Shown: piece by piece, positions 1 through 64,000 of the stretch
Position numbering within the stretch: position 1 is the stretch's first letter
Layout: each line of letters opens with the position of its first letter
The notes under the pieces: model-generated
The model's input: only the letters and a program-made list of their open reading frames with translations
Databases searched by the model: none
What the model was told of the DNA's origin: nothing
Translations under genes and position numbers: made by a program
Source: an uncultured bacterium
GTDB taxonomy: Bacteria; Acidobacteriota; Thermoanaerobaculia; Multivoradales; JAHZIX01
Reading direction: 5' to 3'
Assembly: GCA_965368975.1 (NCBI GenBank)
Contig: CBDUPA010000001.1
Location: forward strand, 96,001-160,000
DNA: 64,000 nucleotides

Positions 1-2121
1 TTGGAGCGCCGGCCCGAAGTGCTGCCTGTGTTGCTGGCCGCGCTGCGTGCGGGGATCGCCTATCTGCCGCTGGACCCCGACTGGCCGGTGCAGCGGGTGC
101 AAGAGATCCTCGCCGACGCGGGAGCCAGCCTATTGCTGACCAGCCGCCAGCGGCTCGCCCAGCTCGACCTGCCGGAGTCTGTACGACCGGTGGTTCTGGA
201 GTCGACCCAGGAGGCGGGTGCTGGTTGGTCGCTGCTCGAGGCACAAGGGAGCACGCGGCGGCTCGAGATCGTCGCCGGTGAGCCCAGCTACGAGCGTCCC
301 GACCCCGCGAGCCTGGCCTACATCATCTACACCTCCGGCACCACCGGCCGGCCGCGCGGCGTCATGGTGCACCGCGGTGCGCTCGACAACTTCGTGCGCG
401 ACGCGGCCAATGCTTTTGACGTGGGCCCGCAGGACCGAGTGCTGCAGTTCGCCTCGCTGGCGTTCGACGCGTCGGTGGAAGAGATCTTCCCGGCACTCAT
501 TCGCGGGTCCACACTGAGCCTGCGCGACGACGCCATGCTGGAGTCGCCGGCTGCCTTCCACGAGGCTTGCTACCGGCGCCACATTACCGTGCTCGACTTG
601 CCGACCGCCTGGTGGCACCGGCTGGTGGCCGCGGACCGCGGTCGTGTACCGGTGCCGAGCTGCGTGCGCCTGATCATCCTGGGCGGCGAGCGGGCGCGGC
701 CCGAACACGTCTTGTCCTGGCGCCGGCACGTCGGGGAGCGTGTGCGCCTGGTCAATACCTATGGGCCGACCGAGGCGACGGTCGTGGCGACGCGCGCTGA
801 ACTGACCGCCGCCGACGATGTCAGTGGCGCTGCCAGCGACGAACTGGCGGCTGGCGGCGAGGTGCCGATCGGCCGGCCGATCGCCAACGTGTGCGCCTAC
901 GTCCTCGACGCCGGGTTGCAGCCGCAGGAAGTCGGCATGCCGGGCGAGCTGTGCCTGGGCGGGGCCGGTGTCGCCCGCGGCTATCTGGGCTTGGCGAGCC
1001 GCACGGCGACATCATTCTTGCCTGACCCGTTCGCGGCCGAGATCGAAGAGGACAGCATCGGTTCTGCGTCCGGCGTCCTGACGGGAGCCGGCCTGGCCAT
1101 CGGTGCCCGCCTGTATCGCACCGGCGATCTGGTGCGATGGCAACCGTCGGGGCAGCTGGAGTTCCTCGGTCGCCTGGACCAGCAGATCAAGGTGCGCGGC
1201 TACCGTATCGAGCCGGACGAAGTTTCTCTGCGCCTGGAGATGCACCCGCAGGTGCACGAAGCCGCTGTCGTCGCCTTGCCCGATCCGCTGGCCGACAGCC
1301 CGGGCGAAGCACGGCTGGTGGCCTATGTCGTGTTCGCGTCGCAGGGCGCGACAGGCGAGCCAGCTTCGGACGGTCTCGACGAAGGGCGCTTGCGCACCTG
1401 GCTGCGCACGCAGCTGCCGGCCTACATGGAACCGGCCAGCTTCGTCGAGTTGGCGCAGCTGCCGCGCACCGCCGGAGGCAAGGTCGACCAGCGCGCGCTG
1501 CCAGCGCCGGACGAAGAGCCGGGAGAGCGCGGCAACTACGTGGCGCCGCGCAACGAGACGGAAGAAGCGGTCGCCGCCATCTTCTCGATGGTGCTGGGTG
1601 TCGAGCGTGTCGGCGCCTTTGACGACTTCTTCGCCCTCGGGGGCCACTCTCTGCTCGCCACCCAGCTGGTGGCGCAGGTCCGTGACGCCTTCGAGGTCGA
1701 CTTGCCGCTACGCCTGATGTTCGAGGCGCCGACCGTCGCGCGTTTGGCCGCCGAGATCGCCAGCCTGATCCTCGAGCAGTTGGAGCAGATGGACCTCGAG
1801 GAGCTGGAGCTGGACGCTTCTCCGGCCGAAGAGCCGTTGGCCGCCGAGCCGTCCGCTGACGAGCCGTTCGCTGACGAGCCGTCCGCTGAAGAGCCGTTCG
1901 CTGAAGAGTCCTTGATGGACGAGCCGCTGGCCGCCGAGACCCGCGGCGAGTCGGCTGTGGAGACACCCGCGGTGGACGACGCGGATTCCGCCCAAGTCGA
2001 CCTCTCGCAGCTGGAGCTCGCAGACCTGGATCTGTCGCAAGTAGACCTGGATCAGCTCGACGAAGACGAGCTGGCCGCCCTGGAAGAAGCTTTGCAGGAC
2101 GAACTGCAGGACGAACTATGA
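1..2121 (+). CDS. NRPS, 3' fragment: adenylation domain (Lys/basic-residue-like code), PCP and acidic C-terminal tail; 5' end outside window
   Basis: A-domain cores YIIYTSGTTGRPRG, FDASVEEIF, NTYGPTE, GELCLGGAGVARGYL, LYRTGDL, KVRGYRIE, GGKVD. PCP motif FFALGGHSLL. Manually read pocket code DAEDIGTVVK. Confidence 0.95.
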   Translation: MERRPEVLPVLLAALRAGIAYLPLDPDWPVQRVQEILADAGASLLLTSRQRLAQLDLPESVRPVVLESTQEAGAGWSLLEAQGSTRRLEIVAGEPSYERPDPASLAYIIYTSGTTGRPRGVMVHRGALDNFVRDAANAFDVGPQDRVLQFASLAFDASVEEIFPALIRGSTLSLRDDAMLESPAAFHEACYRRHITVLDLPTAWWHRLVAADRGRVPVPSCVRLIILGGERARPEHVLSWRRHVGERVRLVNTYGPTEATVVATRAELTAADDVSGAASDELAAGGEVPIGRPIANVCAYVLDAGLQPQEVGMPGELCLGGAGVARGYLGLASRTATSFLPDPFAAEIEEDSIGSASGVLTGAGLAIGARLYRTGDLVRWQPSGQLEFLGRLDQQIKVRGYRIEPDEVSLRLEMHPQVHEAAVVALPDPLADSPGEARLVAYVVFASQGATGEPASDGLDEGRLRTWLRTQLPAYMEPASFVELAQLPRTAGGKVDQRALPAPDEEPGERGNYVAPRNETEEAVAAIFSMVLGVERVGAFDDFFALGGHSLLATQLVAQVRDAFEVDLPLRLMFEAPTVARLAAEIASLILEQLEQMDLEELELDASPAEEPLAAEPSADEPFADEPSAEEPFAEESLMDEPLAAETRGESAVETPAVDDADSAQVDLSQLELADLDLSQVDLDQLDEDELAALEEALQDELQDEL
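1828..1938 (+). repeat. Degenerate 15-bp tandem repeat (~7 units) encoding EEPLA/AEPSA/DEPFA
   Basis: GAGCCGT(T/C)(C/G)GC(T/C)G..-type units at 15-nt period in the post-PCP tail. Confidence 0.85.
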
Positions 2122-2179
2122 GCCGATCCAGACTCGATGATGTGAGATGCAACCCGCAGACGAAGAAGGAACTGGTGCA

Positions 2180-5100
2180 ATGAGCCGAAACATGGAAGCA
2201 TTTTCTGATCTGGTCAGTCTGGGGCGTCATCGGGCCCAGCATCAGGCAGATCGCAAGGCCTATACATTCCTGGTCGACGGCGACGAAGAAGGTGCGTCGT
2301 ACGACTACGCCCAGCTCGACCTGCGCGCGCGGGCCATCGCCGCCCGTCTGCAGCAGATCGCCGAGCCGGGCGCCCGCGTGCTGTTGCTCTATCCGCCGGG
2401 TCTCGAAGTGCTGGCCGGCTTCTTGGGTTGCTTGTACGCCGGACTCGTTGCCATTCCGGCACCGCCACCCGACGGCGCGCGCCTGAAGCGCTCCTTACCG
2501 CGTCTGCAGTCGATCGTCGACGATTCCGGGGCCAGCATCCTGTGTACCACTGGCAACATCGACGAGCTGATCGACAAGCTCGGCGATCGCGTGCCGCAGT
2601 TCCAGCGCATGCAGCGCCTGGATACCGAAGCCCTGCCCAGCAGCCTGGCCGAAGCCTGGCGCATGCCCGACCTGCGTCCTGACTCCCTCGCCTACTTGCA
2701 GTACACCTCCGGCTCGACCTCCGCCGCCAAGGGTGTGATGATCAGCCATCGCAACGTGATGGCCAACCTGGCCTACAACCGCCAGCAGTGGCAGTACGAC
2801 GACAACAGCGTGGCGGTGACCTGGATGCCCTACTTTCACGACTACGGGCTGGTCGAGGGCTTACTACAGCCGCTGTTCTCGGGCATCCCCAGCTACGTCA
2901 TGTCGCCGCTCGCCTTCCTACGCCGGCCGCTGCGCTGGCTGGGTGCGATCGCCAAGTATCGCGCGACGCACAGCGCGGCGCCCAACTTCGGCTACGACCA
3001 CTGCGTGCAGCGCGCCAACGTCAAAGCCCTGGCCGGACTCGACCTGTCCAGCTGGCGCGTCGCCAGCACCGGTGCCGAGATGGTGCGCATCGCGACGCTA
3101 GAGCGCTTCGCCGACACCTTCAGCGTCTACGGTTTCCGCCCCGAAGCCTTCTTCCCCTCCTTCGGTCTCGCCGAGGCGACGTTGCTGTGCACCACCAAGC
3201 ACCGGCCCGAGCTGCCGCCGGCCTGCTTGCGCGTGCGCGCCCGGGCGCTCGAGCAGGGCTGGGTGGTGGCGGCTGGCGATAGTGACGAGCAGGCGTCGAG
3301 CGTGACGCTGGTCGGCTGTGGCACAGTCGGGCCCGGCGGGCTGCACGGCAGCGCGCGCATCGCCATCGTCGATCCCGAGACGCGCCGCCGCCGTTCAGCC
3401 GACGAGGTGGGCGAGATCTGGATCGGCGGTCCGTTCATCGCCGAGGGCTACTGGCAGAAGCCCGACCTGTCCGAGGAGACCTTCCGCGCCCGCCTGGCCG
3501 ACGATCCCGACGCTGGCACCTTCCTGCGCACCGGAGATCTCGGCTTTCTGCGCGACGACGAGCTGTACATTGTCAGCCGCATCAAGGACATGATCGTCAT
3601 CCGCGGCTACAACCACTATCCGCAGGACATCGAGGTGACGGTCGAGAATGCGCATCCGCTGCTGCGCACCAACTGCTCCGCCGTGTTCTCGGTCGAAGCC
3701 GATGGCGAGGAGCGCTTGGTGGTCGCCGCCGAGGTCGAACGCGGCTTCCGAGCCCAGCAGCTCGACGAGCTTGCCGACGCCATCCGCCAGGCGGTGCTGG
3801 AGAGCCACGAGTTGCAGGTCTATGCTCTGCGCCTGCTGCGGCGCGGCACGGTGCCCAAGACCTCCTCGGGCAAGGTGCAACGGCGCGCTGCCAAGGACGC
3901 CTTCCAGAAGGGCACGCTGGACGTGGTCGCCGAACTGACCGAGCGGGCCACCGAGGTGCGCTTCCCGACCGGCGATCTGACCGCCACCGGACCGTCCGAG
4001 AACTACACGACGCTGGTCGAACTGCTGCAGTACCAGGCGCGCCGCCATCCCGACCGCGTCGCCTACACGTTCCTCGAAGACGGCGAGCGCGAGGGCGACC
4101 GCATCACCTATGGCGAGCTCGACCGCGATGCCCGCTCGCTGGCGGCGTTGCTGCAGCAATTGGGGCAGCCGGGTGAGCGCGCGCTGCTGGTCTATCCCAA
4201 CGGTATCGAGTTCCTGGTCGCCTTCTTCGGTAGCCTCTATGCCGGCTTCACCGCCGTGCCGGCGCCGCCCCCCGAGGGCATCCGCCTGCAGCGCACGCTG
4301 CCGCGCCTGGAGGCGATCGCCAAGAACGCCGAACCGGTGGTCGTGCTGACCACTGCCCGCATCCTGGGCATGATCGACCAGTTCCTGGCCCACTCGCCGG
4401 CGCTCGAATCGGCGCGCTGGATCGCCACCAACTCGCTGGAAGCCGATCTGTCCAGCCAGTGGCAAGATCTGCGCGTGCGGCCAAGCAATCTGGCGGTGCT
4501 GCAGTACACGTCCGGCTCTACCGGCACGCCGCGCGGTGTCATGGTCAGCCACCGCAAGATCTTGCGCCACTGTGCCTTCATCGCCAGCGGCCTGGGCTAC
4601 GACGAAACCAGCGTCGAGTTGACCTGGGTCCCCAACTTCCACGACTACGGCCTGATGGAAGGCCTGCTGCAGCCCATGTACCAGGGCAGCCAGGGCCTCA
4701 TCATGGCGCCGCAGGACTTCATCCAGCACCCCGATCGCTGGCTGCGCGCGCTCAGCAAATTCCGCGTCACAAATAGTGGCGGCCCCAACTTCGCCTACGA
4801 GCTGGCGCTGGCCAGGACGCGTCCCGAGCAGCTCGAAGGCATCGACCTGAGCGGCATTCGCTCGCTGATCAACGCCGCCGAGCCGGTGCATGCCGAAACG
4901 ATGAAGAGGTTCTACGAGCGCTTCAAGGACCACGGCCTGCGCTGGCAGGCGCTGTTCCCGGCCTTCGGTCTGGCCGAGGCGACACTGGTGGTGACCGGCA
5001 AGGGACCGCAGGCCGATGGCCCGATCTTGACCCACGTCGAAGTCGAGCCCCTGGAGAAGGAAGGGCGCATCGTCGAGGCCGACGAGCCGAGCGACAGCAC

Positions 5101-8100
5101 GCGCACCTTCGTTGGCTGCGGCCGGCCGGTGCTCAACACCAAGGTGGTGATCGTCGACGCCGAGACGCAGACGCGCCGCGGTGACGACCGTGTAGGCGAG
5201 ATCTGGGTTTCGTCGTCGTCGATCCCGCGCGGCTACTGGCGCAATGCGGGAGCCACCGCCGAGACCTTCCAGGCCTACCTGGAGGACACCGGCGAAGGGC
5301 CGTTCCTGCGCACCGGCGACCTCGGTTTTCTGCGCCATGGAGAGCTGCACATCACCGGCCGTCTCAAGGATCTGATCATCATCCGCGGCCAGAACTACTA
5401 TCCGTCGGACATCGAGTGGACGCTCGAACACAGCCACCAGAACCTGCGGCCCGGCTGCTCGGCGGCCTTCTCGGTCGAGGCCGGCGGCGAGGAGCGCCTG
5501 GTGGTGATGGCCGAGGTGCGGCGCTGGCAGGAAGAGAGCGGCGAGCGCGTCGATCTCGATCCAGTGATCCAGGCGATTCGCGAAGAGGTGGTGGCGACCC
5601 ACGGCGTCGAGGTGTTCGCGGTCGAGCTGATCAAGGCGCGTGAGCTGATCAAGACATCGAGCGGCAAGATCGCCCGCGCCGCCTGCAAGCGCGCCTTCCT
5701 GGAAGGCACTGCCGACATGGTGCAGCGCTGGACGCAGGCTTTCGAGAGCGTCCGCCGGCAGAGCCAGGAAGAGCAGCGCGAACTGCTGCAGCGCCTGGAA
5801 CAGGCCGCCGCCGACGACGCCGCGCGCGCCGAGGCGAGCCAGCCGGCGAGTGGCAGCGAGGCCCAGATCCGCGCCTGGCTGGTGCAGCGCCTGGCGGCCC
5901 TGCTGCAGGTCGACGCCGCGGCGATCGACGTCACCGCGCCGTTCGCACGCTACGGCATGGACTCGGCGCGCTCGGTCAGCCTCTCCGGTGAGCTCGAAGA
6001 CTGGCTGAGCCGGCGCCTGCCGACCACCTTGCTGTACCAGTATCCGACGGTCGAGGCGCTGAGCCGCCACCTGGCTGGTGGCGACGCGGTGACTGCCGCC
6101 GCCAGCCGCGTCGCGGTGCGGGCCTCGCAGCACGAGCCGGTGGCCATCGTCGGCGTCGGCTGTCGCTTCCCCGGAGCCACCGGGCCAGACGCCTACTGGC
6201 GCCTGCTGTCCGAGGGCGTCGATGCGATCTCCGAGGTGCCGGCCGAGCGCTGGGACCTGGAGCGCCTCTACAACGCCGACCTGCAACCCGGCAAGATGAC
6301 CACCCGCTGGGGCGGGTTCCTCGACGATGTCGCCGGCTTCGACGCCTACTTCTTCGGCATCTCACCGCGCGAGGCGGTGCGCGTCGATCCGCAGCAGCGC
6401 TTGCTCCTGGAGGTCGCCTGGGAAGCGCTGGAGAACGCCGGCCTGGCCGCGGACCGCCTGGCCGGCAGCGACGCCAGCGTCTTCGTCGGCATCTCGCTCT
6501 CGGACTACGGCCTGCTACAACTGTCCGCCGGCCGCGATCGTCTGAACGCCTACACCGGCACCGGCACCGCGTTGTCGATCGCCGCGAACCGTCTCTCCTA
6601 CCAGCTCGACTTCCATGGTCCCAGTGTCGCCATCGATACCGCCTGCTCGTCGTCGCTGGTCGCGGTCCACCAGGCGGTGCAGGCACTGCGTCGCGGCGAG
6701 ACCAGCCTGGCGCTGGCCGGCGGCGTCAACCTGATGCTGTTGCCGGAGTGGCACATCACCTTCTCGCAGGCACAGATGATGGCTGCCGACGGCCGCTGCA
6801 AGACCTTCGACGCCAGCGCCGATGGCTATGTGCGCGGCGAAGGTTGCGGCCTGGTGGTGCTCAAGCGCCTGTCCGACGCGCACCGCGATGGCGACCCGAT
6901 CCTGGCTGTCGTTGCCGGTTCGGCGGTCAACCAGGACGGCCGTAGCAACGGCCTGTCGGCACCCAACGGCCTGGCGCAGCAGCAAGTCGTGCTGCAGGCG
7001 CTGCAAGACGCGCGGGTGAAGCCGGCGGATATCGACTACGTCGAGGCCCACGGCACCGGTACCGCGCTCGGTGATCCGATCGAAGTGCAGGCCCTGGGAG
7101 CCGTGCTGAGCGACGAACGCAGCCCTGAGCGTCCGGTCCTGCTCGGCTCGGCCAAGACCAACATTGGCCATCTCGAATCGGCTGCCGGCATTGCCGGTCT
7201 GATCAAGGTCGTGCTGTCACTGCAGCACCAGAAGCTGCCGCCGCACCTGCACTTCCGCCAACCCAACCCACACATTCCGTGGGATGATCTGCCGGTGCGC
7301 GTCACCGCCAGCGGCAGCGGCTGGACGCGCGGCGAGCGTCGCCGGGTGGCCGGCGTCAGCTCCTTTGGCTTCGGCGGCACCAACAGTCACGTCATCGTCG
7401 CCGAGGCTCCGGCGTCGGACGCCCGCGCGCAGACCCCGTCCTCGAGTCCGCGACCGCTGCAACTGCTGTGCCTGTCGGCACGCAGTGAAGGCGCCCTGCG
7501 CAAGCTCGCCGAGCGCTACGGCCGCTGGCTCGACGGCCATCCCGAGGCGTCGCTGGTCGACGTGTGCTACACGGCGCACACCGGCCGCGCGGCGCTGCCG
7601 TACCGCCTGGCGGTGACCGCAGCCGATGCGGCCTCGATGGCGGCGCAGCTGCGTGCTTTCGCCGACGCCAGCTCCGATCCGGAGCTGACCGCTGGCGTGC
7701 AGTTCGCCGGGCCGGCACCGCAGGAAGCGCCGAAAGTCGGCTTCCTGCTCAGCGGCCAGGGCAGTCAGTACGCCGGCATGGGCGCGCAGCTCTACGCCAC
7801 GCAGGCGGATTTCCGCGCCGCCTTCGACCAGGCGGCCGAGCTGCTCGGTCAGGCGATGTCGCTGCCGCGCTCGCTCGCCGACGTGGTCTTTGATCGCGGC
7901 GGCAACCCGAACGAGAGCGGCCAGTTGGTGACCACGGCCAACACCGACTTGCTGGCGCGCACCGACGTGACGCAGCCCGCCTTGTTCGCCCTCGAATGGG
8001 CGCTGGCCAAGCTCTGGGCGTCGTGGGGTATCGAGCCGGACGCGTTGCTCGGTCACAGCGTTGGTGAGTACGTCGGTGCCAGCCTGGCCGGCGCGCTGCC

Positions 8101-10486
8101 GATCGACGATGCGCTACCGCTGATCGCAACCCGTGGACGCCTGTTCGGGGCACTGCCGGCCGGCGGCGCGATGGCCGCCGCCTTCGCCTCCGAGGCGCAG
8201 GTGAAGCCGGTCGTCGAAGTCTACGGAGAGCGGCTGGCGATTGCCGCGGTCAATGGTCCGGCCAGCGTCACCATCTCGGGGCATGCCGACGCGGTGACCC
8301 AGGCGCGCCAGCAGTTGGAAGCGGCCGGCATCGAGACGCGGCCGATGAGCGTCTCGCACGCCTTCCACTCGGTGCTGCTCGAACCGGCGCTCGACGACTT
8401 CGAACAAGCGGCGCGCCGCCTGCGCGTGACGCCGCCCAATCGCCTGCTGGTGTCCAACGTCAGTGGTGACGTCTTCGGCGCTGGCGAGCTGCCCGATGCC
8501 GCCTACTGGCGTCGCCATGCCCGCTCGCCGGTGCGCTTCGCCGATGGCGTTGCGACACTGCGCCGCCTGGGCTGCGACGTGCTGCTGGAAGTCGGTCCGC
8601 ACCCGGCGCTGGCGGGCATGGCCAAGCGCTGCTTGCAGGCGGGTGAGGCCGTTCTACTCCCTAGCCTCAAGCGCAAGCAGGACGACTGGCAGATCGTGCT
8701 GCGCAGCCTCGGCGCGCTCTTCCTGCACGGTGTCGAGATCGACTGGCAAGGCTTCCATCGCCACGACCAGGCGCGCCGCATCGCGCTGCCGACCTATGCC
8801 TTCGAGCACCAGCGCTACTGGCTCGAAGCGCTGCCCGCCAACGCCTTCGAGGCGCGTCGCGAAGCCGCCGCGGCAGCCACCGGCAGCGGTTCGACGGTGA
8901 CCGACGCGGCGGCGGCGGTGCGCGCCGAGAGCGCGGCCATGGGTGCCCCGATGCAGGTACCGATGCAGGGCACCGCGGTCCAAGAAGTCGCGGCGGCCGA
9001 CGCCAAGCTCGAGCTGGCGCCCGAGGACGACGTGCTGCGGCGTTACTACCAGAGCCTGTCCGCCAGCTCGACCTACAGCGGGGAAGAAGGCGAGGCCGAG
9101 GCCTACCTGCACTTCGCCCCCTTCCTGGAGCCGGATCCCAACTTCTCGTGGACGGTGGTGCTGGCCGAGCCCGACAAGCACCCGATCGACGCCCAGCGGG
9201 TACGCGACAACGATGAAGAGATGCGGCGCGTGATGTTCTGCGGCGTCGACTTCTCGCGCGTGCGCCGGGTGCTCGACTTCGGCTGCGGCTACGGCACCGA
9301 CCTGATCGACCTGGCCAAGCAGCACGCGCACCTGCACCTCGACGGCTTCACCATCTCGCCCGAGCAGGTGGCCATCGGTCGCCGTCGCGCCGAGCGCATG
9401 GGCTTCTCCGATCGCCTGCGCTTCTTCAACTGCGACAGCACCAAGGACGAGTTCCCGGAGAGCTACCAGCTGATCCTCGGCTCGCAGGTGCTGCACCACA
9501 TCCGTGAAAAGCAGAAGGCGCTGGCCAACATCAGCCGTCACCTGGAGCCGGGCGGCCTGCTGGTGCTCGCCGAAGTGCTGTCGAACGTCGAAGGCTCGAT
9601 CGATCACGACGAGTCCTCGGCCCACTTCACGCCGCTGTCGCAGTGGGCCGAGCAACTCGCCGACCACGGCTTGCGCCTGCTCGAAGGTGTCGACGTGTCG
9701 CGCGAGATCGGCATCTTCCTTGACGATCCGCGCTTCGACGAGCACATGCAGCGCTATGCCGCCGAGGGCATGGAAGAGATGAAGATGGCTCACCTGGAAG
9801 GGCCGCAGCATCTCGGCAAGCTGCTGCGCAAGGGCCTGGCGCTGTATGGCCTGCTGACAGCGCAGCGCGATCCCTTCCTCGATCGCGACACCTTGCTGCG
9901 TCTCAACCGCGAAGCCTTCGCCCGCCTGGTGCCGTATCCGAAGGCGCTAGTCGACCTGGGAGCGGTGGCGCCCGAGCAGGCGGCAGCGGTGGTGCCAGCC
10001 GCCGCCCCGGTGGCGCGCGCCCCGGAGGTCGCGGCCATTCTCGACGCCACCGACGAGGACGAGCGGCGCACCCAGGTCGAAGGCTACCTGCGCACGCACG
10101 TCGCCCGAGTGCTGGAGCTGCCGCCATCGCAGGTCGAGGTGGCGACGCCGTTCACTCAGCTTGGCCTCGACTCGCTGATGGGCCTGGAACTGAAGAAGGC
10201 GATCGAGAGCGACTTCAACGTCGTCATCCCGGTGGTCAAGTTCTTCGAGGGGGTCGGCGTGCGGCAGCTGACGGACGAGCTGACCCGCCAGCTCGGTGAA
10301 GCCGCCCAGGCTCCCGCGGCCCCGGACGCCGGTGCGCTCGACGCGTCGCTCGAGGGGCAGCTTGGAGGTCAACTCGGTGGGCATCTCGATGCCCGCTCCG
10401 CCGAGAACCTGGCGGCACGGGTCGACCAGCTGAGCGACGAGCAGGTCGAAGCCCTGCTGGGCCAGCTGGCGAAGGAAAACAACTAG
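2180..10486 (+). CDS. Type I PKS loading/extension protein: FAAL-FAAL-ACP-KS-AT(malonyl)-O-methyltransferase-ACP
   Basis: Two acyl-AMP ligase domains ([13 protein letters not shown]...PKTSSGK, ~2200-3930; [13 protein letters not shown]...IKTSSGK, ~4000-5735). [64 protein letters not shown] 2180 follows AAGGA (ORF track starts at 2147). Confidence 0.93.
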
Positions 10487-10534
10487 ATACACCGTCCGAT
10501 GCTTGATTTGTCCTGTCTTGGAGGAGGTAGACCC

Positions 10535-13500
10535 ATGTCCCGTACCCTGACCGCGGAGGAGAAGCGACAGCTGCTCGCCGAAGTGCTGCGTCGCAAGGCC
10601 GCCGACGCACGCCGCGAGTTCCCGCTCAGCCACGGCCAGCAGGCACTCTGGTACCTGTACCGCCTGCGTCCGGAGGACACCTCCTACAATGCCCTGTTCG
10701 CGGTCCGCTTGCGCTCCGATTTCGATCGCGTGAAGCTGCGGGCCGCGTTCCAGGAGCTGGTCGACCGGCATCCGAGCCTGCGCACGGTGTACGGGGCAGG
10801 GCAGCAGGCCGGCGCGCCGGGCGGGGCTGCGCCGGGCGGGGCCGCGCCGGTGGTCGTGCAGCAGGTGCGGGACAAGGCTGTAGTGGCGTTTCGCGAGCAC
10901 GCGCTGGATGTCGACCTGAGCGAGGAAGAGATCCTCGAGCGGGTGCGCGCCGCGGCCTATCAGCCTTTCGATCTCGAGTCTGGGCCAGTTTTCCGGGTCG
11001 ACCTCTTCGTACGGACGCCCACGGATGCGGTACTGCTGTTCACCGCTCACCACATCGGGATCGACTTCTGGTCCTTCGGCATCATGCTCGAAGATGTGCT
11101 CGGGTTCTACCAGGCACGCACCGGCGGCGCCGATCGTCAGCGGCTGCCCGGATCGCCGTACGCCGACTTCGTGGAACGCCAGCGCACCTTGCTTGGCGGT
11201 CCCGAGGGAGAGCGCCTGTGGGCTTATTGGCAGCAGCGGCTGCAGGCACCACGTCCGGTGCTCGACTTGCCTACGGATCGTCCCCGACCCGCGGTGCAGA
11301 GCCACAACGGAGCGAGCCAGCCGCTGCCGCTCGATGCCCGCCGGACCGCCGCCTTGCGCCAGCTTGCCAAGAGTTGTCAGGCGACCTCCAATGCGGCCCT
11401 CTTGGCGGTGTTCTACGTGCTGCTGCAGCGCTACAGCGGGCAGCACGACCTGTTGGTGGGCTCGCCGATGGCCGGACGCACGCGCTCCGAGTTCGAACGC
11501 ACTGTCGGGCTGTTCGTCAATCTGGTCGTGTTGCGTGGCGATCTGAGCGGCGACCCGAGCTTCAGCGAGCTGATTCGGCGCACGCGTACGACCCTGCTCG
11601 GGGCCCTCGAACACCAGGAAGCTCCGTTCGCCTGGCTGGTCGAGAAGCTGGGGGTCGAGCGTGATCCCAGCCGTGGTCCGCTGGTGGATGTCGCCTTCGC
11701 CCTCGAGTCGAGTCGCATGGATCGACAGGGGATCTCGGCCCTGATGCTGGGCGAGGCCGAAGACCCGAACGCGGGCAAGGCGCGCGCCAGGCTGGCCGGT
11801 CTGGAACTCGAAGCCATGGACGTGACGCAGCAGGAGGGGCAGTTCGATCTGACCTTCCACTTGATGGAGCTGGGGGAGCGCATCGTCGGCGTCGCCAACT
11901 ACAACCGGGACCTGTTCGACGCGGCGACCATCGACCGCATGGCCGGCCACCTGCGCAACCTGCTGTCGGCTGCCGCGGACGATCCCGAGGCTCCGCTTTC
12001 GGCGCTGTCCATGCTCGCCGTCGCAGAGCGCGCGCAGCTGGTGCGTGATTTCAACCGGGAGAACCCGCCTCCCGCGATCTCCGCGGCGGATGCCACGGAG
12101 CTGCTACGGACCTCGGGCGCCCTCTTTTTTCCTGACCTCTTCGAGGCCCGCGCCGCAGCCTCACCCGACGCTCGGGCGGTGGTGGCGCCGTCCGAACGGC
12201 TGAGCTACCGTCAGCTCGATCGTCGGGCCAATGCTCTGGCCACGCGGCTGCGTCAGCGAGGTGTTGGTCCCGACGTGCCGGTCGGTGTCTACGCCACGCG
12301 CGATGCCGGCCTGGTCGTGGCTCTGATGGCAATCCTCAAAGCTGGCGGTGCCTACCTGCCGCTCGCTCCTGCCTATCCCGCCGATCGGCTGCGCTACATG
12401 CTCGCTGACTCCGGCGTGCGCTTGGTACTGAGCGAACAGGCGCTGGTTGGACGCTTGCCGGTCGTCGAAGGGGTTGATGTCCTGCTCCTGGACTCTGGTG
12501 CCTCGGCGGCCACCGGCCCACGGGCTGCCGAGGCCGCCACGCCGCCCGTGCGCCGGCTGGACGGCGAGCAACTCGCCTACGTCATCTACACCTCGGGGTC
12601 GACCGGTAAGCCCAAGGGCGTGATGCTGCGGCACGCGGGTCTGGCCAACCTGATGCGCGAACACCTGCGTTTGTTCGGCCTTGGGCCGAACGACCGTGTG
12701 TTGCAGTTCTCCTCGATCGGTTTCGACGCCTCGGTATGGGAGATGGTCAAGACGCTGGCCGCCGGTGCCGCTTTGCACCTGGCACCACGTGAAGCCATGC
12801 TGCCCGGACCGGACTTGATGGCCCTGCTGCAGGAGCGTGGCATCTCGATGGCGACGCTGACGCCCTCGGTCCTGGCTGTTCTGGAGCCTGAGAAGCTGCC
12901 ACGATTGCGCCAGATCGTGGCGGCTGGCGAGGCGTTGCCACCGTCGCTGGCGGCGCGTTGGAGTCGGGCGCTGACGGAACACGGTGGGCGCTTCGTCAAT
13001 GCCTACGGTCCCACCGAGACGACGGTGTGCACGACGCTGACCGTGGTGCCCGCCGAGGCCGACGTCAAGTTGACCATCGGCCGGCCGCTGGCCGGATTTC
13101 ACACGCTGGTGCTCGATCGGCACCAGCAACTGCAGCCGATCGGCGTACCCGGAGAGCTGTGCGCGGGTGGCGAAGGTCTGGCGCGCGGCTATCTGGGACA
13201 GCCCCGTCGCACCGCACTGGCCTTCGTGCCCGATCCCTACGCCGGTGAGGTCACGCTGGCAGGCAGTGAGCTGGCAGGCGGTGAGCTGGCAGGCGGTGAG
13301 CCGGTTGGTGGCGGTCGTCTCTACCGTACCGGCGACCTCGTTCGTCAGCTACCGGATGGGCGCATCGACTACCTCGGGCGCATTGACCACCAGGTCAAGC
13401 TACGAGGCTTCCGCATCGAGCTGGGCGAGATCGAGTCGGCTCTGCGGACGCAGGATGCCGTTGCCGAATGCCTGGTACTGGTCCACGAGATCGGCCGGCG

Positions 13501-16500
13501 CAAGGACTTGGTGGCGTTCGTCGTGGTGGTGCCGGAGCAGGCTCCACAGGCCGCGGCCACCGCAGCTTCCCTGCGTGATGCCCTTGGCGCCGACCTGCCC
13601 GAGTACATGGTGCCGGCGCGCATCGTGTTTCTCGACGAGTTGCCGGTCAACGCCAATGGCAAAGCTGATCGCCAAGCCCTGATCCGCCGCCTGGACGAGG
13701 AAGCTGCCAGCACCCGGGACCTGCGCCACGAGGTCGCGGCAGGAGCCGTCGGCGCTGCTGGTGCCGATGGGGAGGAGGCGTCGACGGGTACCTCTGGACC
13801 GGGCCACCAGGTGGTTACGGCGTCTGTCGCCACCGACCCGACGCTGCGCGGCCGCCTGGTGCGCATCGTCTCCGAGATCTGGTGCGACCTCTTGGGTCTT
13901 GACAGCGTGCGTCCGGGGGACAATTTTTTCGAGATCGGTGGCCACTCGCTGCTGCTCGCCGAGATGCAGCAGCTGCTGCAGCCGCGCCTTGATGAGTTGC
14001 AGCTGCAGCATCGCCTGAGCGCTGTCGAGTTGCTGCAGCACACCACGGTCAACAGCCTGGCGGCACACCTGACGTCGATGGCGCCGGCAGCTGCCGTGGC
14101 GACGGCTGCCGCCAGTAGCCCAGCACCGGTGACCGGGACGACGGCCGCCGCCGACGAGCCGATCGCCATCGTCGGCATGGCGGGGCGCTTCCCCGGCGCT
14201 GCCTCGGTGGACGAGTTCTGGAGCAACCTGCGCCAGGGGGTCGAGTCGATCACCTTCTTCGAGCGCGACGAGATCGAACTCGGGGGTCTGCTCGATGCCG
14301 ACCCCGATCACCCAGACTTTGTGGGCGCGGGTGGCGTGCTCGACGACATCGAGGGGTTCGACGCCGAGCTCTTCGGCTACAACCCGCGTGAAGCGGAAAT
14401 CCTCGACCCGCAGCAGCGCCTGTTCCTCGAACAGGCTTGGCGCGCTCTCGAGGCGGCGGCGCTCGATCCGAGCAGCTACCCGGGGCGCATCGGTGTTTTC
14501 GGCGGCGTCGGGGCGAGCACCTACTGGCAGTTCAACCTGGCCCTCAATCCGCAGTTGATGCGCTCGGTGGGTGGCTTCCAGGCTCTGGTCGGCAACGACA
14601 AGGACTTCCTGCCGACACGCGTCGCCTACAAGCTGGGCCTCACCGGACCGGCGGTCAACGTGCAGACGGCGTGTTCGACCTCGCTGGTCGCTGTGCACCT
14701 GGCGTGCGAGAGCCTGCGCCGCGGTGAGTGTGAGGTGGCGATGGCCGGCGGTGCCGCGGTACGCGTGCCGCACAAGAGTGGCTATGTCTATGCGCCGGGC
14801 ATGATCCTGTCGCGCGACGGTCACTGCCGGGCCTTCGACGCTGACGCCAGCGGTACGGTGGGCGGCAACGGCGTCGCCCTGGTGGTGCTCAAGCCGCTGA
14901 GCCGGGCGCTGGCGGACGGCGACCATGTGCACGCGGTGATCCGCGGCAGTGCAATCAACAACGATGGCGACCACAAGCTCGGCTATACCGCGCCCAGTGT
15001 CGAGGGGCAGGCCACCGTCATCCGCGCCGCCCTCGAGGCGGCGCAGGTCGACCCGGGCACGATCGGCTACGTCGAGGCCCACGGCACGGGCACCGAGCTG
15101 GGCGATCCGATCGAAGTCGAAGCCCTACACCGAGCCTGGCGCTCGCGGACACCGGATCTGCCGGCCGGGACTTGCGCGCTCGGCGCGGTCAAGACCAACG
15201 TCGGCCACTTGGACGCCGCGGCCGGCGTTACCGGTTTGATCAAGGCGGCACTGGCGATCGAGCACGGTGAACTGCCGCCCAGCCTCAATTTTCAGGCCCC
15301 CAATCCCAAGATCGACTTTGCCTCGACGCCCTTCTACGTCAATCGCGAACTGACGTCCTGGCGCATGGCGCCGGGGCCGGCCGCGCAGGAACTGGCCGCG
15401 CCGCGCCGGGCGGCGGTGAGTTCTTTCGGCATCGGTGGCACCAACGTCCACGCCATTCTCGAACAGGCACCGGCGGCGGTGACTTCGCAGCCGTTCGGAC
15501 GCGTCGACGCGCGGCCGGCACGCCTGCTGGTGTTGTCGGCGCACAAGCCCGCCGTGCTGGAGACCGCGCAGACGCAGCTGGCTGCTTGGCTCGAAGCGCA
15601 TCCGGACGCCGACCTGGCCGACGTCGCCTTCACGCTGCAAACCGGTCGTCGACCGCTCGAACATCGTCGAGCCTTGGTGGTGCGGGATCGCGGCGACGCC
15701 CTGGCGGTCCTGCGTGGCGAGGGCGAGGCGGTCGAGCGCCTGCTGGCCGGCCGTGGCGCCGGGCCGCGCCCGGTGGCGTTCTTGTTCCCGGGCCAGGGTT
15801 CGCAGCATCCCGGCATGGGGCGTGAGCTGTACGACATCGAGCCCGTGTTCCGGCAGGTGGTCGACGTCTGTGCCGAGGGGCTGCAGGCGCACATCGGTCT
15901 GGATCTACGCGACCTCCTCTTCCCGCCCTTGCAGGATGCGACCTCGCAGCAAGGGGTCTCGCCGGAGGCCGCCGCCCAGCGCTTGCGCGACACGCGTTTC
16001 ACGCAGCCGGCGCTGTTCACCATCGAGTTGGCCTGGGCGCGGCTGTGGCAGAGCTGGGGGGTCGAGCCGGTGGCGATGCTGGGTCACAGCATTGGTGAGT
16101 TCGTGGCCGCTCATCTGGCCGGGGTCTTCGACCTCGAGACCGCGCTGTCGCTGGTGGCGGCGCGCGGTGGCTTGATGGCCGAGCTCGAACCCGGCGCCAT
16201 GCTGAGTGTCGAACTGGACGAGGAGGTCTTGCGCGGCCGTCTGCAGTTGGCACCGGGCCTGGACTTGGCGGCGCTCAATGCGTCGGGGCTCTGCGTGGTG
16301 TCCGGACCGGCCGCCGAGGTCGACGCTTTCGCCGAGAGCCTGGACGCTGACGGTATCGAGAACCGGCGTCTGCACACCTCGCACGCTTTCCACTCGCGCT
16401 CGATGGAGCCTGCCGTGGCCGCCTTCCGCACGCTGGTGGCGAGCCGCCAGCTGAGCCCGCCGACCCGCCCCTTCATCTCCAACGTGACCGGGACCTGGAT

Positions 16501-19465
16501 CACGGCCGAGCAGGCGACGGCTGCCGACTACTGGGCGGGGCACCTGCGGCAGGCGGTGCGCTTCGCCGACGGCGTCGCGACGCTGCTGCAAGACCCTGAC
16601 ACGGTGCTGCTGGAAGTGGGACCCGGCAAGACGCTGAGCAGCTTGGCACGGCGCGTCGAGATGCCGGTGGCAGCCCGCGTGACGGCGATCGCCTCGGCCC
16701 GCCATCCGCGCGATGTCGACGGTGAGTTGGGCAGCGATGTTCTGCCGCAGTTGACCGCGCTGGCACGTCTGTGGCTGGCCGGTGTCGATGTCGCGTGGCC
16801 GGCTCTCTACGCGCAGACGAAGGATGACAGCGGTGGTCACGGGAGGTCCCAGGGCAGGCGTGCGCCGCGCCGGCTGCAGCTGCCTGGCTATCCCTTCCAG
16901 CGCCAGCGCCACTGGGTCGAGCCGACGGTGCGCTTGACGGATGTCGGTGTCGAGATCGTCACGGCTGCGCCCGGTGTCTCGACGGCTGGGGCTGGAGATA
17001 CGGCCGCGGCTTCCGCGCCGACCGCTGAGCTGCCCCCGGGACGCAACAACCGCCCCGAGTTGCCGACGGTCTACGCTGAGGCGCGCGATCCCGTCGAGGC
17101 GACACTGGTCCTGGTGTGGCAGGAACTGTTGGGCGTCGACCCGATCGGCGTCCACGACGACTTCCTCGACCTCGGTGGTCACTCGCTGCTCGGCACGCGT
17201 ATGCTGGCCCGCGTTCGCGACCGCTACGGCGTCGAGGTGCCGCTCGGTTCTTTGCTGCGCAAGCCGACCGTGTCGGCCCTGGCGTCCCTGATCGTTGATG
17301 CGCTGCCGCCCGAGCAGGCCGAGCGTGCGCTGTCAGCGTCGATGCAGGACACCGCCGCTGTCGCGACGCCCGCACCCGCCGCGGCGGGCGAGCCGGTCGT
17401 GAGTTCGGTACAGGTCGAGGGACCAGCGGCTGGTGGCGATGCTGCGCTGCTGGCGCCCGAGGCGACGCGAGAAGCGCGCGCCGACCTGGCCGACTGGTTC
17501 TACCGCTCCGCCTGGCGCCGAGATGCGCTACCCGTGACCGCCTGGCAGGCTCCGGCCGGCCTCGATTGGCTGATCTTCGTCGACTCCGGCGGTCTTGGAG
17601 AGGTGTTGACCGCACGGCTGCGTCGCGAAGGCCAACGTGTCACCACCGTGCAGGCCGGCCCGGGCTTTCACCGGCTCGGGGACGACACCTTCGTGGTGGC
17701 CCCGGAGACAGCCGAAGACCATCGTCGCCTGCTGCGCGACCTGGCCACCGCTGGCCGTCGGCCGCAGCGGATCGTCCACCTGTGGAGCTTCGACGCCGCA
17801 GTCGAAGCGACAGCCGCTACCGCTGCCGACTCGTCGCAGGGGACGCCTGCTGTCGCCAGTGTAGAGGCCCGTCTAGAGGGGACCAGTTCAAAGGGAACCA
17901 GTTCAAAGGGAACAAGTCTCGAAACCGTCGTGGCACGGTTGGAGCGGCAAGCCCAGCGCACGTTCTTCGCCCCCCTACACCTGTTGCAGGCGCTCGAAGA
18001 GATGCGTGACGATCAGCCGCTGCAGCTCAACTTCCTGGCTACCGGTCTGCAGCACTTGCAGGCAGGCGATCGCGTGCTCCCCGAGCAAGCTCTGCTGCTC
18101 GGTCCCGCCCGCGTGGCGCCGATCGAAGATCCGCGCTTGGCCTGCCGCGTGCTGGATCTCGAGGCCGCGGTTGCCTGGTCGGACAGTGCACACCTCGATC
18201 GTCTACTCGCCGAGTTGGGCGTACCGGTCGCCGCAGGGGAGATGGAGCTGGTGGCGTTGCGCGCCGGCGAACGCTGGTGCGAGGCCTTCGAGCCGCTGCA
18301 CCTCGAGGTTCCAGCCGAGGAGACCGTGCCCCTGCGGGCTGGCGGGACCTACGTGGTCACCGGTGGTCTCGGCGGCATCGGCTTCACCCTGGCGCGTCAC
18401 CTGGCGGAGCACTACCAGGCACGCTTGGTCCTCACTGGTCGCTCCGACCTCGGGCCCGAGGCCACCTGGCAGCAGCGCCATGACGATCCGGCCACATCAC
18501 CGGCCCAGCGGCGCAAGCTGGCGCGTCTGCTCGAACTGCGCCGCCTGGGAGCGGTGGTCGACGTGCGCACCGCGGACGTCACCGACGCCTCGCAGATGCG
18601 CTCGGTGCTGGCGCGTGCGCTCGAGCACCACGGCCGCGTCGACGGTGTGATCCATGCCGCCGGGGTCCCCGGTGGTGGCACCCTGCAACGCAAGCGAGAC
18701 GACGACGCGCGCTCGGTGCTGGCGCCCAAGGTCAGTGGCACCGTGGTGCTCGCGGCCCTGCTGTCTGAACTCACCGGCGTGTCCGAGCAGCGGCCCTTCC
18801 TGCTGCTGTGCTCGTCGCTGGCGACCAGCTGCGGCGTCTTCGGCCAGGGCGACTACAGCGCCGCCAATGCCTTCCAGGACGCCTGGGCCCAGGCCCACGG
18901 GGCTTCGACGGCGGCGGGCTCGGCCGATGGGCCGCGCGTGCTGGCGATCGACTGGGACAGCTGGCGCGAGCTGGGGATGGCCGCCGAGTCCGAGGTCCCA
19001 CCCGACTTGCGCGCGGCACAACAGGCAATGCTCGCCAACGCCGTTGCACCTACCGAGGGAGCCGAGGTCTTCCGCCGGGCTCTCGCCAGCCGCGAGAGCC
19101 GGCTGCTGGTGGCAACCGTCGACTTGCAGGCCCGTGGCCGGCAGCTGCGGGGCCTGGATCCCGGTACGGCCGGTGCAGCAGGCACCGCGACGGTGCCGCC
19201 GCCGGCTACCGTCGATGCCTCCGCAGGCGACGCGCCGGCGGCCGCCCCGGCGCCAGTTCAGCCAGCAACCGTCCCGCCGGCGACCTTCCGGCCAGCAAAC
19301 GTGGGCGCCACCTCCGCCCCGGCAGGCTTGGGTGCCGGTGTGGCCGATCTGGTCGATCTCGACAGTACCGACGATGACTTGATCCCGGATATCGGGGATC
19401 TCGCCGACGAGCAGGTCGATGCCCTGCTGGTTGGCTTGTTGCAGCAACAGGAGCCGAGTGCATGA
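10535..19465 (+). CDS. Hybrid NRPS-PKS: C-A(Phe-like)-PCP-KS-AT(malonyl)-ACP-KR
   Basis: C HHIGIDFWS. A code read as DAWTVAAVCK. PCP IGGHSLL. Hybrid-type KS VQTACSTS/HGTGT/NVGHLD. AT GHSIG/HAFH. Carrier LGGHSLL (~17090-17295). KR TGGLGGIG...HAAG...YSAAN (~18340-19100). ATG 10535 preceded by GGAGGAGG. Confidence 0.93.
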   Translation: MSRTLTAEEKRQLLAEVLRRKAADARREFPLSHGQQALWYLYRLRPEDTSYNALFAVRLRSDFDRVKLRAAFQELVDRHPSLRTVYGAGQQAGAPGGAAPGGAAPVVVQQVRDKAVVAFREHALDVDLSEEEILERVRAAAYQPFDLESGPVFRVDLFVRTPTDAVLLFTAHHIGIDFWSFGIMLEDVLGFYQARTGGADRQRLPGSPYADFVERQRTLLGGPEGERLWAYWQQRLQAPRPVLDLPTDRPRPAVQSHNGASQPLPLDARRTAALRQLAKSCQATSNAALLAVFYVLLQRYSGQHDLLVGSPMAGRTRSEFERTVGLFVNLVVLRGDLSGDPSFSELIRRTRTTLLGALEHQEAPFAWLVEKLGVERDPSRGPLVDVAFALESSRMDRQGISALMLGEAEDPNAGKARARLAGLELEAMDVTQQEGQFDLTFHLMELGERIVGVANYNRDLFDAATIDRMAGHLRNLLSAAADDPEAPLSALSMLAVAERAQLVRDFNRENPPPAISAADATELLRTSGALFFPDLFEARAAASPDARAVVAPSERLSYRQLDRRANALATRLRQRGVGPDVPVGVYATRDAGLVVALMAILKAGGAYLPLAPAYPADRLRYMLADSGVRLVLSEQALVGRLPVVEGVDVLLLDSGASAATGPRAAEAATPPVRRLDGEQLAYVIYTSGSTGKPKGVMLRHAGLANLMREHLRLFGLGPNDRVLQFSSIGFDASVWEMVKTLAAGAALHLAPREAMLPGPDLMALLQERGISMATLTPSVLAVLEPEKLPRLRQIVAAGEALPPSLAARWSRALTEHGGRFVNAYGPTETTVCTTLTVVPAEADVKLTIGRPLAGFHTLVLDRHQQLQPIGVPGELCAGGEGLARGYLGQPRRTALAFVPDPYAGEVTLAGSELAGGELAGGEPVGGGRLYRTGDLVRQLPDGRIDYLGRIDHQVKLRGFRIELGEIESALRTQDAVAECLVLVHEIGRRKDLVAFVVVVPEQAPQAAATAASLRDALGADLPEYMVPARIVFLDELPVNANGKADRQALIRRLDEEAASTRDLRHEVAAGAVGAAGADGEEASTGTSGPGHQVVTASVATDPTLRGRLVRIVSEIWCDLLGLDSVRPGDNFFEIGGHSLLLAEMQQLLQPRLDELQLQHRLSAVELLQHTTVNSLAAHLTSMAPAAAVATAAASSPAPVTGTTAAADEPIAIVGMAGRFPGAASVDEFWSNLRQGVESITFFERDEIELGGLLDADPDHPDFVGAGGVLDDIEGFDAELFGYNPREAEILDPQQRLFLEQAWRALEAAALDPSSYPGRIGVFGGVGASTYWQFNLALNPQLMRSVGGFQALVGNDKDFLPTRVAYKLGLTGPAVNVQTACSTSLVAVHLACESLRRGECEVAMAGGAAVRVPHKSGYVYAPGMILSRDGHCRAFDADASGTVGGNGVALVVLKPLSRALADGDHVHAVIRGSAINNDGDHKLGYTAPSVEGQATVIRAALEAAQVDPGTIGYVEAHGTGTELGDPIEVEALHRAWRSRTPDLPAGTCALGAVKTNVGHLDAAAGVTGLIKAALAIEHGELPPSLNFQAPNPKIDFASTPFYVNRELTSWRMAPGPAAQELAAPRRAAVSSFGIGGTNVHAILEQAPAAVTSQPFGRVDARPARLLVLSAHKPAVLETAQTQLAAWLEAHPDADLADVAFTLQTGRRPLEHRRALVVRDRGDALAVLRGEGEAVERLLAGRGAGPRPVAFLFPGQGSQHPGMGRELYDIEPVFRQVVDVCAEGLQAHIGLDLRDLLFPPLQDATSQQGVSPEAAAQRLRDTRFTQPALFTIELAWARLWQSWGVEPVAMLGHSIGEFVAAHLAGVFDLETALSLVAARGGLMAELEPGAMLSVELDEEVLRGRLQLAPGLDLAALNASGLCVVSGPAAEVDAFAESLDADGIENRRLHTSHAFHSRSMEPAVAAFRTLVASRQLSPPTRPFISNVTGTWITAEQATAADYWAGHLRQAVRFADGVATLLQDPDTVLLEVGPGKTLSSLARRVEMPVAARVTAIASARHPRDVDGELGSDVLPQLTALARLWLAGVDVAWPALYAQTKDDSGGHGRSQGRRAPRRLQLPGYPFQRQRHWVEPTVRLTDVGVEIVTAAPGVSTAGAGDTAAASAPTAELPPGRNNRPELPTVYAEARDPVEATLVLVWQELLGVDPIGVHDDFLDLGGHSLLGTRMLARVRDRYGVEVPLGSLLRKPTVSALASLIVDALPPEQAERALSASMQDTAAVATPAPAAAGEPVVSSVQVEGPAAGGDAALLAPEATREARADLADWFYRSAWRRDALPVTAWQAPAGLDWLIFVDSGGLGEVLTARLRREGQRVTTVQAGPGFHRLGDDTFVVAPETAEDHRRLLRDLATAGRRPQRIVHLWSFDAAVEATAATAADSSQGTPAVASVEARLEGTSSKGTSSKGTSLETVVARLERQAQRTFFAPLHLLQALEEMRDDQPLQLNFLATGLQHLQAGDRVLPEQALLLGPARVAPIEDPRLACRVLDLEAAVAWSDSAHLDRLLAELGVPVAAGEMELVALRAGERWCEAFEPLHLEVPAEETVPLRAGGTYVVTGGLGGIGFTLARHLAEHYQARLVLTGRSDLGPEATWQQRHDDPATSPAQRRKLARLLELRRLGAVVDVRTADVTDASQMRSVLARALEHHGRVDGVIHAAGVPGGGTLQRKRDDDARSVLAPKVSGTVVLAALLSELTGVSEQRPFLLLCSSLATSCGVFGQGDYSAANAFQDAWAQAHGASTAAGSADGPRVLAIDWDSWRELGMAAESEVPPDLRAAQQAMLANAVAPTEGAEVFRRALASRESRLLVATVDLQARGRQLRGLDPGTAGAAGTATVPPPATVDASAGDAPAAAPAPVQPATVPPATFRPANVGATSAPAGLGAGVADLVDLDSTDDDLIPDIGDLADEQVDALLVGLLQQQEPSA

Positions 19466-22400
19466 GTGATCGACCGCGTCCGGAGCAGCTGTCTCCGGCA
19501 GAGAAGAGAGAGCTGTTGGCGAAGTTGATGCGTCAGCGTGACCAGGGTGGCCCGCGCTTTCATCCACTTTCCTTCGCCCAGCAGCGACTGTGGTTCCTCG
19601 ATCGCCTCGATCCTTCGGGCCGTCACCATCGCATCTACCAGGCGTTCCAGCTGCGTGGCGCCTTGCGACCGCAGTTCCTGCACCGCGCGCTGCAGGCCAT
19701 CGTCGACCGGCACGACAGTCTGCGCACCTTCTTCGTCACCACTGCGGGCAAGCCGGCCGCGGCGGTGGCACCAGGGCTGCGCCTGCGTCTGCCCGTGCTC
19801 GACCTGCACCTGACAACGTGGGCAAAGCCGGGCGACGCGCAGCAGACGGAAGAAGCCGTCCTGCAACGAGCGCTCGAGCGCCCCTTTCAGCTCGACCGCG
19901 GGCCGCTGCTGCGCTGCACTCTGCTGCGCTGCTCCGAGGACCGGCACCTGCTGCTGGTGGAGATGCACCACATCATTTCCGATGCCTGGTCGGTCGGTGT
20001 GCTGCTGCGCGAGCTGGCGGCACTCTACGATGCACAGGTGCGCGCCGCGACCAGCCAGCAAGCACCGGCCCCAGGTCTGGCCGACGCTCTGCCACCGCTG
20101 CGCGCGCAGTATCCGAGCTACGCTCGCTGGCAGCGCCAGCGCCTGCAGGGGGACTTGCTGGCCGAGAACTTGGCCTGGTGGCGCCAGCAGCTGGCGGCGC
20201 TGCCAGCGCTGCTCGAGTTGCCGCTCGATCGACCGCGACCGCCGGTACAGAGCCACCATGGCGGCGTGCTGCCGGTGCACTGGCCGGCGCACCTCTACGA
20301 GCGCGTGCGCGAGCTGGGGCGGCGCAACGGTGCTAGTGCCTTCGTCGTGCTGCTGGCCGCCTTCCAGGCCTTCCTCGGCCGCCTGACCGGCGCCCGCGAC
20401 CTCGCCGTTGGCACACCGGTGGCGGGCCGCGACCGCTCGGAGCTGGAAGGGCTGATCGGCTTCTTCATCAACAGCTTGGTGCTGCGCGCCAATCTGCAGG
20501 GCGACTCCCCGGCCGGCCCTGGCTTCGACAGCTTCCTGCGGCGCACGCGCGACGCCTTCCTGGGCGCGTTCGACCACTCCCAGGTACCCTTCGATCGGCT
20601 GGTCGAAGAACTCAAGCCCGAGCGCAACCTGAGCTACCATCCGCTGTACCAGGTCGACTTCCAGCTACAGGCCGAGCCGGTGCCGCCGCTGGAGCTGAGT
20701 GGCCTGGTGATCGAGCCGCGCTTCCTCGACGCCGGTCTCACTGGTTTCGACCTTGCGGTGCAGCTGGAGGCGCAGCCGGACGGCTCGGTCGCCGGTTGGG
20801 TCCAGCACGGCACCGCCATCCTCGACCGCAGCACGGTCGAGCGCTGGCTGCGCGGCTACCGCACGCTGGTCGAGTCGGCCCTCGACACTCCCGCCGGTTG
20901 CCTGTTCGAGCTGTCCGTGCTGACCGCAGCCGAGCGGCACCAGCTGGTGCGCGAGTGGAACGACACCGAAACGGCGTTCGAGGACCTCTTCGAGGATCCG
21001 TCGCACGGTGCCTTCGTGCGCGAGACGCTGCTGCACCGGGCCTTTGAAGCGCAGGCGGCGGCAGTACCCGACGCGCCGGCACTGACCTTCCGCGGCGACA
21101 CCTGGAGCTACCGTCAGCTCGACCAGCGGGCCAATCGCCTGGCCCACTACCTGCGGCGCCTCGGCGTCAGACGGGAAACCCGCGTCGCGGTGTGCCTGGA
21201 GCGCAGCCACGAACTGGTGGTAGCCCTCTACGCCGTGCTCAAGGCCGGCGGCGCCTACGTGCCGGTGGATCCTGGCTATCCCGCCGAGCGCCTGGAGTTC
21301 CTGCTGCGCGACGCCGCGGCGCCAGTTCTGCTGACGCAAGAGCGCCTGCTTGGGGATCTGGGGCTCGAGGATCAGGGCGTCGAGGGCCTGTGCCTGGATC
21401 GCGACTGGCCGCGCATCGAGCAGGCCGTCGACGCGACACGCGCCGAGGAACCGCCGCGCGTCGAGCTACAGCCGGAGAACGCCGCCTACGTCATCTACAC
21501 CTCGGGCTCGACCGGCCAGCCCAAGGGCGCCGTCAACCGTCACCTGAGCATCGACAACCGCCTGGCCTGGATGCAGCGGGCCTACCCGCTCGACGCCAGC
21601 GACGTGGTGCTGCAGAAGACACCGTTCAGCTTCGACGTCTCGGTGTGGGAGTTCTTCTGGCCGCTGCGCCAGGGCGCCCGCCTGGTGATGGCTGAACCCG
21701 GCGGCCACCAGGATCCGGCGTACTTGATTCGCACCGTCGCCGCCGAGGGCGTCACGACGATGCACTTCGTGCCCTCGATGCTGCAGTTGTTCGTCGATCA
21801 CCCGCGAGCCGCCGACGCGAACGCGGCGCTGCGGCGGGTCTTCTGCAGTGGAGAAGCACTACCGCCGGAGCTGGTGCAGCGTTTCTTCGAACGCGTCGGG
21901 GTGCGTCCAGGGCAGACTGCGATCGAGCTGCACAACCTCTACGGTCCGACCGAGGCGGCGGTCGACGTCACGTACGAACCGTGTTCTCCGGGCAAGATCG
22001 GCCACTCGGTGGCGATCGGCCGGCCAGTGGCCAACACCAGCGTGGTGGTGCTCGACTCAGCACGCCGGCCGCTGCCGATCGGCGTCGCCGGTGAGCTGTT
22101 CCTGGGCGGTGTGCAACTGGCGCGCGGCTACCACCGACGTCCCAGCCTGACGGCCCAGCGCTTCGTGCCCGACCCGCTGGCCACTTCTGGACCCGGAAGT
22201 CGCCTCTACGCCACCGGCGATGAGACGCGGCTGCTGCCCGATGGCCGCGTCGAGTTCCTCGGGCGCATCGACTTCCAGGTCAAGCTGCGCGGTCTGCGCA
22301 TCGAGCTGGGTGAGATCGAGGCGGCGCTGCGCACGGCCGAGGTCGACGGACGAACTCTGGTGCACGAGGCACTGGTCTTGGTGCTCGACGCAGCCTCCGG

Positions 22401-25400
22401 TGAGGGTCACAAGGACCAGCGGTTGGTCGCCTACGTGCAGCCGGAAGGCCTGCCGGCCGAGCGCTTCGACGCCGCACCGGTGCTGGTACAGCTGCGCGAG
22501 CGCCTGCCCGAGTACATGGTGCCGTCGCAGCTGATCGCCCTCGACGCCTGGCCGCTGACCGCCAACGGCAAGCTCGATCGCAAGGCGTTGATGCAGCGGC
22601 CCCTACCCAGGCAAGAGGCGGCGTCGGCGTCGGACCAGACGGCAAGCCCCGCCGGGCACCCGAGCGGCGTGCCGGAAGACCTGGAAGCGAGCATCACCGC
22701 TATCTGGCGCGACGTGCTGGGTGTCGACAAGATCGGTGCCGAGCAGAGCTTCTTCGACCTCGGCGGTCACTCGTTGTTGCTGGCGCAGGTGCAGGCGCGC
22801 CTGCTCGAAGACCTGGGACGCGAGCTACCCCTGGTCGAGCTCTTCCAGCACCCGACGGTGCGCTCGTTGGCCCGTCACCTCAGTCCGCGCGGTGCCGAGG
22901 CCGTGCAGGCGCGCGTCAGCCGGCGCGGCGACGAGGACGCCGATGTCGCGGTGATTGGCGTCGCCGGTCGCTTCCCGGGTGCCGCCGATGTCGACCAGCT
23001 GTGGCACAACCTCGAGCAGGCGGTCGAGAGCATCGCCTTCTTCGAGCGCGACGAGGTGGAGGAAAGCCCTTTCGGCTTCGGCGACCCCGACAACCCGAAC
23101 TTCGTGCTTGCCGGCGGCCTGCTCGACGACCCCGATCTCTTCGACGCCGACTTCTTCGGCTACACACCGCGCGAGGCGCAGCTGCTCGATCCGCAGCAGC
23201 GCCTGTTCCTGGAAGCGTGCTGGCAGCTGCTGGAGCGTGCCGGCATCGACCCCGCGCGCTTCGCCGGCCGCGTCGGCGTCTTCGGCGGCACCGGGATCAG
23301 CGCCTACTTCAGCTACAACTTGATGAGCCGGCCCGACATCGTCGCCTCGGCCGGTGCCTTCCAGTTGTTGACCTCGTCGGACAAGGATTTCCTGCCCACG
23401 CGTGTGTCCTACAAGTTCAACCTGCGCGGACCGGCGGTCAACGTCCAGACCGCCTGCTCGACCTCCCTGGTCGCCGCGCACCTGGCCTATGAAAGTCTGC
23501 TGCGCGGCGAGTGCGACGTCGCCCTGGCCGGTGGTGTCAGTCTGCGCGTGCCGCAGCGCACCGGCTACCTCTATCAGCCCGGCATGATCCTGTCGCCGGA
23601 CGGTCACTGCCGCGCCTTCGACGCCGATGCCGCCGGCACGATCTTGGGCAGCGGCGTGGCGGTACTGGCCTTCAAGCGGCTGTCGGCGGCGCTCGCGGAT
23701 GGTGACCCCGTGCTGGCGGTGATCAAGGGTTCGGCGATCAACAACGACGGCTCGGACAAGGTTGGTTTCACCGCTCCCAGCGTCGACGGCCAGACCCAGG
23801 TGATCACCGACGCCCTGGCCAATGCCGGCGTCGACGCGCGTTCGATCGGCTATGTCGAGGCGCACGGCACGGGCACCGACCTGGGCGATCCGATCGAGGT
23901 GGCGGCGCTGACCCAGGCGTACCGCGCGCACACCGACGAGCGCGGCTTCTGTGCCCTCGGCTCGCTGAAGACCAACGTCGGGCACCTGGATACCGCGGCT
24001 GGCGCCGCCAGCTTGATCAAGACGGTGCTCAGCCTGCAGCACGCGGTGATCCCTGCCAGCCTGCACTACCAGCAGCCGAACCCGCAGATCGACTTCGACG
24101 CCAGTCCCTTCTTCGTCGCCGCCGAAACGCGTGCGTGGCCGGCACCGTCCGACGGCACCCCGCGGCGGGCGGGCGTTAGCTCCTTCGGCATCGGTGGCAC
24201 CAACGTCCACATGGTGCTCGAAGAGCCGCCGGCGCGGTCGCCCGGGGGGCAGGGGGCGTCCGGGTCGTCGCGGTCAGCACAGCTGCTCGTGCTGTCGGCC
24301 CGCTCCGACACCGCTCTCGAGGCCGCCACGGAGCGGCTGCACGGCTTCCTCGAAGCGCACCCCGAGGTGCCGTTGGCCGACGTCGCCTGGACGCTGCAGC
24401 ACGGTCGCCATCGCTTCGACTACCGGCGGGCTCTGGTGGTGCACGATCACGAGGACGCGCTGGCGGTGCTCTGCGGCGAGCACGGCAAGCGCCTGATCGG
24501 TCGTCACGACGGGGAGAGCGGCCGGCCCGTCGCCTTCCTGTTCCCTGGGCAGGGCGCCCAGTATCCCGGCATGGGCCGGCAGCTCTACGCGTTGGAAGCT
24601 GCCTACCGCGATGCCGTCGACGCGTGCGCCGAGCTGCTCCAGCCCCACCTGGCGGACACGGACTCCGACGGAGATATTCGCACGCTTCTGATGCCGCCGC
24701 TCGAAGACCTGGCGAGCGAGGCCGCTGAGCGGCTGGCTGCCGATCGCCTGGCTGCTGATCGACTGCGCCAGACACGTTTCGCGCAACCGGCATTGTTCGT
24801 CGTCGAGTACGCACTGGCGCAGCTGTGGCGCAGCTGGGGCATCGAGCCGCGCGCGCTGATCGGGCACTCGATTGGCGAGTATGTCGCCGCTTGCCTGGCC
24901 GGCGTCTTGACGCTGCCCGAGGCTCTGCGCCTGGTGGCGGCGCGCGGCCGCTTGATGCAAGGCCTGCCGGCCGGGGCCATGCTCAGCGTACCGTGCTCGG
25001 AGGCCGACCTGGAGGCGAGGCTGGCGAGTTGGCGCGATCAAGGCCGTCATACCGACGTCTGCGTCGCGACGATCAATGCGCCAGATCTGTGTGTGCTCGC
25101 CGGACCGATTCCGTCGATCGACGCCGTGCAGGCCGATCTGGAGGGCGAAGGTCTGGAAGTGCGCCGCTTGCACACCTCGCACGCCTTCCACTCGGCGATG
25201 ATGGAGCCGGTACTGTCGGCGTTCGGCGCCGAAGTGAAGAAGGCACAGCTGCAGGCGCCACGTCTGCCCTTCGTCTCCAACGTCACCGGCACTTGGATCC
25301 GCGCCGAGGAGGCGACCGATGCGGGCTATTGGGTGCGCCATCTGCGGCACGCGGTGCGCTTCGGCGACGGTGCAGCGCTGCTGCTCGAAGACGAGCGACT

Positions 25401-28400
25401 GGCACTGATCGAAGTCGGTCCCGGGCGGGGGCTGCGTACCCTGCTGCGCCGTCAGCCGGCGTTCCAGCAGTCGGACCCCAAGGAGGCCGGTCGCGTCCTG
25501 GCCGGCTCGCTGCGGGGTCCCAAGGACGAGGCCGCCGATCTCGAGTTCCTCCTGACCGAGCTGAGCCGCCTGTGGCTGGGCGGCGTCGATGTCGACTGGA
25601 GGGCGTTCCGGGGGCAGGAGACCCGGCACTCCGTCATCCTGCCGACCTACCCTTTCGAGCGCAAACGCCACTGGGTCGAACCGGGGGCCGGTCCCCAGCG
25701 GCTCGTGACGGGTGGTGCGACGGATCGACTGCCGCGGCTGGGCGATTGGGTCCACGTGCCGGCCTGGCGGCAGCAGCCACTGGCGGCGCGTGCCGCCGGT
25801 GTCGAGCGCCGGCGCGGTCCCTGGTTGGTGCTAGCCTTCGCCGGCGCTGCGCGCGACGCGTCCACCAAGCTGGCCGAGACGCTGGTGGCGGCCTTGCGGC
25901 GGCATGGTCACGAGGCTGACGTGCGCCTGCTGGAGAGTGCCAGCGTGCAGAGTGCCAGCGTGGACAGTCTTGGTGTGGACGGTATCAGCGCGAGTCCGGA
26001 CGCAGCCACCTGGCGCGCCGAGTTCGACGCAAGGGTCGGCGATGACAGCCTGCCGGCCGGCATTGTCGATCTACGTCCCTTCTGGTCCGCCGACCACCAG
26101 GAAGATGGACCCAAGGCCACCTCTGAGGCCGTTTCCGAGGCGAGCTTCCATGGTCCGCTGCAACTCCTGCAGGCCTTCGCCGGCTGCCTCGGTGAGCGGG
26201 GTACAGAGGCGGACAGCACGGCTCCGGGGCACCTCTACCTGGCGGTCAGCCGTGGCGCGCTGGCGATCGACGAGACCGAGGTGATGGCGGTCGAGCCCGA
26301 GCGCAGTGCGCTGCTCGGTCTGCTCACCGTCACCCAGCAGGAGAATCCGGACCTCGCCTGCCGCTTGCTCGATGTCGGCGCCACGAGCGGTGGCGCACAG
26401 GCGCTGGCCGAGATGCTGGTGCAGGAGCTGGAACGTGGCGACGAACTGGTGGTTGCCCGCCGTGGGCGCAGGGGGCGCTGGCTGCCCTCGCCGCGGTGTC
26501 TGCCCCTGCCGCCCGCCGAGCAGCGACCCGCGCTGCTGCGCGAGCAAGGGGTCTATCTGCTCACCGGCGGTCTGGGTGGTGTCGGCTTGGTGCTGGCGCG
26601 CTACCTGGCCCAGCGGGTCCCAGGCGTTCGCCTGGCACTCCTTGGACGCAGCGGCTTGCCGCCGCGCGCACACTGGGACGCTTTCGAGGCGGAGCACCAG
26701 GCGAACGACCGCCAGAGTCGAGCGATCGAGGCGGTGCGCGAGTTGGAGCAGCAGGGCGCCGAGGTCGAGGTGGTGGTCGCCGATGTGGCTGATCGGCAGG
26801 CGATGGCCGAGGCACTGGCCGCCGTGCGTCGACGTTTCGGGGCTCTCCATGGCGTGATCCATGCAGCGGGCCTGTCCGGGGAAGCTGCCTTCCGGCCCCT
26901 TGGCCAGCTGGACCGTGCTGCCTGTGAAGCGCAGTTCCGGCCCAAGATCACCGGCACGCGGGTGCTCGCCGAGCTCCTGCACGGGGGCTCGACTGCCGAT
27001 CCAGCCGCAGATCCCGCTCCCGACTTCGTCATGGTGACCTCGTCGATCTCCACCGTGCTGGGTGGTATTGGTTTCGCTGCTTACGCCGCTGCCAATCTCG
27101 GGCAAGATGCCCTTGTCCAGGACCAGGAAGCCCAGCAACAAGCCAGAGAAGCGGCGCCAGCGAGCACCACGCGCTGGCTGAGCATCGATTGGGACGCCTG
27201 GAATCTGGAAGCGGTGGCAGGCACGCAGTTGGCGCTGACGCCAGAAGAAGGTCAGGAACTGCTCGACCGCGTGCTGGCGCATGCCAGCAGTGGAGGAGAG
27301 GGGCACGTCGTCATCTCGGTCGGCGCCCTGGCGGCACGCATGCAGCGTTGGTGCACCGTCGAAGAGCTGCGTCGAGCCCGCGACGAACATCGTCGGGAAG
27401 CTGCCTCGGCGGCGTCCGGCGATGGGGACCGGCCGCAACTGGACACCGCCTACGTGGCGCCGCGCAGCGATGCCGAGACGGCCCTGGCGGCGATCTGGAG
27501 CGAGCTGCTGGGCATCGACCGCATCGGCATCCACGATGACTTCTTCGAGCTTGGCGGTCACTCGCTGCTGGTGACCCAGTTGCTGACCCGCATCCGGGAC
27601 CAGCTCGGTGCCGAGCTGGAAATGGCGATGGTCTTCTCGCGCCCGACAGTCGCCGAGCTGGCCGTCAGCCTGGCAGACGAGCTGCCGGCGGGCACGCGTC
27701 AGCTCGAGGCACCACCGATCGTACCGGTGCCGCGCGACCAGCCGCTGCGCTTGTCCTTTGGCCAGGAGCGCTTCTGGTTCCTGCAGCGTCTAGATCCCGA
27801 GAGCATCGCCTACAATCTGCCGGCGGCCATCCGCCTGCTCGGCCGGCTGGACGTGAGGGCACTGCAACTTTCCTTCGACGCCATCGCTTGCCGCCACGAG
27901 ATGCTGCGCACGCGCTTCGTGGAACGAGACGGCAAGCCGTTCCAGCTCGTCGAGCCTCGCCTGCGCTACCCGTTGCCAGTGGTCGACCTCAGTGCTCTCG
28001 AAGCCGCACGCCGTGAGCAGCTGGTCTATGCCCTCGCCTTCCGCTACGCCGACGATCCCTTCGATCTTGCGGCTCTGCCGCTGCTGCGCAACTGCCTGCT
28101 GCGGCTAGCGGTCGGCGAGCACACCTTCCTGACCGTCGGGCATCACATCATCTCCGATGGTTGGTCGGGCATTCTCTTCGTCCAGGAGCTGGGGGAGCAC
28201 TATCGCACCTTCCACGGGAAGCAGTCTGCAGACAGTGGACCTGCCAGCGTCGAGATGCCCGAGGCGTTGCCGTTGCAGTATGGCGATTATGCCGTCTGGC
28301 AGCGCGATTGGTTGCAGGGCGAGGTGCTGCAACAGCAGATCGACTTCTGGTGCCGCCAGCTGGAGCCGCCACCGCCGGCGCTGCGCCTGCCCTACGACCG

Positions 28401-30645
28401 GCCGCGCGTCAGTGGGGAGACGGCGCCCGCCGGGCGACTGTCGACCCGTGTCCAAGCGCCCGTGCTGTCGAAGCTACGCAGCCTGGCGCTGAACTTCTCT
28501 GCACGCGAGGGCGAAGCGCAGGCGCACGGCATCACCTTGTTCATGATCCTGATGGCAGCCTACTTCACGCTGCTGTATCGCTACAGCGGTCAGAGTGACC
28601 TCGCCGTCGGTACTCCGATCGCCAATCGTCACCGCTCCGGGACCGAGGGCCTGGTGGGCTTGTTCATCAATACGCTGGTCTTGCGGTTGCATCTCGACGC
28701 GGCGTCGTCGGATGGTGGTGCGCTTCGGTTCCCGCGCCTGGTCCAGCAGCTGCAGCAGGTCTCGCTCGCCGCCTACGATCAGCAGGACTTGCCGTTCGAC
28801 GAGCTGATCAAGCGACTGCCGGCAGACGGCGGCGAGCGGCGTACGCAGCGATCGCTGTTCACCACCATGCTCGCCTTCAACCACGAGCCGCCGCCGGCTC
28901 TGCAGCTACCGGAGTTGGAGATCGGCCTGGTCGACCTCGATCAGCGGCGTGTCGAAGCGATGTACGACTTCGTCCTCGGCATGACCGACTTCGGCGATCA
29001 TCTCTACGTTTCGGTCGAGTACGATCGCTCGCGCTTCGACGCGACGTCGGCGCAGCGCTTCAGCGAGGCCTACCTGCGCGTGCTGGGAGAGATCGCCACG
29101 GACGCCGAGCGCAGCCTCATCGAATTGCCGGTGCTAGGGGCCGGTGAGCGTCACCAGTTGCTGGTCGAGAACCGGCGCGCAGATGCAGCCTGGGTCGGAC
29201 GCCACCGCGACCGGTTGCCGTCGCAGTGGAGCGGACAAGCCTTGCGAGGCGTCTACGTGCTCGATCCCCAAGCCGGCCTGACGCCCATGGGGGCCGTCGG
29301 TGAGTTGTACGTCGAGGCCGAGGACCAGCCGTCGCTGACGCCGGTACCCGAGGGGCAGCCCGTACGACCCCGCTTCGCACCCGACCTGCAGCTCTGGCCG
29401 ACCGGTGTACGAGTGCAGCGGCGGGCCAGCGGCGAGCTGCAATTGCCTGGCGAAGCCAACTATCCTTTCGTCGACCTCGGCCGGCGCGCTCGCGGCAGTG
29501 CCGACAACGAAGAAGAGCGGCGGCAGGAAGAACAGGCGGCCGATCAAGTGTGGAGCCAGGTCAGCAGCCGGCAGGAGAAGCTCTCAGCCAAGAAGAAGGC
29601 CATGCTCGCAGCCCGCTTGCGCGGTGCCCTGCGCTCCAAGACCGCGAATGCCGAGGCGGCTGGATCGGCACGACCGAAGACCACGGCAGGAGCTTCTGCG
29701 CCGTCCCGCGTGCGCGACCTGGAGGCCGTCAAGGCGGCCCTGGCACGCAAGCGTGCCGCCGCCGCCCAAATGCGCTCAGAGGACTCCCTGCTCCTCAAGA
29801 TCCAGCCGGCCGGAGAGCAGCCGGCCGTAGCCTGTGTACATGCGATCGCCGGTGACGTCACCTGCTATCTGGCGCTGGCCGACCATCTCGGTCGAGACCG
29901 GCCGGTCTACGGTCTGCAAGCTGAGGGTCTCGATGGCAGCCGCCAACCGCTGCGCCGCGTCGAGGACATGGCTGCCCGGTACCTGGACATCCTCCGACGG
30001 GAGCAGCCGGCAGGCCCTTACCTGCTCGTCGGCTGGTCCATGGGTGGGGTCATCGCGCTGGAAATGGCGCAGCAGCTGGGCGCGGCCGGCGAGAACGTGC
30101 CGTTGCTCGTGCTGCTGGAACCGTCTGTACCCGGAATCCAGGTGCCGCTGGACGATACCGGCATCGTCGAGTCGCTGGCTCGTGACCTCGAGAGCGCTCT
30201 CGACCAGCCGCTGGATGTGACCCTCGAGCAGCTGCTGGAGAAAGATCTGGAAACTCAGCTGACCACATTGTTCGAACAGGTCAAGCGCCACGGTCTGCCG
30301 TTCTTCGATTTCGACCGCTCGGCGCTGTCCTCACTCTTCCGCCTCTACAAGGCCAACGTCGCGGCCCTGCAGGACTACCGCCCACAGCCCTACGCCGGCC
30401 GCAGCGCCGTGTTCATCGCCCGCGAGCGGCCGCCGGCCACCGAGCCGGAGCCGTCCGATTTCTGGACCGGGGGGTTACTACAGGATCACCAGCGGGTCGA
30501 CGTCGGCGGCGGCCACACCTCGATGCTGCAAGAGCCGCACGTACGGGATCTGGCGCGCCGTTTGACGCGACTTTTCACCCAGGCGGCCGAGGATCTTGAC
30601 CCTGCAGCCAAGGACGCTGATGCCGCGGAGTCAATTCGTGATTGA
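19462..30645 (+). CDS. Hybrid NRPS-PKS termination protein: C-A(Ser)-PCP-KS-AT(malonyl)-KR-ACP-C-(A remnant)-TE
   Basis: C HHIISDAWS. A code DVWHFSLVDK. PCP LGGHSLL. KS VQTACSTS. AT GHSIG/HAFH. KR TGGLGGVG...YAAAN. Carrier LGGHSLL. Second C HHIISDGWS. TE GWSMGG and GGHTSML. ATGA overlap with the upstream gene. Confidence 0.93.
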   Translation: MSDRPRPEQLSPAEKRELLAKLMRQRDQGGPRFHPLSFAQQRLWFLDRLDPSGRHHRIYQAFQLRGALRPQFLHRALQAIVDRHDSLRTFFVTTAGKPAAAVAPGLRLRLPVLDLHLTTWAKPGDAQQTEEAVLQRALERPFQLDRGPLLRCTLLRCSEDRHLLLVEMHHIISDAWSVGVLLRELAALYDAQVRAATSQQAPAPGLADALPPLRAQYPSYARWQRQRLQGDLLAENLAWWRQQLAALPALLELPLDRPRPPVQSHHGGVLPVHWPAHLYERVRELGRRNGASAFVVLLAAFQAFLGRLTGARDLAVGTPVAGRDRSELEGLIGFFINSLVLRANLQGDSPAGPGFDSFLRRTRDAFLGAFDHSQVPFDRLVEELKPERNLSYHPLYQVDFQLQAEPVPPLELSGLVIEPRFLDAGLTGFDLAVQLEAQPDGSVAGWVQHGTAILDRSTVERWLRGYRTLVESALDTPAGCLFELSVLTAAERHQLVREWNDTETAFEDLFEDPSHGAFVRETLLHRAFEAQAAAVPDAPALTFRGDTWSYRQLDQRANRLAHYLRRLGVRRETRVAVCLERSHELVVALYAVLKAGGAYVPVDPGYPAERLEFLLRDAAAPVLLTQERLLGDLGLEDQGVEGLCLDRDWPRIEQAVDATRAEEPPRVELQPENAAYVIYTSGSTGQPKGAVNRHLSIDNRLAWMQRAYPLDASDVVLQKTPFSFDVSVWEFFWPLRQGARLVMAEPGGHQDPAYLIRTVAAEGVTTMHFVPSMLQLFVDHPRAADANAALRRVFCSGEALPPELVQRFFERVGVRPGQTAIELHNLYGPTEAAVDVTYEPCSPGKIGHSVAIGRPVANTSVVVLDSARRPLPIGVAGELFLGGVQLARGYHRRPSLTAQRFVPDPLATSGPGSRLYATGDETRLLPDGRVEFLGRIDFQVKLRGLRIELGEIEAALRTAEVDGRTLVHEALVLVLDAASGEGHKDQRLVAYVQPEGLPAERFDAAPVLVQLRERLPEYMVPSQLIALDAWPLTANGKLDRKALMQRPLPRQEAASASDQTASPAGHPSGVPEDLEASITAIWRDVLGVDKIGAEQSFFDLGGHSLLLAQVQARLLEDLGRELPLVELFQHPTVRSLARHLSPRGAEAVQARVSRRGDEDADVAVIGVAGRFPGAADVDQLWHNLEQAVESIAFFERDEVEESPFGFGDPDNPNFVLAGGLLDDPDLFDADFFGYTPREAQLLDPQQRLFLEACWQLLERAGIDPARFAGRVGVFGGTGISAYFSYNLMSRPDIVASAGAFQLLTSSDKDFLPTRVSYKFNLRGPAVNVQTACSTSLVAAHLAYESLLRGECDVALAGGVSLRVPQRTGYLYQPGMILSPDGHCRAFDADAAGTILGSGVAVLAFKRLSAALADGDPVLAVIKGSAINNDGSDKVGFTAPSVDGQTQVITDALANAGVDARSIGYVEAHGTGTDLGDPIEVAALTQAYRAHTDERGFCALGSLKTNVGHLDTAAGAASLIKTVLSLQHAVIPASLHYQQPNPQIDFDASPFFVAAETRAWPAPSDGTPRRAGVSSFGIGGTNVHMVLEEPPARSPGGQGASGSSRSAQLLVLSARSDTALEAATERLHGFLEAHPEVPLADVAWTLQHGRHRFDYRRALVVHDHEDALAVLCGEHGKRLIGRHDGESGRPVAFLFPGQGAQYPGMGRQLYALEAAYRDAVDACAELLQPHLADTDSDGDIRTLLMPPLEDLASEAAERLAADRLAADRLRQTRFAQPALFVVEYALAQLWRSWGIEPRALIGHSIGEYVAACLAGVLTLPEALRLVAARGRLMQGLPAGAMLSVPCSEADLEARLASWRDQGRHTDVCVATINAPDLCVLAGPIPSIDAVQADLEGEGLEVRRLHTSHAFHSAMMEPVLSAFGAEVKKAQLQAPRLPFVSNVTGTWIRAEEATDAGYWVRHLRHAVRFGDGAALLLEDERLALIEVGPGRGLRTLLRRQPAFQQSDPKEAGRVLAGSLRGPKDEAADLEFLLTELSRLWLGGVDVDWRAFRGQETRHSVILPTYPFERKRHWVEPGAGPQRLVTGGATDRLPRLGDWVHVPAWRQQPLAARAAGVERRRGPWLVLAFAGAARDASTKLAETLVAALRRHGHEADVRLLESASVQSASVDSLGVDGISASPDAATWRAEFDARVGDDSLPAGIVDLRPFWSADHQEDGPKATSEAVSEASFHGPLQLLQAFAGCLGERGTEADSTAPGHLYLAVSRGALAIDETEVMAVEPERSALLGLLTVTQQENPDLACRLLDVGATSGGAQALAEMLVQELERGDELVVARRGRRGRWLPSPRCLPLPPAEQRPALLREQGVYLLTGGLGGVGLVLARYLAQRVPGVRLALLGRSGLPPRAHWDAFEAEHQANDRQSRAIEAVRELEQQGAEVEVVVADVADRQAMAEALAAVRRRFGALHGVIHAAGLSGEAAFRPLGQLDRAACEAQFRPKITGTRVLAELLHGGSTADPAADPAPDFVMVTSSISTVLGGIGFAAYAAANLGQDALVQDQEAQQQAREAAPASTTRWLSIDWDAWNLEAVAGTQLALTPEEGQELLDRVLAHASSGGEGHVVISVGALAARMQRWCTVEELRRARDEHRREAASAASGDGDRPQLDTAYVAPRSDAETALAAIWSELLGIDRIGIHDDFFELGGHSLLVTQLLTRIRDQLGAELEMAMVFSRPTVAELAVSLADELPAGTRQLEAPPIVPVPRDQPLRLSFGQERFWFLQRLDPESIAYNLPAAIRLLGRLDVRALQLSFDAIACRHEMLRTRFVERDGKPFQLVEPRLRYPLPVVDLSALEAARREQLVYALAFRYADDPFDLAALPLLRNCLLRLAVGEHTFLTVGHHIISDGWSGILFVQELGEHYRTFHGKQSADSGPASVEMPEALPLQYGDYAVWQRDWLQGEVLQQQIDFWCRQLEPPPPALRLPYDRPRVSGETAPAGRLSTRVQAPVLSKLRSLALNFSAREGEAQAHGITLFMILMAAYFTLLYRYSGQSDLAVGTPIANRHRSGTEGLVGLFINTLVLRLHLDAASSDGGALRFPRLVQQLQQVSLAAYDQQDLPFDELIKRLPADGGERRTQRSLFTTMLAFNHEPPPALQLPELEIGLVDLDQRRVEAMYDFVLGMTDFGDHLYVSVEYDRSRFDATSAQRFSEAYLRVLGEIATDAERSLIELPVLGAGERHQLLVENRRADAAWVGRHRDRLPSQWSGQALRGVYVLDPQAGLTPMGAVGELYVEAEDQPSLTPVPEGQPVRPRFAPDLQLWPTGVRVQRRASGELQLPGEANYPFVDLGRRARGSADNEEERRQEEQAADQVWSQVSSRQEKLSAKKKAMLAARLRGALRSKTANAEAAGSARPKTTAGASAPSRVRDLEAVKAALARKRAAAAQMRSEDSLLLKIQPAGEQPAVACVHAIAGDVTCYLALADHLGRDRPVYGLQAEGLDGSRQPLRRVEDMAARYLDILRREQPAGPYLLVGWSMGGVIALEMAQQLGAAGENVPLLVLLEPSVPGIQVPLDDTGIVESLARDLESALDQPLDVTLEQLLEKDLETQLTTLFEQVKRHGLPFFDFDRSALSSLFRLYKANVAALQDYRPQPYAGRSAVFIARERPPATEPEPSDFWTGGLLQDHQRVDVGGGHTSMLQEPHVRDLARRLTRLFTQAAEDLDPAAKDADAAESIRD

Positions 30646-30766
30646 TCGCACAAGAGGCGCCCCGACACGGCGGCGCAAGCGGCTGCGATCGCGGGCTCTT
30701 CAGCTCGACTCTCTCCAGTGCTGTGGTATACACTGTCGTTGTTCCACAGACGAAAGGAGAGACGTT

Positions 30767-32083
30767 ATGTTAGATGGGAGTGTACGTGGGAGCATAACTG
30801 TCGTGGTTCTGATTGGCCTTCTGGTCTGGGCGCCGTGCGCCTGGGCAGAAGAGCTCGGAACCATCGACACGGCTGCCTACCTCGCTAGTCAGAGTCCGCT
30901 TCTAAGTGTAGCTTCCGACGACGGAGGTTCCGGTTCCGATGCCGCCAGCTATTGGGAAGACCACTTCTCGTTGCACGGCTACCTGACCACGGCCTACGCG
31001 GATGCCAGTTTCGACGACAACGCAACGGGTCCGTCATCCGAGGAAGTCATCATCGGTATCCCCGAGGATGGCACCTGGGAGTATCGTATCGCCGCCTTGC
31101 AGTTGCGCTACGATCCGCACCCCAAGCACACCTTCCTGGTGCAGCTGGCGCATCGCAAATTCGACGACAGTCCGCTGGAGACCGCGGACGACGACATCAA
31201 CCTGGACTGGGCCTTTTACCAGTACCGCTTCACCGATCACAGCTCGTTGCGTCTCGGTCGCTTCGCGGTGCCTCAGGGCATCTTCAACGAGATCCGCGAC
31301 GTGGGTGTGATCCTGCCGTTCTTCCGCCCGTCCTACAACTTCTACCGTGAAGGTGGTTTCGTCAGCGAGACCATCGACGGCATCAGCCTGTCGCACCAGT
31401 TCAACTCCGATGGCGACTGGAGTCTGGATGCCGACGTCTACTACGGCGAGTACACCCTGCTCGAGCAGGGCACGAACCTGGCCGGTGACCAGGAAGCCGA
31501 AGAAGTGGACGTCGAGGATGCCTACGGTTTCCAGGTGTGGCTCAACACCCCGGTTCCTGGGTTGCGCTTTGGTGGTGGCTACCAAGAGTACACGGTCATC
31601 GGTTCGCTCAACGGCGGCAGCGACCTCAACCTCGCTGACTCCGACTGGGAGACGTGGTTGGTGTCGGCCGACGGCAACTTTGATCGCTGGGTGGCACGTG
31701 CCGAGTTCAAGCGCATCAAGTTCCCGATCAACAACCCCTCCTTCCCAGACGGTGAGGCGGAAATCGATGCCTACTACTTCCAGCTAGGCTTCCACATCAC
31801 GCCGCAGCTCAGCATCTACGCCCAGTCGGAATACAGCGACGGGCGGCAGAGCGCTCCCATCCTGTTCGAGGATGAGGACTTCAACCAACGCCAGGACGAC
31901 GGCATTTCTTTGGTCTACGCTTTCCGGCCCGACATCGTGCTGAAGGCCGAGTATCACGAGACGTCGTACGACTTGGGAAGCGCCGCGCTCGTCTTCCCGC
32001 CGACCGGTGGCTTCCTGGTAGATATCATCCTCGAGGAGCTCGAGAGCGAGTACAGCATCATCAGCCTGTCGCTGAGCTTCTGA
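30767..32083 (+). CDS. Outer-membrane beta-barrel / porin-like protein
   Basis: RBS AAAGGAGA before ATG 30767. Signal peptide (...LLVWAPCAWA-EE). Alternating aromatic/hydrophobic strands (LDWAFYQYRF, YYFQLGFHI). Ends in ISLSLSF with terminal Phe. Confidence 0.75.
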   Translation: MLDGSVRGSITVVVLIGLLVWAPCAWAEELGTIDTAAYLASQSPLLSVASDDGGSGSDAASYWEDHFSLHGYLTTAYADASFDDNATGPSSEEVIIGIPEDGTWEYRIAALQLRYDPHPKHTFLVQLAHRKFDDSPLETADDDINLDWAFYQYRFTDHSSLRLGRFAVPQGIFNEIRDVGVILPFFRPSYNFYREGGFVSETIDGISLSHQFNSDGDWSLDADVYYGEYTLLEQGTNLAGDQEAEEVDVEDAYGFQVWLNTPVPGLRFGGGYQEYTVIGSLNGGSDLNLADSDWETWLVSADGNFDRWVARAEFKRIKFPINNPSFPDGEAEIDAYYFQLGFHITPQLSIYAQSEYSDGRQSAPILFEDEDFNQRQDDGISLVYAFRPDIVLKAEYHETSYDLGSAALVFPPTGGFLVDIILEELESEYSIISLSLSF

Positions 32084-32121
32084 GTCGGTTCCCGCTTCGC
32101 GGGCTTGCCGAGCAAGGTCAG

Positions 32122-32161
32122 CGCGGAGGTCACCCTAGGGTGTCCTCCGCGTTTGTCGTTT
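32122..32161 (+). terminator. Probable intrinsic terminator after the porin gene
   Basis: CGCGGAGG-T-CACCCTAGGGTG-T-CCTCCGCG hairpin followed by TTTGTCGTTT. Confidence 0.6.
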
Positions 32162-32230
32162 CAGGGCCGATTCCGGGAGTCGTGACAGCGTTCATTCATC
32201 CAATGCATTCCTTCGGGAGGGATCGACTCC

Positions 32231-34681
32231 ATGGAAACCCTACTCCAGGACCTTCGCTTCACCTGGCGCCAGCAGCTGCGCAATCCGGCCTTCTTCTTGG
32301 TGGCCGTCCTGACCCTGGCTCTCGGAATTGGCGCGACGACCGCCATCTTCACCGTCGTCAACGCCATCATCCTGCGGCCCCTGCCGTATCCGCAGCCCGA
32401 CCGACTGGTCCAGGTCTACGAGGAACATCCTGGGCGAGGTTTGCAGTACTTCTCGGTCTCGGCGGCCAACTACGCCGACTGGCGAAGGTTGAACGATTCG
32501 TTCGAGTCGATGGCCGCGTACTCGCTCTACGACAAGAACGGCTTCACTCTCACGAGCGGTGAGCAGCCCGAGCCGGTCGTCAGTGTCGGGGTTACCGGCG
32601 AGTTCTTCCAGCTCTTCGGCGTGGCCCCTCTACTCGGGCGCACCTTTGTTCCGGAAGAAGATCGTCCGGGCAACGACCGCGTCACGGTGCTGGCGTACGA
32701 TTTCTGGCAGCGTCGTTTCGGTGGCGATCCCGATGTTGTGAACAACCGGGTCGAGCTGGACCGCGAAAGCTACGAAGTGATCGGCATCATGCCGGCTCAG
32801 TTCCGTTTTCCCGCCGCACCTGAGGTCGATCTCTGGGTGCCCTTGGGGTTGCCGCCGGAGGCCTGGCAGAGCCGGACAATCCGGCCGCTCAACGTCCAGG
32901 CACGCCTCAAGGTGGGGGTCTCGTTGTCGCAAGCGCGGCAGGAGATGAAGCGCATCGCTGACAACCTGCGAACCCAGTACCCCGCTGCCAATGAAGGGTT
33001 CACCGCCGACGTCTATCGCATGCAAGACCGCATGGTGAGCAATGCGAGGACGCTACTGTTGGTGCTTGCCGGTAGTGTCGTGCTGGTGCTGTTGATCGCC
33101 TGCGTCAACGTCGCGAACTTGCTGCTCGCACGTGGAGCGGTACGGCAACGGGAGCTTGGATTGCGCTTGGCACTGGGAGCCGGCGTCCGTCGCCTGCTAC
33201 GGCAGCTGCTCACGGAAGGCGTCGTGCTGGCTCTGTGCGGCGGTTTGCTGGGGTTGATGCTGGCGCATGTGTTGGTGCGCTTGATGGTCACCCGTACCGG
33301 GGCCTACCTGCCGCGTGCCGACGAAATCGCGATCGATCCCACGGTTCTGCTCTTTGCGCTGCTGCTGGCCCTGGTCACCGGTGTCGTGTTCAGTCTTGTA
33401 CCGGCGCTACAGACGGTGATGGCCATCCGGCTCACCGAAGTCGTGGGCGAAGGAGGTCGCAGCGGTACATCTGGGCGCTCGCAGGCCTGGTTGCGCAAGG
33501 GCCTGGTGATCGTCGAGTTGACCCTTGCCCTGGTGCTCTTGATCGGTGCCAGCCTCATGTTGCGCAGCTTTGGCCAGTTGCAGCAGGTCGATCCTGGCTT
33601 CGAGCCCGATTCCATCCTGTCGTTCCAGATCACCTTGCCAGGAGCCAAGTATCGCAGCCCGAGCGAGCAGAACTCCTTTGTTCGACAACTCGTCGAGCGG
33701 CTAGAAGGCCTGCCCGGCGTCGAGCGCGCTGCGACGATCAATCGTCTGCCCTTGAGCAGCCTGCCCTTCCTCTGGGACTTCTTCGAAGAGGGCTCGCCAC
33801 CGGCCTCCCTCGATCAGGTGCAGCTGGCAGACTTTCGAAATGCTTCCTCGGCCTACTTCGAGGCTCTCGGAATCCCCGTGGTGCAGGGCCGCGGCTTCAG
33901 CGATCAAGATCGCGAGGGAGCGGTGCCGGTGCTCGTGATCAACGAGGCGATGCAGCGTCAGTTCTGGCCTGATGGAGCCGTTCTCGGTAAGCGGCTGGAG
34001 ATCGGCAACCTGGTGGCCGAGCAGCTGCCTGGCTTACCGATGACTGTCGAGATCGTCGGTGTGGTGGGTGATGTGCACCAGTTCCAGCTCAGTCAGCCAC
34101 CGACTCCACTGATGTACCTGCCCTTCGAGCAGTACCCGTTCGCCACCTTCTTTGTGGCCCTGGAAACCCGCGGTGCTCCGAAGCAGGCATTGTCCGCGGT
34201 GCGCGGCGCAGTGCGTGAACTCGATCCATTCGTGCCGCTGTCCGACGTGCAGACCCTGGAAGAGCGGGTCGACGGTTCCATCTCAGGGCAGCGCCTGGGG
34301 ATCTATCTCCTGGGAGGATTTGCGGCGGTGGCCTTGTTCCTGGCCGCGGTCGGCATCTACGGCGTGATTTCCTACTCGGTGGCGCAGCGCACGAAAGAAA
34401 TGGGAATCCGCACGGCCCTCGGTGCTGAACCTGCCGGTCTAACGCGCCTTGTCGTGGGGCAAGGGTTGCGGCTGGCGGCCTACGGCCTGGGCTTGGGCCT
34501 GCTCCTGGCTGCCGTGGCCAGCGGTCTGTTGCGCAGCTTGCTGTTCGGCGTCAGTGGCTTCGATCCTCTGGCTTTCGCGGCCAGTGCACTGATCCTGGCC
34601 GCGGTCGCAGCACTCGCCTGTCTGGTACCGGCGCTGAGAGCGGCCCGCGTCGACCCGATGGTCGCGCTGCGCTCGGAGTGA
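32231..34681 (+). CDS. ABC transporter permease, duplicated MacB/FtsX type (ADOP-like)
   Basis: METLLQDLRF...LTLALGIGATTAIFTVVN, LLIACVNVANLLLARG..RQRELGLRLALGAG, second half QRTKEMGIRTALGA, C-terminus ARVDPMVALRSE. 816 aa. RBS GGGAGG. Confidence 0.92.
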   Translation: METLLQDLRFTWRQQLRNPAFFLVAVLTLALGIGATTAIFTVVNAIILRPLPYPQPDRLVQVYEEHPGRGLQYFSVSAANYADWRRLNDSFESMAAYSLYDKNGFTLTSGEQPEPVVSVGVTGEFFQLFGVAPLLGRTFVPEEDRPGNDRVTVLAYDFWQRRFGGDPDVVNNRVELDRESYEVIGIMPAQFRFPAAPEVDLWVPLGLPPEAWQSRTIRPLNVQARLKVGVSLSQARQEMKRIADNLRTQYPAANEGFTADVYRMQDRMVSNARTLLLVLAGSVVLVLLIACVNVANLLLARGAVRQRELGLRLALGAGVRRLLRQLLTEGVVLALCGGLLGLMLAHVLVRLMVTRTGAYLPRADEIAIDPTVLLFALLLALVTGVVFSLVPALQTVMAIRLTEVVGEGGRSGTSGRSQAWLRKGLVIVELTLALVLLIGASLMLRSFGQLQQVDPGFEPDSILSFQITLPGAKYRSPSEQNSFVRQLVERLEGLPGVERAATINRLPLSSLPFLWDFFEEGSPPASLDQVQLADFRNASSAYFEALGIPVVQGRGFSDQDREGAVPVLVINEAMQRQFWPDGAVLGKRLEIGNLVAEQLPGLPMTVEIVGVVGDVHQFQLSQPPTPLMYLPFEQYPFATFFVALETRGAPKQALSAVRGAVRELDPFVPLSDVQTLEERVDGSISGQRLGIYLLGGFAAVALFLAAVGIYGVISYSVAQRTKEMGIRTALGAEPAGLTRLVVGQGLRLAAYGLGLGLLLAAVASGLLRSLLFGVSGFDPLAFAASALILAAVAALACLVPALRAARVDPMVALRSE

Positions 34682-34890
34682 TGTCCAGCATGACACGTTC
34701 GACACTTCCTGCTATCATGCTCAACGCAAGGAATATGATGGTGACATTGCTATATCCAAACCCACCTTCCGCACGGCCGAGAGAGCACGCGAAGCCTCTC
34801 TCGGAGCGCTGGCATCAGGCGGAAGAGTACCGGCATCGAATGCATCCGCATTCCATGCCCACGGCTCGCTTCAAGGAGTGAGCGCAGACT

Positions 34891-35694
34891 GTGCCTGCAG
34901 CTCGAAGCGTCATGAAACCCAAGCGTCAAGACGAAGAGTTCTGCAAGCACACGTTCCACTCCTTTCTCGCCGATTTCTATCGCACCGACACTCTGTGCTG
35001 GGAAGCGGTCTCCCCCTGCCAGGAGCCGCCGGACTACTACCTGCGTATCCGCAATCAGCGCTACGCTGTTGAAGTGACGACGGTGATGGAACCGCCGTCG
35101 CCGAACCACTGGCAAGCGCCCGCGGCGGAGGAGTCACGGCTCTATCGCCTGGTCAAGCGGGTCGAGCGTCAGGCCGAACAGCGCGGTGTCATGCAAGGTG
35201 CCTATGTCGTCGAGGCTGGGCCGGTCGACAACTTTGGTTCCTGCCAGCGCAAGTTGCACCAAGCCTTGCACGAGTACATCTGGCGCACCCGCGAGCCGGT
35301 GGAAGCCCCACGCGTCGTGCTGCACCGCAGCCGGCGCAGCGAGTGGGCGATCCGCAAGTACGCGCGCTATCGCAACGTGATCAAGCTGGTGGCTCCCAGA
35401 GGTCTGGGCGACCACTGGCGCGACGAAGTGTGCTGCCGGCTACGCGAGCGCATCGAGGAGCGCCTCGATACCAAAGCCAAGAAACTGCAGAGCTTGTCAC
35501 TGCCGGTCATCTTGCTGCTTTTCGACCAGTACCACTACGCCCGCGGGTCCGCCTGGACCGAAGCCAGTTCAGCTCTCGATCTCGACCAATTCCACACCGT
35601 CGTGCGTATCTCCGATGGTGGCCGAGCTCAGATCCTGGCCTCGGCGCGATCGGATTGGAGTGGTGCAGGTCTGAGTGCTTGCGCGGGAGGGTGA
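34891..35694 (+). CDS. Hypothetical protein with PD-(D/E)xK-like N-terminal motif (start 34891 or 34912)
   Basis: 267-aa ORF filling the intergenic space. Motif EPPDYYLRIRNQRYAVEVT. Confidence 0.6.
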   Translation: MPAARSVMKPKRQDEEFCKHTFHSFLADFYRTDTLCWEAVSPCQEPPDYYLRIRNQRYAVEVTTVMEPPSPNHWQAPAAEESRLYRLVKRVERQAEQRGVMQGAYVVEAGPVDNFGSCQRKLHQALHEYIWRTREPVEAPRVVLHRSRRSEWAIRKYARYRNVIKLVAPRGLGDHWRDEVCCRLRERIEERLDTKAKKLQSLSLPVILLLFDQYHYARGSAWTEASSALDLDQFHTVVRISDGGRAQILASARSDWSGAGLSACAGG

Positions 35695-35697
35695 GCG

Positions 35698-35955
35698 TCA
35701 GGTCTTGTCCGAGCCCGTATGCGGACAGCGCGGATCGATGCTGTGGGTGGGCTCTTCGAGCGTTTTAGTTGCAGGCGCGGCCGCAGGCGCGGTGCTCGGG
35801 GAGGTCTCGGGTTGTTGTGCCGGAGCTTCCGCGACGGGTACGTCCGATGGCAGGCCGGCGTCGGCTTCAGCGGGTGTCCAGGGCGTGATGTACCAGGAGA
35901 ACGCGACGGCCGCGACGGCGAGCAGGGCCATGATGTAGGAAAAGCGGTCGGACAT
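35698..35955 (-). CDS. Small membrane-anchored hypothetical protein (85 aa)
   Basis: ATG 35955 preceded by GGAG. Hydrophobic segment YIMALLAVAAVAFSWYI followed by a Pro/Ala-rich tail. Confidence 0.55.
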   Translation of the reverse strand: MSDRFSYIMALLAVAAVAFSWYITPWTPAEADAGLPSDVPVAEAPAQQPETSPSTAPAAAPATKTLEEPTHSIDPRCPHTGSDKT

Positions 35956-36046
35956 GGTGGGCGTCTCCGTCGGCGAGGGGTGGCAGGGGCCGGTGGTGGG
36001 CCCGGCGGTGTTGCCAGTGATACGCAGACGGAGCGCCGGGGTTGCG

Positions 36047-36757
36047 TCAAGCGGGATGTGACGCCGGCTCTTCCATCGGCACCAAGAGTAGCCGCAAGTC
36101 GAGCAGAGCGTGCAGGAGGATGGGCAACCACAGGCTTCCGGTGGCGAAGAAGAGGAAAGCGAAGAGGAGGCCGGCGCCGGCGGTCGAGAGGATGCCGACG
36201 ACTCCCTGGTAACCATGAGCCAGGCTGAAAATGCCGGCTGCCAGCACGATGCTCCACGGTAGGCCGAGAGAGCCACCGCCCAAGGACAGGTCGTCCAGGT
36301 AGCGGATGAGGAAGCTGCGGTAGACGATCTCCTCGCAGATGGCGGCGCTCAGGGAGACGGCAATCCACCAGCGGCGTTCGCGCAGGGTGACGGGTAGGAA
36401 GAAGCTGGTCTTGTCCATCTGCTGACGGATGGTTTGACGTAACTCGGCGTTGCCGCGCGCCTGCAAGAACGGAGTGCCGAGCACCGCCAGGACGACCAAG
36501 CCGAGTCCCCAGGCCCAACCGGCAGACGGGAGCCAGGAGCCGATGCGCTCCGGCTCGGGAGGTTGGGTCAGGCTGGAGAACGGCGTGGCGAGGCAGGCCA
36601 GGACCGTCAGGCCCCAAAGGACGGCGATGACGCGTTGATAGCTGCCGACCTTCGCCTGCGGGTTCTTGGAGCGCTTGAGGTGGCGAGTTTCGAAGTAGTC
36701 CCACACCGGCATGGCGATCGTCAGCAGCAGGAGCAACAAGTGGGGTAGGGTGCTCAT
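36047..36757 (-). CDS. CPBP (CAAX protease/Abi) family intramembrane metalloprotease
   Basis: Motifs EEIVYRS, FSLAHGYQ, HALLD. Multiple TM segments. ATG 36757 after AAGGAG. Confidence 0.88.
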   Translation of the reverse strand: MSTLPHLLLLLLTIAMPVWDYFETRHLKRSKNPQAKVGSYQRVIAVLWGLTVLACLATPFSSLTQPPEPERIGSWLPSAGWAWGLGLVVLAVLGTPFLQARGNAELRQTIRQQMDKTSFFLPVTLRERRWWIAVSLSAAICEEIVYRSFLIRYLDDLSLGGGSLGLPWSIVLAAGIFSLAHGYQGVVGILSTAGAGLLFAFLFFATGSLWLPILLHALLDLRLLLVPMEEPASHPA

Positions 36758-36767
36758 GGGTTCTCCT

Positions 36768-38276
36768 TCAAGGTGTCTGCAGCTTCCAGGCCTTGGGCAG
36801 CCAGCTCTCGACCTCACCAGTCGCGGCGCGGTAGAGCCCGACGCCGACCATGGCGCTGTGGGTGCTGCTGTCGCCGCGGGTGAAGGTGTCGCGCAGCAGC
36901 ACTTGGCCGGGGAGAATCGCGCGCCGCTGAGTCTCGCTGATCTGGAACGTTTCTTTACGGAGATACCGCTGTGTTTGTTCCGGTTCCAGGTCGAGGACGT
37001 TGCGCGTTGCGGCATGGCCCAGGGACAGCACCATGCCGGTGGTCGGCTTGGGCCACTTCATGTGCACGTGCAGGAAGGGCATGCCGACGGCGTGCAGCTT
37101 GAGGCGACTGGGCGGGCGCAGATCACGCGTGGTGTAGCTGAGGAAGCGCTTGGCGGTCTGGAAGATCAGGAAGTCGTCGAAGGTCTCGGGCGGGATGTCG
37201 AAGTGGTTGATGTACGGCGCCAGGTGCGGCACCGCATCGACCACGGGTAGGCGGTCTACCGGATCGGCTTCGCCGGCCGGTTCGACGACCTCGTCGTCGC
37301 CGAAGTAGCCGGTCGGGGCCTTTTTCTCTAGCAACGCGACGTAGAAGCCGCCGGTGTTGTTGTGGTGCGGCCAGACGCGCAGCGTGCGTTGCAATTCGGG
37401 GTCGATCACTTCGCCCTGCCACTGGCCCAGACCGGGGGAGCCGTGCAGCCCCTCGACGCGCGCCGGCAGCACTTCCAGGCTCCCCGGGATGGCCTGGCGC
37501 AGCACCGCCTGGACGACCAGCTCGTTCTCCTCTGGCGCGTAGGTGCAGGTGGCGTAGGCGATGCGGCCACCGACTTTGCAGGCGGCGACGGCGCGGCGCA
37601 GGGTTCCGGTCTGGACGTCGCTCAGGCGCCCGGGAGGCATGCCGCTGCCGTCGACCGATGTCGGATGCTTGCGTGACGTGCCCTCGCAGCCGCAGGGGAC
37701 GTCGGCGAGCACGCGGTCGTAGGACTGCGGCGGTAGCTGCAGGCCGGTGGCGTCGTAGAGCAGGGCGGCGCAGTTGATCACGCCCAGACGTTCGAGGTTG
37801 GCGCGCAGCACGCCGATGCGTCCGAGGGAGCGCTCGTTGGCCACCACCGTGCCGGCGCGTCCGACCGCCAGACCGAGCTGGGCGGTCTTGTTGCCGGGGG
37901 CGGCGCACAGGTCGAGCACGCGCTCGCCGGGCTGAGGATCGAGCAGGTGGACCGGCAGCAACGAGACCTCTTCCTGCACGTGGTAGAGCCCGGCGACGTA
38001 CTCCAGCCGGCTACCGGGGCGGAAGTTGGCATCCAGGCGTAGAGCGTCAGGGTGCCAAGGCAGGCGACGGGCACGGATGCCGTCGGCCGCCAGGCGCTGC
38101 CGCAGGGTTTCGGCATCGATGCGCTCCGGGTGCGCCCAGACGGTGACCGGCAGGGGAGTGACGGCGGTCTCCAGGAAGGCGCGTGGATCGTCGACGATGT
38201 CGAGATAGCGCTCGAGGGCGACTGGGCGTGGGGGCGGCTCGGTGGTGGCGGCTGTTGGAGGAAATGCTTCGATCAT
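36768..38276 (-). CDS. RsmB/NOP2/RsmF-family RNA cytosine-C5 methyltransferase
   Basis: YHVQE, VLDLCAAPGNKT, DVPCGCEG (PC motif), YATCTYAPEENE (TC motif). Confidence 0.9.
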   Translation of the reverse strand: MIEAFPPTAATTEPPPRPVALERYLDIVDDPRAFLETAVTPLPVTVWAHPERIDAETLRQRLAADGIRARRLPWHPDALRLDANFRPGSRLEYVAGLYHVQEEVSLLPVHLLDPQPGERVLDLCAAPGNKTAQLGLAVGRAGTVVANERSLGRIGVLRANLERLGVINCAALLYDATGLQLPPQSYDRVLADVPCGCEGTSRKHPTSVDGSGMPPGRLSDVQTGTLRRAVAACKVGGRIAYATCTYAPEENELVVQAVLRQAIPGSLEVLPARVEGLHGSPGLGQWQGEVIDPELQRTLRVWPHHNNTGGFYVALLEKKAPTGYFGDDEVVEPAGEADPVDRLPVVDAVPHLAPYINHFDIPPETFDDFLIFQTAKRFLSYTTRDLRPPSRLKLHAVGMPFLHVHMKWPKPTTGMVLSLGHAATRNVLDLEPEQTQRYLRKETFQISETQRRAILPGQVLLRDTFTRGDSSTHSAMVGVGLYRAATGEVESWLPKAWKLQTP

Positions 38277-38371
38277 GGTCGGCCGATACTCTCGCAAAGT
38301 CCGTCCCGGCGCCAGCACGTGAGTTCAGGGGAGGCGAAGTCGGAGCTGCGGCGGTGGTATCCTTGGGCTCA

Positions 38372-41101
38372 ATGGCCAACTCGCGTGACGCTCCTCCTCC
38401 CGAGCCTGCAGCGTCCGAGCGTCCGGAAGTCGAACCGACGACGCCGGAGCGCACCAGCTCGACCACCACTCTGCCGCTCGTCGGCCGGCAGCGGGTGATG
38501 CTCGGTGAGCAAGGACGGCTCGGCGGCCGAGCAGACGAGGGGCCGACCGGCTCCCTGCACCGGCGTCTCGAAGAGCGTCTGGCGCAGGAGCCGACGCCGA
38601 TACTCTGGCGCATGTCCGGCGACGGTCAGGCCGAGCGGGTACCCGAGCAGATCGGTCCGTACCGGATCGTCAGCCTGCTCGGCGAAGGCGGCATGGGGAC
38701 GGTCTACCTGGCCGAGCAGACCGAGCCGATCCGCCGCCAGGTCGCGATCAAGCTGATCCATCCCAACCTCATGGGACGCCAGGCGGTGTTGCGCTTCGAG
38801 GCCGAGCGGCAAGCGTTGGCCCGCATGCAGCACCCCAACATCGCCCAGGTGTTCGACGCCGGCACTACCGAGGACGGCTGTCCCTTCGTGGTCATGGAGG
38901 CACTCCAGGGCGAGCCCGTGACGGGCTACTGTGACCGTCGCAAGCTCGACCTACAGCAACGCCTGGACGTCTTCCGCCAGGTTTGCGCCGGTGTCCAGCA
39001 CGCGCACCAGAAGGGTGTGCTGCACCGCGATCTGAAGCCCTCCAACGTGTTGGTCGAAGAAGCCGACGACGGCCGGCCGCGGGTCAAGATCATCGACTTC
39101 GGTGTCGCCAAAGCGCTCGACGACCCACTGGTCGACGCTACCCAGCTGACCGGCGACCGCGTGGTCGGCACGCCGGCCTACCTGAGTCCAGAGTCGATCG
39201 ATATGCCCGAGCAGGGTGCCGACGTGCGTGCGGACGTCTATGCGCTCGGCGTCATTCTCTACCAGTTGCTCTGTGGCTGCCGGCCGTTCGAGCGCACTGC
39301 CGAAGGGCACGTCGAGTTTCTGTGGCGGATCGTCAAGGAGGAACCCAGGCGGCCGAGCGAGCGCTTCACGGCGTGCAGCCCCGAGCAGCAGGTACGCCTG
39401 GCGGCGGCGCGCGGCGAGGACGTGCGCGGCCTGCAGCGGCGGCTCGGACGGGAGCTCGACTGGGTGGCGATCAAGACCATCGCCAAAGAGCGCGAGCAGC
39501 GCTACGCTTCGGTGTCGGATCTCGATGCCGATATCGCCCGCTACCTGCGCGACGACCCCGTAGTCGCCGGTTCGCCGGGGCGTCTCTACCGCCTCGGCAA
39601 GCTGGTGCGGCGGCACAGGCTACTGGTTGCAGCGGCAGTGCTCTTGGTACTGACGCTGGTCGGTGGCATTGTCGCACGCACCTTGGAGGCGCAGCGCGCC
39701 AACCGCGAAGCGGCGGCGGCACGGCAGGCGGAAGAGGAAGCGCGCCGGGCCGAGGAGGAGACGCGCCAGGTGGTGAACTTCCTGACCGACATGTTCGAGG
39801 TCGCCGACCCGTCGCGCCGCACCCCCGAGCAACCGGTGACCGCGCGCGAGGTCCTGGATCGGGCGTCGCGCACCATTGACACCGACCTGCAGGATCAGCC
39901 GCGCGTGCGCCTCCGACTGCTGGCCACGCTTGCCGACGTCTACACCAGCCTCGGCGTCTCGGATCGGGCGCTGGAGCTGACCGAGTCGGCACTGGCCCTG
40001 GCCAGCGAGCGGTTCGATGCGCCGCAACCCGAGTACGCGCGCCTGGTGCAGGTGCATGCCATCGCCCTTTGGCAGCAAGGCCGGATCGAGGATGCCGAAG
40101 CCGCGTTCGAGGACTTTCTGCGCCTGGGCGAGGCGAGCCAGGATGAGCACGAGCTGGCCGATGCGCTGATGAACTTCGCCACCTTCTACTCGAACCAAGG
40201 ACAGTTCGAGCAGGCTGAGGAGATGTTCCGTCGTGGCTGGCAGCTGGAGGCCCGGAACGTCCCCGGAGGCGTCTTGCGCCACGTACGCCACATCTCCAAC
40301 TTCGGTGGTGTCCTGGCCCGCCGCGGCAAGCTCGATGAAGCGACCACAGTGCTCAGCGATGGCATCAGCTTCGCGGAACAACACCTGCGCCCCAATCACC
40401 CCCTGGTCGCGGCGCTCGCCAACAACCTTGGCAACGCCTACCTGACACTAGGCGATCTCGACGCCGCGATACCGCTCTACAAGCGAGCTATCGAGATCCG
40501 CGAAGAGCAACTAGGTCCCGAGGACATCTCCCTGGCTTCGACGCTCAGTAACCTGGCCAGCGCGCTGACCCGCTCAGAACGGTTCCAGGAAGCCGAGACC
40601 ATCTTTCGTCGCTCCCTCGCCATCCGCGAAGCTCACTTGGGGCCGGACCATCCTCGGGTCGCCTGGCTCTACCGTAACCTGGCGTCCAACCTCAACAACC
40701 AGGGGCGGACGGACGAAGCCGAGAGCCTTGGTCGCGAAGTGCTCGCCCGCATGCGCCGGGCGCTCGGTGAGGATCACACCGAGGTCGCGCAGTCCTGGCA
40801 TTTTCTCTGTATTGTCAAGCGCGAGAGTGGCGATCCGGTGGCGGCCGAGCCGCTGTGCCGCCGGGCGATCGAGATTCAGGAGGCGGTGCCGGGTGGCGAG
40901 AGCCCTCAGCTGGGACGCATGTGGCGCGAACTGGCCTGGACCTACGAGGATCTTGGGCGTGCCGAAGAGAGGCACGAGGCGCTGCTGCAATGTGAGGCGA
41001 TCTTTGCCCGTCATTTCCCCGAGGGCCATCCCGAGCTGACTGCGCTGCGTGAGGGACTGAACGTCCGTGAGGAGATGGGCGAGTTGGGGGCGGGGCCTTG
41101 A
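38372..41101 (+). CDS. Membrane Ser/Thr protein kinase with C-terminal TPR repeats (paralog 1; start uncertain)
   Basis: LGEGGMGTVYLA, VAIKLI, HRDLKPSN, IIDFG, GTPAYLSPE. TM LLVAAAVLLVLTLVGGIVA. TPRs such as HPLVAALANNLGNAY...AIEIREEQLG. Confidence 0.92.
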   Translation: MANSRDAPPPEPAASERPEVEPTTPERTSSTTTLPLVGRQRVMLGEQGRLGGRADEGPTGSLHRRLEERLAQEPTPILWRMSGDGQAERVPEQIGPYRIVSLLGEGGMGTVYLAEQTEPIRRQVAIKLIHPNLMGRQAVLRFEAERQALARMQHPNIAQVFDAGTTEDGCPFVVMEALQGEPVTGYCDRRKLDLQQRLDVFRQVCAGVQHAHQKGVLHRDLKPSNVLVEEADDGRPRVKIIDFGVAKALDDPLVDATQLTGDRVVGTPAYLSPESIDMPEQGADVRADVYALGVILYQLLCGCRPFERTAEGHVEFLWRIVKEEPRRPSERFTACSPEQQVRLAAARGEDVRGLQRRLGRELDWVAIKTIAKEREQRYASVSDLDADIARYLRDDPVVAGSPGRLYRLGKLVRRHRLLVAAAVLLVLTLVGGIVARTLEAQRANREAAAARQAEEEARRAEEETRQVVNFLTDMFEVADPSRRTPEQPVTAREVLDRASRTIDTDLQDQPRVRLRLLATLADVYTSLGVSDRALELTESALALASERFDAPQPEYARLVQVHAIALWQQGRIEDAEAAFEDFLRLGEASQDEHELADALMNFATFYSNQGQFEQAEEMFRRGWQLEARNVPGGVLRHVRHISNFGGVLARRGKLDEATTVLSDGISFAEQHLRPNHPLVAALANNLGNAYLTLGDLDAAIPLYKRAIEIREEQLGPEDISLASTLSNLASALTRSERFQEAETIFRRSLAIREAHLGPDHPRVAWLYRNLASNLNNQGRTDEAESLGREVLARMRRALGEDHTEVAQSWHFLCIVKRESGDPVAAEPLCRRAIEIQEAVPGGESPQLGRMWRELAWTYEDLGRAEERHEALLQCEAIFARHFPEGHPELTALREGLNVREEMGELGAGP

Positions 41102-43398
41102 GCGGTTCGCGTGTACCGAAGCAGCCCGAGGCCGGCCTGGACGCGACCGAGCTCGTGCGGCCGCGGGCACAGTCGCTGATCCAGCCGCGAGTCCAGCGTT
41201 TAGGTGACGAGCGTACCGAGATCTCCTGGCAACTCGCTCAAGCCGGTGAGGAGATCGCCGGCGGTGAGTCCGCCTCTGACGGCTCTACTGTGTTGGATCC
41301 CGGAGAGGCGCAGCACCCATCTCGTATTGGCCCTTACCGCATCCTCGAACTGCTCGGACAAGGCGGCATGGGAGCCGTTTACCTGGCCGAGCAGGCCGAG
41401 CCGATTCGCCGACAGGTGGCGATCAAGCTCATCCATCCTGAGATGATGAGCCGTTCCGCGCTGCTGCGCTTCGACGCCGAGCGTCAGGCACTGGCGCTCA
41501 TGAAGCATCCCAACATCGCGCAGATTTTCGAGGCCGGCACCACGAGTGACGGTCATCCCTTCGTGGTCATGGAAGCGCTCGTCGGCGAGCCGCTCACTAC
41601 CTACTGCGATCGCCGGAAGCTGAGCTTGCGGCAGCGTCTCGAGATCTTTCGTCAGGTTTGCGCCGGTGTTCAACACGCGCATCAGAAGGGCGTGCTGCAT
41701 CGCGACCTCAAACCGAACAACGTGCTGGTGGTCGAAGATGACGATGGACGGCCGCAGGTCAAAATCATCGACTTTGGCATCGCCAAGGCGCTCGACGATC
41801 CACTCGTCGATGCCACGCAGCTTACCAACACTTACTTGCTCGGAACCCCGGCCTATCTGAGCCCCGAATCCATCGACTCCGCCGAACAAGGTGCCGACGT
41901 GCGTTCGGACGTCTACGCCCTCGGCGTCCTGCTCTACGAACTACTTTCCAGCGGGCGCCCGTTCGAGCGCGCCGGTAGCAGTCAGGTCGACTTCTTGTGG
42001 CGCATCGTCAACGAAGAGGCGAAGCGACCGAGCGCGCGCTTCGCCTCGTGGGCGGACAGCACCCAGGAGCGAGCCGCCACCAATCGCGACCTGCAGCCCG
42101 CTGCCCTGCTGCGGCGGCTGCGGCGCGAGCTCGACTGGTTAGTGCTCAAGGCCATTGCCAAGGACCGAGAGGATCGTTACCCGTCTGTCTCGGCCCTGGA
42201 CGCCGACGTCTTCCGCTACCTCGATCACCGGCCCTTGCACGCAGCATCGCCAAGCCGCGTCGACCGCCTCGTCAAGTGGGTTCGACGCAACCGCGCCGCC
42301 CTTGCAGTTGCTGGCGTCATCCTACTGATCTTGGTCGGCGGCATTGTGGCCCGCACCCTCGAAGCCCAACGCGCCAACCGCGAAGCCGCAGCCGCTCGTC
42401 AAGCGGAAGAAGAAGCCCGCGAGGTCGTGCGCTTCCTCACCCACATGTTCCACCAGGCCGACCCCGCTCGCTTCGCTTCCGGCGATCCGGTGACCGCGCG
42501 CGAAGTGCTCGACTGGGGCGTCGAGACGATCGGCCGGCAGGACATGGTCGAACGCCCCACGGTGCGCGTGAGCCTTCTCTTCGTCTTCGCCGACGTCCTG
42601 ATCAGCCTGGGCGATGCCACCACTGCCAAGCGAGTCGCCGACGAGGCAATCCGGATCATCGAAGACGACCTAGGAGGCATGACCGCGGACCGGGCCCGCA
42701 TCCTAGGTGTCAAAGCCCTGGCCGAGGCTCGTCTGGGGCACTCCGACCTCGCCGAAGAATCCTTCCTACGTGCCGTGGAAATTCTCGAACAGGGCGGTCC
42801 AGCCGACGTCCGTGCACCCCTGCTGATGAACCTGGGGACGTTTTACGCTCAGGAGGGCGTTCCGGACAAGGCCGAGGAGTACTTCCGTCGCGGCCTGGAG
42901 CAAGCGGACCAGGTCGACAACCAGTTTGCCCCGCCCGCCAACGAGGCCCGCCATCTGAGCAACTACGGTGGCGTCCTGGCCAGCGCTGGCAAGCTGGAAG
43001 AGGCCGAACGCGTGCTGCGTCGCGGCTACATCTTCGCCGCCGAAAACCTGGGCCCGTCTCACCCATTGCGCGGCTACCTGGGCCTCAACCTGGGCACTGT
43101 CGTGCTCAACCAGGGGCGCCCTGCCGAGGCCGTGCCTTTGTTTAGGGATAGCCTGGCTGTCTTCGAGCAGAGTTTCGAACAGAGTAGCGGTACACCTTCG
43201 CCAGTGTTGCCTGGGGCTCTCGCCAACCTGGCAAGAGCCCTGGGTGAGCTAGGGCAGTACGAAGAGGCGCGGCCCTTGCTGCGTCGAGCCCTAGAGTTGC
43301 GGGAGGCTCAACTCGGGCCCGACCACCCGGCCACTCAGAACCTGCGGGAAGCCCTGGAGGCGATGGCGGAGTCCGTAGCTGAGTCGTCGAGTGAATGA
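41098..43398 (+). CDS. Membrane Ser/Thr protein kinase with TPR repeats (paralog 2)
   Basis: LGQGGMGAVYLA, HRDLKPNN, IIDFG, GTPAYLSPE. TM segment and TPRs. TTG start overlaps the upstream stop. Confidence 0.92.
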   Translation: MSGSRVPKQPEAGLDATELVRPRAQSLIQPRVQRLGDERTEISWQLAQAGEEIAGGESASDGSTVLDPGEAQHPSRIGPYRILELLGQGGMGAVYLAEQAEPIRRQVAIKLIHPEMMSRSALLRFDAERQALALMKHPNIAQIFEAGTTSDGHPFVVMEALVGEPLTTYCDRRKLSLRQRLEIFRQVCAGVQHAHQKGVLHRDLKPNNVLVVEDDDGRPQVKIIDFGIAKALDDPLVDATQLTNTYLLGTPAYLSPESIDSAEQGADVRSDVYALGVLLYELLSSGRPFERAGSSQVDFLWRIVNEEAKRPSARFASWADSTQERAATNRDLQPAALLRRLRRELDWLVLKAIAKDREDRYPSVSALDADVFRYLDHRPLHAASPSRVDRLVKWVRRNRAALAVAGVILLILVGGIVARTLEAQRANREAAAARQAEEEAREVVRFLTHMFHQADPARFASGDPVTAREVLDWGVETIGRQDMVERPTVRVSLLFVFADVLISLGDATTAKRVADEAIRIIEDDLGGMTADRARILGVKALAEARLGHSDLAEESFLRAVEILEQGGPADVRAPLLMNLGTFYAQEGVPDKAEEYFRRGLEQADQVDNQFAPPANEARHLSNYGGVLASAGKLEEAERVLRRGYIFAAENLGPSHPLRGYLGLNLGTVVLNQGRPAEAVPLFRDSLAVFEQSFEQSSGTPSPVLPGALANLARALGELGQYEEARPLLRRALELREAQLGPDHPATQNLREALEAMAESVAESSSE

Positions 43399-43466
43399 AC
43401 TCGGCTCCACTTACGATTCATGGTTGATGAAGGATCGAAGCAAGGGGTGCTGCTCGAGAGTTGGTT

Positions 43467-46400
43467 TCAGTTGGTGGGGAAGGGGTGGTGGCGCGTCGTA
43501 TCCTGGCTGAATCGAGACGGAGGTACTCCGTAGCGCTCGCGGAAGCGTTTGCCGAAGTAGGAGAGGCTGGGGAACCCGGTTGCGTAGCAAATCTCCGTCA
43601 CGTTTCCTCGTCCATCTCTCAGCAGCTCGGCTGCCCTGGCAAGGCGCACCTTTCGGATCAGTTCCGAAGGTGGCAAGCCGAAGCTCTGACGGACTTTGCG
43701 GAACAGCGATGTTCGATCGAGAGCCAGCGTTGAGGCAAGATTCTCGACCTTGAAACTGGGATCTGCCAGGTTCCCGAGGATAGCTTGACGGACCCTCGCC
43801 TCGAAATTCTGTGGCCTGGCTTCCAGCTCTGGCGGCTGCCAGCGAAGACGCTCACTCAGGCGCCGGCGGGATGCAAGAATTCCAGAAACTCGAGCGACCA
43901 ACTCGGCGCCATCGAAGGGCTTGCTCATGTAGTCGTCGGCTCCCGCCTGAAATCCGTTGAGCGTGTCCTGCTGGCTTGTACGGGCGGTCAGAAGGAGTAC
44001 CGGTAGGAAGAAGATCTCTGGGTCCTGGCGCAACTGCTGGGTCATGGTCAGGCCGTCGAGGCCCGGCATCATGACGTCACTGACGATGAGGTCCGGCAAT
44101 TCCCTGCGGGCAATGACCAGAGCTTCTTCACCATCGCTAGCCTCCAGGACCCGGAAACTGGTGGCCAGGCGTACGGTCAGGAACCTCCGTAGCTCGACGT
44201 TGTCGTCGACGACCAGGACCGCCGGGAGCTCTGCATCCTCCAACCCGGTAGTGTCTTCCAACTCGGTAGTATCTTCCAACTCGGGAGCTCTCGCCGTTGC
44301 TGGCAGCTCTCGAGCTCCTGAGGTCTCAGGCTGCGCCAGCGGTCCGTCGATTTCCTGCAGGTTCTCGGGTTGGAAGTGGTCTCGCCCCCGCCGTAGCGTC
44401 ACCGTGAAGACGCTGCCTTCGGTCAACCGGCTGCGGACTTGAACGTGGCCGCCATGAAGCTCGGTGAACTCCTTGACCAGGGCAAGGCCGATCCCAGTCC
44501 CCGGTTGCCGAGAGGTCGCCTGGGGGCCCTGGAAGTAGCGTTCGAAGATCTGAGGCAGAGCATCCTCGGGAATCCCCTGTCCGGTATCCGTCACTTCCAA
44601 GACAGCTTTGTCCGTGGTCGCCCAGAGGCGAAGGCGAACGGCCCCCCCGGTCGGAGTGAACTTGATGGCGTTCGAGAGCAGGTTCGAGATGACTTTGCTC
44701 ATCGCGTCCGGATCGAAGGTCAGCAGGAGCGGCCGGTCCGGCAAGGCCACTTCCCAGCTCAGATCTCTGCGCTTGGCTTCCGTCGAGAAGGCTGCGGTTT
44801 CCGATTGCACGAAAGCGGCGAAGTCGTCTTCGATCAGTCGGAGTCGTGAATGGCCTGCTTCCAGGCGGCCGATGTCGAGTACCTGGCCGACGAGCCCCAC
44901 CATGCGGCGTGTGCTGCGCAGGGCCATGTCGAGGTTCTGTCTCCCCGTGCAACTGAGTTGGCTGGTTCGGTCGTTTCGAAGCTCCTCGAGCGGCCCCATG
45001 GTCAGTGTCAGTGGGGTGCGAAATTCGTGGGAGACATTGGCGATGAATCGCGCTTTCGCGTCGTACATCTGTTGGATTCGGTGCGCTTGATCCCGGACTT
45101 GGGTGGTGCGCTCCACCACCACCACCTCGAGTCTGCGGTTGGCGAAGAGCAGGCCGAGGACCAGGCCTCCGAGGCTCAGCACATAGAGGGTGTAGGCCCA
45201 CCAGGTTCGCCACCAAGGAGGGTGAACCTCGACGGCCAGGTGGACTTCTTGCTCGCTCCAGGTGCCGTGAGGGTTCGCGGCCTTGACACGCAACAAGTGT
45301 TCGCCCGGGGGCAGGTCTGTATAGGTCACCAGACGCTGGTCAGCGCCGACGGAGATCCAGTCCTTGTCGACCCCTTCGAGCTTGTAGGCGTAGCGGTTGG
45401 CACTCGGGTTGGCAAAGTGCAGCGCTGCGAACTCGAAGGAGACAAGATCCTCGTCGGGCCCGAGGTGGATCCCTTCGGTCAGGTGCAGGGGGCGTTCGAG
45501 GAGCCCCGGTGCTCCCGGGGTCACGGCGACAGTTTGGTTCCGCAGACGCAGGTCGGTCAGCACCAGCAGTGGCCCCGTAGGGTCGCGTTCGAACGTCCTG
45601 GGTCGGAAGATGGTCAAGCCTTCCGGTCCGCCGAAGACCATGTGGCCATCCCGGGTGCGAAGGGCAGCTCCCTTGTTGTAGCCACCTGGCAAGGTTCCAT
45701 CGTCGACTCCGTAGTTTCGGAAGACCTCCGCTTGCGGATCGAAGCTCGAGATCCCTGCCACGGTACTCAACCACAAGTGGCCCGCGTCGTCGGGCAGGAT
45801 CGCTTCGATCAGGTCCGAGGACAGGCCCTGGCGTACTGTGAAGTGCCGTAACTCGGACCCCTGCTGCTCGAACTCGAGGCGGAAGAGCCCGGCGTTGGTG
45901 CCGATCCAGACGCGTTTCTCTTCATCTTCATAGATCGAGCTGACGCTGGGTTGGCCCTCGCTTCCGGGATAGAGAGAGAAATGCTCAAAGGTATCGGCTC
46001 CGGCGTTCAGCCGTGCCAGTCCTCGGTCGGAGAAGCCCACCCAAACGGTCCCGTCGCTGCCGCAGGTGAGGGTCTTGATGCCACTTGGCATCAGCGATCC
46101 GATGTCGCCTGGACGATGCCTGAAGGTGGTGGTGCTGCCGTCGGGGGCGAGCTTCGTCAGCCCGCGGTAGGCTACCCAGAGGGCCTGGTTTCGGTCGAGG
46201 CAAAGGGCATTGACGTAGTCTCGGCGCGCGGGGTTTTCCTGCAGGTCGAGGGTCTGGAGCCGCGTTCTCGTCGGTGTCCACAGCTCGATCTCACCGGGTC
46301 GGAATCCCACCCACACGTGACCGTCGGGCCGACCGACGATGCCGATGACATCGCGGGTCGGATCACCGGAGTCGCGGGGCCTGGAAAAAACTCCCGAGGA

Positions 46401-47588
46401 AGTCTCGAAGTGAGCCACCCCCTCCGTGGTCCCCAGCCAGATTGCTCCTTCACGGTCGTGGTGCAAGGCGAGAACCCCGCCTGGTGGCGATCGCAACGGG
46501 TCGGTGCTCTGCAAGTAGCTGACGAACTGCAGGGCGTTCAAGTCTATGCGGGCGACACCGCCGTACCAGGTACCAATCCAGAGAATGCCGGTGCGGTCCT
46601 GGAAAATCGACGCAATGCTGTTATTGGGCAGGGCGCCCAACTGGTGCGGATCCTGAAAGAAGTTCTGACAACTGCCGGTGGCACGATCGAGCAGAGAGAG
46701 TCCTTGATCAGTGCCGACCCAGAGGTGCCCCGCCCTATCTTCGAAGATGGTGTTGACCTGCTGGCCAGCCAGCGAGCCGGGATCTGCCGGATCGTGCCGG
46801 AAGACGTGAAACGACCGGGAAACTTCATTGAATCGAGCCAGCCCACCGGCGGTGCCCACCCACAAGACGCCCTCCTCATCTCGCAGCAACGCCAGCACCT
46901 GGTCATTGGGCAACGAACGCGGATCCGAGGGATCGCTACGAAAGGTCTCTAGGACGCCAGCCGCGGGATCGAAGTGAACCAGACCCTGGCGCGAGGTTGC
47001 AATCCACAAGCTCCCCTCGGTGGCTTCCATGACTCCCCGGATTCCTCTCTCCAGGCCGGCCACAGCCTGGCGGGTGAAGGTTTCCGTTTGCGGGTGAAAC
47101 AGCGCCAGACCGCCTGAGGTGGCGATCCACAGTCTGTCCCGTCGATCCTGGAAGATGTCCCAGATCCGATCGTGGGGAAGAGAACTCGCGTCAGCCTCGT
47201 CATGACGGTAGGCGACAAAGCTCTCGCGTTCGGCATCGAAGCGGTTCAGCCCGCCCTCGGCGGTCCCCAGCCACAGGGAGCCAGCATGGTCTTGGAAGAG
47301 CTTCCAGATTCTGTTGGCGGAGATGGAAGTGGGGACTTCACGGTCGTGCCGAAAGACCCTCGTCTGGTAGCCATCGAAACGGGCCGCGCCACCCTGGGTC
47401 GCGAACCACATGAAGCCATGCTGATCCTGGAGCACCGAGAGCACCGACTGCTGCGGGAGCCCTTGCTCGATGGACAGTGTCTCGAAGTACAGCCGCTCTG
47501 GGAGCGCGTCGAGGCACACCGGTAGCCAAAGGGCAAGCCCGAGGACCACGAGGTCTTTCCTGAGGACGGCGGCGAAGTGTGGGCGCAT
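43467..47588 (-). CDS. Hybrid two-component sensor: beta-propeller repeats, Y_Y_Y, HisKA/HATPase, receiver, AraC HTH
   Basis: Repeated D..G.LW.GT..GL..F blades. YAYKLEG. SHEFRTPL, NLLSNAIKFT, DTGQGI, GTGIGL. VVDDN/SDVMMP/SKPF. C-terminal TEICYATGFPSLSYFGKRFRERYG. Confidence 0.93.
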   Translation of the reverse strand: MRPHFAAVLRKDLVVLGLALWLPVCLDALPERLYFETLSIEQGLPQQSVLSVLQDQHGFMWFATQGGAARFDGYQTRVFRHDREVPTSISANRIWKLFQDHAGSLWLGTAEGGLNRFDAERESFVAYRHDEADASSLPHDRIWDIFQDRRDRLWIATSGGLALFHPQTETFTRQAVAGLERGIRGVMEATEGSLWIATSRQGLVHFDPAAGVLETFRSDPSDPRSLPNDQVLALLRDEEGVLWVGTAGGLARFNEVSRSFHVFRHDPADPGSLAGQQVNTIFEDRAGHLWVGTDQGLSLLDRATGSCQNFFQDPHQLGALPNNSIASIFQDRTGILWIGTWYGGVARIDLNALQFVSYLQSTDPLRSPPGGVLALHHDREGAIWLGTTEGVAHFETSSGVFSRPRDSGDPTRDVIGIVGRPDGHVWVGFRPGEIELWTPTRTRLQTLDLQENPARRDYVNALCLDRNQALWVAYRGLTKLAPDGSTTTFRHRPGDIGSLMPSGIKTLTCGSDGTVWVGFSDRGLARLNAGADTFEHFSLYPGSEGQPSVSSIYEDEEKRVWIGTNAGLFRLEFEQQGSELRHFTVRQGLSSDLIEAILPDDAGHLWLSTVAGISSFDPQAEVFRNYGVDDGTLPGGYNKGAALRTRDGHMVFGGPEGLTIFRPRTFERDPTGPLLVLTDLRLRNQTVAVTPGAPGLLERPLHLTEGIHLGPDEDLVSFEFAALHFANPSANRYAYKLEGVDKDWISVGADQRLVTYTDLPPGEHLLRVKAANPHGTWSEQEVHLAVEVHPPWWRTWWAYTLYVLSLGGLVLGLLFANRRLEVVVVERTTQVRDQAHRIQQMYDAKARFIANVSHEFRTPLTLTMGPLEELRNDRTSQLSCTGRQNLDMALRSTRRMVGLVGQVLDIGRLEAGHSRLRLIEDDFAAFVQSETAAFSTEAKRRDLSWEVALPDRPLLLTFDPDAMSKVISNLLSNAIKFTPTGGAVRLRLWATTDKAVLEVTDTGQGIPEDALPQIFERYFQGPQATSRQPGTGIGLALVKEFTELHGGHVQVRSRLTEGSVFTVTLRRGRDHFQPENLQEIDGPLAQPETSGARELPATARAPELEDTTELEDTTGLEDAELPAVLVVDDNVELRRFLTVRLATSFRVLEASDGEEALVIARRELPDLIVSDVMMPGLDGLTMTQQLRQDPEIFFLPVLLLTARTSQQDTLNGFQAGADDYMSKPFDGAELVARVSGILASRRRLSERLRWQPPELEARPQNFEARVRQAILGNLADPSFKVENLASTLALDRTSLFRKVRQSFGLPPSELIRKVRLARAAELLRDGRGNVTEICYATGFPSLSYFGKRFRERYGVPPSRFSQDTTRHHPFPTN

Positions 47589-47773
47589 CCGGTCGATTCC
47601 CCTGACAGCCTTGTCATGCGAGCGTCGACCTATTGTCTCAGATTTGCTTTTCTCAGATCTTCAGCGTCAAAGCAAGGTCGGGTGAGGTCTTGTTGCCCCG
47701 CCTTGGGCTCGGGGCGGGACGGATAGGGATGCGTGACGGGGGCAAGGGTGGTTCCGAAGACGAACCAGGTACC

Positions 47774-47806
47774 AAAGGAGAAGGGCAGGCGCTACGGCCT
47801 GCCCTT
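47774..47806 (-). terminator. Possible terminator hairpin downstream of the 86-aa small ORF
   Basis: Perfect 10-bp stem AAGGGCAGGC/GCCTGCCCTT with 6-nt loop. CTCCTTT follows on the minus strand. Confidence 0.5.
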
Positions 47807-47838
47807 GCAGCGAGTCGACGGAGTTTCGAAGCGACGGC

Positions 47839-48099
47839 TCAGAAATCATCCATGGCGATGTCCGGAGCGAGTTCCGCAGCGTCGGCAGCAGCGTCGCCGC
47901 CGGCTCCTCCTTCTCCGGCTTCCTCGTCGGCGCCGGATCCACTCTCAGCGGCAGCGGTACCCCGCGTGGTTCGCGCCTGCTTGTGAATTTCCTCGCCTAC
48001 CGGAGTTTCATCGATTCCATGAGCTGTCGCGTTCGCCGCATCGTCGACTCCATGGCCGACGCTGTCAGCCGCGTGTTCGATACTACCAAACAAGGACAT
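47839..48099 (-). CDS. Small acidic Gly/Ala-rich hypothetical protein (86 aa)
   Basis: Strong RBS AAAGGAGG upstream of ATG 48099. Downstream hairpin. Internal HGVD/HGID periodicity. Confidence 0.6.
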   Translation of the reverse strand: MSLFGSIEHAADSVGHGVDDAANATAHGIDETPVGEEIHKQARTTRGTAAAESGSGADEEAGEGGAGGDAAADAAELAPDIAMDDF

Positions 48100-48352
48100 G
48101 AGGGCTCCCTCCTTTGTGGATGGTGGGTAGCGCCCGGGTCTCAGGACAATCGCTGGTCGGACGCTAGTGTCTCAGGTGTTGCGCTTGTGCGCTCTCGACA
48201 CTGGAAACCTATGTCCTCGTGAGGAGGTGGTGTTAGCTCCGTAGGTTGCAGAGATTCGTTCGTTTGTTGCGATCGGGCGTTCTCTCGGTACCAAGAAAGC
48301 GGTTTGAGACTTTGCGGGACGCTCGTAGTCCTGGCGCCCTGGACGCAAGGCC

Positions 48353-49258
48353 TCAGGCCGGTTGCCCGGTCGCCTCGTCGGTCGACGCGTCGCCGCGCCT
48401 GAAGAAGCGGCGGAAGATCGCGACCAGGCCGACAATGGCCAGAATCAGGAACTTCTTGCCCGCCAGGAGCAGCTTCAGTAGCCCCGCGAACAGCCCCGCC
48501 TTGGCCGCGAGCTTGCCGGTCACCAAAGCTCCGAGGCCGTAGGCTGCGATCCTGTCGCCGTCCACGAAGTCGTCGTAGCGGTGCCCGTCGTTGAACGCCA
48601 CCGCCCCCAGCACCTCGTCCATGTCGCGCTCCACATCCGCCAGCTGGTGCATGCCCGCCACCGCATTCAGCTGCAGCACGCCCCGCCGCCCCAGCACACG
48701 GATGTTGTAGTTCAGGCTCTCGCCCTCGTCGAAGCGCAGATGTTTGGCCCAGTGCAACTTGTGCCCCTGCGCGTCATAGTGCGGCGGCGCCGCCCAGCCC
48801 ACCAGCTGCATCGACCCATACCCCGCCTCCTGCCGCGCCTCACTTTCCTCCCGCGTCTCCGCCTGCATCTGCGCCAGCAACTCGTCATAGTCGATCGCCG
48901 CCGCGTCCGAGTCGTCGACATGACCGTCCTCGGCATAGGTGATGATCACCCCCCAGCCTGCGTCCGAAAACGGATCGATGCCCGCCGGCACGATCATGCC
49001 CAGACTCTCGCCTCCCGGCGGATTGCCCCAACCGACGATTACCGTCTCGGTGTCGGCAGGGTCTAGGTACTCCAGGCTGGCCGGCAGGTCCAGCGTCGCG
49101 ATCCCGTTGGCCACCTCCACCGTGCCGCTCTGGTAGTCGAGGCTGGCTTCGAGCTGGTTGTAGTAGGTCTCCGGATCGATGTCGGGAGTGTCTTGGGCGA
49201 GGGTGGAGAGGGGAAGAAGGCAGAGACTGAGGGCGAAGCAGAGAAGGGATGAACGCAT
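48353..49258 (-). CDS. DUF2167-family membrane-anchored protein
   Basis: Signal peptide. WGNPP, GHVDDSDAAAIDYDELL, GWAAPPHYD...LHWAK, LNYNIRVLGRRGVL. C-terminal hydrophobic/basic tail. RBS AGGAG. Confidence 0.85.
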   Translation of the reverse strand: MRSSLLCFALSLCLLPLSTLAQDTPDIDPETYYNQLEASLDYQSGTVEVANGIATLDLPASLEYLDPADTETVIVGWGNPPGGESLGMIVPAGIDPFSDAGWGVIITYAEDGHVDDSDAAAIDYDELLAQMQAETREESEARQEAGYGSMQLVGWAAPPHYDAQGHKLHWAKHLRFDEGESLNYNIRVLGRRGVLQLNAVAGMHQLADVERDMDEVLGAVAFNDGHRYDDFVDGDRIAAYGLGALVTGKLAAKAGLFAGLLKLLLAGKKFLILAIVGLVAIFRRFFRRGDASTDEATGQPA

Positions 49259-49507
49259 GGTGGAACTCCTATTCGTCGGCGTGGATGCGCGTCCACGGTC
49301 TTGGTCTCGATTGAATGGTCTCGGCGGGGAAGTGCCGCCCGGAATCATCAAGTGAGACAGACGCAAGGGGAGGAATTCTCACCGCCGGTTTGCTAGGCTT
49401 CGCGATGAAGGATTGAAGCAGGTTGTGCGCGTAGTGTCGGGTCCGGGAACCGGATTTCGGCTTTCGTGCGACGAGAAACTAACCGCACGGGGCAACACCC
49501 TTCGGAT

Positions 49508-51088
49508 CTAGCCGCCCGACGATTTCCCGACCGCTACCCCCTCGACCCTCCCCGTCACCCGTGCCAACTCCCGCAACCTCGACGCCGACGCCGTATCAAA
49601 GTTCCGTTCCCTCGCCCGCCACGCCCAATTGTCTTCTGCCCGTCCCGGAACATTCATCCGCGCTTCGCTACCCAGCCCGCTGACGTCCTGCATCGGTAGC
49701 ACGGCCAGCTTGGCCACGGACGTGTAGGCGACCCGGGTCAGGGCTTCGTGGACATCCGCGACGCCTTGGTTGCCGCAGAAGGTCTGGACCCGGCCCTGCG
49801 CTTCGGCGTCGAGATCCGTGTACCAGCCGACGGTGGTGTTGCAGTCGTGGGTGCCGGTGTAGAGGACGGTAGCGGGGTCCAGCTGGTGCGGGCCGTGCTC
49901 GCTGTGGCCGTGCTCGTCGAAGGCGAAGTGCAGGACACGCATGCAGGGGAGTCGCAGGTGGGCGAGGAGGGCGCGCACGTCGTCGGTGATGACGCCGAGG
50001 TCTTCGGCCACCAGGGGCAGCGGGCCCAGCTGGCGTTCCAGGGCGTCGAAGAGGGCGGTGCCGGGGCCGGGGAGCCAGCTGCCGTCGCGGGCGGTGGGGG
50101 CGCCGGCGGGGACGGCCCAGTAGCCGGCGAAGCCGCGGAAGTGGTCGAGGCGGACGAGGTCGGTTTGACGCAGGTTGGCGGCGAGGCGATCGGCCCACCA
50201 GGTGTAGCCGTCGATGGCCATGCGGGACCAGTTGTAGAGTGGGTTGCCCCACAGTTGACCGTCTGCGCACAGATCGTCCGGGGGCACGCCAGCGACGTGG
50301 CTCGGGCGGCCGTCGGGGTCGAGGTCGAAGAGGTGGGGTTGGGCCCAGACTTCGGCGCTGTCGTGGGCGACGTAGATCGGCAGGTCGCCGAGCAGACGCA
50401 GACCGCGACGATGCACCTCGGCGCGCACGCGCTGCCATTGCTCGGCGAACAGCCATTGCACGAAGCGGTGGTAGGCGGTCGCGTCGGCGTGCTCGCGGCG
50501 AGCTTGCGCCAAGGCGGTGGGTTCGCGGCGGGTGAGGAGAGGCTCCCAGTCGAGCCAGCCTTGCTGACGGAATGTCTCCTTGAGGGCGCGGAAGAGAGCG
50601 AAGTCGTCGAGCCAGCCCTTCTGCTCGGGAGCCTGCTCGAAGGTCTCCAGACGCGCGCGTTGTTCAGGGCCGGCGTCGTGACGGAAGGCTTCCCAGGCGC
50701 GGCGCAGGAGCGGAGTCTTCCAGGCTTCGGCGAGCTGGAAGTCGACCCGGTCGGGGGCGACCCGGTCGGGCGCCGGGGTCGATGGCGCTGGCGGCTGCAC
50801 CTCGGCGGTCGACAGCAGTCCCATGTCGACGAGGCCGTCCGGCGACAGGAGCAGCGGGTTGCCGGCGAAGGCGGAGAAGCTGTTGTAGGGTGAGGCATAG
50901 GCTGCCGGCGGGGTCAGGGGCAGGACTTGCCAGACCCCGAAGCCGGCGTCGACGGCCCAGTCGAGAAAGCGGTCGACGCCATGGCCGAGGTCCCCGACCG
51001 GGGTGCGTCCCGGCAGGGAAGTCGGGTGCAGCAAAATACCGGCCTGACGGCGGTCGAGGCCCTTGGAAGGGGTGCTGGGAGGACTCAT
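49508..51088 (-). CDS. malQ: 4-alpha-glucanotransferase (amylomaltase, GH77)
   Basis: GILLHPTSLPG, WQVLPL, GDLPIYV, GVPPD...GQLWGNPLY, RLDHFRGF, AEDLG, YTGTHD, RMNVPG...NWAWR. Confidence 0.95.
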   Translation of the reverse strand: MSPPSTPSKGLDRRQAGILLHPTSLPGRTPVGDLGHGVDRFLDWAVDAGFGVWQVLPLTPPAAYASPYNSFSAFAGNPLLLSPDGLVDMGLLSTAEVQPPAPSTPAPDRVAPDRVDFQLAEAWKTPLLRRAWEAFRHDAGPEQRARLETFEQAPEQKGWLDDFALFRALKETFRQQGWLDWEPLLTRREPTALAQARREHADATAYHRFVQWLFAEQWQRVRAEVHRRGLRLLGDLPIYVAHDSAEVWAQPHLFDLDPDGRPSHVAGVPPDDLCADGQLWGNPLYNWSRMAIDGYTWWADRLAANLRQTDLVRLDHFRGFAGYWAVPAGAPTARDGSWLPGPGTALFDALERQLGPLPLVAEDLGVITDDVRALLAHLRLPCMRVLHFAFDEHGHSEHGPHQLDPATVLYTGTHDCNTTVGWYTDLDAEAQGRVQTFCGNQGVADVHEALTRVAYTSVAKLAVLPMQDVSGLGSEARMNVPGRAEDNWAWRARERNFDTASASRLRELARVTGRVEGVAVGKSSGG

Positions 51089-51285
51089 GTCAGGGCATCC
51101 TACTCGTTTCGACTTTTGCCGTCATCTATGCTAGAAAACGCCGGTTATCGCCCACCTGCCATGCAAGATCTGCCAGCGCCCGATCCACTCCTGAAGAACC
51201 TGTCACCTTGAAAGATCTCCCATCCAGCTAGACGGTTGATGGCCTGTCGCCTGTCTAGCCCAAGACCGGAGAGGTAAGAGACGCT

Positions 51286-53511
51286 ATGAGTCGACTCGAA
51301 ATTCCTCGTCTGCACGTTGCGGACATCGAACTGCCCCAGGAATGGGAGCGGTTGTACGACCTGGCCTACAACTTCTGGTGGTCCTGGACGCCGCGGGCTC
51401 GACGCCTGTTCTCGTTCATCGGTGACCAGGGCTGGGCGCGCTATCGCAATCCGGTGCAGATGCTGGTCAACGTGCCGCGCGAGCGCTGGGATGCCCTCGG
51501 GGCCAGTGAAACGTTCCGCGGCGAGTTCCGCGCGGTGATCCAGGCCTTCGACGCCTACATGGCTGGTGAGGACACATGGTTCCAGCGCCAGCATGGTCGC
51601 CAGCAAGGCGATCCGCTGGGCGACTGGGGCGGGGCGAACGGACGCAAGGGACCGATCGCGTACTTCTCGATGGAGTACGGCGTGCACCAGTGCCTGGCGA
51701 TCTATTCGGGCGGTCTCGGGGTGCTCAGTGGTGACCACTGCAAGAGCGCCAGTGACCTGGGTCTGCCTTTCGTCGCGGTCGGCTTGCTGTATCGACACGG
51801 CTACTTCCAGCAGGCGATCGACGCCGACGGGCTACAGCAGCACATTTACCCCGAATACGACTTCACCCGCTTGCCGCTACGGCCGGCGGCGTCGGGCACG
51901 GGGCGGCCGGTGATCGTGCAGATTCCGGTGCTCGATCGCGTCGTGCATGCCAAGCTGTGGGTGGCGCAGATCGGCCGCGTACCGTTGGTGCTGCTCGACA
52001 CGGACATTCTGGACAACGACCCGGCAGATCGTTCGATCAGCGACATCCTCTATGTGCGCGGGCGCGAGATGCGCCTGGTGCAGGAGATGGTGCTCGGCGT
52101 CGGTGGCGTGCGCGCCTTGCGCGCGCTGGGCATCGAGCCGTCGGTGTGGCACATGAACGAGGGGCACTGCTCGCTGCTGCAGCTCGAGCGTCTGCGCGAG
52201 CTACGCCAAGCACAGGACGGCGACGCGAACTTCGACTTCGACGCGGGCCTGGTTCAGCTGCGTCGCTCGACGGTGTTCACAACGCACACGCCGGTGCCAG
52301 CGGGCAACGAGCAGTTCGACGCCGTTTTGGCCGCACGGTACCTCGAGCCCTGGGCAGAGACGCTGGGCACGGATGTCGAGCGCTTGCAGAGGCTCGGCTG
52401 GGCTGACGGTGGCATGCACCAGTCGCTCAACCTCACCGCCCTGGCGCTGCGCACGACGTCGTTCACCAACGGTGTCAGCCAGCTCAACGCCGAGGTGGTC
52501 AACCGCATGTGGCAGCATCTCTACCAGGAGCCGGAGATCGCCGACTACGGTCCGATCGTCGGCATCACGAACGGCATCCACACAGCGACTTGGCTCGGCC
52601 CCGAGTTGCGCGACTTGCTGCGCAAGCACCTGGGCGAGGACTGGCAGGATCTGTTGCTCGACGAAGAGGGCTGGCGTCGCGTGCTCGACATCCCGGACGC
52701 CGAGATCTGGCGAGTGCACTTGCAGCAGAAGGAGCGCCTGGCTCGCTTCATGCGCTCGCGTCTGCGTGAGCAGTTTGCCCGCCATGGTTGCTCGCCGGAC
52801 GAGTTGCGCGCCGTCGAGCAGTTGTTCGACCCCGGCACCCTGACGCTGGCCTTCGCGCGCCGTTTCGCCACCTACAAACGCGCCAGCCTCTTGTTCAGCG
52901 ACCTAGTACGCCTACGTACGCTGCTCAACCAGCCCGGCCGTCCGGTGCAGATCCTGTTCGCCGGCAAGGCCCACCCCGCCGACCGTCCCGGCCAGGAACT
53001 GATCGAGCACATTTTCAAGCTGAGCAAGAGCGACAAGCTGCGCGGCAAGGTCTTCTTCGTCGAGAACTACGACATGCGCGTCGGGGCCATGCTGGTGCAG
53101 GGAGCCGACGTCTGGGTCAACACGCCGCGCCGTCCGCTCGAAGCCAGCGGCACCAGCGGTCAGAAGGCGGCCGCCAACGGTGCGCTCAACCTGAGCATCT
53201 CCGATGGCTGGTGGCCCGAAGGGTTCGATGGCGAGAACGGCTGGGTGATCGGTTCCGACGACGAGTACCACGACCAAGAACAGCAGGATCTCGACGATGC
53301 CGCGTCCTTCTATCAACTGCTCGAAGACGAGGTCGTGCCGTCGTACTATGACGAGGGCGAGGATGGCATCCCGCGCGCCTGGATCCAGCGAATGAAGCGG
53401 GCGATCCTGCTGGCGCCCAAGTTCTCGTCCAACCGCATGGTGCACGATTACGTCGAGCAGGCGTACGCTCCGGCGCATCAGCGCTACCTCGACCTCCTGG
53501 GAGAAGGATGA
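51286..53511 (+). CDS. glgP: Alpha-glucan (glycogen/maltodextrin) phosphorylase
   Basis: AYFSMEYG, YSGGLGVLSGDH, HMNEGH, FTTHTPVPAG, ITNGIH, FARRFATYKR, EASGTSGQKAAANG. Confidence 0.95.
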   Translation: MSRLEIPRLHVADIELPQEWERLYDLAYNFWWSWTPRARRLFSFIGDQGWARYRNPVQMLVNVPRERWDALGASETFRGEFRAVIQAFDAYMAGEDTWFQRQHGRQQGDPLGDWGGANGRKGPIAYFSMEYGVHQCLAIYSGGLGVLSGDHCKSASDLGLPFVAVGLLYRHGYFQQAIDADGLQQHIYPEYDFTRLPLRPAASGTGRPVIVQIPVLDRVVHAKLWVAQIGRVPLVLLDTDILDNDPADRSISDILYVRGREMRLVQEMVLGVGGVRALRALGIEPSVWHMNEGHCSLLQLERLRELRQAQDGDANFDFDAGLVQLRRSTVFTTHTPVPAGNEQFDAVLAARYLEPWAETLGTDVERLQRLGWADGGMHQSLNLTALALRTTSFTNGVSQLNAEVVNRMWQHLYQEPEIADYGPIVGITNGIHTATWLGPELRDLLRKHLGEDWQDLLLDEEGWRRVLDIPDAEIWRVHLQQKERLARFMRSRLREQFARHGCSPDELRAVEQLFDPGTLTLAFARRFATYKRASLLFSDLVRLRTLLNQPGRPVQILFAGKAHPADRPGQELIEHIFKLSKSDKLRGKVFFVENYDMRVGAMLVQGADVWVNTPRRPLEASGTSGQKAAANGALNLSISDGWWPEGFDGENGWVIGSDDEYHDQEQQDLDDAASFYQLLEDEVVPSYYDEGEDGIPRAWIQRMKRAILLAPKFSSNRMVHDYVEQAYAPAHQRYLDLLGEG

Positions 53512-53514
53512 ACC

Positions 53515-55059
53515 GTGGCTGGCGCGGACAAGAACCTCGAAGGCTTTGACGACCTCTTTGCCCGTTGGGGTGAGATCGACGACCTGATTGCTGCCGCCAA
53601 CCTGCTCAGCTGGGATCAAGAAACGTTCCTGCCCGCTGGAGCCCACGAAGCGCGCGGGCAGGTGCGGGCGACCCTCGCCGGTCTCAAGCACGACCGCATC
53701 ACCGATCCGGCGCTGGCAGAGCTGGCGATGCGCCTGGAAGCCGAAGCGGAGCCGGGCAGCGTCGAGCACGGGCAGGCGAGGCAAGCTCGCCGCGACATCG
53801 AGCGGGCTTCGAAGGTGCCGCGCAGCCTGAAGGAAGAGATCGCGCGCACCGAAGCCCGCGCCATCGCCGCCTGGCGGCAAGCACGCCAAGACGCCGACTT
53901 CGCCGTCTTCGCCCCGCACCTGGCACGCATGCTGGAACTCAAGCAGCAAGAAGCGGCCGCCATCGACCCGCGCGGTCGTCCCTACGATGTGTGGCTGGAC
54001 GAGTACGAACCGGAAATGACCGAGGCGCAGCTGGTGCCGGTGTTCCAAGACCTCACTGCCCAGCTGGCGCCGATGATTCGCGCCGTTGCAGAGAGCCGTA
54101 CCGAGGTCGACCTGTCGCCCGTCCGACGCGCGCCGAAGGAGGGCATCGAAGCTCCTTTCGCGGAGCCGGGGCAGCGTGCCTTCGTCGTCGAACTGTCCAA
54201 AGCCTTCGGCTTCGACTACCAGACCGGTCGTCTCGACCCCGCGCCGCACCCCTTCTGCTCCGGCATCCACGGCGACGACACCCGCCTGACCTGGCGCTGG
54301 GAAGAGCACGACCTGCGTCCCGGCCTGTTCGGTGTCCTGCACGAGACCGGCCACGGCATGTATGAGCAGGGTCTGCCGTCCGCGTGGCACCGTACACCAC
54401 TCGGCCAGACCACCTCGACGCTGATCCACGAGAGCCAGAGCCGCCTGTGGGAAAATCTCGTCGGTCGCAGCCGCGCCTTCTGGCGCTGGGCCCTGCCCAG
54501 AATGCACCAGCACCTGCCGGCGACGAAGGACGTCACTCTCGACGCCCTCTGGCCCGCGTTGCACGTCGTCGAACCGTCCTTGATTCGCGTCGAGGCCGAC
54601 GAAGGCACCTACAACCTGCACATCGCCGTCCGCTTCGACCTGGAGCGCGCCCTGTTCGCCGGGGATTTGAAGGTCGAGGACCTACCCGGCGCCTGGGACG
54701 ATGCTTACGAGAAGCTGCTCGGCCTGCGTCCGCCGGACACAGCGCAGGGCGTCCTGCAGGATATCCACTGGTCCCTCGGTGCCTTCGGCTACTTCCCGAC
54801 CTACACGCTCGGGACCCTGGCGAGCTGCCAGCTGTTCAACGCCGCGGTGCGGGATCTCGGAGATCTGGACGCGGACTTCGAGCAGGGCGAGTTCGGGCGT
54901 CTGCTGGCGTGGCTGCGCGAGAACGTCCACGCGCACGGCTGCCGGTACTCGGCGCAGGAGCTGCTGCGTCGGTGTACGGGGCGGGAGTTGGGAGCGGAGG
55001 ACTTCCTGGCGTATCTGCGGGGGGTGGTGGGGGAGGTTTACGGAGTCAAGGACAGCTGA
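53515..55059 (+). CDS. Carboxypeptidase, M32 (Taq-type) family
   Basis: HPF, HETGHGMYEQG (HExxH), HESQSRLWEN, IRVEADE, QDIHW, GYFPTYTLG. Confidence 0.93.
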   Translation: MAGADKNLEGFDDLFARWGEIDDLIAAANLLSWDQETFLPAGAHEARGQVRATLAGLKHDRITDPALAELAMRLEAEAEPGSVEHGQARQARRDIERASKVPRSLKEEIARTEARAIAAWRQARQDADFAVFAPHLARMLELKQQEAAAIDPRGRPYDVWLDEYEPEMTEAQLVPVFQDLTAQLAPMIRAVAESRTEVDLSPVRRAPKEGIEAPFAEPGQRAFVVELSKAFGFDYQTGRLDPAPHPFCSGIHGDDTRLTWRWEEHDLRPGLFGVLHETGHGMYEQGLPSAWHRTPLGQTTSTLIHESQSRLWENLVGRSRAFWRWALPRMHQHLPATKDVTLDALWPALHVVEPSLIRVEADEGTYNLHIAVRFDLERALFAGDLKVEDLPGAWDDAYEKLLGLRPPDTAQGVLQDIHWSLGAFGYFPTYTLGTLASCQLFNAAVRDLGDLDADFEQGEFGRLLAWLRENVHAHGCRYSAQELLRRCTGRELGAEDFLAYLRGVVGEVYGVKDS

Positions 55060-55062
55060 GCC

Positions 55063-55335
55063 TTGAGCGAAGAGAGATCAAAGCCCACCTTCGAGCTGAC
55101 GCAGCATGCGGATAGAGTTGTTCGCGAGCGCAAGATCAAGGTTGAGTGGGTAGAGAGGACTCTAGCCCAGCCGCAGTGGGCCGAGGCAGATAAGCAGGAC
55201 CCAGATCTCCACCATGCTCTTGCTGAGATTCCCGAGTTCGGTGGTCGGGTTCTGCGAGTTGTCTATAATCTGTCAGTGAAGCCGTGGCGAGTCGTGACGG
55301 CCTTCTTCGACCGGAGTCAGAGGAGACGGCAATGA
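55063..55335 (+). CDS. DUF4258-like protein (putative RelE/BrnT-like toxin)
   Basis: LTQHA..RERKI..EWVERTL, IPEFGGRVLRVVYN, VVTAFFDR. Coupled to DUF2283 by an ATGA overlap. Confidence 0.8.
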   Translation: MSEERSKPTFELTQHADRVVRERKIKVEWVERTLAQPQWAEADKQDPDLHHALAEIPEFGGRVLRVVYNLSVKPWRVVTAFFDRSQRRRQ

Positions 55336-55532
55336 GACTGCACTTCGACGAGCAAGCTGATGCGCTGTACCTACGCTTGGATGAGTCCGAGATCGTGGAA
55401 TCAGAAGAAGTGCAGCCGGGGATCATGCTCGACTACAACCAGCAGGATCAGCTGGTCGGTATCGAGATCCTGCGTGTACGGCAGCGTGTTCCGAGCGCGG
55501 ATCTGAAGCACGTCCAGCTCGAGGTCGCCTGA
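55332..55532 (+). CDS. DUF2283-family protein (putative antitoxin)
   Basis: MRLHFDEQADALYLRL...IVESEEVQPGIMLDYN...LVGIEIL. RBS AGGAG. Confidence 0.88.
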   Translation: MRLHFDEQADALYLRLDESEIVESEEVQPGIMLDYNQQDQLVGIEILRVRQRVPSADLKHVQLEVA

Positions 55533-55535
55533 GGT

Positions 55536-56291
55536 TTAGTCTTCCAACACCGAAGCCAAGTGATGCGCCCGCCGCGTCGTTTCCGGCAGGCGATACTTGG
55601 GCGTGCACGCCAGTACCCACGCCACCGCGCTCTCCAAGCCGACCCGATGCCCCGGTGACACGAACAGCGGCTTGACGCCGTCACGGCTGCGCAGCACGGC
55701 CCCGACGACTTCTTCGTCTTCGCCCTTCCGGGCATGCCGCAGCGGCGTCCACGAGCCCTTCTCGCGTCCGGGCTCGTCGTGGGTACCGATCAGTCGACTC
55801 TTGGCCACACCGATTGCAGGCACGTCGAGCAGCAGTCCGAGGTGACACGCCAGGCCGAAGCGTCGCGGGTGCGCCCAGCCTTGACCGTCGCACAGGATGA
55901 GGTCGGGCTGTACGCTGAGCTCTCCGAAGGCTTCGAGCGCGGCCGGGATCTCGCGGAAGGAGAGAAGGCCGGGGATGTAGGGGAAGTCGGTGGGACGGCG
56001 GATCAGGACCTGGTCGACGACGTCGAGGTCCGGGAACGACAGCACCACGATGGCGGCGCGGGTGATGGCGTAGCGCGCTTTGAACGGCCCCCAGCCGGAC
56101 GTCGCTACGCCTTCCGCGGCTTCGAAGCCGATGTCGACTCCGGCGACGTGGCGGACCGAGTCCTCGTCAGCGGTCGTACCGGGTGGCGGACCGAGCAGAT
56201 CGTCGCGGATCACCTGCGGGGCCAGTCGCTCTTGGATGGCAATGGCTTCCTGGGTGTTGACGTCCCAGGGATGGCTGAGGTCTGCGTCCAC
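55536..56291 (-). CDS. nfi: Endonuclease V
   Basis: [63 protein letters not shown]. Confidence 0.95.
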
Positions 56292-56299
56292 TAGGGGCT

Positions 56300-57067
56300 T
56301 CAGTCCTCGACGCCCAGCTCGACCTTCAGTTCGTGCAAGCCATCCTTGAGCGTCGCCAACTCGCCGCGCGCTTCTTGCAGTTCCTCGCGCAGTGCTTTCA
56401 CCTCGTCTTCCAGCTCCTCGACGCGTAGCCTCAAGCCCGATCCAGGAGGAGTACCAGCAGGAGCACGGGCGATGGCGGCTTGCAGTGCTTCGTCGCTCGG
56501 GCCAGTGAAGCTCGTGCCAGTAGAGCTTCCAGTGCTGGCAGTGGTTCCGGCGGGCTCGTCCGCCTGGTCGACTTCACTGCCCAGCAAATGCGTCCAGCGC
56601 GTCTCTTTCTGGCCCGGCCGTCGCGCTAGCTCGACGACCAGGGGTTCGGTACCTTCGGCCATCCTCTGCAGCGCTGCGGCGACGTCGTCGACGGTGTCGA
56701 AGCTGTGCATGCGACCGCTGCGGGTGCGCAGTTCGCCGGCGGTTTGCGCACCGCGCAGGAAGAGCAGCGTCAGGATCGCCTTGCTGCCCGGGTTCAGGCT
56801 CAGGCGGCGGCTGAGGCTCTGGCTCCAGCGTTCGACTCGGGCGCCTTCGCTGCGCCAGACCAGGACGTGCTGGCGCAGACGTTCGAGGGCGTCGACGACC
56901 TGGGTTTCACTCAGCTGCATCACCGGATCGCGGCCGGTCTTTTGATTGCAGGCGGCGATCAAGGTGTTGACGGTCAGGGGGTAGGCGTCCGGTGTCGTCT
57001 GCTCCTTCTCCAGCAGAGCGCCGAGGACGCGTTGTTCGAGGGTGTCGAGCGGACGGGGCAGCTTCAT
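56300..57067 (-). CDS. YceH/DUF480 family protein
   Basis: [60 protein letters not shown]-terminal coiled coil. Confidence 0.9.
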
Positions 57068-57120
57068 GAGGTGATTATAGGCCGTGGCTGTTCCTTGGAA
57101 GGACAGTGAAATGGAGAGAT

Positions 57121-57207
57121 CTGGGTAGAGGCACCCCCATGTGGGTGCCCTCCGGATCCGGATGCGGCCTCGCCGCAGGGCGGCCACATGGGGCCGCCCC
57201 TACCCAG
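57121..57207. repeat. Inverted doublet of GTAG-type REP elements (REPIN/BIME-like)
   Basis: CTGGGTAGAGGCACCCCCATGTGGGTGCCC (57121-57150) and, on the minus strand, CTGGGTAGGGGCGGCCCCATGTGGCCGCCC (57207-57178). Each is GTAG followed by a hairpin. Confidence 0.8.
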
Positions 57208-57314
57208 AAGGGCGGCAAGCACGGGTGGCTCCGTGCTGCCAGCTCAAGACCGTAATTGCCGAAACACGTAGTTCTCTTGCCCCACGGACGGACTCGCGGT
57301 CTAATCTAGCCGCC

Positions 57315-60300
57315 ATGTCAGAACTAACCTCTCGCCTTGCCAAACTCAGCCCAGCTCAGCGGGCACTCCTGGAACAACGACTGGCCAAGAAGGCCCTGGA
57401 CGTCGACGACCTGGCGCGTCGGGACGCGGCGCGGGAAGAGGCCGGAGATGCAGCCGCGGCGCTGGCCAGTACTCCGATCGCCAAGCGTGCCTCGACGGAT
57501 GATCCGCCGCCGTTGTCGCTCGACCAGGAGCGCATCTACTTCATCCATCACCTGAATCCCGACAGCCCGTTCTACAACATCATCAGCGCCGGCCGCTTCC
57601 GGGGACGCATGCGCATGGACCTGTTGAACCGGGCGCTCAACGAGGTGGTGCGCCGGCACGAGAATCTGCGCACGCGCTTCGAGCTGCGCGCTGGTGCGCC
57701 GGTGCAGATCATCGAGCCGACGCTGACGATGCACGTGCCGCTGCTCGATCTGCGTGCTCTCGGTGAGCGCGCCCAGCCGCTGGCGGATGCGCTGGTGTCG
57801 CGTTGTCTGGGCACGGCGTTCGCTCTCGACCGCTTGCCGCTGGGGCAGGGGCTGGTGCTGCAGGTCGCCGACGAGGAGTTCATCTGGCCGACGGTCTACC
57901 ACCACATCGTCATCGACTGGGTGAGCTGGGCGCTGTTCCAGCGCGAGATCGTGCTGCTCTACGACGCCTTTGCCGAGGGCCGCGAGCCTCCCCTGCCCGA
58001 GCTGCCGGAGCTGCGGGTCCAGTACGCCGACTATGCCGTGTGGCAGCGGCAAACACTCACCGACGCGACGCTGTCGGCGCAGCTCGACTACTGGCGGCGC
58101 ACGCTGGCCGAGGCACCGCACGTCACCGAGTTGCCGCTCGATCACCCGCGGCCGGCGCTGCAGCGCGGCGAGGGCAAGCGTTGCTTCCGCACCCTGGCGG
58201 CGGATGCGTCCGAGGCCTTCCGAGCCTTGACGCGCAAGGAAGGCGTCACGTTTTTCATGGCCTTCCTGGCGCTCTACAAGGCGCTGGTGCTGCGCCTGAC
58301 CGGGCAGCGCAAGGTGGTCATCGGCTCACCGACGACGGCGCGCAACCATCCCGATCTGGAACCACTGATCGGCTACTTGCTCTACCACTTGCCGTTCTAC
58401 ACTGAGCTGGATGGCGCGCTGAGCTTCCGGCAAGCGCTGGCGCGGGTACGCACGTCGACGGTTGGTGTCTTCAGTCACAGCGACACGCCTTTTGCCAAGT
58501 TGGTCGAACTGGTCGATCCGCCGCGCGACCCGAGCCGCATGCCGTTGACACAGCTGGTCTTTCTCTTCCTCAACCCGCAGGGGCTGCATACGCAGCTGGG
58601 GGCGCGGGAGATGTCCGGGCTGGAGGTGCTGCCCTACGATTTCGACGGCGAGAGTTCGAAGTTCGACGCCACCTTCATCGTCTGGGATTTCCAGCCCTTC
58701 CGTATGTGGATCGAGTACAACTCCGAACTCTTCGACGTCACCACTGCCGACCGTCTGGCACGTCAGTACGAAGCGCTGCTGTGCGGGGTGGCCGGGGATG
58801 CCGACACGCCCTTGAGCGAGCTGCCGCTGCTCACTGCCGCGGAACGGCACCAGCTGGCGGTGGAGCGCAATGCGGTCTTTCTCGAACCTCCGACGCAGCG
58901 GAGCACGGGTACGCCGCCGGAGCGTTTCGTCCAGTGGGCCGAGCGCCAGCCGGACGCCACGGCGATCGTTCACGGCCGCGCGCACGTGAGCTACGGCGAG
59001 CTGGCGCGCCGCGCGGCGGCGGTCGCGATGCGCCTGCGGGCGCAGGGAGTCGGCCGCGGATCGTTCGTCGGCCTGAGCCTGGAGCGCTGCGCCGATCTCT
59101 TCGTGGGGCTGCTGGGAATCCAGTTCGCAGGTGCGGCGTACGTGCCGATCGATCCGGCGTATCCGCGCGAGCGGCGCGAGTTCCTGGCCGTGGACAGTGG
59201 GGTGGAGGTGATGGTGGATGCGGCGTGGATGGGCGGACTTACCCCCACCCGGGCGCAATGCCTTGCGCCCCTACAGACCGCCCACCGCCCGAACGTTACG
59301 CAGGATTCGGACGCCTCTACGCCCTCTGGTCTCGCGCCCGACCTCCTCGATCCTGCCTACGTCATCTACACCTCTGGCTCGACCGGCAAACCCAAGGGGG
59401 TGGTTCTGTCGCACCACAACACCTCCCGTCTGCTCGACGCCACCGACCCCTGGTTCCGTTTCGGTCCGGACGATGTCTGGGCGCTCTTTTTCTCCTTCGC
59501 CTTCGACTTCTCGACCTGGGAGATCTGGGGTGCGCTGGCGTGCGGTGGCCGGTTGGTGGTGCCGTCGTGGCAGGCAACGCGCGATCCGCGGCGGCTGGCG
59601 GCGGACCTCGTGCGCGGCGGAGTGACGGTGCTCAACCAGACGCCATCGTCCTTCCGGGGTCTGATTCCGGAGATGATTCGTGAGGCCGATGAAGGTTCGG
59701 GGTCTACGTCTATCGAGTGGGTGATCTTCGGTGGAGAAGCGTTGGAGTCGAGGATGCTTCGGCCCTGGTTCGGCCGATTCGGCGCTGATGATCGGCTCGG
59801 CGCGCCAGCGCCGAAGCTGATCAACATGTACGGCATCACCGAGACGACCGTGCACGTCACCTGGCGTCGCATGCTGCCGCCCGACTGCGACGACGCACGC
59901 AGCCTGATCGGTGTGCCGATGCCGGATCTGCGGCTGTACGTGATCGACCGTTGGCTCAATCTCCTGCCACTGTCCATCCCCGGGGAGCTGGCGGTGGCGG
60001 GTGAGGGGCTGGCCCAGGTCTACCTGCACCGGCCATCGACGACGGCCCAGCGCTTCGTGCCGGATCCTTTCGCGTCCAGCCCCGGTAGCGCAGCCGGAGC
60101 CGGACGCCTGTACCGCAGCGGCGACCTGGTGCGCGCGCGGGTGGACGGTGAGTTGGAGTATCTGGGGCGCATCGACCAGCAGGTGAAGATCCGTGGTTTC
60201 CGCGTCGAAGTAGGAGAGGTCGAGGCGGCGCTCGAAGCACTGCCGGCGGTGCGCGACGCGGTGGTGCTGGTGCACACGCTGCCGACGGTGCGGCTGGTCG

Positions 60301-63300
60301 CCTACGTGGTCCTGGCGGATGGGGAAGGTGCCGAGGTGGGCGACCTGCGGGCCGCGCTGGCGGCGATGCTGCCGGACTACATGCTGCCGTCCCACCTGCT
60401 GCGGCTCGATGCGCTACCTCTGACGACGCACGGCAAGGTCGACCGCCGAGCGCTCTTGGCCCGTCCTCTGGCCGAGGCGCTGCCGGGCGCCGGGGTGGCC
60501 CGAGCCTACGTGCCGCCGGCGACAGAGATGGAGGAGACGCTGGCGTCAGTGATGGCGCAGGTGCTGGGGCTGGAGCGTGTCAGTCGCGACGCCAGTTTCT
60601 TCGACATGGGCGGTGACTCGTTGCTCAGCATCCGCGTGATCGGACTGTTGCGCGAGCGCGGTCTGGAGCTCGACTTGCCGCAGCTAATGCGTCATCCGAC
60701 GCTCGCCGAGCTGGCGCCGCACGTGCGCACGATGGGCGAGGAGACGATGACCGTCGAGCCGTTCGCTTTGCTCGACGAGGACGACCGTCGACGGTTGGCG
60801 GGTGATATCGCGACGCGGGGCCTGGTCGACGCCTACCCCTTGACGCGCCTGCAGCACGGCATGCTGGTCCACATGCAGCTACTCGACGACGAACCGCCGT
60901 TCCACAACCTCGACAGCTACCACCTGCGCGGACCCTTCGATCCCGACCACTTCCGCACGTGCATCCGGCGCGCGGTGGCGCGCCACCCGATCCTGCGCAG
61001 CGCCATCGACCTGAAGAGCTACAGCGAACCGCTGCAACTGGTGTATGCCGCCAACGGTTCGCCGGTCGAGGAGGCGGTCGAGATCGAGGACCTGCGGGCG
61101 TTGCCGCCGGACGAGTGCCAGGCGGTGATCGATGCCTTCCTGGACACCCACCGCTCGCGTCCCTGGCCGTTCGACCGGCCGCCGCTGGTGCGCTTCCAGG
61201 TCCACTGGCGGCGCGACGACGAGATCCAGCTGACGGTGATCGAGAACCACGCCATCTTCGACGGCTGGAGCGTGCACGCGACGCTCACCGACGTCTTCGA
61301 CGAAGCCTTGCAGCTGGCCGCCGGCAAGATGCTGGCGCCGGTCGACCCCGACGCCGCACCGGTGCACTTCCGCGACTACGTGGCGCTCGAACGGCGCGCC
61401 GCGGCGTCGACCGAGCACCGGGACTTCTGGCGTCGCTACCTCGCCGGTGCTGAGATCCTGCGTCTGCCGCGCTGGCCGCGACCGCCGCGGCGCAGCGGCG
61501 AGTTGCGGGCCCCCAACGTCGCTCTGATGCTCGAACCGCCCGTCGCCGCTGGCCTGCGGCGGCTGGCAACGGCGGCGGCGGTGCCGATCAAGAGCGTGTT
61601 GCTGGCCGCGCACGTGCAAGTGCTGGCGTGGCTCAGCGGGCGGCGCGACGTGGTCACGGGCGTGTCGACGAACGGCCGTCCGGAAGTGCCGGGTGGGGAT
61701 GACATTCGCGGTCTGTTCCTCAACGTTCTGCCGCTGCGCGTCGACTGGCGACCGGACGCCACCTGGCTCGAGCTGGCGCGCGCCGCCTTCGACGCCGAGA
61801 TGACCATCCTGCCGCACCGCCGCTTCCCGCTGGCCGACATCCAGCACGACCTGAACCGCGGCGAACTCTACGAGCTGATCTTCAACTACGTGCACTTCCA
61901 CGTCGTCGACCCGCTGCTCGGCAGCGGTCTGGAGGTCGTCGACTCGGTGATCCACGACGTCGACAACTTCACCCTCACCGTCACCTGCGGCCGTCTTCCC
62001 GGCAGCGGTGATCCCTACCTGCAGTTCGGCTACAACGCCGACCGCCTGCCGCCGCACCAGGCGCTGTGGTTGCAGCGCCGCTACCTGTGTGCCTTCACCG
62101 CTCTGGCCGCCGATCCCGAGGCCGCGCTCGGTGCTGCCTCGATGCTGACGCCGGCCGAGCGGCAGCAGATTCTCGTCGAGTGGGCGCAGGGCCCCTCGCT
62201 GCCGATGTCCGCCTATGACGGCACGATCCACCATCGCTTCGAACAGCTCGCCGCCCGCATTCCGCACGCCACGGCCGTGGTGTCCGCGTCGGGCCGCCGG
62301 GTGCTGTCGTACGCCGGCCTCGCCATGGCCTCGGCCGCGCTGGCGGTGCGCCTGCGCGCGCAAGGCGTGGGGCCGGAAGTCCCCGTCGCCGTCGAGTTGC
62401 CGCGCGGGGTCGACATGGTGGTGGCCTTCCTGGCGGCACTGCGCGCCGGCGGTGCCTATGTGCCCGTGGAACCGTCGCTGCCGGAGAGTCGGAGAACGTG
62501 GTTGAAGGACGATGCGGGCGTCACGGTGGTGGTGGATGCGGCGTCTGTCGCCCCCGCCCTGGGCCCCCATGGTGAGGTGCCTCTAGAGCAGGCTCCCGGC
62601 TCCGGCGTCCCTTCTCCCCTCGCCACCATCCTCTACACCTCCGGCTCCACCGGCATCCCCAAGGGCGCCCTGCTCGACCACCGGGGCCTGCTGCGCCTGG
62701 TGGCGGACGCCGGCTCGGCGCAGTTCCTGCCCGGCGAGGCGGTGTTGCAGCTGGCGCCGCCGGGCTTCGACGTGGCGGGGGCAGAGATCTGGGGCGCGCT
62801 GCTCAACGGCAGCCGCCTGGCGATGGTGCCCGACGGCACGCCGACGCCGGCCAGCCTGGAAGACCTGGTGCTGCGTCATGGTGTGCGTTCCTCGATCCCG
62901 ACCACTGGTCTGTTCCACCAGCTGGTCGACGAGGCACCGCGCGCCCTGCTGCCGCAGCGGCGGGTGATCGCTGGCGGTGACGTGGTGTCGCCGGGGCACG
63001 TGCGACGCCTGCTGGAGATGGCGCGTGCCGACCGTCGCTGCGACATGGAGATGGTGCAGTCCTACGGGCCGACGGAGGTCAGCGTGCTGTGCGTGCTGGC
63101 GCCGCACCGGCGCCCGGCCGATGTGGTGGCATCGGGGCCGCTGCCGCTGGGCCGGCCGCTGTCGGAAACGCGGGTGCGCGTGCTGGACGTCGAAGGTCGC
63201 GCCGCGGCAGCCGGCGTGCCGGGTGAACTGTGTCTCGGCGGTCCGGGCCTGGCGCGCGGCTACCAGCGCCGACCGGCGCGCACGGCCGAGGTCTTCGTGC

Positions 63301-64000
63301 CCGATCCGTGGGCGGGATGCTTCTCCGGGAGTCACGCTGCAGGCGTCGAGGCGGGGGCACGGCTCTACCGTACCGGCGACGCGGCGCGCTTCCTGCCCGA
63401 CGGTCGTCTGGAGTTCCTCGGGCGTCTCGATGGCCAGGTCAAGATCCACGGCGTGCGCATCGAGCCGGGAGAGATCGAGGCGGCGCTGCGGGCCCATCCG
63501 GCGGTCGACGACGGCGCGGTGGTCGTGGTCGGTGAGGGCGCTGAGGGCAAGCGTCTGATGGCGGCGATGGTGATCCGCACGGCGACCAGCGATTCGACCG
63601 GCGACGCGACCGAGGACACGGTGGCAGACTTCCTGCACAGCCGCTTGCCGGCAGCGATGGTGCCCGGGCGCCTGGTGTGCGTCGGCGCTCTGCCACTGAC
63701 GGCGCGCGGCAAGGTCGACCGAGCGGTGCTCGCCGAGCAGATCCTGCAGGCGCTGGAGGCCGAGCAGCAGGGGGCCGTGGAGCCACCCGCCGAGGAGGGA
63801 GAGGCCCGGGTCGCCGCCATCTTCCGCGAGGTGCTGGGCATCCAGAAGATCGGCCGCGACGACGACTTCTTCCGCCTCGGTGGACACTCGCTGCTGGCCA
63901 CGCGTGCGGTATCGCGCATCTCGCGTGACTTCGGCGTCACGCTGCCGCTGTCGAAGTTCTTCGGCAACCCGACCCCGGCGGCGCTGGCGGCGTTACTACA
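57315..64000 (+). CDS. NRPS, 5' part (runs off the window; absent from the ORF track): docking-C-A(Thr)-PCP-C-A-PCP
   Basis: Manual translation from ATG 57315 (MSELTSRLAKLSPAQRALLEQRL). The same frame holds at HHIVIDW (57900), YVIYTSGSTGKPKG (~59360), FDFSTWEIW, NMYGITETTVH, FFDMGGDS (~60600), ENHAIFDGWS (61242), LYTSGSTGIPKG (~62630) and FFRLGGHS (~63870). Confidence 0.93.
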   Translation, partial: MSELTSRLAKLSPAQRALLEQRLAKKALDVDDLARRDAAREEAGDAAAALASTPIAKRASTDDPPPLSLDQERIYFIHHLNPDSPFYNIISAGRFRGRMRMDLLNRALNEVVRRHENLRTRFELRAGAPVQIIEPTLTMHVPLLDLRALGERAQPLADALVSRCLGTAFALDRLPLGQGLVLQVADEEFIWPTVYHHIVIDWVSWALFQREIVLLYDAFAEGREPPLPELPELRVQYADYAVWQRQTLTDATLSAQLDYWRRTLAEAPHVTELPLDHPRPALQRGEGKRCFRTLAADASEAFRALTRKEGVTFFMAFLALYKALVLRLTGQRKVVIGSPTTARNHPDLEPLIGYLLYHLPFYTELDGALSFRQALARVRTSTVGVFSHSDTPFAKLVELVDPPRDPSRMPLTQLVFLFLNPQGLHTQLGAREMSGLEVLPYDFDGESSKFDATFIVWDFQPFRMWIEYNSELFDVTTADRLARQYEALLCGVAGDADTPLSELPLLTAAERHQLAVERNAVFLEPPTQRSTGTPPERFVQWAERQPDATAIVHGRAHVSYGELARRAAAVAMRLRAQGVGRGSFVGLSLERCADLFVGLLGIQFAGAAYVPIDPAYPRERREFLAVDSGVEVMVDAAWMGGLTPTRAQCLAPLQTAHRPNVTQDSDASTPSGLAPDLLDPAYVIYTSGSTGKPKGVVLSHHNTSRLLDATDPWFRFGPDDVWALFFSFAFDFSTWEIWGALACGGRLVVPSWQATRDPRRLAADLVRGGVTVLNQTPSSFRGLIPEMIREADEGSGSTSIEWVIFGGEALESRMLRPWFGRFGADDRLGAPAPKLINMYGITETTVHVTWRRMLPPDCDDARSLIGVPMPDLRLYVIDRWLNLLPLSIPGELAVAGEGLAQVYLHRPSTTAQRFVPDPFASSPGSAAGAGRLYRSGDLVRARVDGELEYLGRIDQQVKIRGFRVEVGEVEAALEALPAVRDAVVLVHTLPTVRLVAYVVLADGEGAEVGDLRAALAAMLPDYMLPSHLLRLDALPLTTHGKVDRRALLARPLAEALPGAGVARAYVPPATEMEETLASVMAQVLGLERVSRDASFFDMGGDSLLSIRVIGLLRERGLELDLPQLMRHPTLAELAPHVRTMGEETMTVEPFALLDEDDRRRLAGDIATRGLVDAYPLTRLQHGMLVHMQLLDDEPPFHNLDSYHLRGPFDPDHFRTCIRRAVARHPILRSAIDLKSYSEPLQLVYAANGSPVEEAVEIEDLRALPPDECQAVIDAFLDTHRSRPWPFDRPPLVRFQVHWRRDDEIQLTVIENHAIFDGWSVHATLTDVFDEALQLAAGKMLAPVDPDAAPVHFRDYVALERRAAASTEHRDFWRRYLAGAEILRLPRWPRPPRRSGELRAPNVALMLEPPVAAGLRRLATAAAVPIKSVLLAAHVQVLAWLSGRRDVVTGVSTNGRPEVPGGDDIRGLFLNVLPLRVDWRPDATWLELARAAFDAEMTILPHRRFPLADIQHDLNRGELYELIFNYVHFHVVDPLLGSGLEVVDSVIHDVDNFTLTVTCGRLPGSGDPYLQFGYNADRLPPHQALWLQRRYLCAFTALAADPEAALGAASMLTPAERQQILVEWAQGPSLPMSAYDGTIHHRFEQLAARIPHATAVVSASGRRVLSYAGLAMASAALAVRLRAQGVGPEVPVAVELPRGVDMVVAFLAALRAGGAYVPVEPSLPESRRTWLKDDAGVTVVVDAASVAPALGPHGEVPLEQAPGSGVPSPLATILYTSGSTGIPKGALLDHRGLLRLVADAGSAQFLPGEAVLQLAPPGFDVAGAEIWGALLNGSRLAMVPDGTPTPASLEDLVLRHGVRSSIPTTGLFHQLVDEAPRALLPQRRVIAGGDVVSPGHVRRLLEMARADRRCDMEMVQSYGPTEVSVLCVLAPHRRPADVVASGPLPLGRPLSETRVRVLDVEGRAAAAGVPGELCLGGPGLARGYQRRPARTAEVFVPDPWAGCFSGSHAAGVEAGARLYRTGDAARFLPDGRLEFLGRLDGQVKIHGVRIEPGEIEAALRAHPAVDDGAVVVVGEGAEGKRLMAAMVIRTATSDSTGDATEDTVADFLHSRLPAAMVPGRLVCVGALPLTARGKVDRAVLAEQILQALEAEQQGAVEPPAEEGEARVAAIFREVLGIQKIGRDDDFFRLGGHSLLATRAVSRISRDFGVTLPLSKFFGNPTPAALAALL
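59251..59275 (-). repeat. Single REP-like element inside the NRPS coding sequence
   Basis: Minus strand TGTAGGGGCGCAAGGCATTGCGCCC: GTAG plus a GGGCGCAA/TTGCGCCC hairpin. Confidence 0.7.

Follow-up and report, generated by a model that had tools for sequence, protein, structure and literature searches.

Thalassospiramides contain statine-like gamma-amino acids, among them 4-amino-3,5-dihydroxypentanoic acid as well as a 4-amino-3-hydroxy-5-phenylpentanoic unit (PMC3705361). In the synthetases which make them, cross-module loading occurs and modules lacking a domain are served from elsewhere on the line (bioRxiv 10.1101/560987). Pepstatin biosynthesis relies on NRPS and PKS genes that are discrete, and the statine hydroxyls are formed by an F420H2-dependent tandem ketone reduction (PMC12081711).

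The locus described here lies in a stretch of 64,000 nucleotides, called the window in the following. With a probability of about 0.6 it is predicted to encode an intact, uncharacterised hybrid PKS/NRPS line, which would assemble an N-(3-methoxy-2-alkenoyl)-Ahppa-(4-amino-3,5-dihydroxypentanoyl) chain and release it by a thioesterase (TE). No characterised cluster of this architecture was found in protein, locus, and literature searches (MIBiG being outside their scope), which fits the original prediction, where the architecture had not been recognised either. The myxoglucamide cluster was considered as a match and rejected for its different gene content, as it has glycosyltransferases together with a dioxygenase and an FMN monooxygenase (PMC13638107).

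Gene Organisation

Domain layouts were obtained with Pfam on the entire proteins and on excised pieces, and all features of the window given below lie on the forward strand. Positions 2147-30645 hold three uninterrupted and closely spaced open frames, ORF1 (2147-10486, 2779 aa), ORF2 (10499-19465, 2988 aa), and ORF3 (19462-30645, 3727 aa), the first two separated by 12 nt and the last two overlapping by 4 nt. ORF1 has the order FAAL-FAAL-ACP-KS-AT-OMT-ACP, ORF2 the order C-A-PCP-KS-AT-ACP-KR, and ORF3 the order C-A-PCP-KS-AT-KR-ACP-C-(A relic)-(PCP relic)-TE, the relics having been recognised by alignment. DH or ER families did not score with Pfam in the three whole proteins or in the pieces linking AT and KR, as had been predicted. 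The line had originally been limited to 2180-30645; position 2180 is the in-frame methionine 12 of ORF1 and also the start of a database copy of the protein (P0001, 2768 aa). Genes of the operon that lie further upstream, as well as a divergent FAAL-NRPS gene, fall outside this limit and may contribute to the product.

The gene at the left edge of the window (ORF0, positions 1..2121) belongs to the same operon, and its final A domain, PCP, and tail fall within the window as judged by Pfam and codes. The whole gene extends over G000:C1:89482-98121 and encodes 2879 aa with the layout C*-A-PCP-E-C-A-PCP, followed by an acidic tail with a terminal docking-type motif. The first A domain carries a Ser code and the second the code DAEDIGTVVK, and in the N-terminal C domain (C*) the position of the His motif reads PALCAD, both histidines being gone. 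Further upstream lies ORFc, a lone DCL-like C domain. ORFc, ORF0, ORF1, ORF2, and ORF3 share one direction, the successive gaps being 110, 25, and 12 nt, followed by the 4-nt overlap. The operon faces the divergent FAAL-NRPS gene ORFm, which has one C domain without catalytic His (FD) and a last A domain that looks live and is not followed by a carrier. The code of this A domain is DIVQLGLVWK, which is assigned to the Gly type only by comparison with the Gly code. Assigning its substrate from ranks among solved structures was rejected, as the scores of the two A domains in LgrA add up and place it first for any A-domain query. A free-standing carrier protein was not found within C1:70001-135000.

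The four non-terminal synthases (ORF0, ORF1, ORF2, and ORFm) all end in docking tails of one kind, of the ..SDEQVEALL type in ORF1 and ORF2, where the ORF2 tail reads ..DLADEQVDALL... Corresponding N-terminal helices of the EKRxLLA type are found in ORF2 (EEKRQLLAEVL) and ORF3 (AEKRELLAKL), whereas ORF0 and ORFc show no docking helix at the N-terminus.

Downstream of ORF3, a porin-like outer-membrane protein candidate is encoded at 30767..32083, with a signal peptide and a C-terminal Phe. It matched no Pfam or NCBIfam family, and an atlas search gave as a lead one neighbouring cluster in which Porin_O_P is annotated on 45%. It is followed at 32231..34681 by a duplicated MacB/FtsX permease of the ADOP family (Pfam MacB_PCD and FtsX; TIGR03434 with 946 bits). 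The two adjoining proteins may be exporters of the product. As side observations, the sigma-54 activator family gave 31 matches, 25 of them with E <= 1.9e-41, STK-TPR genes are also present, and the genome collection has no other member of the host's genus. Together with the ADOP permease and the porin-like protein, the sigma-54 activators and STK-TPR genes hint at a Gram-negative organism resembling Myxococcota or Acidobacteriota.

Tandem Loader and O-Methyltransferase Module of ORF1

A FAAL start had been predicted, and priming by FAAL was borne out, except that two FAAL domains in tandem stand in place of the single one according to Pfam. FAAL domain 1 (2228..3925, aa 28-593) consists of an AMP-binding part at aa 28-436 and a DIP2-like C-terminal part at aa 481-593, and FAAL domain 2 (4028..5716, aa 628-1190) of an AMP-binding part at aa 628-1031 and a DIP2-like part reaching to about aa 1190. 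The two are 46% identical, their core motifs are intact, and PF23024 scores on both. The best solved relatives of both domains are FAALs, among them 7R7E-G, LpFAAL 3KXW, and FadD32, where 7R7E-G is the FAAL domain of a Picosynechococcus PCC 7002 PKS (PMC11837247). Domains 1 and 2 align with 7R7E-G from end to end with E values of 6e-153 and 5e-140, outranking every acyl-CoA ligase listed. An ACP follows (5876..6073, aa 1244-1309, PP-binding), giving the succession of FAAL-type adenylating domain and ACP which makes up a FAAL loading module. In the FAAL-ACP-KS loading of olefin synthases and lipopeptides the described bacterial lines have one FAAL, whereas ORF1 has two. Two fused FAAL-like domains are likewise found in eukaryotic DIP2, and a phrase search of the literature for tandem FAALs matched DIP2 papers only; the word tandem is absent from a 2025 review on FAALs. 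The fused FAAL-FAAL loader recurs in metagenome proteins without names, and the bacterial tandem pairs found here have several independent origins.

The predicted single malonyl module with an embedded O-methyltransferase (O-MT) was found as expected. KS (aa 1330-1703) and malonyl-type AT (aa 1866-2197, with GHSVGE and HAFHS) occupy 6134..8737, the O-MT 9041..9940 (about aa 2299-2598, with Pfam Methyltransf_12/25/31 at 2363-2508), and the second ACP (aa 2647-2710) together with the docking-type tail 10085..10483. The O-MT has the SAM motif LDFGCGYG, and over about 300 residues, end to end, its best solved relatives are StiE (6ECT, E 1.8e-57) and StiD (6ECW, E 5.4e-53), with E values from 1.8e-57 to 1.4e-52 for the four structures 6ECT, 6ECX, 6ECW, and 6ECU of these two enzymes. 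Pfam detected no KR in this module. StiD and StiE of stigmatellin biosynthesis methylate hydroxyls made by a KR, in which they differ from the reaction proposed here. A KS-AT-OMT-ACP module without KR is the layout for the formation of beta-methoxyacrylates, and the enol-ether O-MT modules of the myxothiazol and melithiazol type would resemble ORF1 in this respect. Methylation of an enol oxygen is suggested for ORF1 because an O-MT is present and a KR is absent, which is the one ground for it.

Statine-Type Modules of ORF2 and ORF3

In ORF2, an N-terminal helix, C (aa 39-515, HHIGIDF), A (aa 548-1055), and PCP (aa 1124-1191) lie at 10499..14071, followed at 14156..16636 by KS (aa 1220-1598, TACSTS type) and malonyl-type AT (aa 1761-2046). 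The ACP (17105..17293, aa 2203-2265, LGGHSL) comes next, upstream of the KR, which occupies 17597..19462 together with the docking-type tail and has its structural part at aa 2367-2437 and its catalytic part at aa 2616-2823 (GGLGGIG, YSAAN). No carrier follows this KR. Code and domains of the predicted A(DAWTVAAVCK)+KS-AT-KR module were thus recovered, the order being KS-AT-ACP-KR instead. This order was met in none of 160 (80 + 80) related loci and in none of 149 other representative proteins. The canonical position of the KR before the ACP, departed from in ORF2, is kept in ORF3, where code and order of the A(DVWHFSLVDK)+KS-AT-KR module are as predicted: a helix, C (aa 33-496, HHIISDA), A (aa 528-1037), and PCP (aa 1078-1140) lie at 19462..22881, and KS (aa 1161-1536), malonyl-type AT (aa 1692-2043), KR (aa 2363-2580), and ACP (aa 2674-2734) at 22942..27663.

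The A-domain codes were read by motif position, using the GrsA numbering, and both A domains have the motifs A3, A7, A8, and A10 including the A10 lysine. The assignment of DAWTVAAVCK to Phe and of DVWHFSLVDK to Ser is supported by printed codes as well as by ranks among solved structures. The Phe enzymes TycA and GrsA gave 3e-101 and 6e-93 with the A domain of ORF2 versus 2e-83 and 3e-79 with that of ORF3, and the Ser enzyme EntF gave 4e-121 with ORF3 versus 5e-63 with ORF2. All three ATs of the line contain the malonyl motifs GHSxGE (GHSIGE in ORF2 and ORF3) and HAFHS, and all three KS domains the catalytic Cys, HGTGT, and N(I/V)GHL, which in ORF2 and ORF3 read TACSTS, HGTGT, and NVGHL. Both KRs retain the NADPH motif GGLGG(I/V)G (GGLGGVG in ORF3), PK(V/I)(S/T)G, and Y(S/A)AAN with the catalytic Tyr (YAAAN in ORF3). 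With these residues kept they are predicted to be active, and function is predicted also for the KR of ORF2 behind its ACP. The LDD and W motifs, which mark the stereochemical types of KR domains, are both absent from the two KRs.

In a tree of C domains, the C domain of ORF2 falls into a supported clade of 10 (SH-aLRT 98). The clade consists of six domains fed by a PKS ACP, two fed by a FAAL ACP, the ORF2 domain itself, and the first C domain of ORFm, and includes none fed by a PCP. This position within a clade of ACP donors supports the hand-over from ORF1 to ORF2.

Terminal Region of ORF3

Downstream of its last ACP, ORF3 has a second C domain (27748..29163, aa 2763-3234) with an intact HHIISDG, which lacks a working A domain or PCP of its own, and a TE (29827..30564, aa 3456-3701, GWSMGG). 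What lies between them at 29233..29751 are relics of a lost module, an A fragment at about aa 3258-3352 and a carrier-like stretch at about aa 3360-3430, in place of the canonical ending C-A-PCP-TE. Only the motifs A6-A8 are left in the A relic of about 95 residues, with TGD changed to TGV and GRxD to GEAN, and it aligns with the final A domain of ORFm at 37% identity over 111 aa (E 7e-8). In residues 3230-3460 no Pfam AMP-binding or PP-binding family was detected at E <= 0.01. In an alignment anchored on the TE, the column of the attachment serine in the carrier-like stretch is occupied by Leu. A carrier profile scored -0.6 bits there, which is not significant, shuffled sequences reaching 6.3. 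The closing module is vestigial, the carrier part of this statement being based on the one anchored alignment. The predicted closing residue X therefore finds no module to add it, since only the A remnant and a carrier-like stretch without serine follow the last C.

The stretch before the TE (LSAKKKAMLAARL) was also considered as a docking helix inside ORF3 that would receive the tail of ORF0. This was rejected, as the TE-anchored alignment fits a carrier relic better. ORF3 residues 3340-3727 paired with the C-terminal 80 residues of ORF0 scored 0.07 against a mark of 0.34 in a complex prediction run without controls, which counts neither for nor against such docking. The intact HHIISDG and the full-length profile match of the last C domain would be unexpected in a mere spacer.

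Relatives of the Locus

One relative was found among metagenomes, a contig (L091) on which the order of ORF0 end, ORF1, and ORF2 start recurs. Its ORF1 relative shares all seven domains and is 58% identical in full-length alignment (55-56% in local alignment). It is followed by an ORF2-like C domain at 49% identity, and the ORF0-like end of the contig carries the same A code DAEDIGTVVK. The contig stops short of the informative parts. In the databases searched, no relative with the layout of the C-terminal part of ORF2 and no close relative of ORF3 was found, and for ORF1 and ORF3 the closest entries are unnamed or generic. A seemingly close relative (P0241, "93%") was rejected as it is the query's own protein.

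Proposed Assembly and Alternative Readings

The sequence itself shows how the domains are ordered, which catalytic and AT motifs they carry, and which codes the A domains have, and the chemistry is deduced from this. One or both FAALs would adenylate a fatty acid and load it onto the first ACP, KS and AT of ORF1 would add malonate, and O-methylation of the beta-keto/enol intermediate would give a 3-methoxy-2-enoyl thioester. With the ORF1 tail docked on ORF2, the C domain of ORF2 would join this acyl chain to Phe bound to the PCP. KS and AT would extend it by malonate on the oddly placed ACP, and reduction by the downstream KR would yield the 4-amino-3-hydroxy-5-phenylpentanoyl (Ahppa) unit. 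ORF3 would repeat this sequence of steps with Ser to form a 4-amino-3,5-dihydroxypentanoyl unit on the ACP at aa 2674-2734. Because the last module is decayed, the TE most likely takes the chain directly from this ACP. The chain would leave as the acid or be closed to a lactone or lactam via the 5-OH, the 3-OH, or the amide N. As the docking tails of ORF0 and ORFm have no obvious partner, the real product may be larger.

It is possible, without being probable, that ORF1-3 are part of a larger, non-colinear line complementing itself in trans, with a longer or branched lipopeptide as product. The last C domain of ORF3 would then condense the chain onto a carrier in trans, the candidate being Ser on the first PCP of ORF0, and ORF0 would add D-Ser (via its E domain) and probably a basic residue (DAEDIGTVVK) before release by the TE of ORF3. 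A role in trans is conceivable as well for the lone C of ORFc and for the Gly-type A of ORFm that has no carrier. The defects are complementary: in ORF3 a live C is followed by relics of A and PCP, in ORF0 a live A-PCP stands beside a dead C, and in ORFm, where a C is dead as well, a live A lacks a carrier. The tight co-directional spacing from ORFc to ORF3, the docking tail shared by all four non-terminal synthases, and the recurrence of gene order and DAEDIGTVVK code in L091 agree with such a line, and cross-module loading and missing domains are documented in the thalassospiramide synthetases. On the other hand, a receiving helix is not seen on ORF0 and ORFc, the stretch before the TE aligns better as carrier relic than as docking helix, the single relative L091 ends before the informative parts, and the reading starts from motif loss alone. 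Slightly more doubtful still is a working patchwork, in which incomplete modules on separate proteins supply what the others lack, the tandem FAALs load two different acids, and the KR acts from behind the ACP. Four synthases with a docking tail would in this case have to be matched with two visible receiving helices. If true, the product would be a lipopeptide that is longer or branched, or alternative entry points would give rise to a small set of related products.

A decaying cluster, which makes nothing or shunt products only and in which the defects are stages of gene loss, is quite unlikely. The two C domains without catalytic His, the A relic, the carrier-like stretch without serine, the A domain without carrier, and the failure to find a close ORF3 relative in the databases searched would be explained by it, but five frames of 2779-3727 aa run without stop or frameshift, all catalytic motifs are kept in the three elongation modules and the TE, and ORF1 with its flanks is conserved at 49-58% identity, including all seven ORF1 domains, in L091. 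The line as originally predicted, with a single FAAL, three canonical modules, and a working final module adding X in cis, would account for the full C and the TE after the last ACP. With just 222 residues between the last C and the TE, in which no AMP-binding or PP-binding domain reached the threshold and the mutated A6-A8 and the Leu in the serine column are what is left, it is very improbable. The preferred reading is the intact three-protein line with release from the last ACP.

Comparison with Known Systems

If expressed, the preferred line would yield a lipidated compound that is new and in which two hydroxy-gamma-amino acids are adjacent. This motif is found in natural products binding to proteases, and the compound is therefore a reasonable target for heterologous expression; the inhibition of aspartic proteases by the product is conjecture. 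For enzymology the interest lies in the FAAL-FAAL loader, undescribed for bacteria in the literature searched, in the KS-AT-ACP-KR order of ORF2, and in the active-looking C domain of ORF3 stranded beside relics of A and carrier. The enzyme logic is familiar and the layout is odd, and the known logic of PKS and NRPS is not overturned.

The products of the pepstatin and ahpatinin systems of Streptomyces likewise contain a pair of statine-type residues, and Ahppa can be one of them. The two units had been expected to form as in pepstatin. The mechanism differs, however, since pepstatin is made with discrete enzymes and F420H2-dependent reduction, and the line described here is multimodular with in-line KRs. 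An F420-type reductase was not among the ORFs scanned around the cluster. Closer in mechanism are the Ttc and Ttm synthetases for thalassospiramides from Thalassospira and Tistrella, which are also hybrid NRPS-PKS and which form the gamma-amino acids of a lipopeptide from amino acid, malonate, and KR. Their first domain is a lipo-initiating C, and their six modules include a DH, an N-MT, and, at module 4, a trans-AT (bioRxiv 10.1101/560987). They build a macrocycle without an O-MT module, whereas the present line has a FAAL-PKS start, cis ATs, no DH, and a StiE-type O-MT. With these differences the locus does not belong to their family, and the thalassospiramide synthetases are its closest working analogue and not its relatives.

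Genes and Domain Organization

Three co-directional open frames occupy positions 2147–30645 of the window, in a draft genome of 7.1 Mb and 65.5% G+C. They are ORF1 (2147–10486, + strand, 2779 amino acids), ORF2 (10499–19465, +, 2988 amino acids), and ORF3 (19462–30645, +, 3727 amino acids). Position 2180, where the original prediction had let ORF1 begin, is the in-frame methionine 12 and the start in the database copy P0001 (2768 amino acids). Domain layouts were obtained with Pfam, run on the whole proteins and on cut pieces. ORF1 reads FAAL (residues 28–593), FAAL (628–1190), ACP (1244–1309), KS (1330–1703), AT (1866–2197), MT (2363–2508), and ACP (2647–2710). ORF2 consists of C (39–515), A (548–1055), PCP (1124–1191), KS (1220–1598), AT (1761–2046), ACP (2203–2265), and KR (2367/2616–2823). 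In ORF3, C (33–496), A (528–1037), PCP (1078–1140), KS (1161–1536), AT (1692–2043), KR (2363–2580), ACP (2674–2734), and a further C (2763–3234) are followed by 222 residues and a TE (3456–3701). Three architectural oddities are seen in this assembly line: a tandem FAAL, an ACP before the KR in ORF2, and a decayed last module.

Motif reading found the KS cysteine and both histidine motifs in all three KS domains, with the TACSTS form in the second and third, and GHSxGE and HAFHS, the malonyl pattern of AT domains, in all three ATs. Both KRs carry GGLGG(I/V)G, the lysine-bearing PK(V/I)xG, and the Y(S/A)AAN tyrosine, and A3, A7, A8, and the A10 lysine are intact in the A domains of both ORF2 and ORF3. 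DH and ER had been read as absent, and neither family scored with Pfam on the whole ORF1–ORF3 proteins or on the AT-KR linker pieces.

Predicted Substrates and Methylation

The ten A domain pocket positions were read via the landmarks FDxS, xxP(S/T), xGE, and NxYGPTE with GrsA numbering, yielding DAWTVAAVCK for ORF2 and DVWHFSLVDK for ORF3, letter for letter the codes read originally. Among solved enzymes the phenylalanine-activating TycA and GrsA scored 3e-101 and 6e-93 against the ORF2 domain and 2e-83 and 3e-79 against that of ORF3; the serine-activating EntF gave 4e-121 with ORF3 and 5e-63 with ORF2. DVWHFSLVDK is described in PMC3795760 as an exact match to the serine-activating domain of enterobactin synthetase, and DAWTVAAVCK is predicted to select L-phenylalanine in the lunaemycin cluster (bioRxiv 10.1101/2022.12.15.520542). 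Enzyme scores and printed codes thus both agree with the phenylalanine (ORF2) and serine (ORF3) proposed earlier.

The MT of ORF1 (METHYLTRANSFERASE) can be aligned with the StiE and StiD O-MT domains for about 300 residues (6ECT, E 1.8e-57; 6ECW, E 5.4e-53). As these are far ahead of the remaining methyltransferases in the match listing, all at 1e-13 or worse, it is an O-MT. Since its module lacks a KR, we infer as the natural reading that it would methylate the enol, giving a 3-methoxy-2-enoyl unit.

The Tandem FAAL

A single FAAL start had been proposed, and this has to be revised: ORF1 contains two complete FAALs, 46% identical to each other and each retaining the core motifs. Over their entire length both match solved FAALs (7R7E-G, 6e-153 and 5e-140, followed by LpFAAL and FadD32). 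Custom domain profiles found at least two fused FAALs (two or three) before ACP-KS in 8 of 14 database proteins, the window's own protein included. These loaders are the one at window 2228–5716 and those of the unnamed proteins P0002–P0006, P0017, and P0028, one case being FAAL-FAAL-FAAL. In a tree of FAAL domains the tandem pairs fall at several separate places, so that duplication occurred more than once, in independent events. One of the 80 metagenome loci fetched with ORF1 had the tandem (contig L091). No description of bacterial tandem FAALs was found in the literature searched; a phrase search returned DIP2 papers only, and the word "tandem" is absent from the accessible part of a 2025 FAAL review.

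The sole relative with the ORF1 layout among those searched is P0002, an unnamed 2737-amino acid metagenome protein with 58% identity in full-length and 55–56% in local alignment. Its 11.9-kb contig, L091, has the same gene order as the ORF0 end, ORF1, and the ORF2 start, ORF0 being the NRPS gene upstream of ORF1 in the same operon. The upstream gene ends with A(DAEDIGTVVK)-PCP-tail, sharing 53% identity with the end of ORF0; the middle one is the ORF1 homologue with all seven domains, and the downstream one opens with the N-terminal helix and a C domain that shares 49% identity with the one of ORF2.

The ACP before the KR

The order AT-CP-KR occurred in none of the printed layouts of 80 related genome loci and 80 metagenome loci. 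Among the 150 best representatives from a library of 1.84 billion proteins, 99 had AT-KR-CP and one had AT-CP-KR, the latter being the ORF2 protein itself. Among solved structures the ORF2 KR is closest to a KR from a keto-acid NRPS module (6ULW, 1.4e-29) and to the PksJ KRs, which rank above cis-AT PKS KRs. The ACP-KR part was covered by no match in 40 genomes from the host's family and order, a set in which the host alone represents its genus.

Surroundings of the Assembly Line

ORF0 (G000:C1:89482–98121 in contig coordinates, +, 2879 amino acids) runs off the left edge of the window and reads, by Pfam and codes, C*-A(DVWHVSLVDK, serine type)-PCP-E-C-A(DAEDIGTVVK)-PCP with an acidic tail. 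Its first C domain (L004:1–1500) has lost both histidines, with PALCAD in place of HHxxxD, and forms the longest branch among the C domains of the tree. Upstream lies ORFc (L001:11651–13372, +), a stand-alone C with SHLVVDA that clusters with C domains located after E domains. The divergent ORFm (L001:2029–11286 = G000:C1:78029–87286, − strand, 3085 amino acids) is FAAL-ACP-C-A(serine type)-PCP-C*(FD; catalytic histidine lost)-A with a docking-type tail; its last A is not followed by a carrier. This A domain has the code DIVQLGLVWK, which resembles that for glycine. All ten carriers in G000:C1:70001–135000 lie inside the five synthases, and no free-standing carrier protein was found there.

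Housekeeping-type genes (Clp ATPase, arginine deiminase, S9 peptidase) lie to the left, and a porin-like protein, an ADOP/MacB-type permease, and then kinases and regulators to the right, which places the cluster at about G000:C1:78000–131000. The porin-like outer-membrane protein, without a Pfam family, and the duplicated permease of the ADOP family (TIGR03434, 946 bits) directly follow the TE gene (window 30767–34681, +) and may form an export pair. Window 38183–43398 and 43467–47588 hold two adjoining Ser/Thr kinase-TPR genes and, on the opposite strand, a 1373-amino acid hybrid sensor (Reg_prop/Y_Y_Y/HisKA/HATPase/receiver/AraC HTH). Some 26 kb beyond the cluster on the downstream side begins another, separate NRPS gene (window 57141–64000, into L003:2–6988), which reads C-A-PCP-C-A-PCP, continued by C-A-PCP-C-A-PCP. 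The genome is rich in further giant PKS/NRPS frames; on contig C25 open frames reach 14,804 amino acids. Upstream of the cluster, DUF4365, a Ser/Thr kinase domain, and an FGE-sulfatase-like domain are fused in a single protein (L002:11419–13767), near which a second FGE-sulfatase-like protein is encoded (L002:18068–19129). A WhiB-family match (G000:C32:13288–13497, 39.4 bits, above cut-off) occurs in this otherwise Gram-negative-looking genome with 25 strong sigma-54 activator genes and a porin-like protein; among 14 control genomes WhiB was matched in Corynebacterium only.

Probable Chain Transfer and Release

A hand-over from ORF1 to ORF2 to ORF3 is supported by gene order, docking motifs, and the C-domain tree. 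C-terminal tails of the (L/M)SD-E-x-x-E-ALL type are common to ORFm, ORF0, ORF1, and ORF2, and the N-terminal EKRxLLA helix occurs only in ORF2 and ORF3. The tree comprised 101 C domains labelled by our own profile-based annotation, those without clear upstream context being excluded. The ORF2 C domain falls in a clade of ten (SH-aLRT 98) whose labelled members are six PKS-fed, two FAAL-ACP-fed, and no PCP-fed domains. By the usual assembly-line rules, a fatty acyl-ACP would be extended with malonate and O-methylated to the 3-methoxy-2-enoyl, joined by an amide bond to phenylalanine, converted with malonate and KR to the 4-amino-3-hydroxy-5-phenylpentanoyl unit (Ahppa), joined by an amide bond to serine, and converted with malonate and KR to 4-amino-3,5-dihydroxypentanoyl-ACP.

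The end of the line depends on the last module of ORF3, which, judged from its sequence, appears decayed, with A and carrier reduced to relics. Pfam gave no hit to an A or carrier family at E<=0.01 in the stretch from the last C to the TE. Residues ~3258–3352 align with motifs A6–A8 of the last ORFm A domain at 37% over 111 residues (E 7e-8), with TGD changed to TGV and GRxD to GEAN; the remaining A domains of the cluster reach E 0.17 at best. In an alignment anchored on the TE with eight real carrier-TE pairs, residues ~3360–3430 are colinear with a carrier. The helix-1 tryptophan and the AP(S/T) turn are retained, the serine column holds leucine, and the distance to the TE serine, 140 residues, compares with 128–147 in 16 real pairs; the carrier profile alone gave no significant score on this stretch. 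No counterpart of the ORF3 tail was found, the best database matches having ~40% identity over about half of the query. As the module is decayed, the simplest ending would be direct release by the TE from the ACP carrying the 4-amino-3,5-dihydroxypentanoyl chain, as an acid, as a lactone closed via the 3- or 5-OH, or as an N-acyl lactam. The last C, unlike the neighbouring relics, has an intact HHIISDG and a full-length profile match, and the main rival, that this stranded domain acts in trans with carriers of ORF0 and others, is worth testing: dead and live domains are complementary across the synthases, and synteny is conserved.

Comparison with Known Systems

This cluster is one of many orphan hybrid clusters, and its enzymology is of a known kind. 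The original prediction recognised no characterised cluster, and no characterised or close uncharacterised counterpart emerged from what was searched. The statines of pepstatin, its model, arise by a different route, and a protease-inhibitor role of the product is conjectural. The nearest described systems by function are the thalassospiramide synthetases, which differ from the ORF1–ORF3 line in start, module set, and tailoring but likewise tolerate missing domains and also form serine- and phenylalanine-derived hydroxy-gamma-amino acids.

Follow-up and report, generated by a model that had tools for sequence, protein, structure and literature searches.

Assembly lines are read and engineered by the rule that a carrier stands behind each condensation (C) domain and that a thioesterase (TE) follows the last carrier. 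In syringomycin synthetase, the terminal module of SyrE is C-T-TE, lacks an A domain and depends on two trans-acting proteins, SyrB1 (A-T) and the shuttle SyrC. Glycopeptide synthetases end in PCP-X-TE, where X, a domain whose active site is degenerate, serves to recruit P450s. Enacyloxin is released by a stand-alone C domain, Bamb_5915, together with the carrier Bamb_5917, through a beta-hairpin docking domain and a short linear motif; the acceptor is a small molecule and there is no TE. Nonlinear (type C) NRPSs, such as those of myxochelin (MxcG) and coelichelin, acylate both amines of one Lys or Orn. PMC8949500 describes nonlinear assembly lines and branched products in general terms.

We analysed, entirely in silico, a stretch of 64,000 nucleotides (hereafter the window; positions 96,001 to 160,000 of contig CBDUPA010000001.1, assembly GCA_965368975.1) from an uncultured acidobacterium of the Thermoanaerobaculia, in which the PKS-NRPS gene g4 ends in ACP–C–220 aa–TE. 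With SyrE it shares a termination module that has no A domain of its own and would take its last building block from a separate A-T protein, a type matched by the G015 relative (C-A relic-PCP-TE). However, in SyrE the carrier is still present and the residue is passed on by a transferase, whereas g4 has no carrier at this point and carries a docking-type helix instead, and a two-module NRPS would lend its last PCP. As in glycopeptide PCP-X-TE, a C-fold domain lies between the last cis carrier and the TE, but in g4 the active-site motif HHIISDGWS is kept. The helix recalls PKS/NRPS helical docking domains, in which a basic amphipathic helix (LSxxxK/RxxLLxxL type) binds an acidic helix that follows a carrier, yet it is internal, after C and before TE. 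Like the enacyloxin C domain, the one in g4 would act on a carrier that is not covalently attached but brought in by a short docking element; the enacyloxin system joins no second assembly line and has no TE, whereas the g4 unit would join two lines. A branched product would arise, as with MxcG and coelichelin, by two acylations of one carrier-bound diamino acid. There, one C domain or module is reused, while g4 and the NRPS gene g1 would bring together two separately initiated chains through a dedicated C-helix-TE cassette. In the openly searchable literature on C-TE or T-C-TE layouts, terminal or extra condensation domains, convergent docking and Thermoanaerobaculia NRPSs, no account of this layout was found, and carrier-less C–helix–TE wiring with the carrier probably lent by a second enzyme seems new to the literature.

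Over the whole g4 protein, Pfam gives the order C-A-PCP-KS-AT-KR-ACP-C-...-TE, with Condensation in two stretches (the best at aa 2763-3234), one AMP-binding stretch (528-891), PP-binding in two stretches and Thioesterase at aa 3456-3701. The full layout is N-terminal docking helix, C-A-PCP-KS-AT-KR-ACP-C*-A relic-helix-TE, where C* is the terminal condensation domain (Table 1). The cis ACP is 46% identical to the PCP of the same module by self-comparison. The initial annotation had described an intact C domain with HHIISDGWS and a TE with GWSMGG and a His, and both descriptions stand. When cut out, C* matches PF00668 at E 1.3e-83 over profile positions 6-456 of 456; the motif lies at aa 2894-2902 (nt 28141-28167), and HHxxxDG is intact in 6/6 genomes of the g4 family. 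Its nearest solved relatives are Txo1/Txo2 and TycC, C domains that form peptide bonds. The TE matches PF00975 (E 5.2e-27), with its serine within GWSMGG (nt 30031-30048) and its His within GGGHTSML (nt 30505-30528), both invariant in the family (alignment positions S183 and H342). At the acid position (nt 30118-30120), taking the catalytic Asp of a type I thioesterase to lie ~27 residues past the Ser, five of the six genomes, that of the window included, have Glu and G002 has Gly.

Table 1. Features of the gene cluster in the window (nucleotide positions within the window).
Feature	Position	Strand	Basis or remark
g1, 3' end: A2, PCP2, tail, acidic end	1..2121	+	Pfam and tail alignment
g1 PCP2	~1567-1755	+	Pfam
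g1 conserved tail AAEIASLILEQLEQM	1747-1791	+	Tail alignment; long acidic end reaches 2118
g2, starter subunit: FAAL-like x2, ACP, KS-AT-MT-ACP, C-terminal docking tail	2147..10486	+	Pfam, domain map
g3: N-terminal docking helix, C-A-PCP-KS-AT-ACP-KR, C-terminal docking tail	10499..19465	+	Pfam, domain map
g4, PKS-NRPS	19462..30645	+	One ORF, 3727 aa; translation and Pfam
g4 cis ACP, directly 5' of C*; presumed donor carrier	27472..27696	+	Second PP-binding stretch
g4 C*, terminal condensation domain	27748..29163	+	Pfam PF00668
g4 A-domain relic, A6- and A7-like pieces	29251..29445	+	Custom A-domain HMM
g4 internal docking-type helix AADQVWSQVSSRQEKLSAKKKAMLAARLRG	29536..29625	+	30-aa motif; alignment and predicted interface
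g4 second helix, Ala/Lys/Arg-rich linker, not conserved	29704..29769	+	Low-confidence predicted helix
g4 TE	29827..30564	+	Pfam PF00975 and alignment
Outer-membrane beta-barrel-like protein	30768-32083	+	Signal peptide, C-terminal Phe
MacB-type permease	32231-34681	+	Pfam MacB_PCD/FtsX

No cis carrier is detectable between C* and TE. In g4 aa 3202-3479, Pfam and NCBIfam at E<=10 gave no PP-binding (PF00550) and no AMP-binding (PF00501) match, the sole match being Connexin43 at E 0.13, and no G[GA]xS-type phosphopantetheine motif occurs in aa 3201-3470. A custom carrier HMM, built from 38 PCP/ACP domains of these clusters, scored no higher than 1.3 bits (E>=0.16, Z=7) on the six gaps of the g4 family, compared to 98.8 bits on the C-A*-PCP-TE gap of G015, our positive control. 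The premise of the initial annotation that C* has no acceptor in cis, for which it had proposed an HMM scan between C* and TE, is thus borne out by all three profile sets.

It had also pointed to decayed A6/A7-like pieces after C*, VYVLDPQAGLTPMGAVGELYV (nt 29251-29313) and LWPTGVRVQRRASGELQL (nt 29392-29445), and a custom A-domain HMM (from 24 A domains; E-values at Z=7) agrees. All six gaps match at the same model positions, ~337-362, which cover the strand before and into A6: g4 at E 5e-4 (positions 339-362), the G001 orthologue at E 1.2e-8 (positions 337-410, aligned through A7), and the other four at E 4e-3, 8.5e-3, 0.13 and 0.15, the last two not significant. Judged by these matches, the relic is real and limited to A6(-A7). 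An intermediate form, C-A relic-PCP-TE, is retained in the G015 relative.

The C–gap–TE layout is common to 6/6 genomes of the g4 family. Mean pairwise identity among them is 0.43 for the internal helix, 0.42 for the TE, 0.50 for C*, 0.21 for the A relic and 0.08-0.15 for the helix flanks. Because the layout is shared by all six and the helix is as conserved as the TE, the arrangement does not reflect recent decay. A word-based homologue search with the gap region returned the query only. In a whole-library HMM search with the C-gap-TE alignment, the best 150 matches were giant multi-module NRPSs, which are uninformative about layout since their scores sum over all C domains.

The internal helix, with core SRQEKLSAKKKAMLAARLRG (nt 29566-29625), is basic and amphipathic, of the LSxxxK/RxxLLxxL type, and all six genomes share its W, R, LS, L, L and G. 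It resembles the N-terminal helices of g3, g4 and G217, in line with the annotation's comparison to local docking helices, and this resemblance would place it among the usual N-terminal docking helices of these bacteria. In MAFFT and BLAST alignments it also falls on PCP helices 1-2 of G015 and G021, and the carrier HMM gives sub-threshold helix 1 matches in three of the six gaps, which hints weakly that the helix may be a decayed PCP. A docking-helix origin fits at least as well, given that the same helix occurs without an A relic in another family of the order. The second linker helix is missing from G001, G003, G004 and G005. An AlphaFold2 model of C-gap-TE from a 4-row alignment (mean pLDDT 54.8, gap <50) was used for helix positions only.

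Docking helices are found at the starts of g3 and g4 and docking tails at the ends of g1, g2 and g3. Also present are a stand-alone C (Csolo) and a divergent NRPS ending in an A domain with a docking-like tail, to neither of which our reading gives a part. These two weaken arguments based on counting tails and helices, and a pigeonhole count of three tails for three helices was dropped once the divergent NRPS gave a fourth tail. Downstream of g4, the beta-barrel-like and MacB-type genes, syntenic in G003 and G005, are probable export genes. No P450 genes were found among the cluster-region ORFs scanned.

The gene at 1-2121, which the annotation had named as the docking partner, is the end of g1, whose full length begins outside the window at G000:C1:89482 and has the layout dead C0, A(Ser-type), PCP, E, C, A, PCP, tail. 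Its candidacy is strengthened by its dead C0, its lack of a TE (Pfam), its conserved tail and the predicted packing described below. In 6/6 orthologues LP(A/S)LCAD-type residues replace HHxxxDG in C0, and 5/5 complete orthologues end in PCP followed by the tail SLIL(D/E)xLE; the gene is syntenic in G000, G002, G003 and G005. With C0 dead and so unable to condense, g1 would start its own short peptide. Two observations complicate its role. The last module of g1 has its own intact C, so that two C domains would share one acceptor carrier, which counts against the explanation we favour. In addition, the A signatures of tail-bearing modules have Glu at position 239 in 16/18 cases, and that of G002 is 7/8 identical to the Lys signature of PMC3207962. 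The A2 of g1 in this window has Gln at that position, which makes a diamino-acid branch point doubtful for this genome.

Complex prediction for helix-TE with g1 PCP2 and its tail gave an ipSAE of 0.61 (runs 0.60, 0.65 and 0.61), against 0.00 for the best of three controls; the runs shared at least 50% of contacts, with partner pLDDT of at least 59. The mark applied is reached by 58/80 solved complexes and 2/110 mismatched pairs, the alignments were shallow custom ones (6 and 5 rows), and close cousins of the true partner can also pass. In the predicted interface, g4 aa 3353-3391 (helix) face helix 4 and the tail of g1 PCP2, unlike the textbook PCP-TE contact, and residues 3417-3427 of the second linker helix also touch the partner. 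The predicted contact is mainly with the conserved helix extension right after PCP2, AEIASLILEQLEQ. The annotation had suggested modelling the helix against the acidic tail of g1: the tail region does pack on the helix in the model, but its far acidic end is not the main contact. In G217, a tail of this kind serves a regular junction, where its docking site is an N-terminal helix plus C, so docking alone is silent on whether the PCP is donor or acceptor.

The cassette recurs as T-C*-helix-TE in ten clusters of another family of the order, either fused or split. In 10/10 of these clusters there is a subunit ending in T and a tail, as well as a chain starting at a C-less A domain (clear in six, blurred by frame breaks in four). 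HHxxxDGW(S/T) is intact in all C* examined, from the six g4-family genomes and 11 loci of the other family. In split cassettes the free TE carries the helix N-terminally, and the helix is also found at the NRPS C-terminal end; G217 has a copy on both the NRPS end and the separate TE. Two relatives carry the partner fused directly behind the TE (C*-helix-TE-A-T...), and stand-alone helix-TE proteins number 521 at E<=1e-20 in the database searched. In a tree of 140 C-like domains, a 23-tip clade (support 0.885) holds only two kinds of domain: the C* of the g4 family and of 'type 2' clusters (11 tips, 10 genes), and 12 C domains preceding tail-bearing modules. This clustering suggests that the acceptor of such a C is the tail-bearing module. 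The C* domains of 'type 1' clusters lie outside the clade. For these we considered a 'permuted junction C', in which the docked PCP is the donor, but this would leave the g4-family C* with no acceptor and was therefore discarded as a general model.

The explanation we favour, although we would put it slightly below an even chance, has g1 supply its last PCP in trans by docking, after which C* joins two chains and the TE releases the product. The C*-helix-TE end of g4 would then be a termination unit without an A domain or carrier of its own, having lost both and now borrowing them. We infer that a lipid-primed chain, assembled by g2, g3 and g4, ends on the cis ACP as donor. The last PCP of g1 would dock through its helix extension onto the internal basic helix of g4, which would sit where the lost cis PCP once was. 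At C*, the chain on the ACP would be coupled to an amine of the peptide that the docked PCP carries, most likely a second amine of the last residue, as in the relatives, though here it may be the free N-terminal amine. The neighbouring TE would release or cyclise the joined product. In this account the anatomy, its conservation and the co-occurrence patterns are observed and the docking comes from a structure model, while the donor and acceptor roles, the nucleophile and the step at the TE are deduced.

The initial annotation had left two acceptors for C*, a free amine or a peptide on another NRPS docked at the helix. The docked NRPS is favoured because g1 has a dead C0 and no TE, and because of the conserved tail, the predicted packing, the co-occurrence of the cassette with tail-bearing subunits and the C* phylogeny; a free amine explains none of these correlations. 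If C* did condense the ACP-bound chain with a small amine or water, leaving the TE as a proofreading or back-up hydrolase, the absence of a cis acceptor in g4 would make sense, and terminal amine-capping C domains do exist, as in the VibH, rhabdopeptide and zeamine-type systems. However, those systems are not known to have a TE behind the C. A scan of eight downstream ORFs, reaching nt 47585, showed no amine-supplying gene, and the conserved helix and the C-less second chains would also go unexplained. We consider capping very improbable. Improbable too, if to a lesser degree, is that the TE off-loads the chain straight from the g4 ACP across C*, with C* structural or acting on the ACP-bound chain, the helix serving as a dimerisation or intramolecular element, and g1 making something else. 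Carrier, C-like domain and TE form a known workable geometry, that of the glycopeptide X domain; the A relic and lost PCP show the decay of a former module; and the two helix copies in G217 could mean helix-helix pairing. Yet C* keeps its full motif wherever examined and matches the TE in conservation, this reading leaves g1, in a syntenic cluster, with neither a working starter C nor a domain for release, and the predicted contact between helix and tail is specific.

A single re-entrant line is a stronger contender, though we still think it unlikely. In this case C* would acylate the Ser on PCP1 of g1, replacing the dead C0; the chain would run through g1 in the usual manner (E, C, second module), and in the last step, the only one to use the helix, the final PCP would dock there for the TE, giving a linear or TE-cyclised lipo-chain-D-Ser-Xaa. 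The chemistry would be canonical, with an aminoacyl alpha-amine as acceptor, and given the dead C0 the count fits, as each loaded module then has one working C. Lines in which one NRPS subunit ends in a C domain and the next starts with A are common, and the fusions behind the TE in two relatives can be read as a C-A-T module with an inserted TE. No diamino acid is needed, which suits the Gln-239 of g1 A2. Against this, C* groups with C domains before tail-bearing modules and not with those before A domains of the first-module type, and no docking element is visible at the g1 N-terminus. Type 1 clusters also fit this reading awkwardly, since the PCP directly upstream of C* would need to bypass it on the way to the TE and the docked PCP would donate from a helix located after the C, though that C* is of a different lineage.

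More speculatively, and less likely than not, Acidobacteriota of the Thermoanaerobaculia type may possess a dedicated, mobile C/docking helix/TE cassette, fused or split, for merging two NRPS/PKS chains that start independently. The merger would take place on a single docked carrier module, as a rule one with a Lys-like signature. Branched or lariat lipopeptides would result, through convergent instead of linear assembly, and this window would hold one member, its partner line lying upstream with a dead starter C. The conserved, widespread C-helix-TE cassette breaks the carrier rule, apparently substituting a docking contact for a covalent carrier. If true, this would represent a new logic of termination and convergence, and genome-mining tools would mispredict such clusters, ending the line at the ACP and leaving g1 an orphan. 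It would also offer engineers a natural, portable C-dock-TE part with which to join two synthetases, and would suggest that uncultured Acidobacteriota make a family of as yet unknown branched lipopeptides.

The terminal condensation domain of the PKS-NRPS gene g4 (here Cterm) and the TE are separated by about 220 residues. No carrier or A domain was found in this gap with Pfam and NCBIfam (E≤10). A custom carrier HMM, trained on 38 domains taken from these clusters, gave at most 1.3 bits in this gap and in each of the five orthologous gaps, and 98.8 bits in a PCP-holding gap used as positive control. A custom A-domain HMM (24 domains) matched every family gap at one model stretch, about 337–362, which is the A6 region; the match was significant in four of the six, and in the G001 orthologue it aligned on through A7 (E 1.2e-8). 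All motif coordinates that the initial annotation had placed in g4 were reproduced, and its anatomy was confirmed: the C is intact and is followed by an A relic, a helix and the TE. The HMM scan that it had proposed for the stretch between Cterm and TE gave no PCP.

This arrangement ends g4 in all six family genomes (G000, which holds the window, and G001–G005; at least three genera), at 36–45% identity over about 800–970 residues. An order-wide search returned the six members at 471–493 bits with full coverage and the next best match at 273 bits. The W, R, LS, L, L and G positions of the helix motif do not vary among the six. Judging from these alignments, the layout is conserved and does not represent fresh decay. 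A relative from another family, G015, is arranged as C-A relic-PCP-TE; its relic begins and ends at the same points, and it looks like an intermediate form. The residue at Ser+27 of the TE, which we take to be the usual site of the catalytic Asp in type I TEs, is Glu in five of six genomes and Gly in G002.

Features of the cluster and its surroundings (positions in the window unless a contig or locus is named; identity is the mean pairwise value in the family)
Feature	Nucleotides	Residues	Domains or motif	Identity
g1, NRPS	1-2121 (3' end)		C0-A-PCP-E-C-A-PCP + tail	
g2	2147-10486		FAAL-type starter PKS	
g3	10499-19465			
g3 ACP		2199-2270		
g4, PKS-NRPS	19462-30645 (+)	3727 aa	Pfam: C-A-PCP-KS-AT-KR-ACP-C-...-TE	
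Cterm of g4		2763-3234	HHIISDGWS	0.50
A relic				0.21
Stretch preceding helix				0.15
Helix motif			E..W..V.(D/S)R...LS......L...L.G	0.43
Helix-to-TE linker				0.08
TE of g4		3456-3701	GWSMGG; His in GGGHTSML	0.42
Ser+27 residue of TE	30118-30120			
Predicted interface, g4 side		3353-3391 (conserved helix); 3417-3427		
Barrel-like protein and MacB-type permease	30768-34681		signal peptide, C-terminal ...SLSF (barrel)	
Further very long ORF, 3' end open at window edge	57141-63998	2286 aa		
Csolo, stand-alone C protein	G000:C1:87651-89369 (L016:11651-13372)		SH(L)(V/I)xDAWC	
Divergent NRPS	G000:C1:78032-87286, minus strand (L016:2029-11286)		FAAL-ACP-C-A(Ser-type)-T-C-A	
Locus with two helix copies (L036)	G217:C1:1840600-1844500			
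Frame-broken locus (L068-L069)	G236:C6:71501-111500			

The gene order Csolo, g1, g2, g3, g4, outer-membrane barrel, MacB-type permease is identical in G000, G002, G003 and G005. Acidic docking tails end g2 and g3, and basic docking helices open g3 and g4; g1 has no N-terminal docking helix. In C0, the first C of g1, LP(A/S)LCAD-type residues replace HHxxxDG in 6/6 orthologues, and all five complete orthologues terminate in a PCP with a conserved helix extension (AAEIASLILEQLEQ in the window, SLILD.LE in the others), with no TE and no C downstream. Given the replaced C0 motif and the PCP end without TE, neither a functional first C nor a release domain is present in g1; g4, for its part, carries C and TE with no carrier.

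Other features of the region were recorded alongside. The barrel-like protein and permease lie directly after the TE, a pair also conserved in G003 and G005. The ACP of g3 sits between AT and KR with no carrier after KR; the G003 and G005 orthologues have the usual KS-AT-KR-ACP order. In g2, two tandem FAAL/DIP2-like AMP-binding domains precede the first carrier, and a C-methyltransferase is found where the G002, G003 and G005 orthologues give a KR match. Csolo, syntenic in four genomes, has an SHxxxDAWC-type motif where HHxxxDG would be expected, and its C-terminal tail is basic and conserved (RRRRDSN..LR.TKPI.V). The divergent NRPS ends without a carrier in a docking-like tail (...LQALLARLESMSDEEAEALL...) about 50 residues past its last A, and no carrier, C, A or TE was detectable in G000 C1:66001-78100. 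Neither protein is part of the models proposed here for g1 and g4.

We predicted the complex of the g4 helix-TE (6-row alignment) with PCP2, the last PCP of g1, and its tail (5 rows), using custom alignments. The pair scored 0.61 (runs 0.60, 0.65, 0.61) and the best of three controls 0.00, with at least 50% of contacts common to the runs and a partner pLDDT of at least 59; among 80 solved complexes, 58 pass the mark applied, as do 2 among 110 mismatched pairs, counts that hold only roughly here because the alignments were custom. The best interface pairs include W3364, R3370, L3374 and L3382 of g4, and the g1 side comprises PCP2 helix 4, the conserved tail and parts of PCP helix 1. The initial annotation had named the acidic tail of g1 as a partner to try with the helix: a contact is predicted, but mainly with the conserved tail, the far acidic end contributing a few residues. 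This interface differs from the textbook PCP-TE contact. The model supports binding of g1 PCP2 and tail to the g4 helix, and related tails could also pass such a prediction. Tail and helix are members of a docking family that these bacteria use generally; G217, from another family, employs this type of tail at an ordinary junction, where it docks onto an N-terminal helix and C.

Many TE matches of another family in the order-wide search extend over the helix part of the profile. We chose 12 that start at model position ≤25, favouring top scores and short ORFs. The helix directly precedes the TE in all 12. Immediately upstream, 11 have a PCP-C, and their C and TE are not separated by a carrier (Pfam check); in the remaining one the contig breaks off. 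About half are fused (PCP-Cterm-helix-TE) and about half split. In the split G217 case, the NRPS ends ...Cterm-RRDRLAARLSKLTDAQREAMEKRLRGGGA at a stop and the next ORF is a 336-aa TE with an N-terminal helix copy; at this locus (L036) both copies stand in one frame with only the stop codon between them. P0213 is a free C-helix-TE protein, and metagenomes hold 521 free helix-TE proteins at E≤1e-20, named only 'thioesterase domain-containing protein' and from Thermoanaerobaculia or Acidobacteriota MAGs. P0153 (1954 aa), a cyanobacteria-like C-A-PCP with three tandem TEs, opens with a typical docking helix (...LSPEKRELLLRRL...) and is the top match of the helix-TE profile because its TE scores add up. 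In the literature searched, to which subscription journals and supplements did not belong, we found no description of the Cterm-helix-TE layout.

Ten clusters from that other family were mapped, five per type; apart from the Pfam-checked proteins, their domain maps come from BLAST against the window's own domains, and several are MAGs with frame breaks. In type 1 (G106, G217a, G165a, G236a, G239a), one subunit ends in A-PCP and tail, and the next opens with a C-less A and ends PCP-Cterm-helix-TE; in G106 and G217 this A domain lies only about 75–86 nt behind the preceding stop. In type 2 (G217b, G165b and G193, with fused forms in G169 and G213), PCP-Cterm-helix-TE closes a lipid-primed subunit, after which comes a line that opens with a C-less A and ends in A-PCP and tail. 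The PCP and tail end occurs in 10/10 clusters; the C-less start is clear in six and blurred by frame breaks in four. The window cluster matches type 2, with g1 upstream as partner and a dead C instead of no C, and the G217b helix (QRAEMSSRKETLSVSKRELLEKRLRG) likewise matches that of the window. A further locus, G236b, was broken beyond reading. In L068-L069, a cluster with too many breaks for interpretation, C-helix closes two subunits; one of the two lacks a TE, and the subunit after it opens with a KS. There is also a single-module protein, helix-C-A-PCP and tail.

A FastTree analysis of 140 C-like domains, drawn from every protein collected, gave a 23-tip clade (support 0.885) with two domain kinds only: the Cterm of the family and type 2 (11 tips from 10 genes, G005 appearing twice; the G001 fragment was too short) and 12 C domains preceding tail-bearing modules. 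Type 1 Cterm domains fall outside it, C0 forms a separate clade, and the second C of g1 groups with Csolo. The A relic together with the G015 PCP, the position of the helix and this kinship of Cterm with tail-module C domains suggest that a docked PCP replaces a lost cis acceptor carrier.

We tentatively favour convergent assembly, at somewhat below an even chance. The helix would occupy the former PCP position, Cterm would link the chain held by the cis carrier upstream of it with the peptide that the docked PCP carries, and release of the joined product would fall to the TE. The main rival, which we consider unlikely, is a re-entrant linear line in which Cterm acylates Ser on the first PCP of g1 and the helix serves only the final PCP, giving it access to the TE. 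Relatives with fused TE-A favour it, as does Gln-239 in A2, the last A of g1, one of two exceptions to the Glu found at this position in 16/18 tail-module A domains; FastTree does not. That Cterm is a scaffold or relic and the TE takes the chain straight from the ACP seems improbable. The initial annotation had offered two acceptors: the docked peptide, with release of a joined product, is the one we prefer, and a free amine we regard as highly improbable.

Under convergent assembly, the A domains point to possible acceptors. Signatures were extracted by a custom rule based on the expected motif positions. Tail-module A domains share D-x-E-(L/V/A)-(I/V)-(G/A)-(T/S)-.., and DAEVIGSV of G002 is 7/8 identical to DAESIGSV, listed for BacB-M1 Lys in Table 2 of PMC3207962; the first A of g1 (DVWHVSLV) is 7/8 identical to the Ser signature in that table. 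In type 1 relatives, the docked chain would offer no free amine other than one on a side chain, in keeping with the Lys-like signature; for G000, the unblocked amine of the N-terminal Ser is just as good a candidate acceptor.
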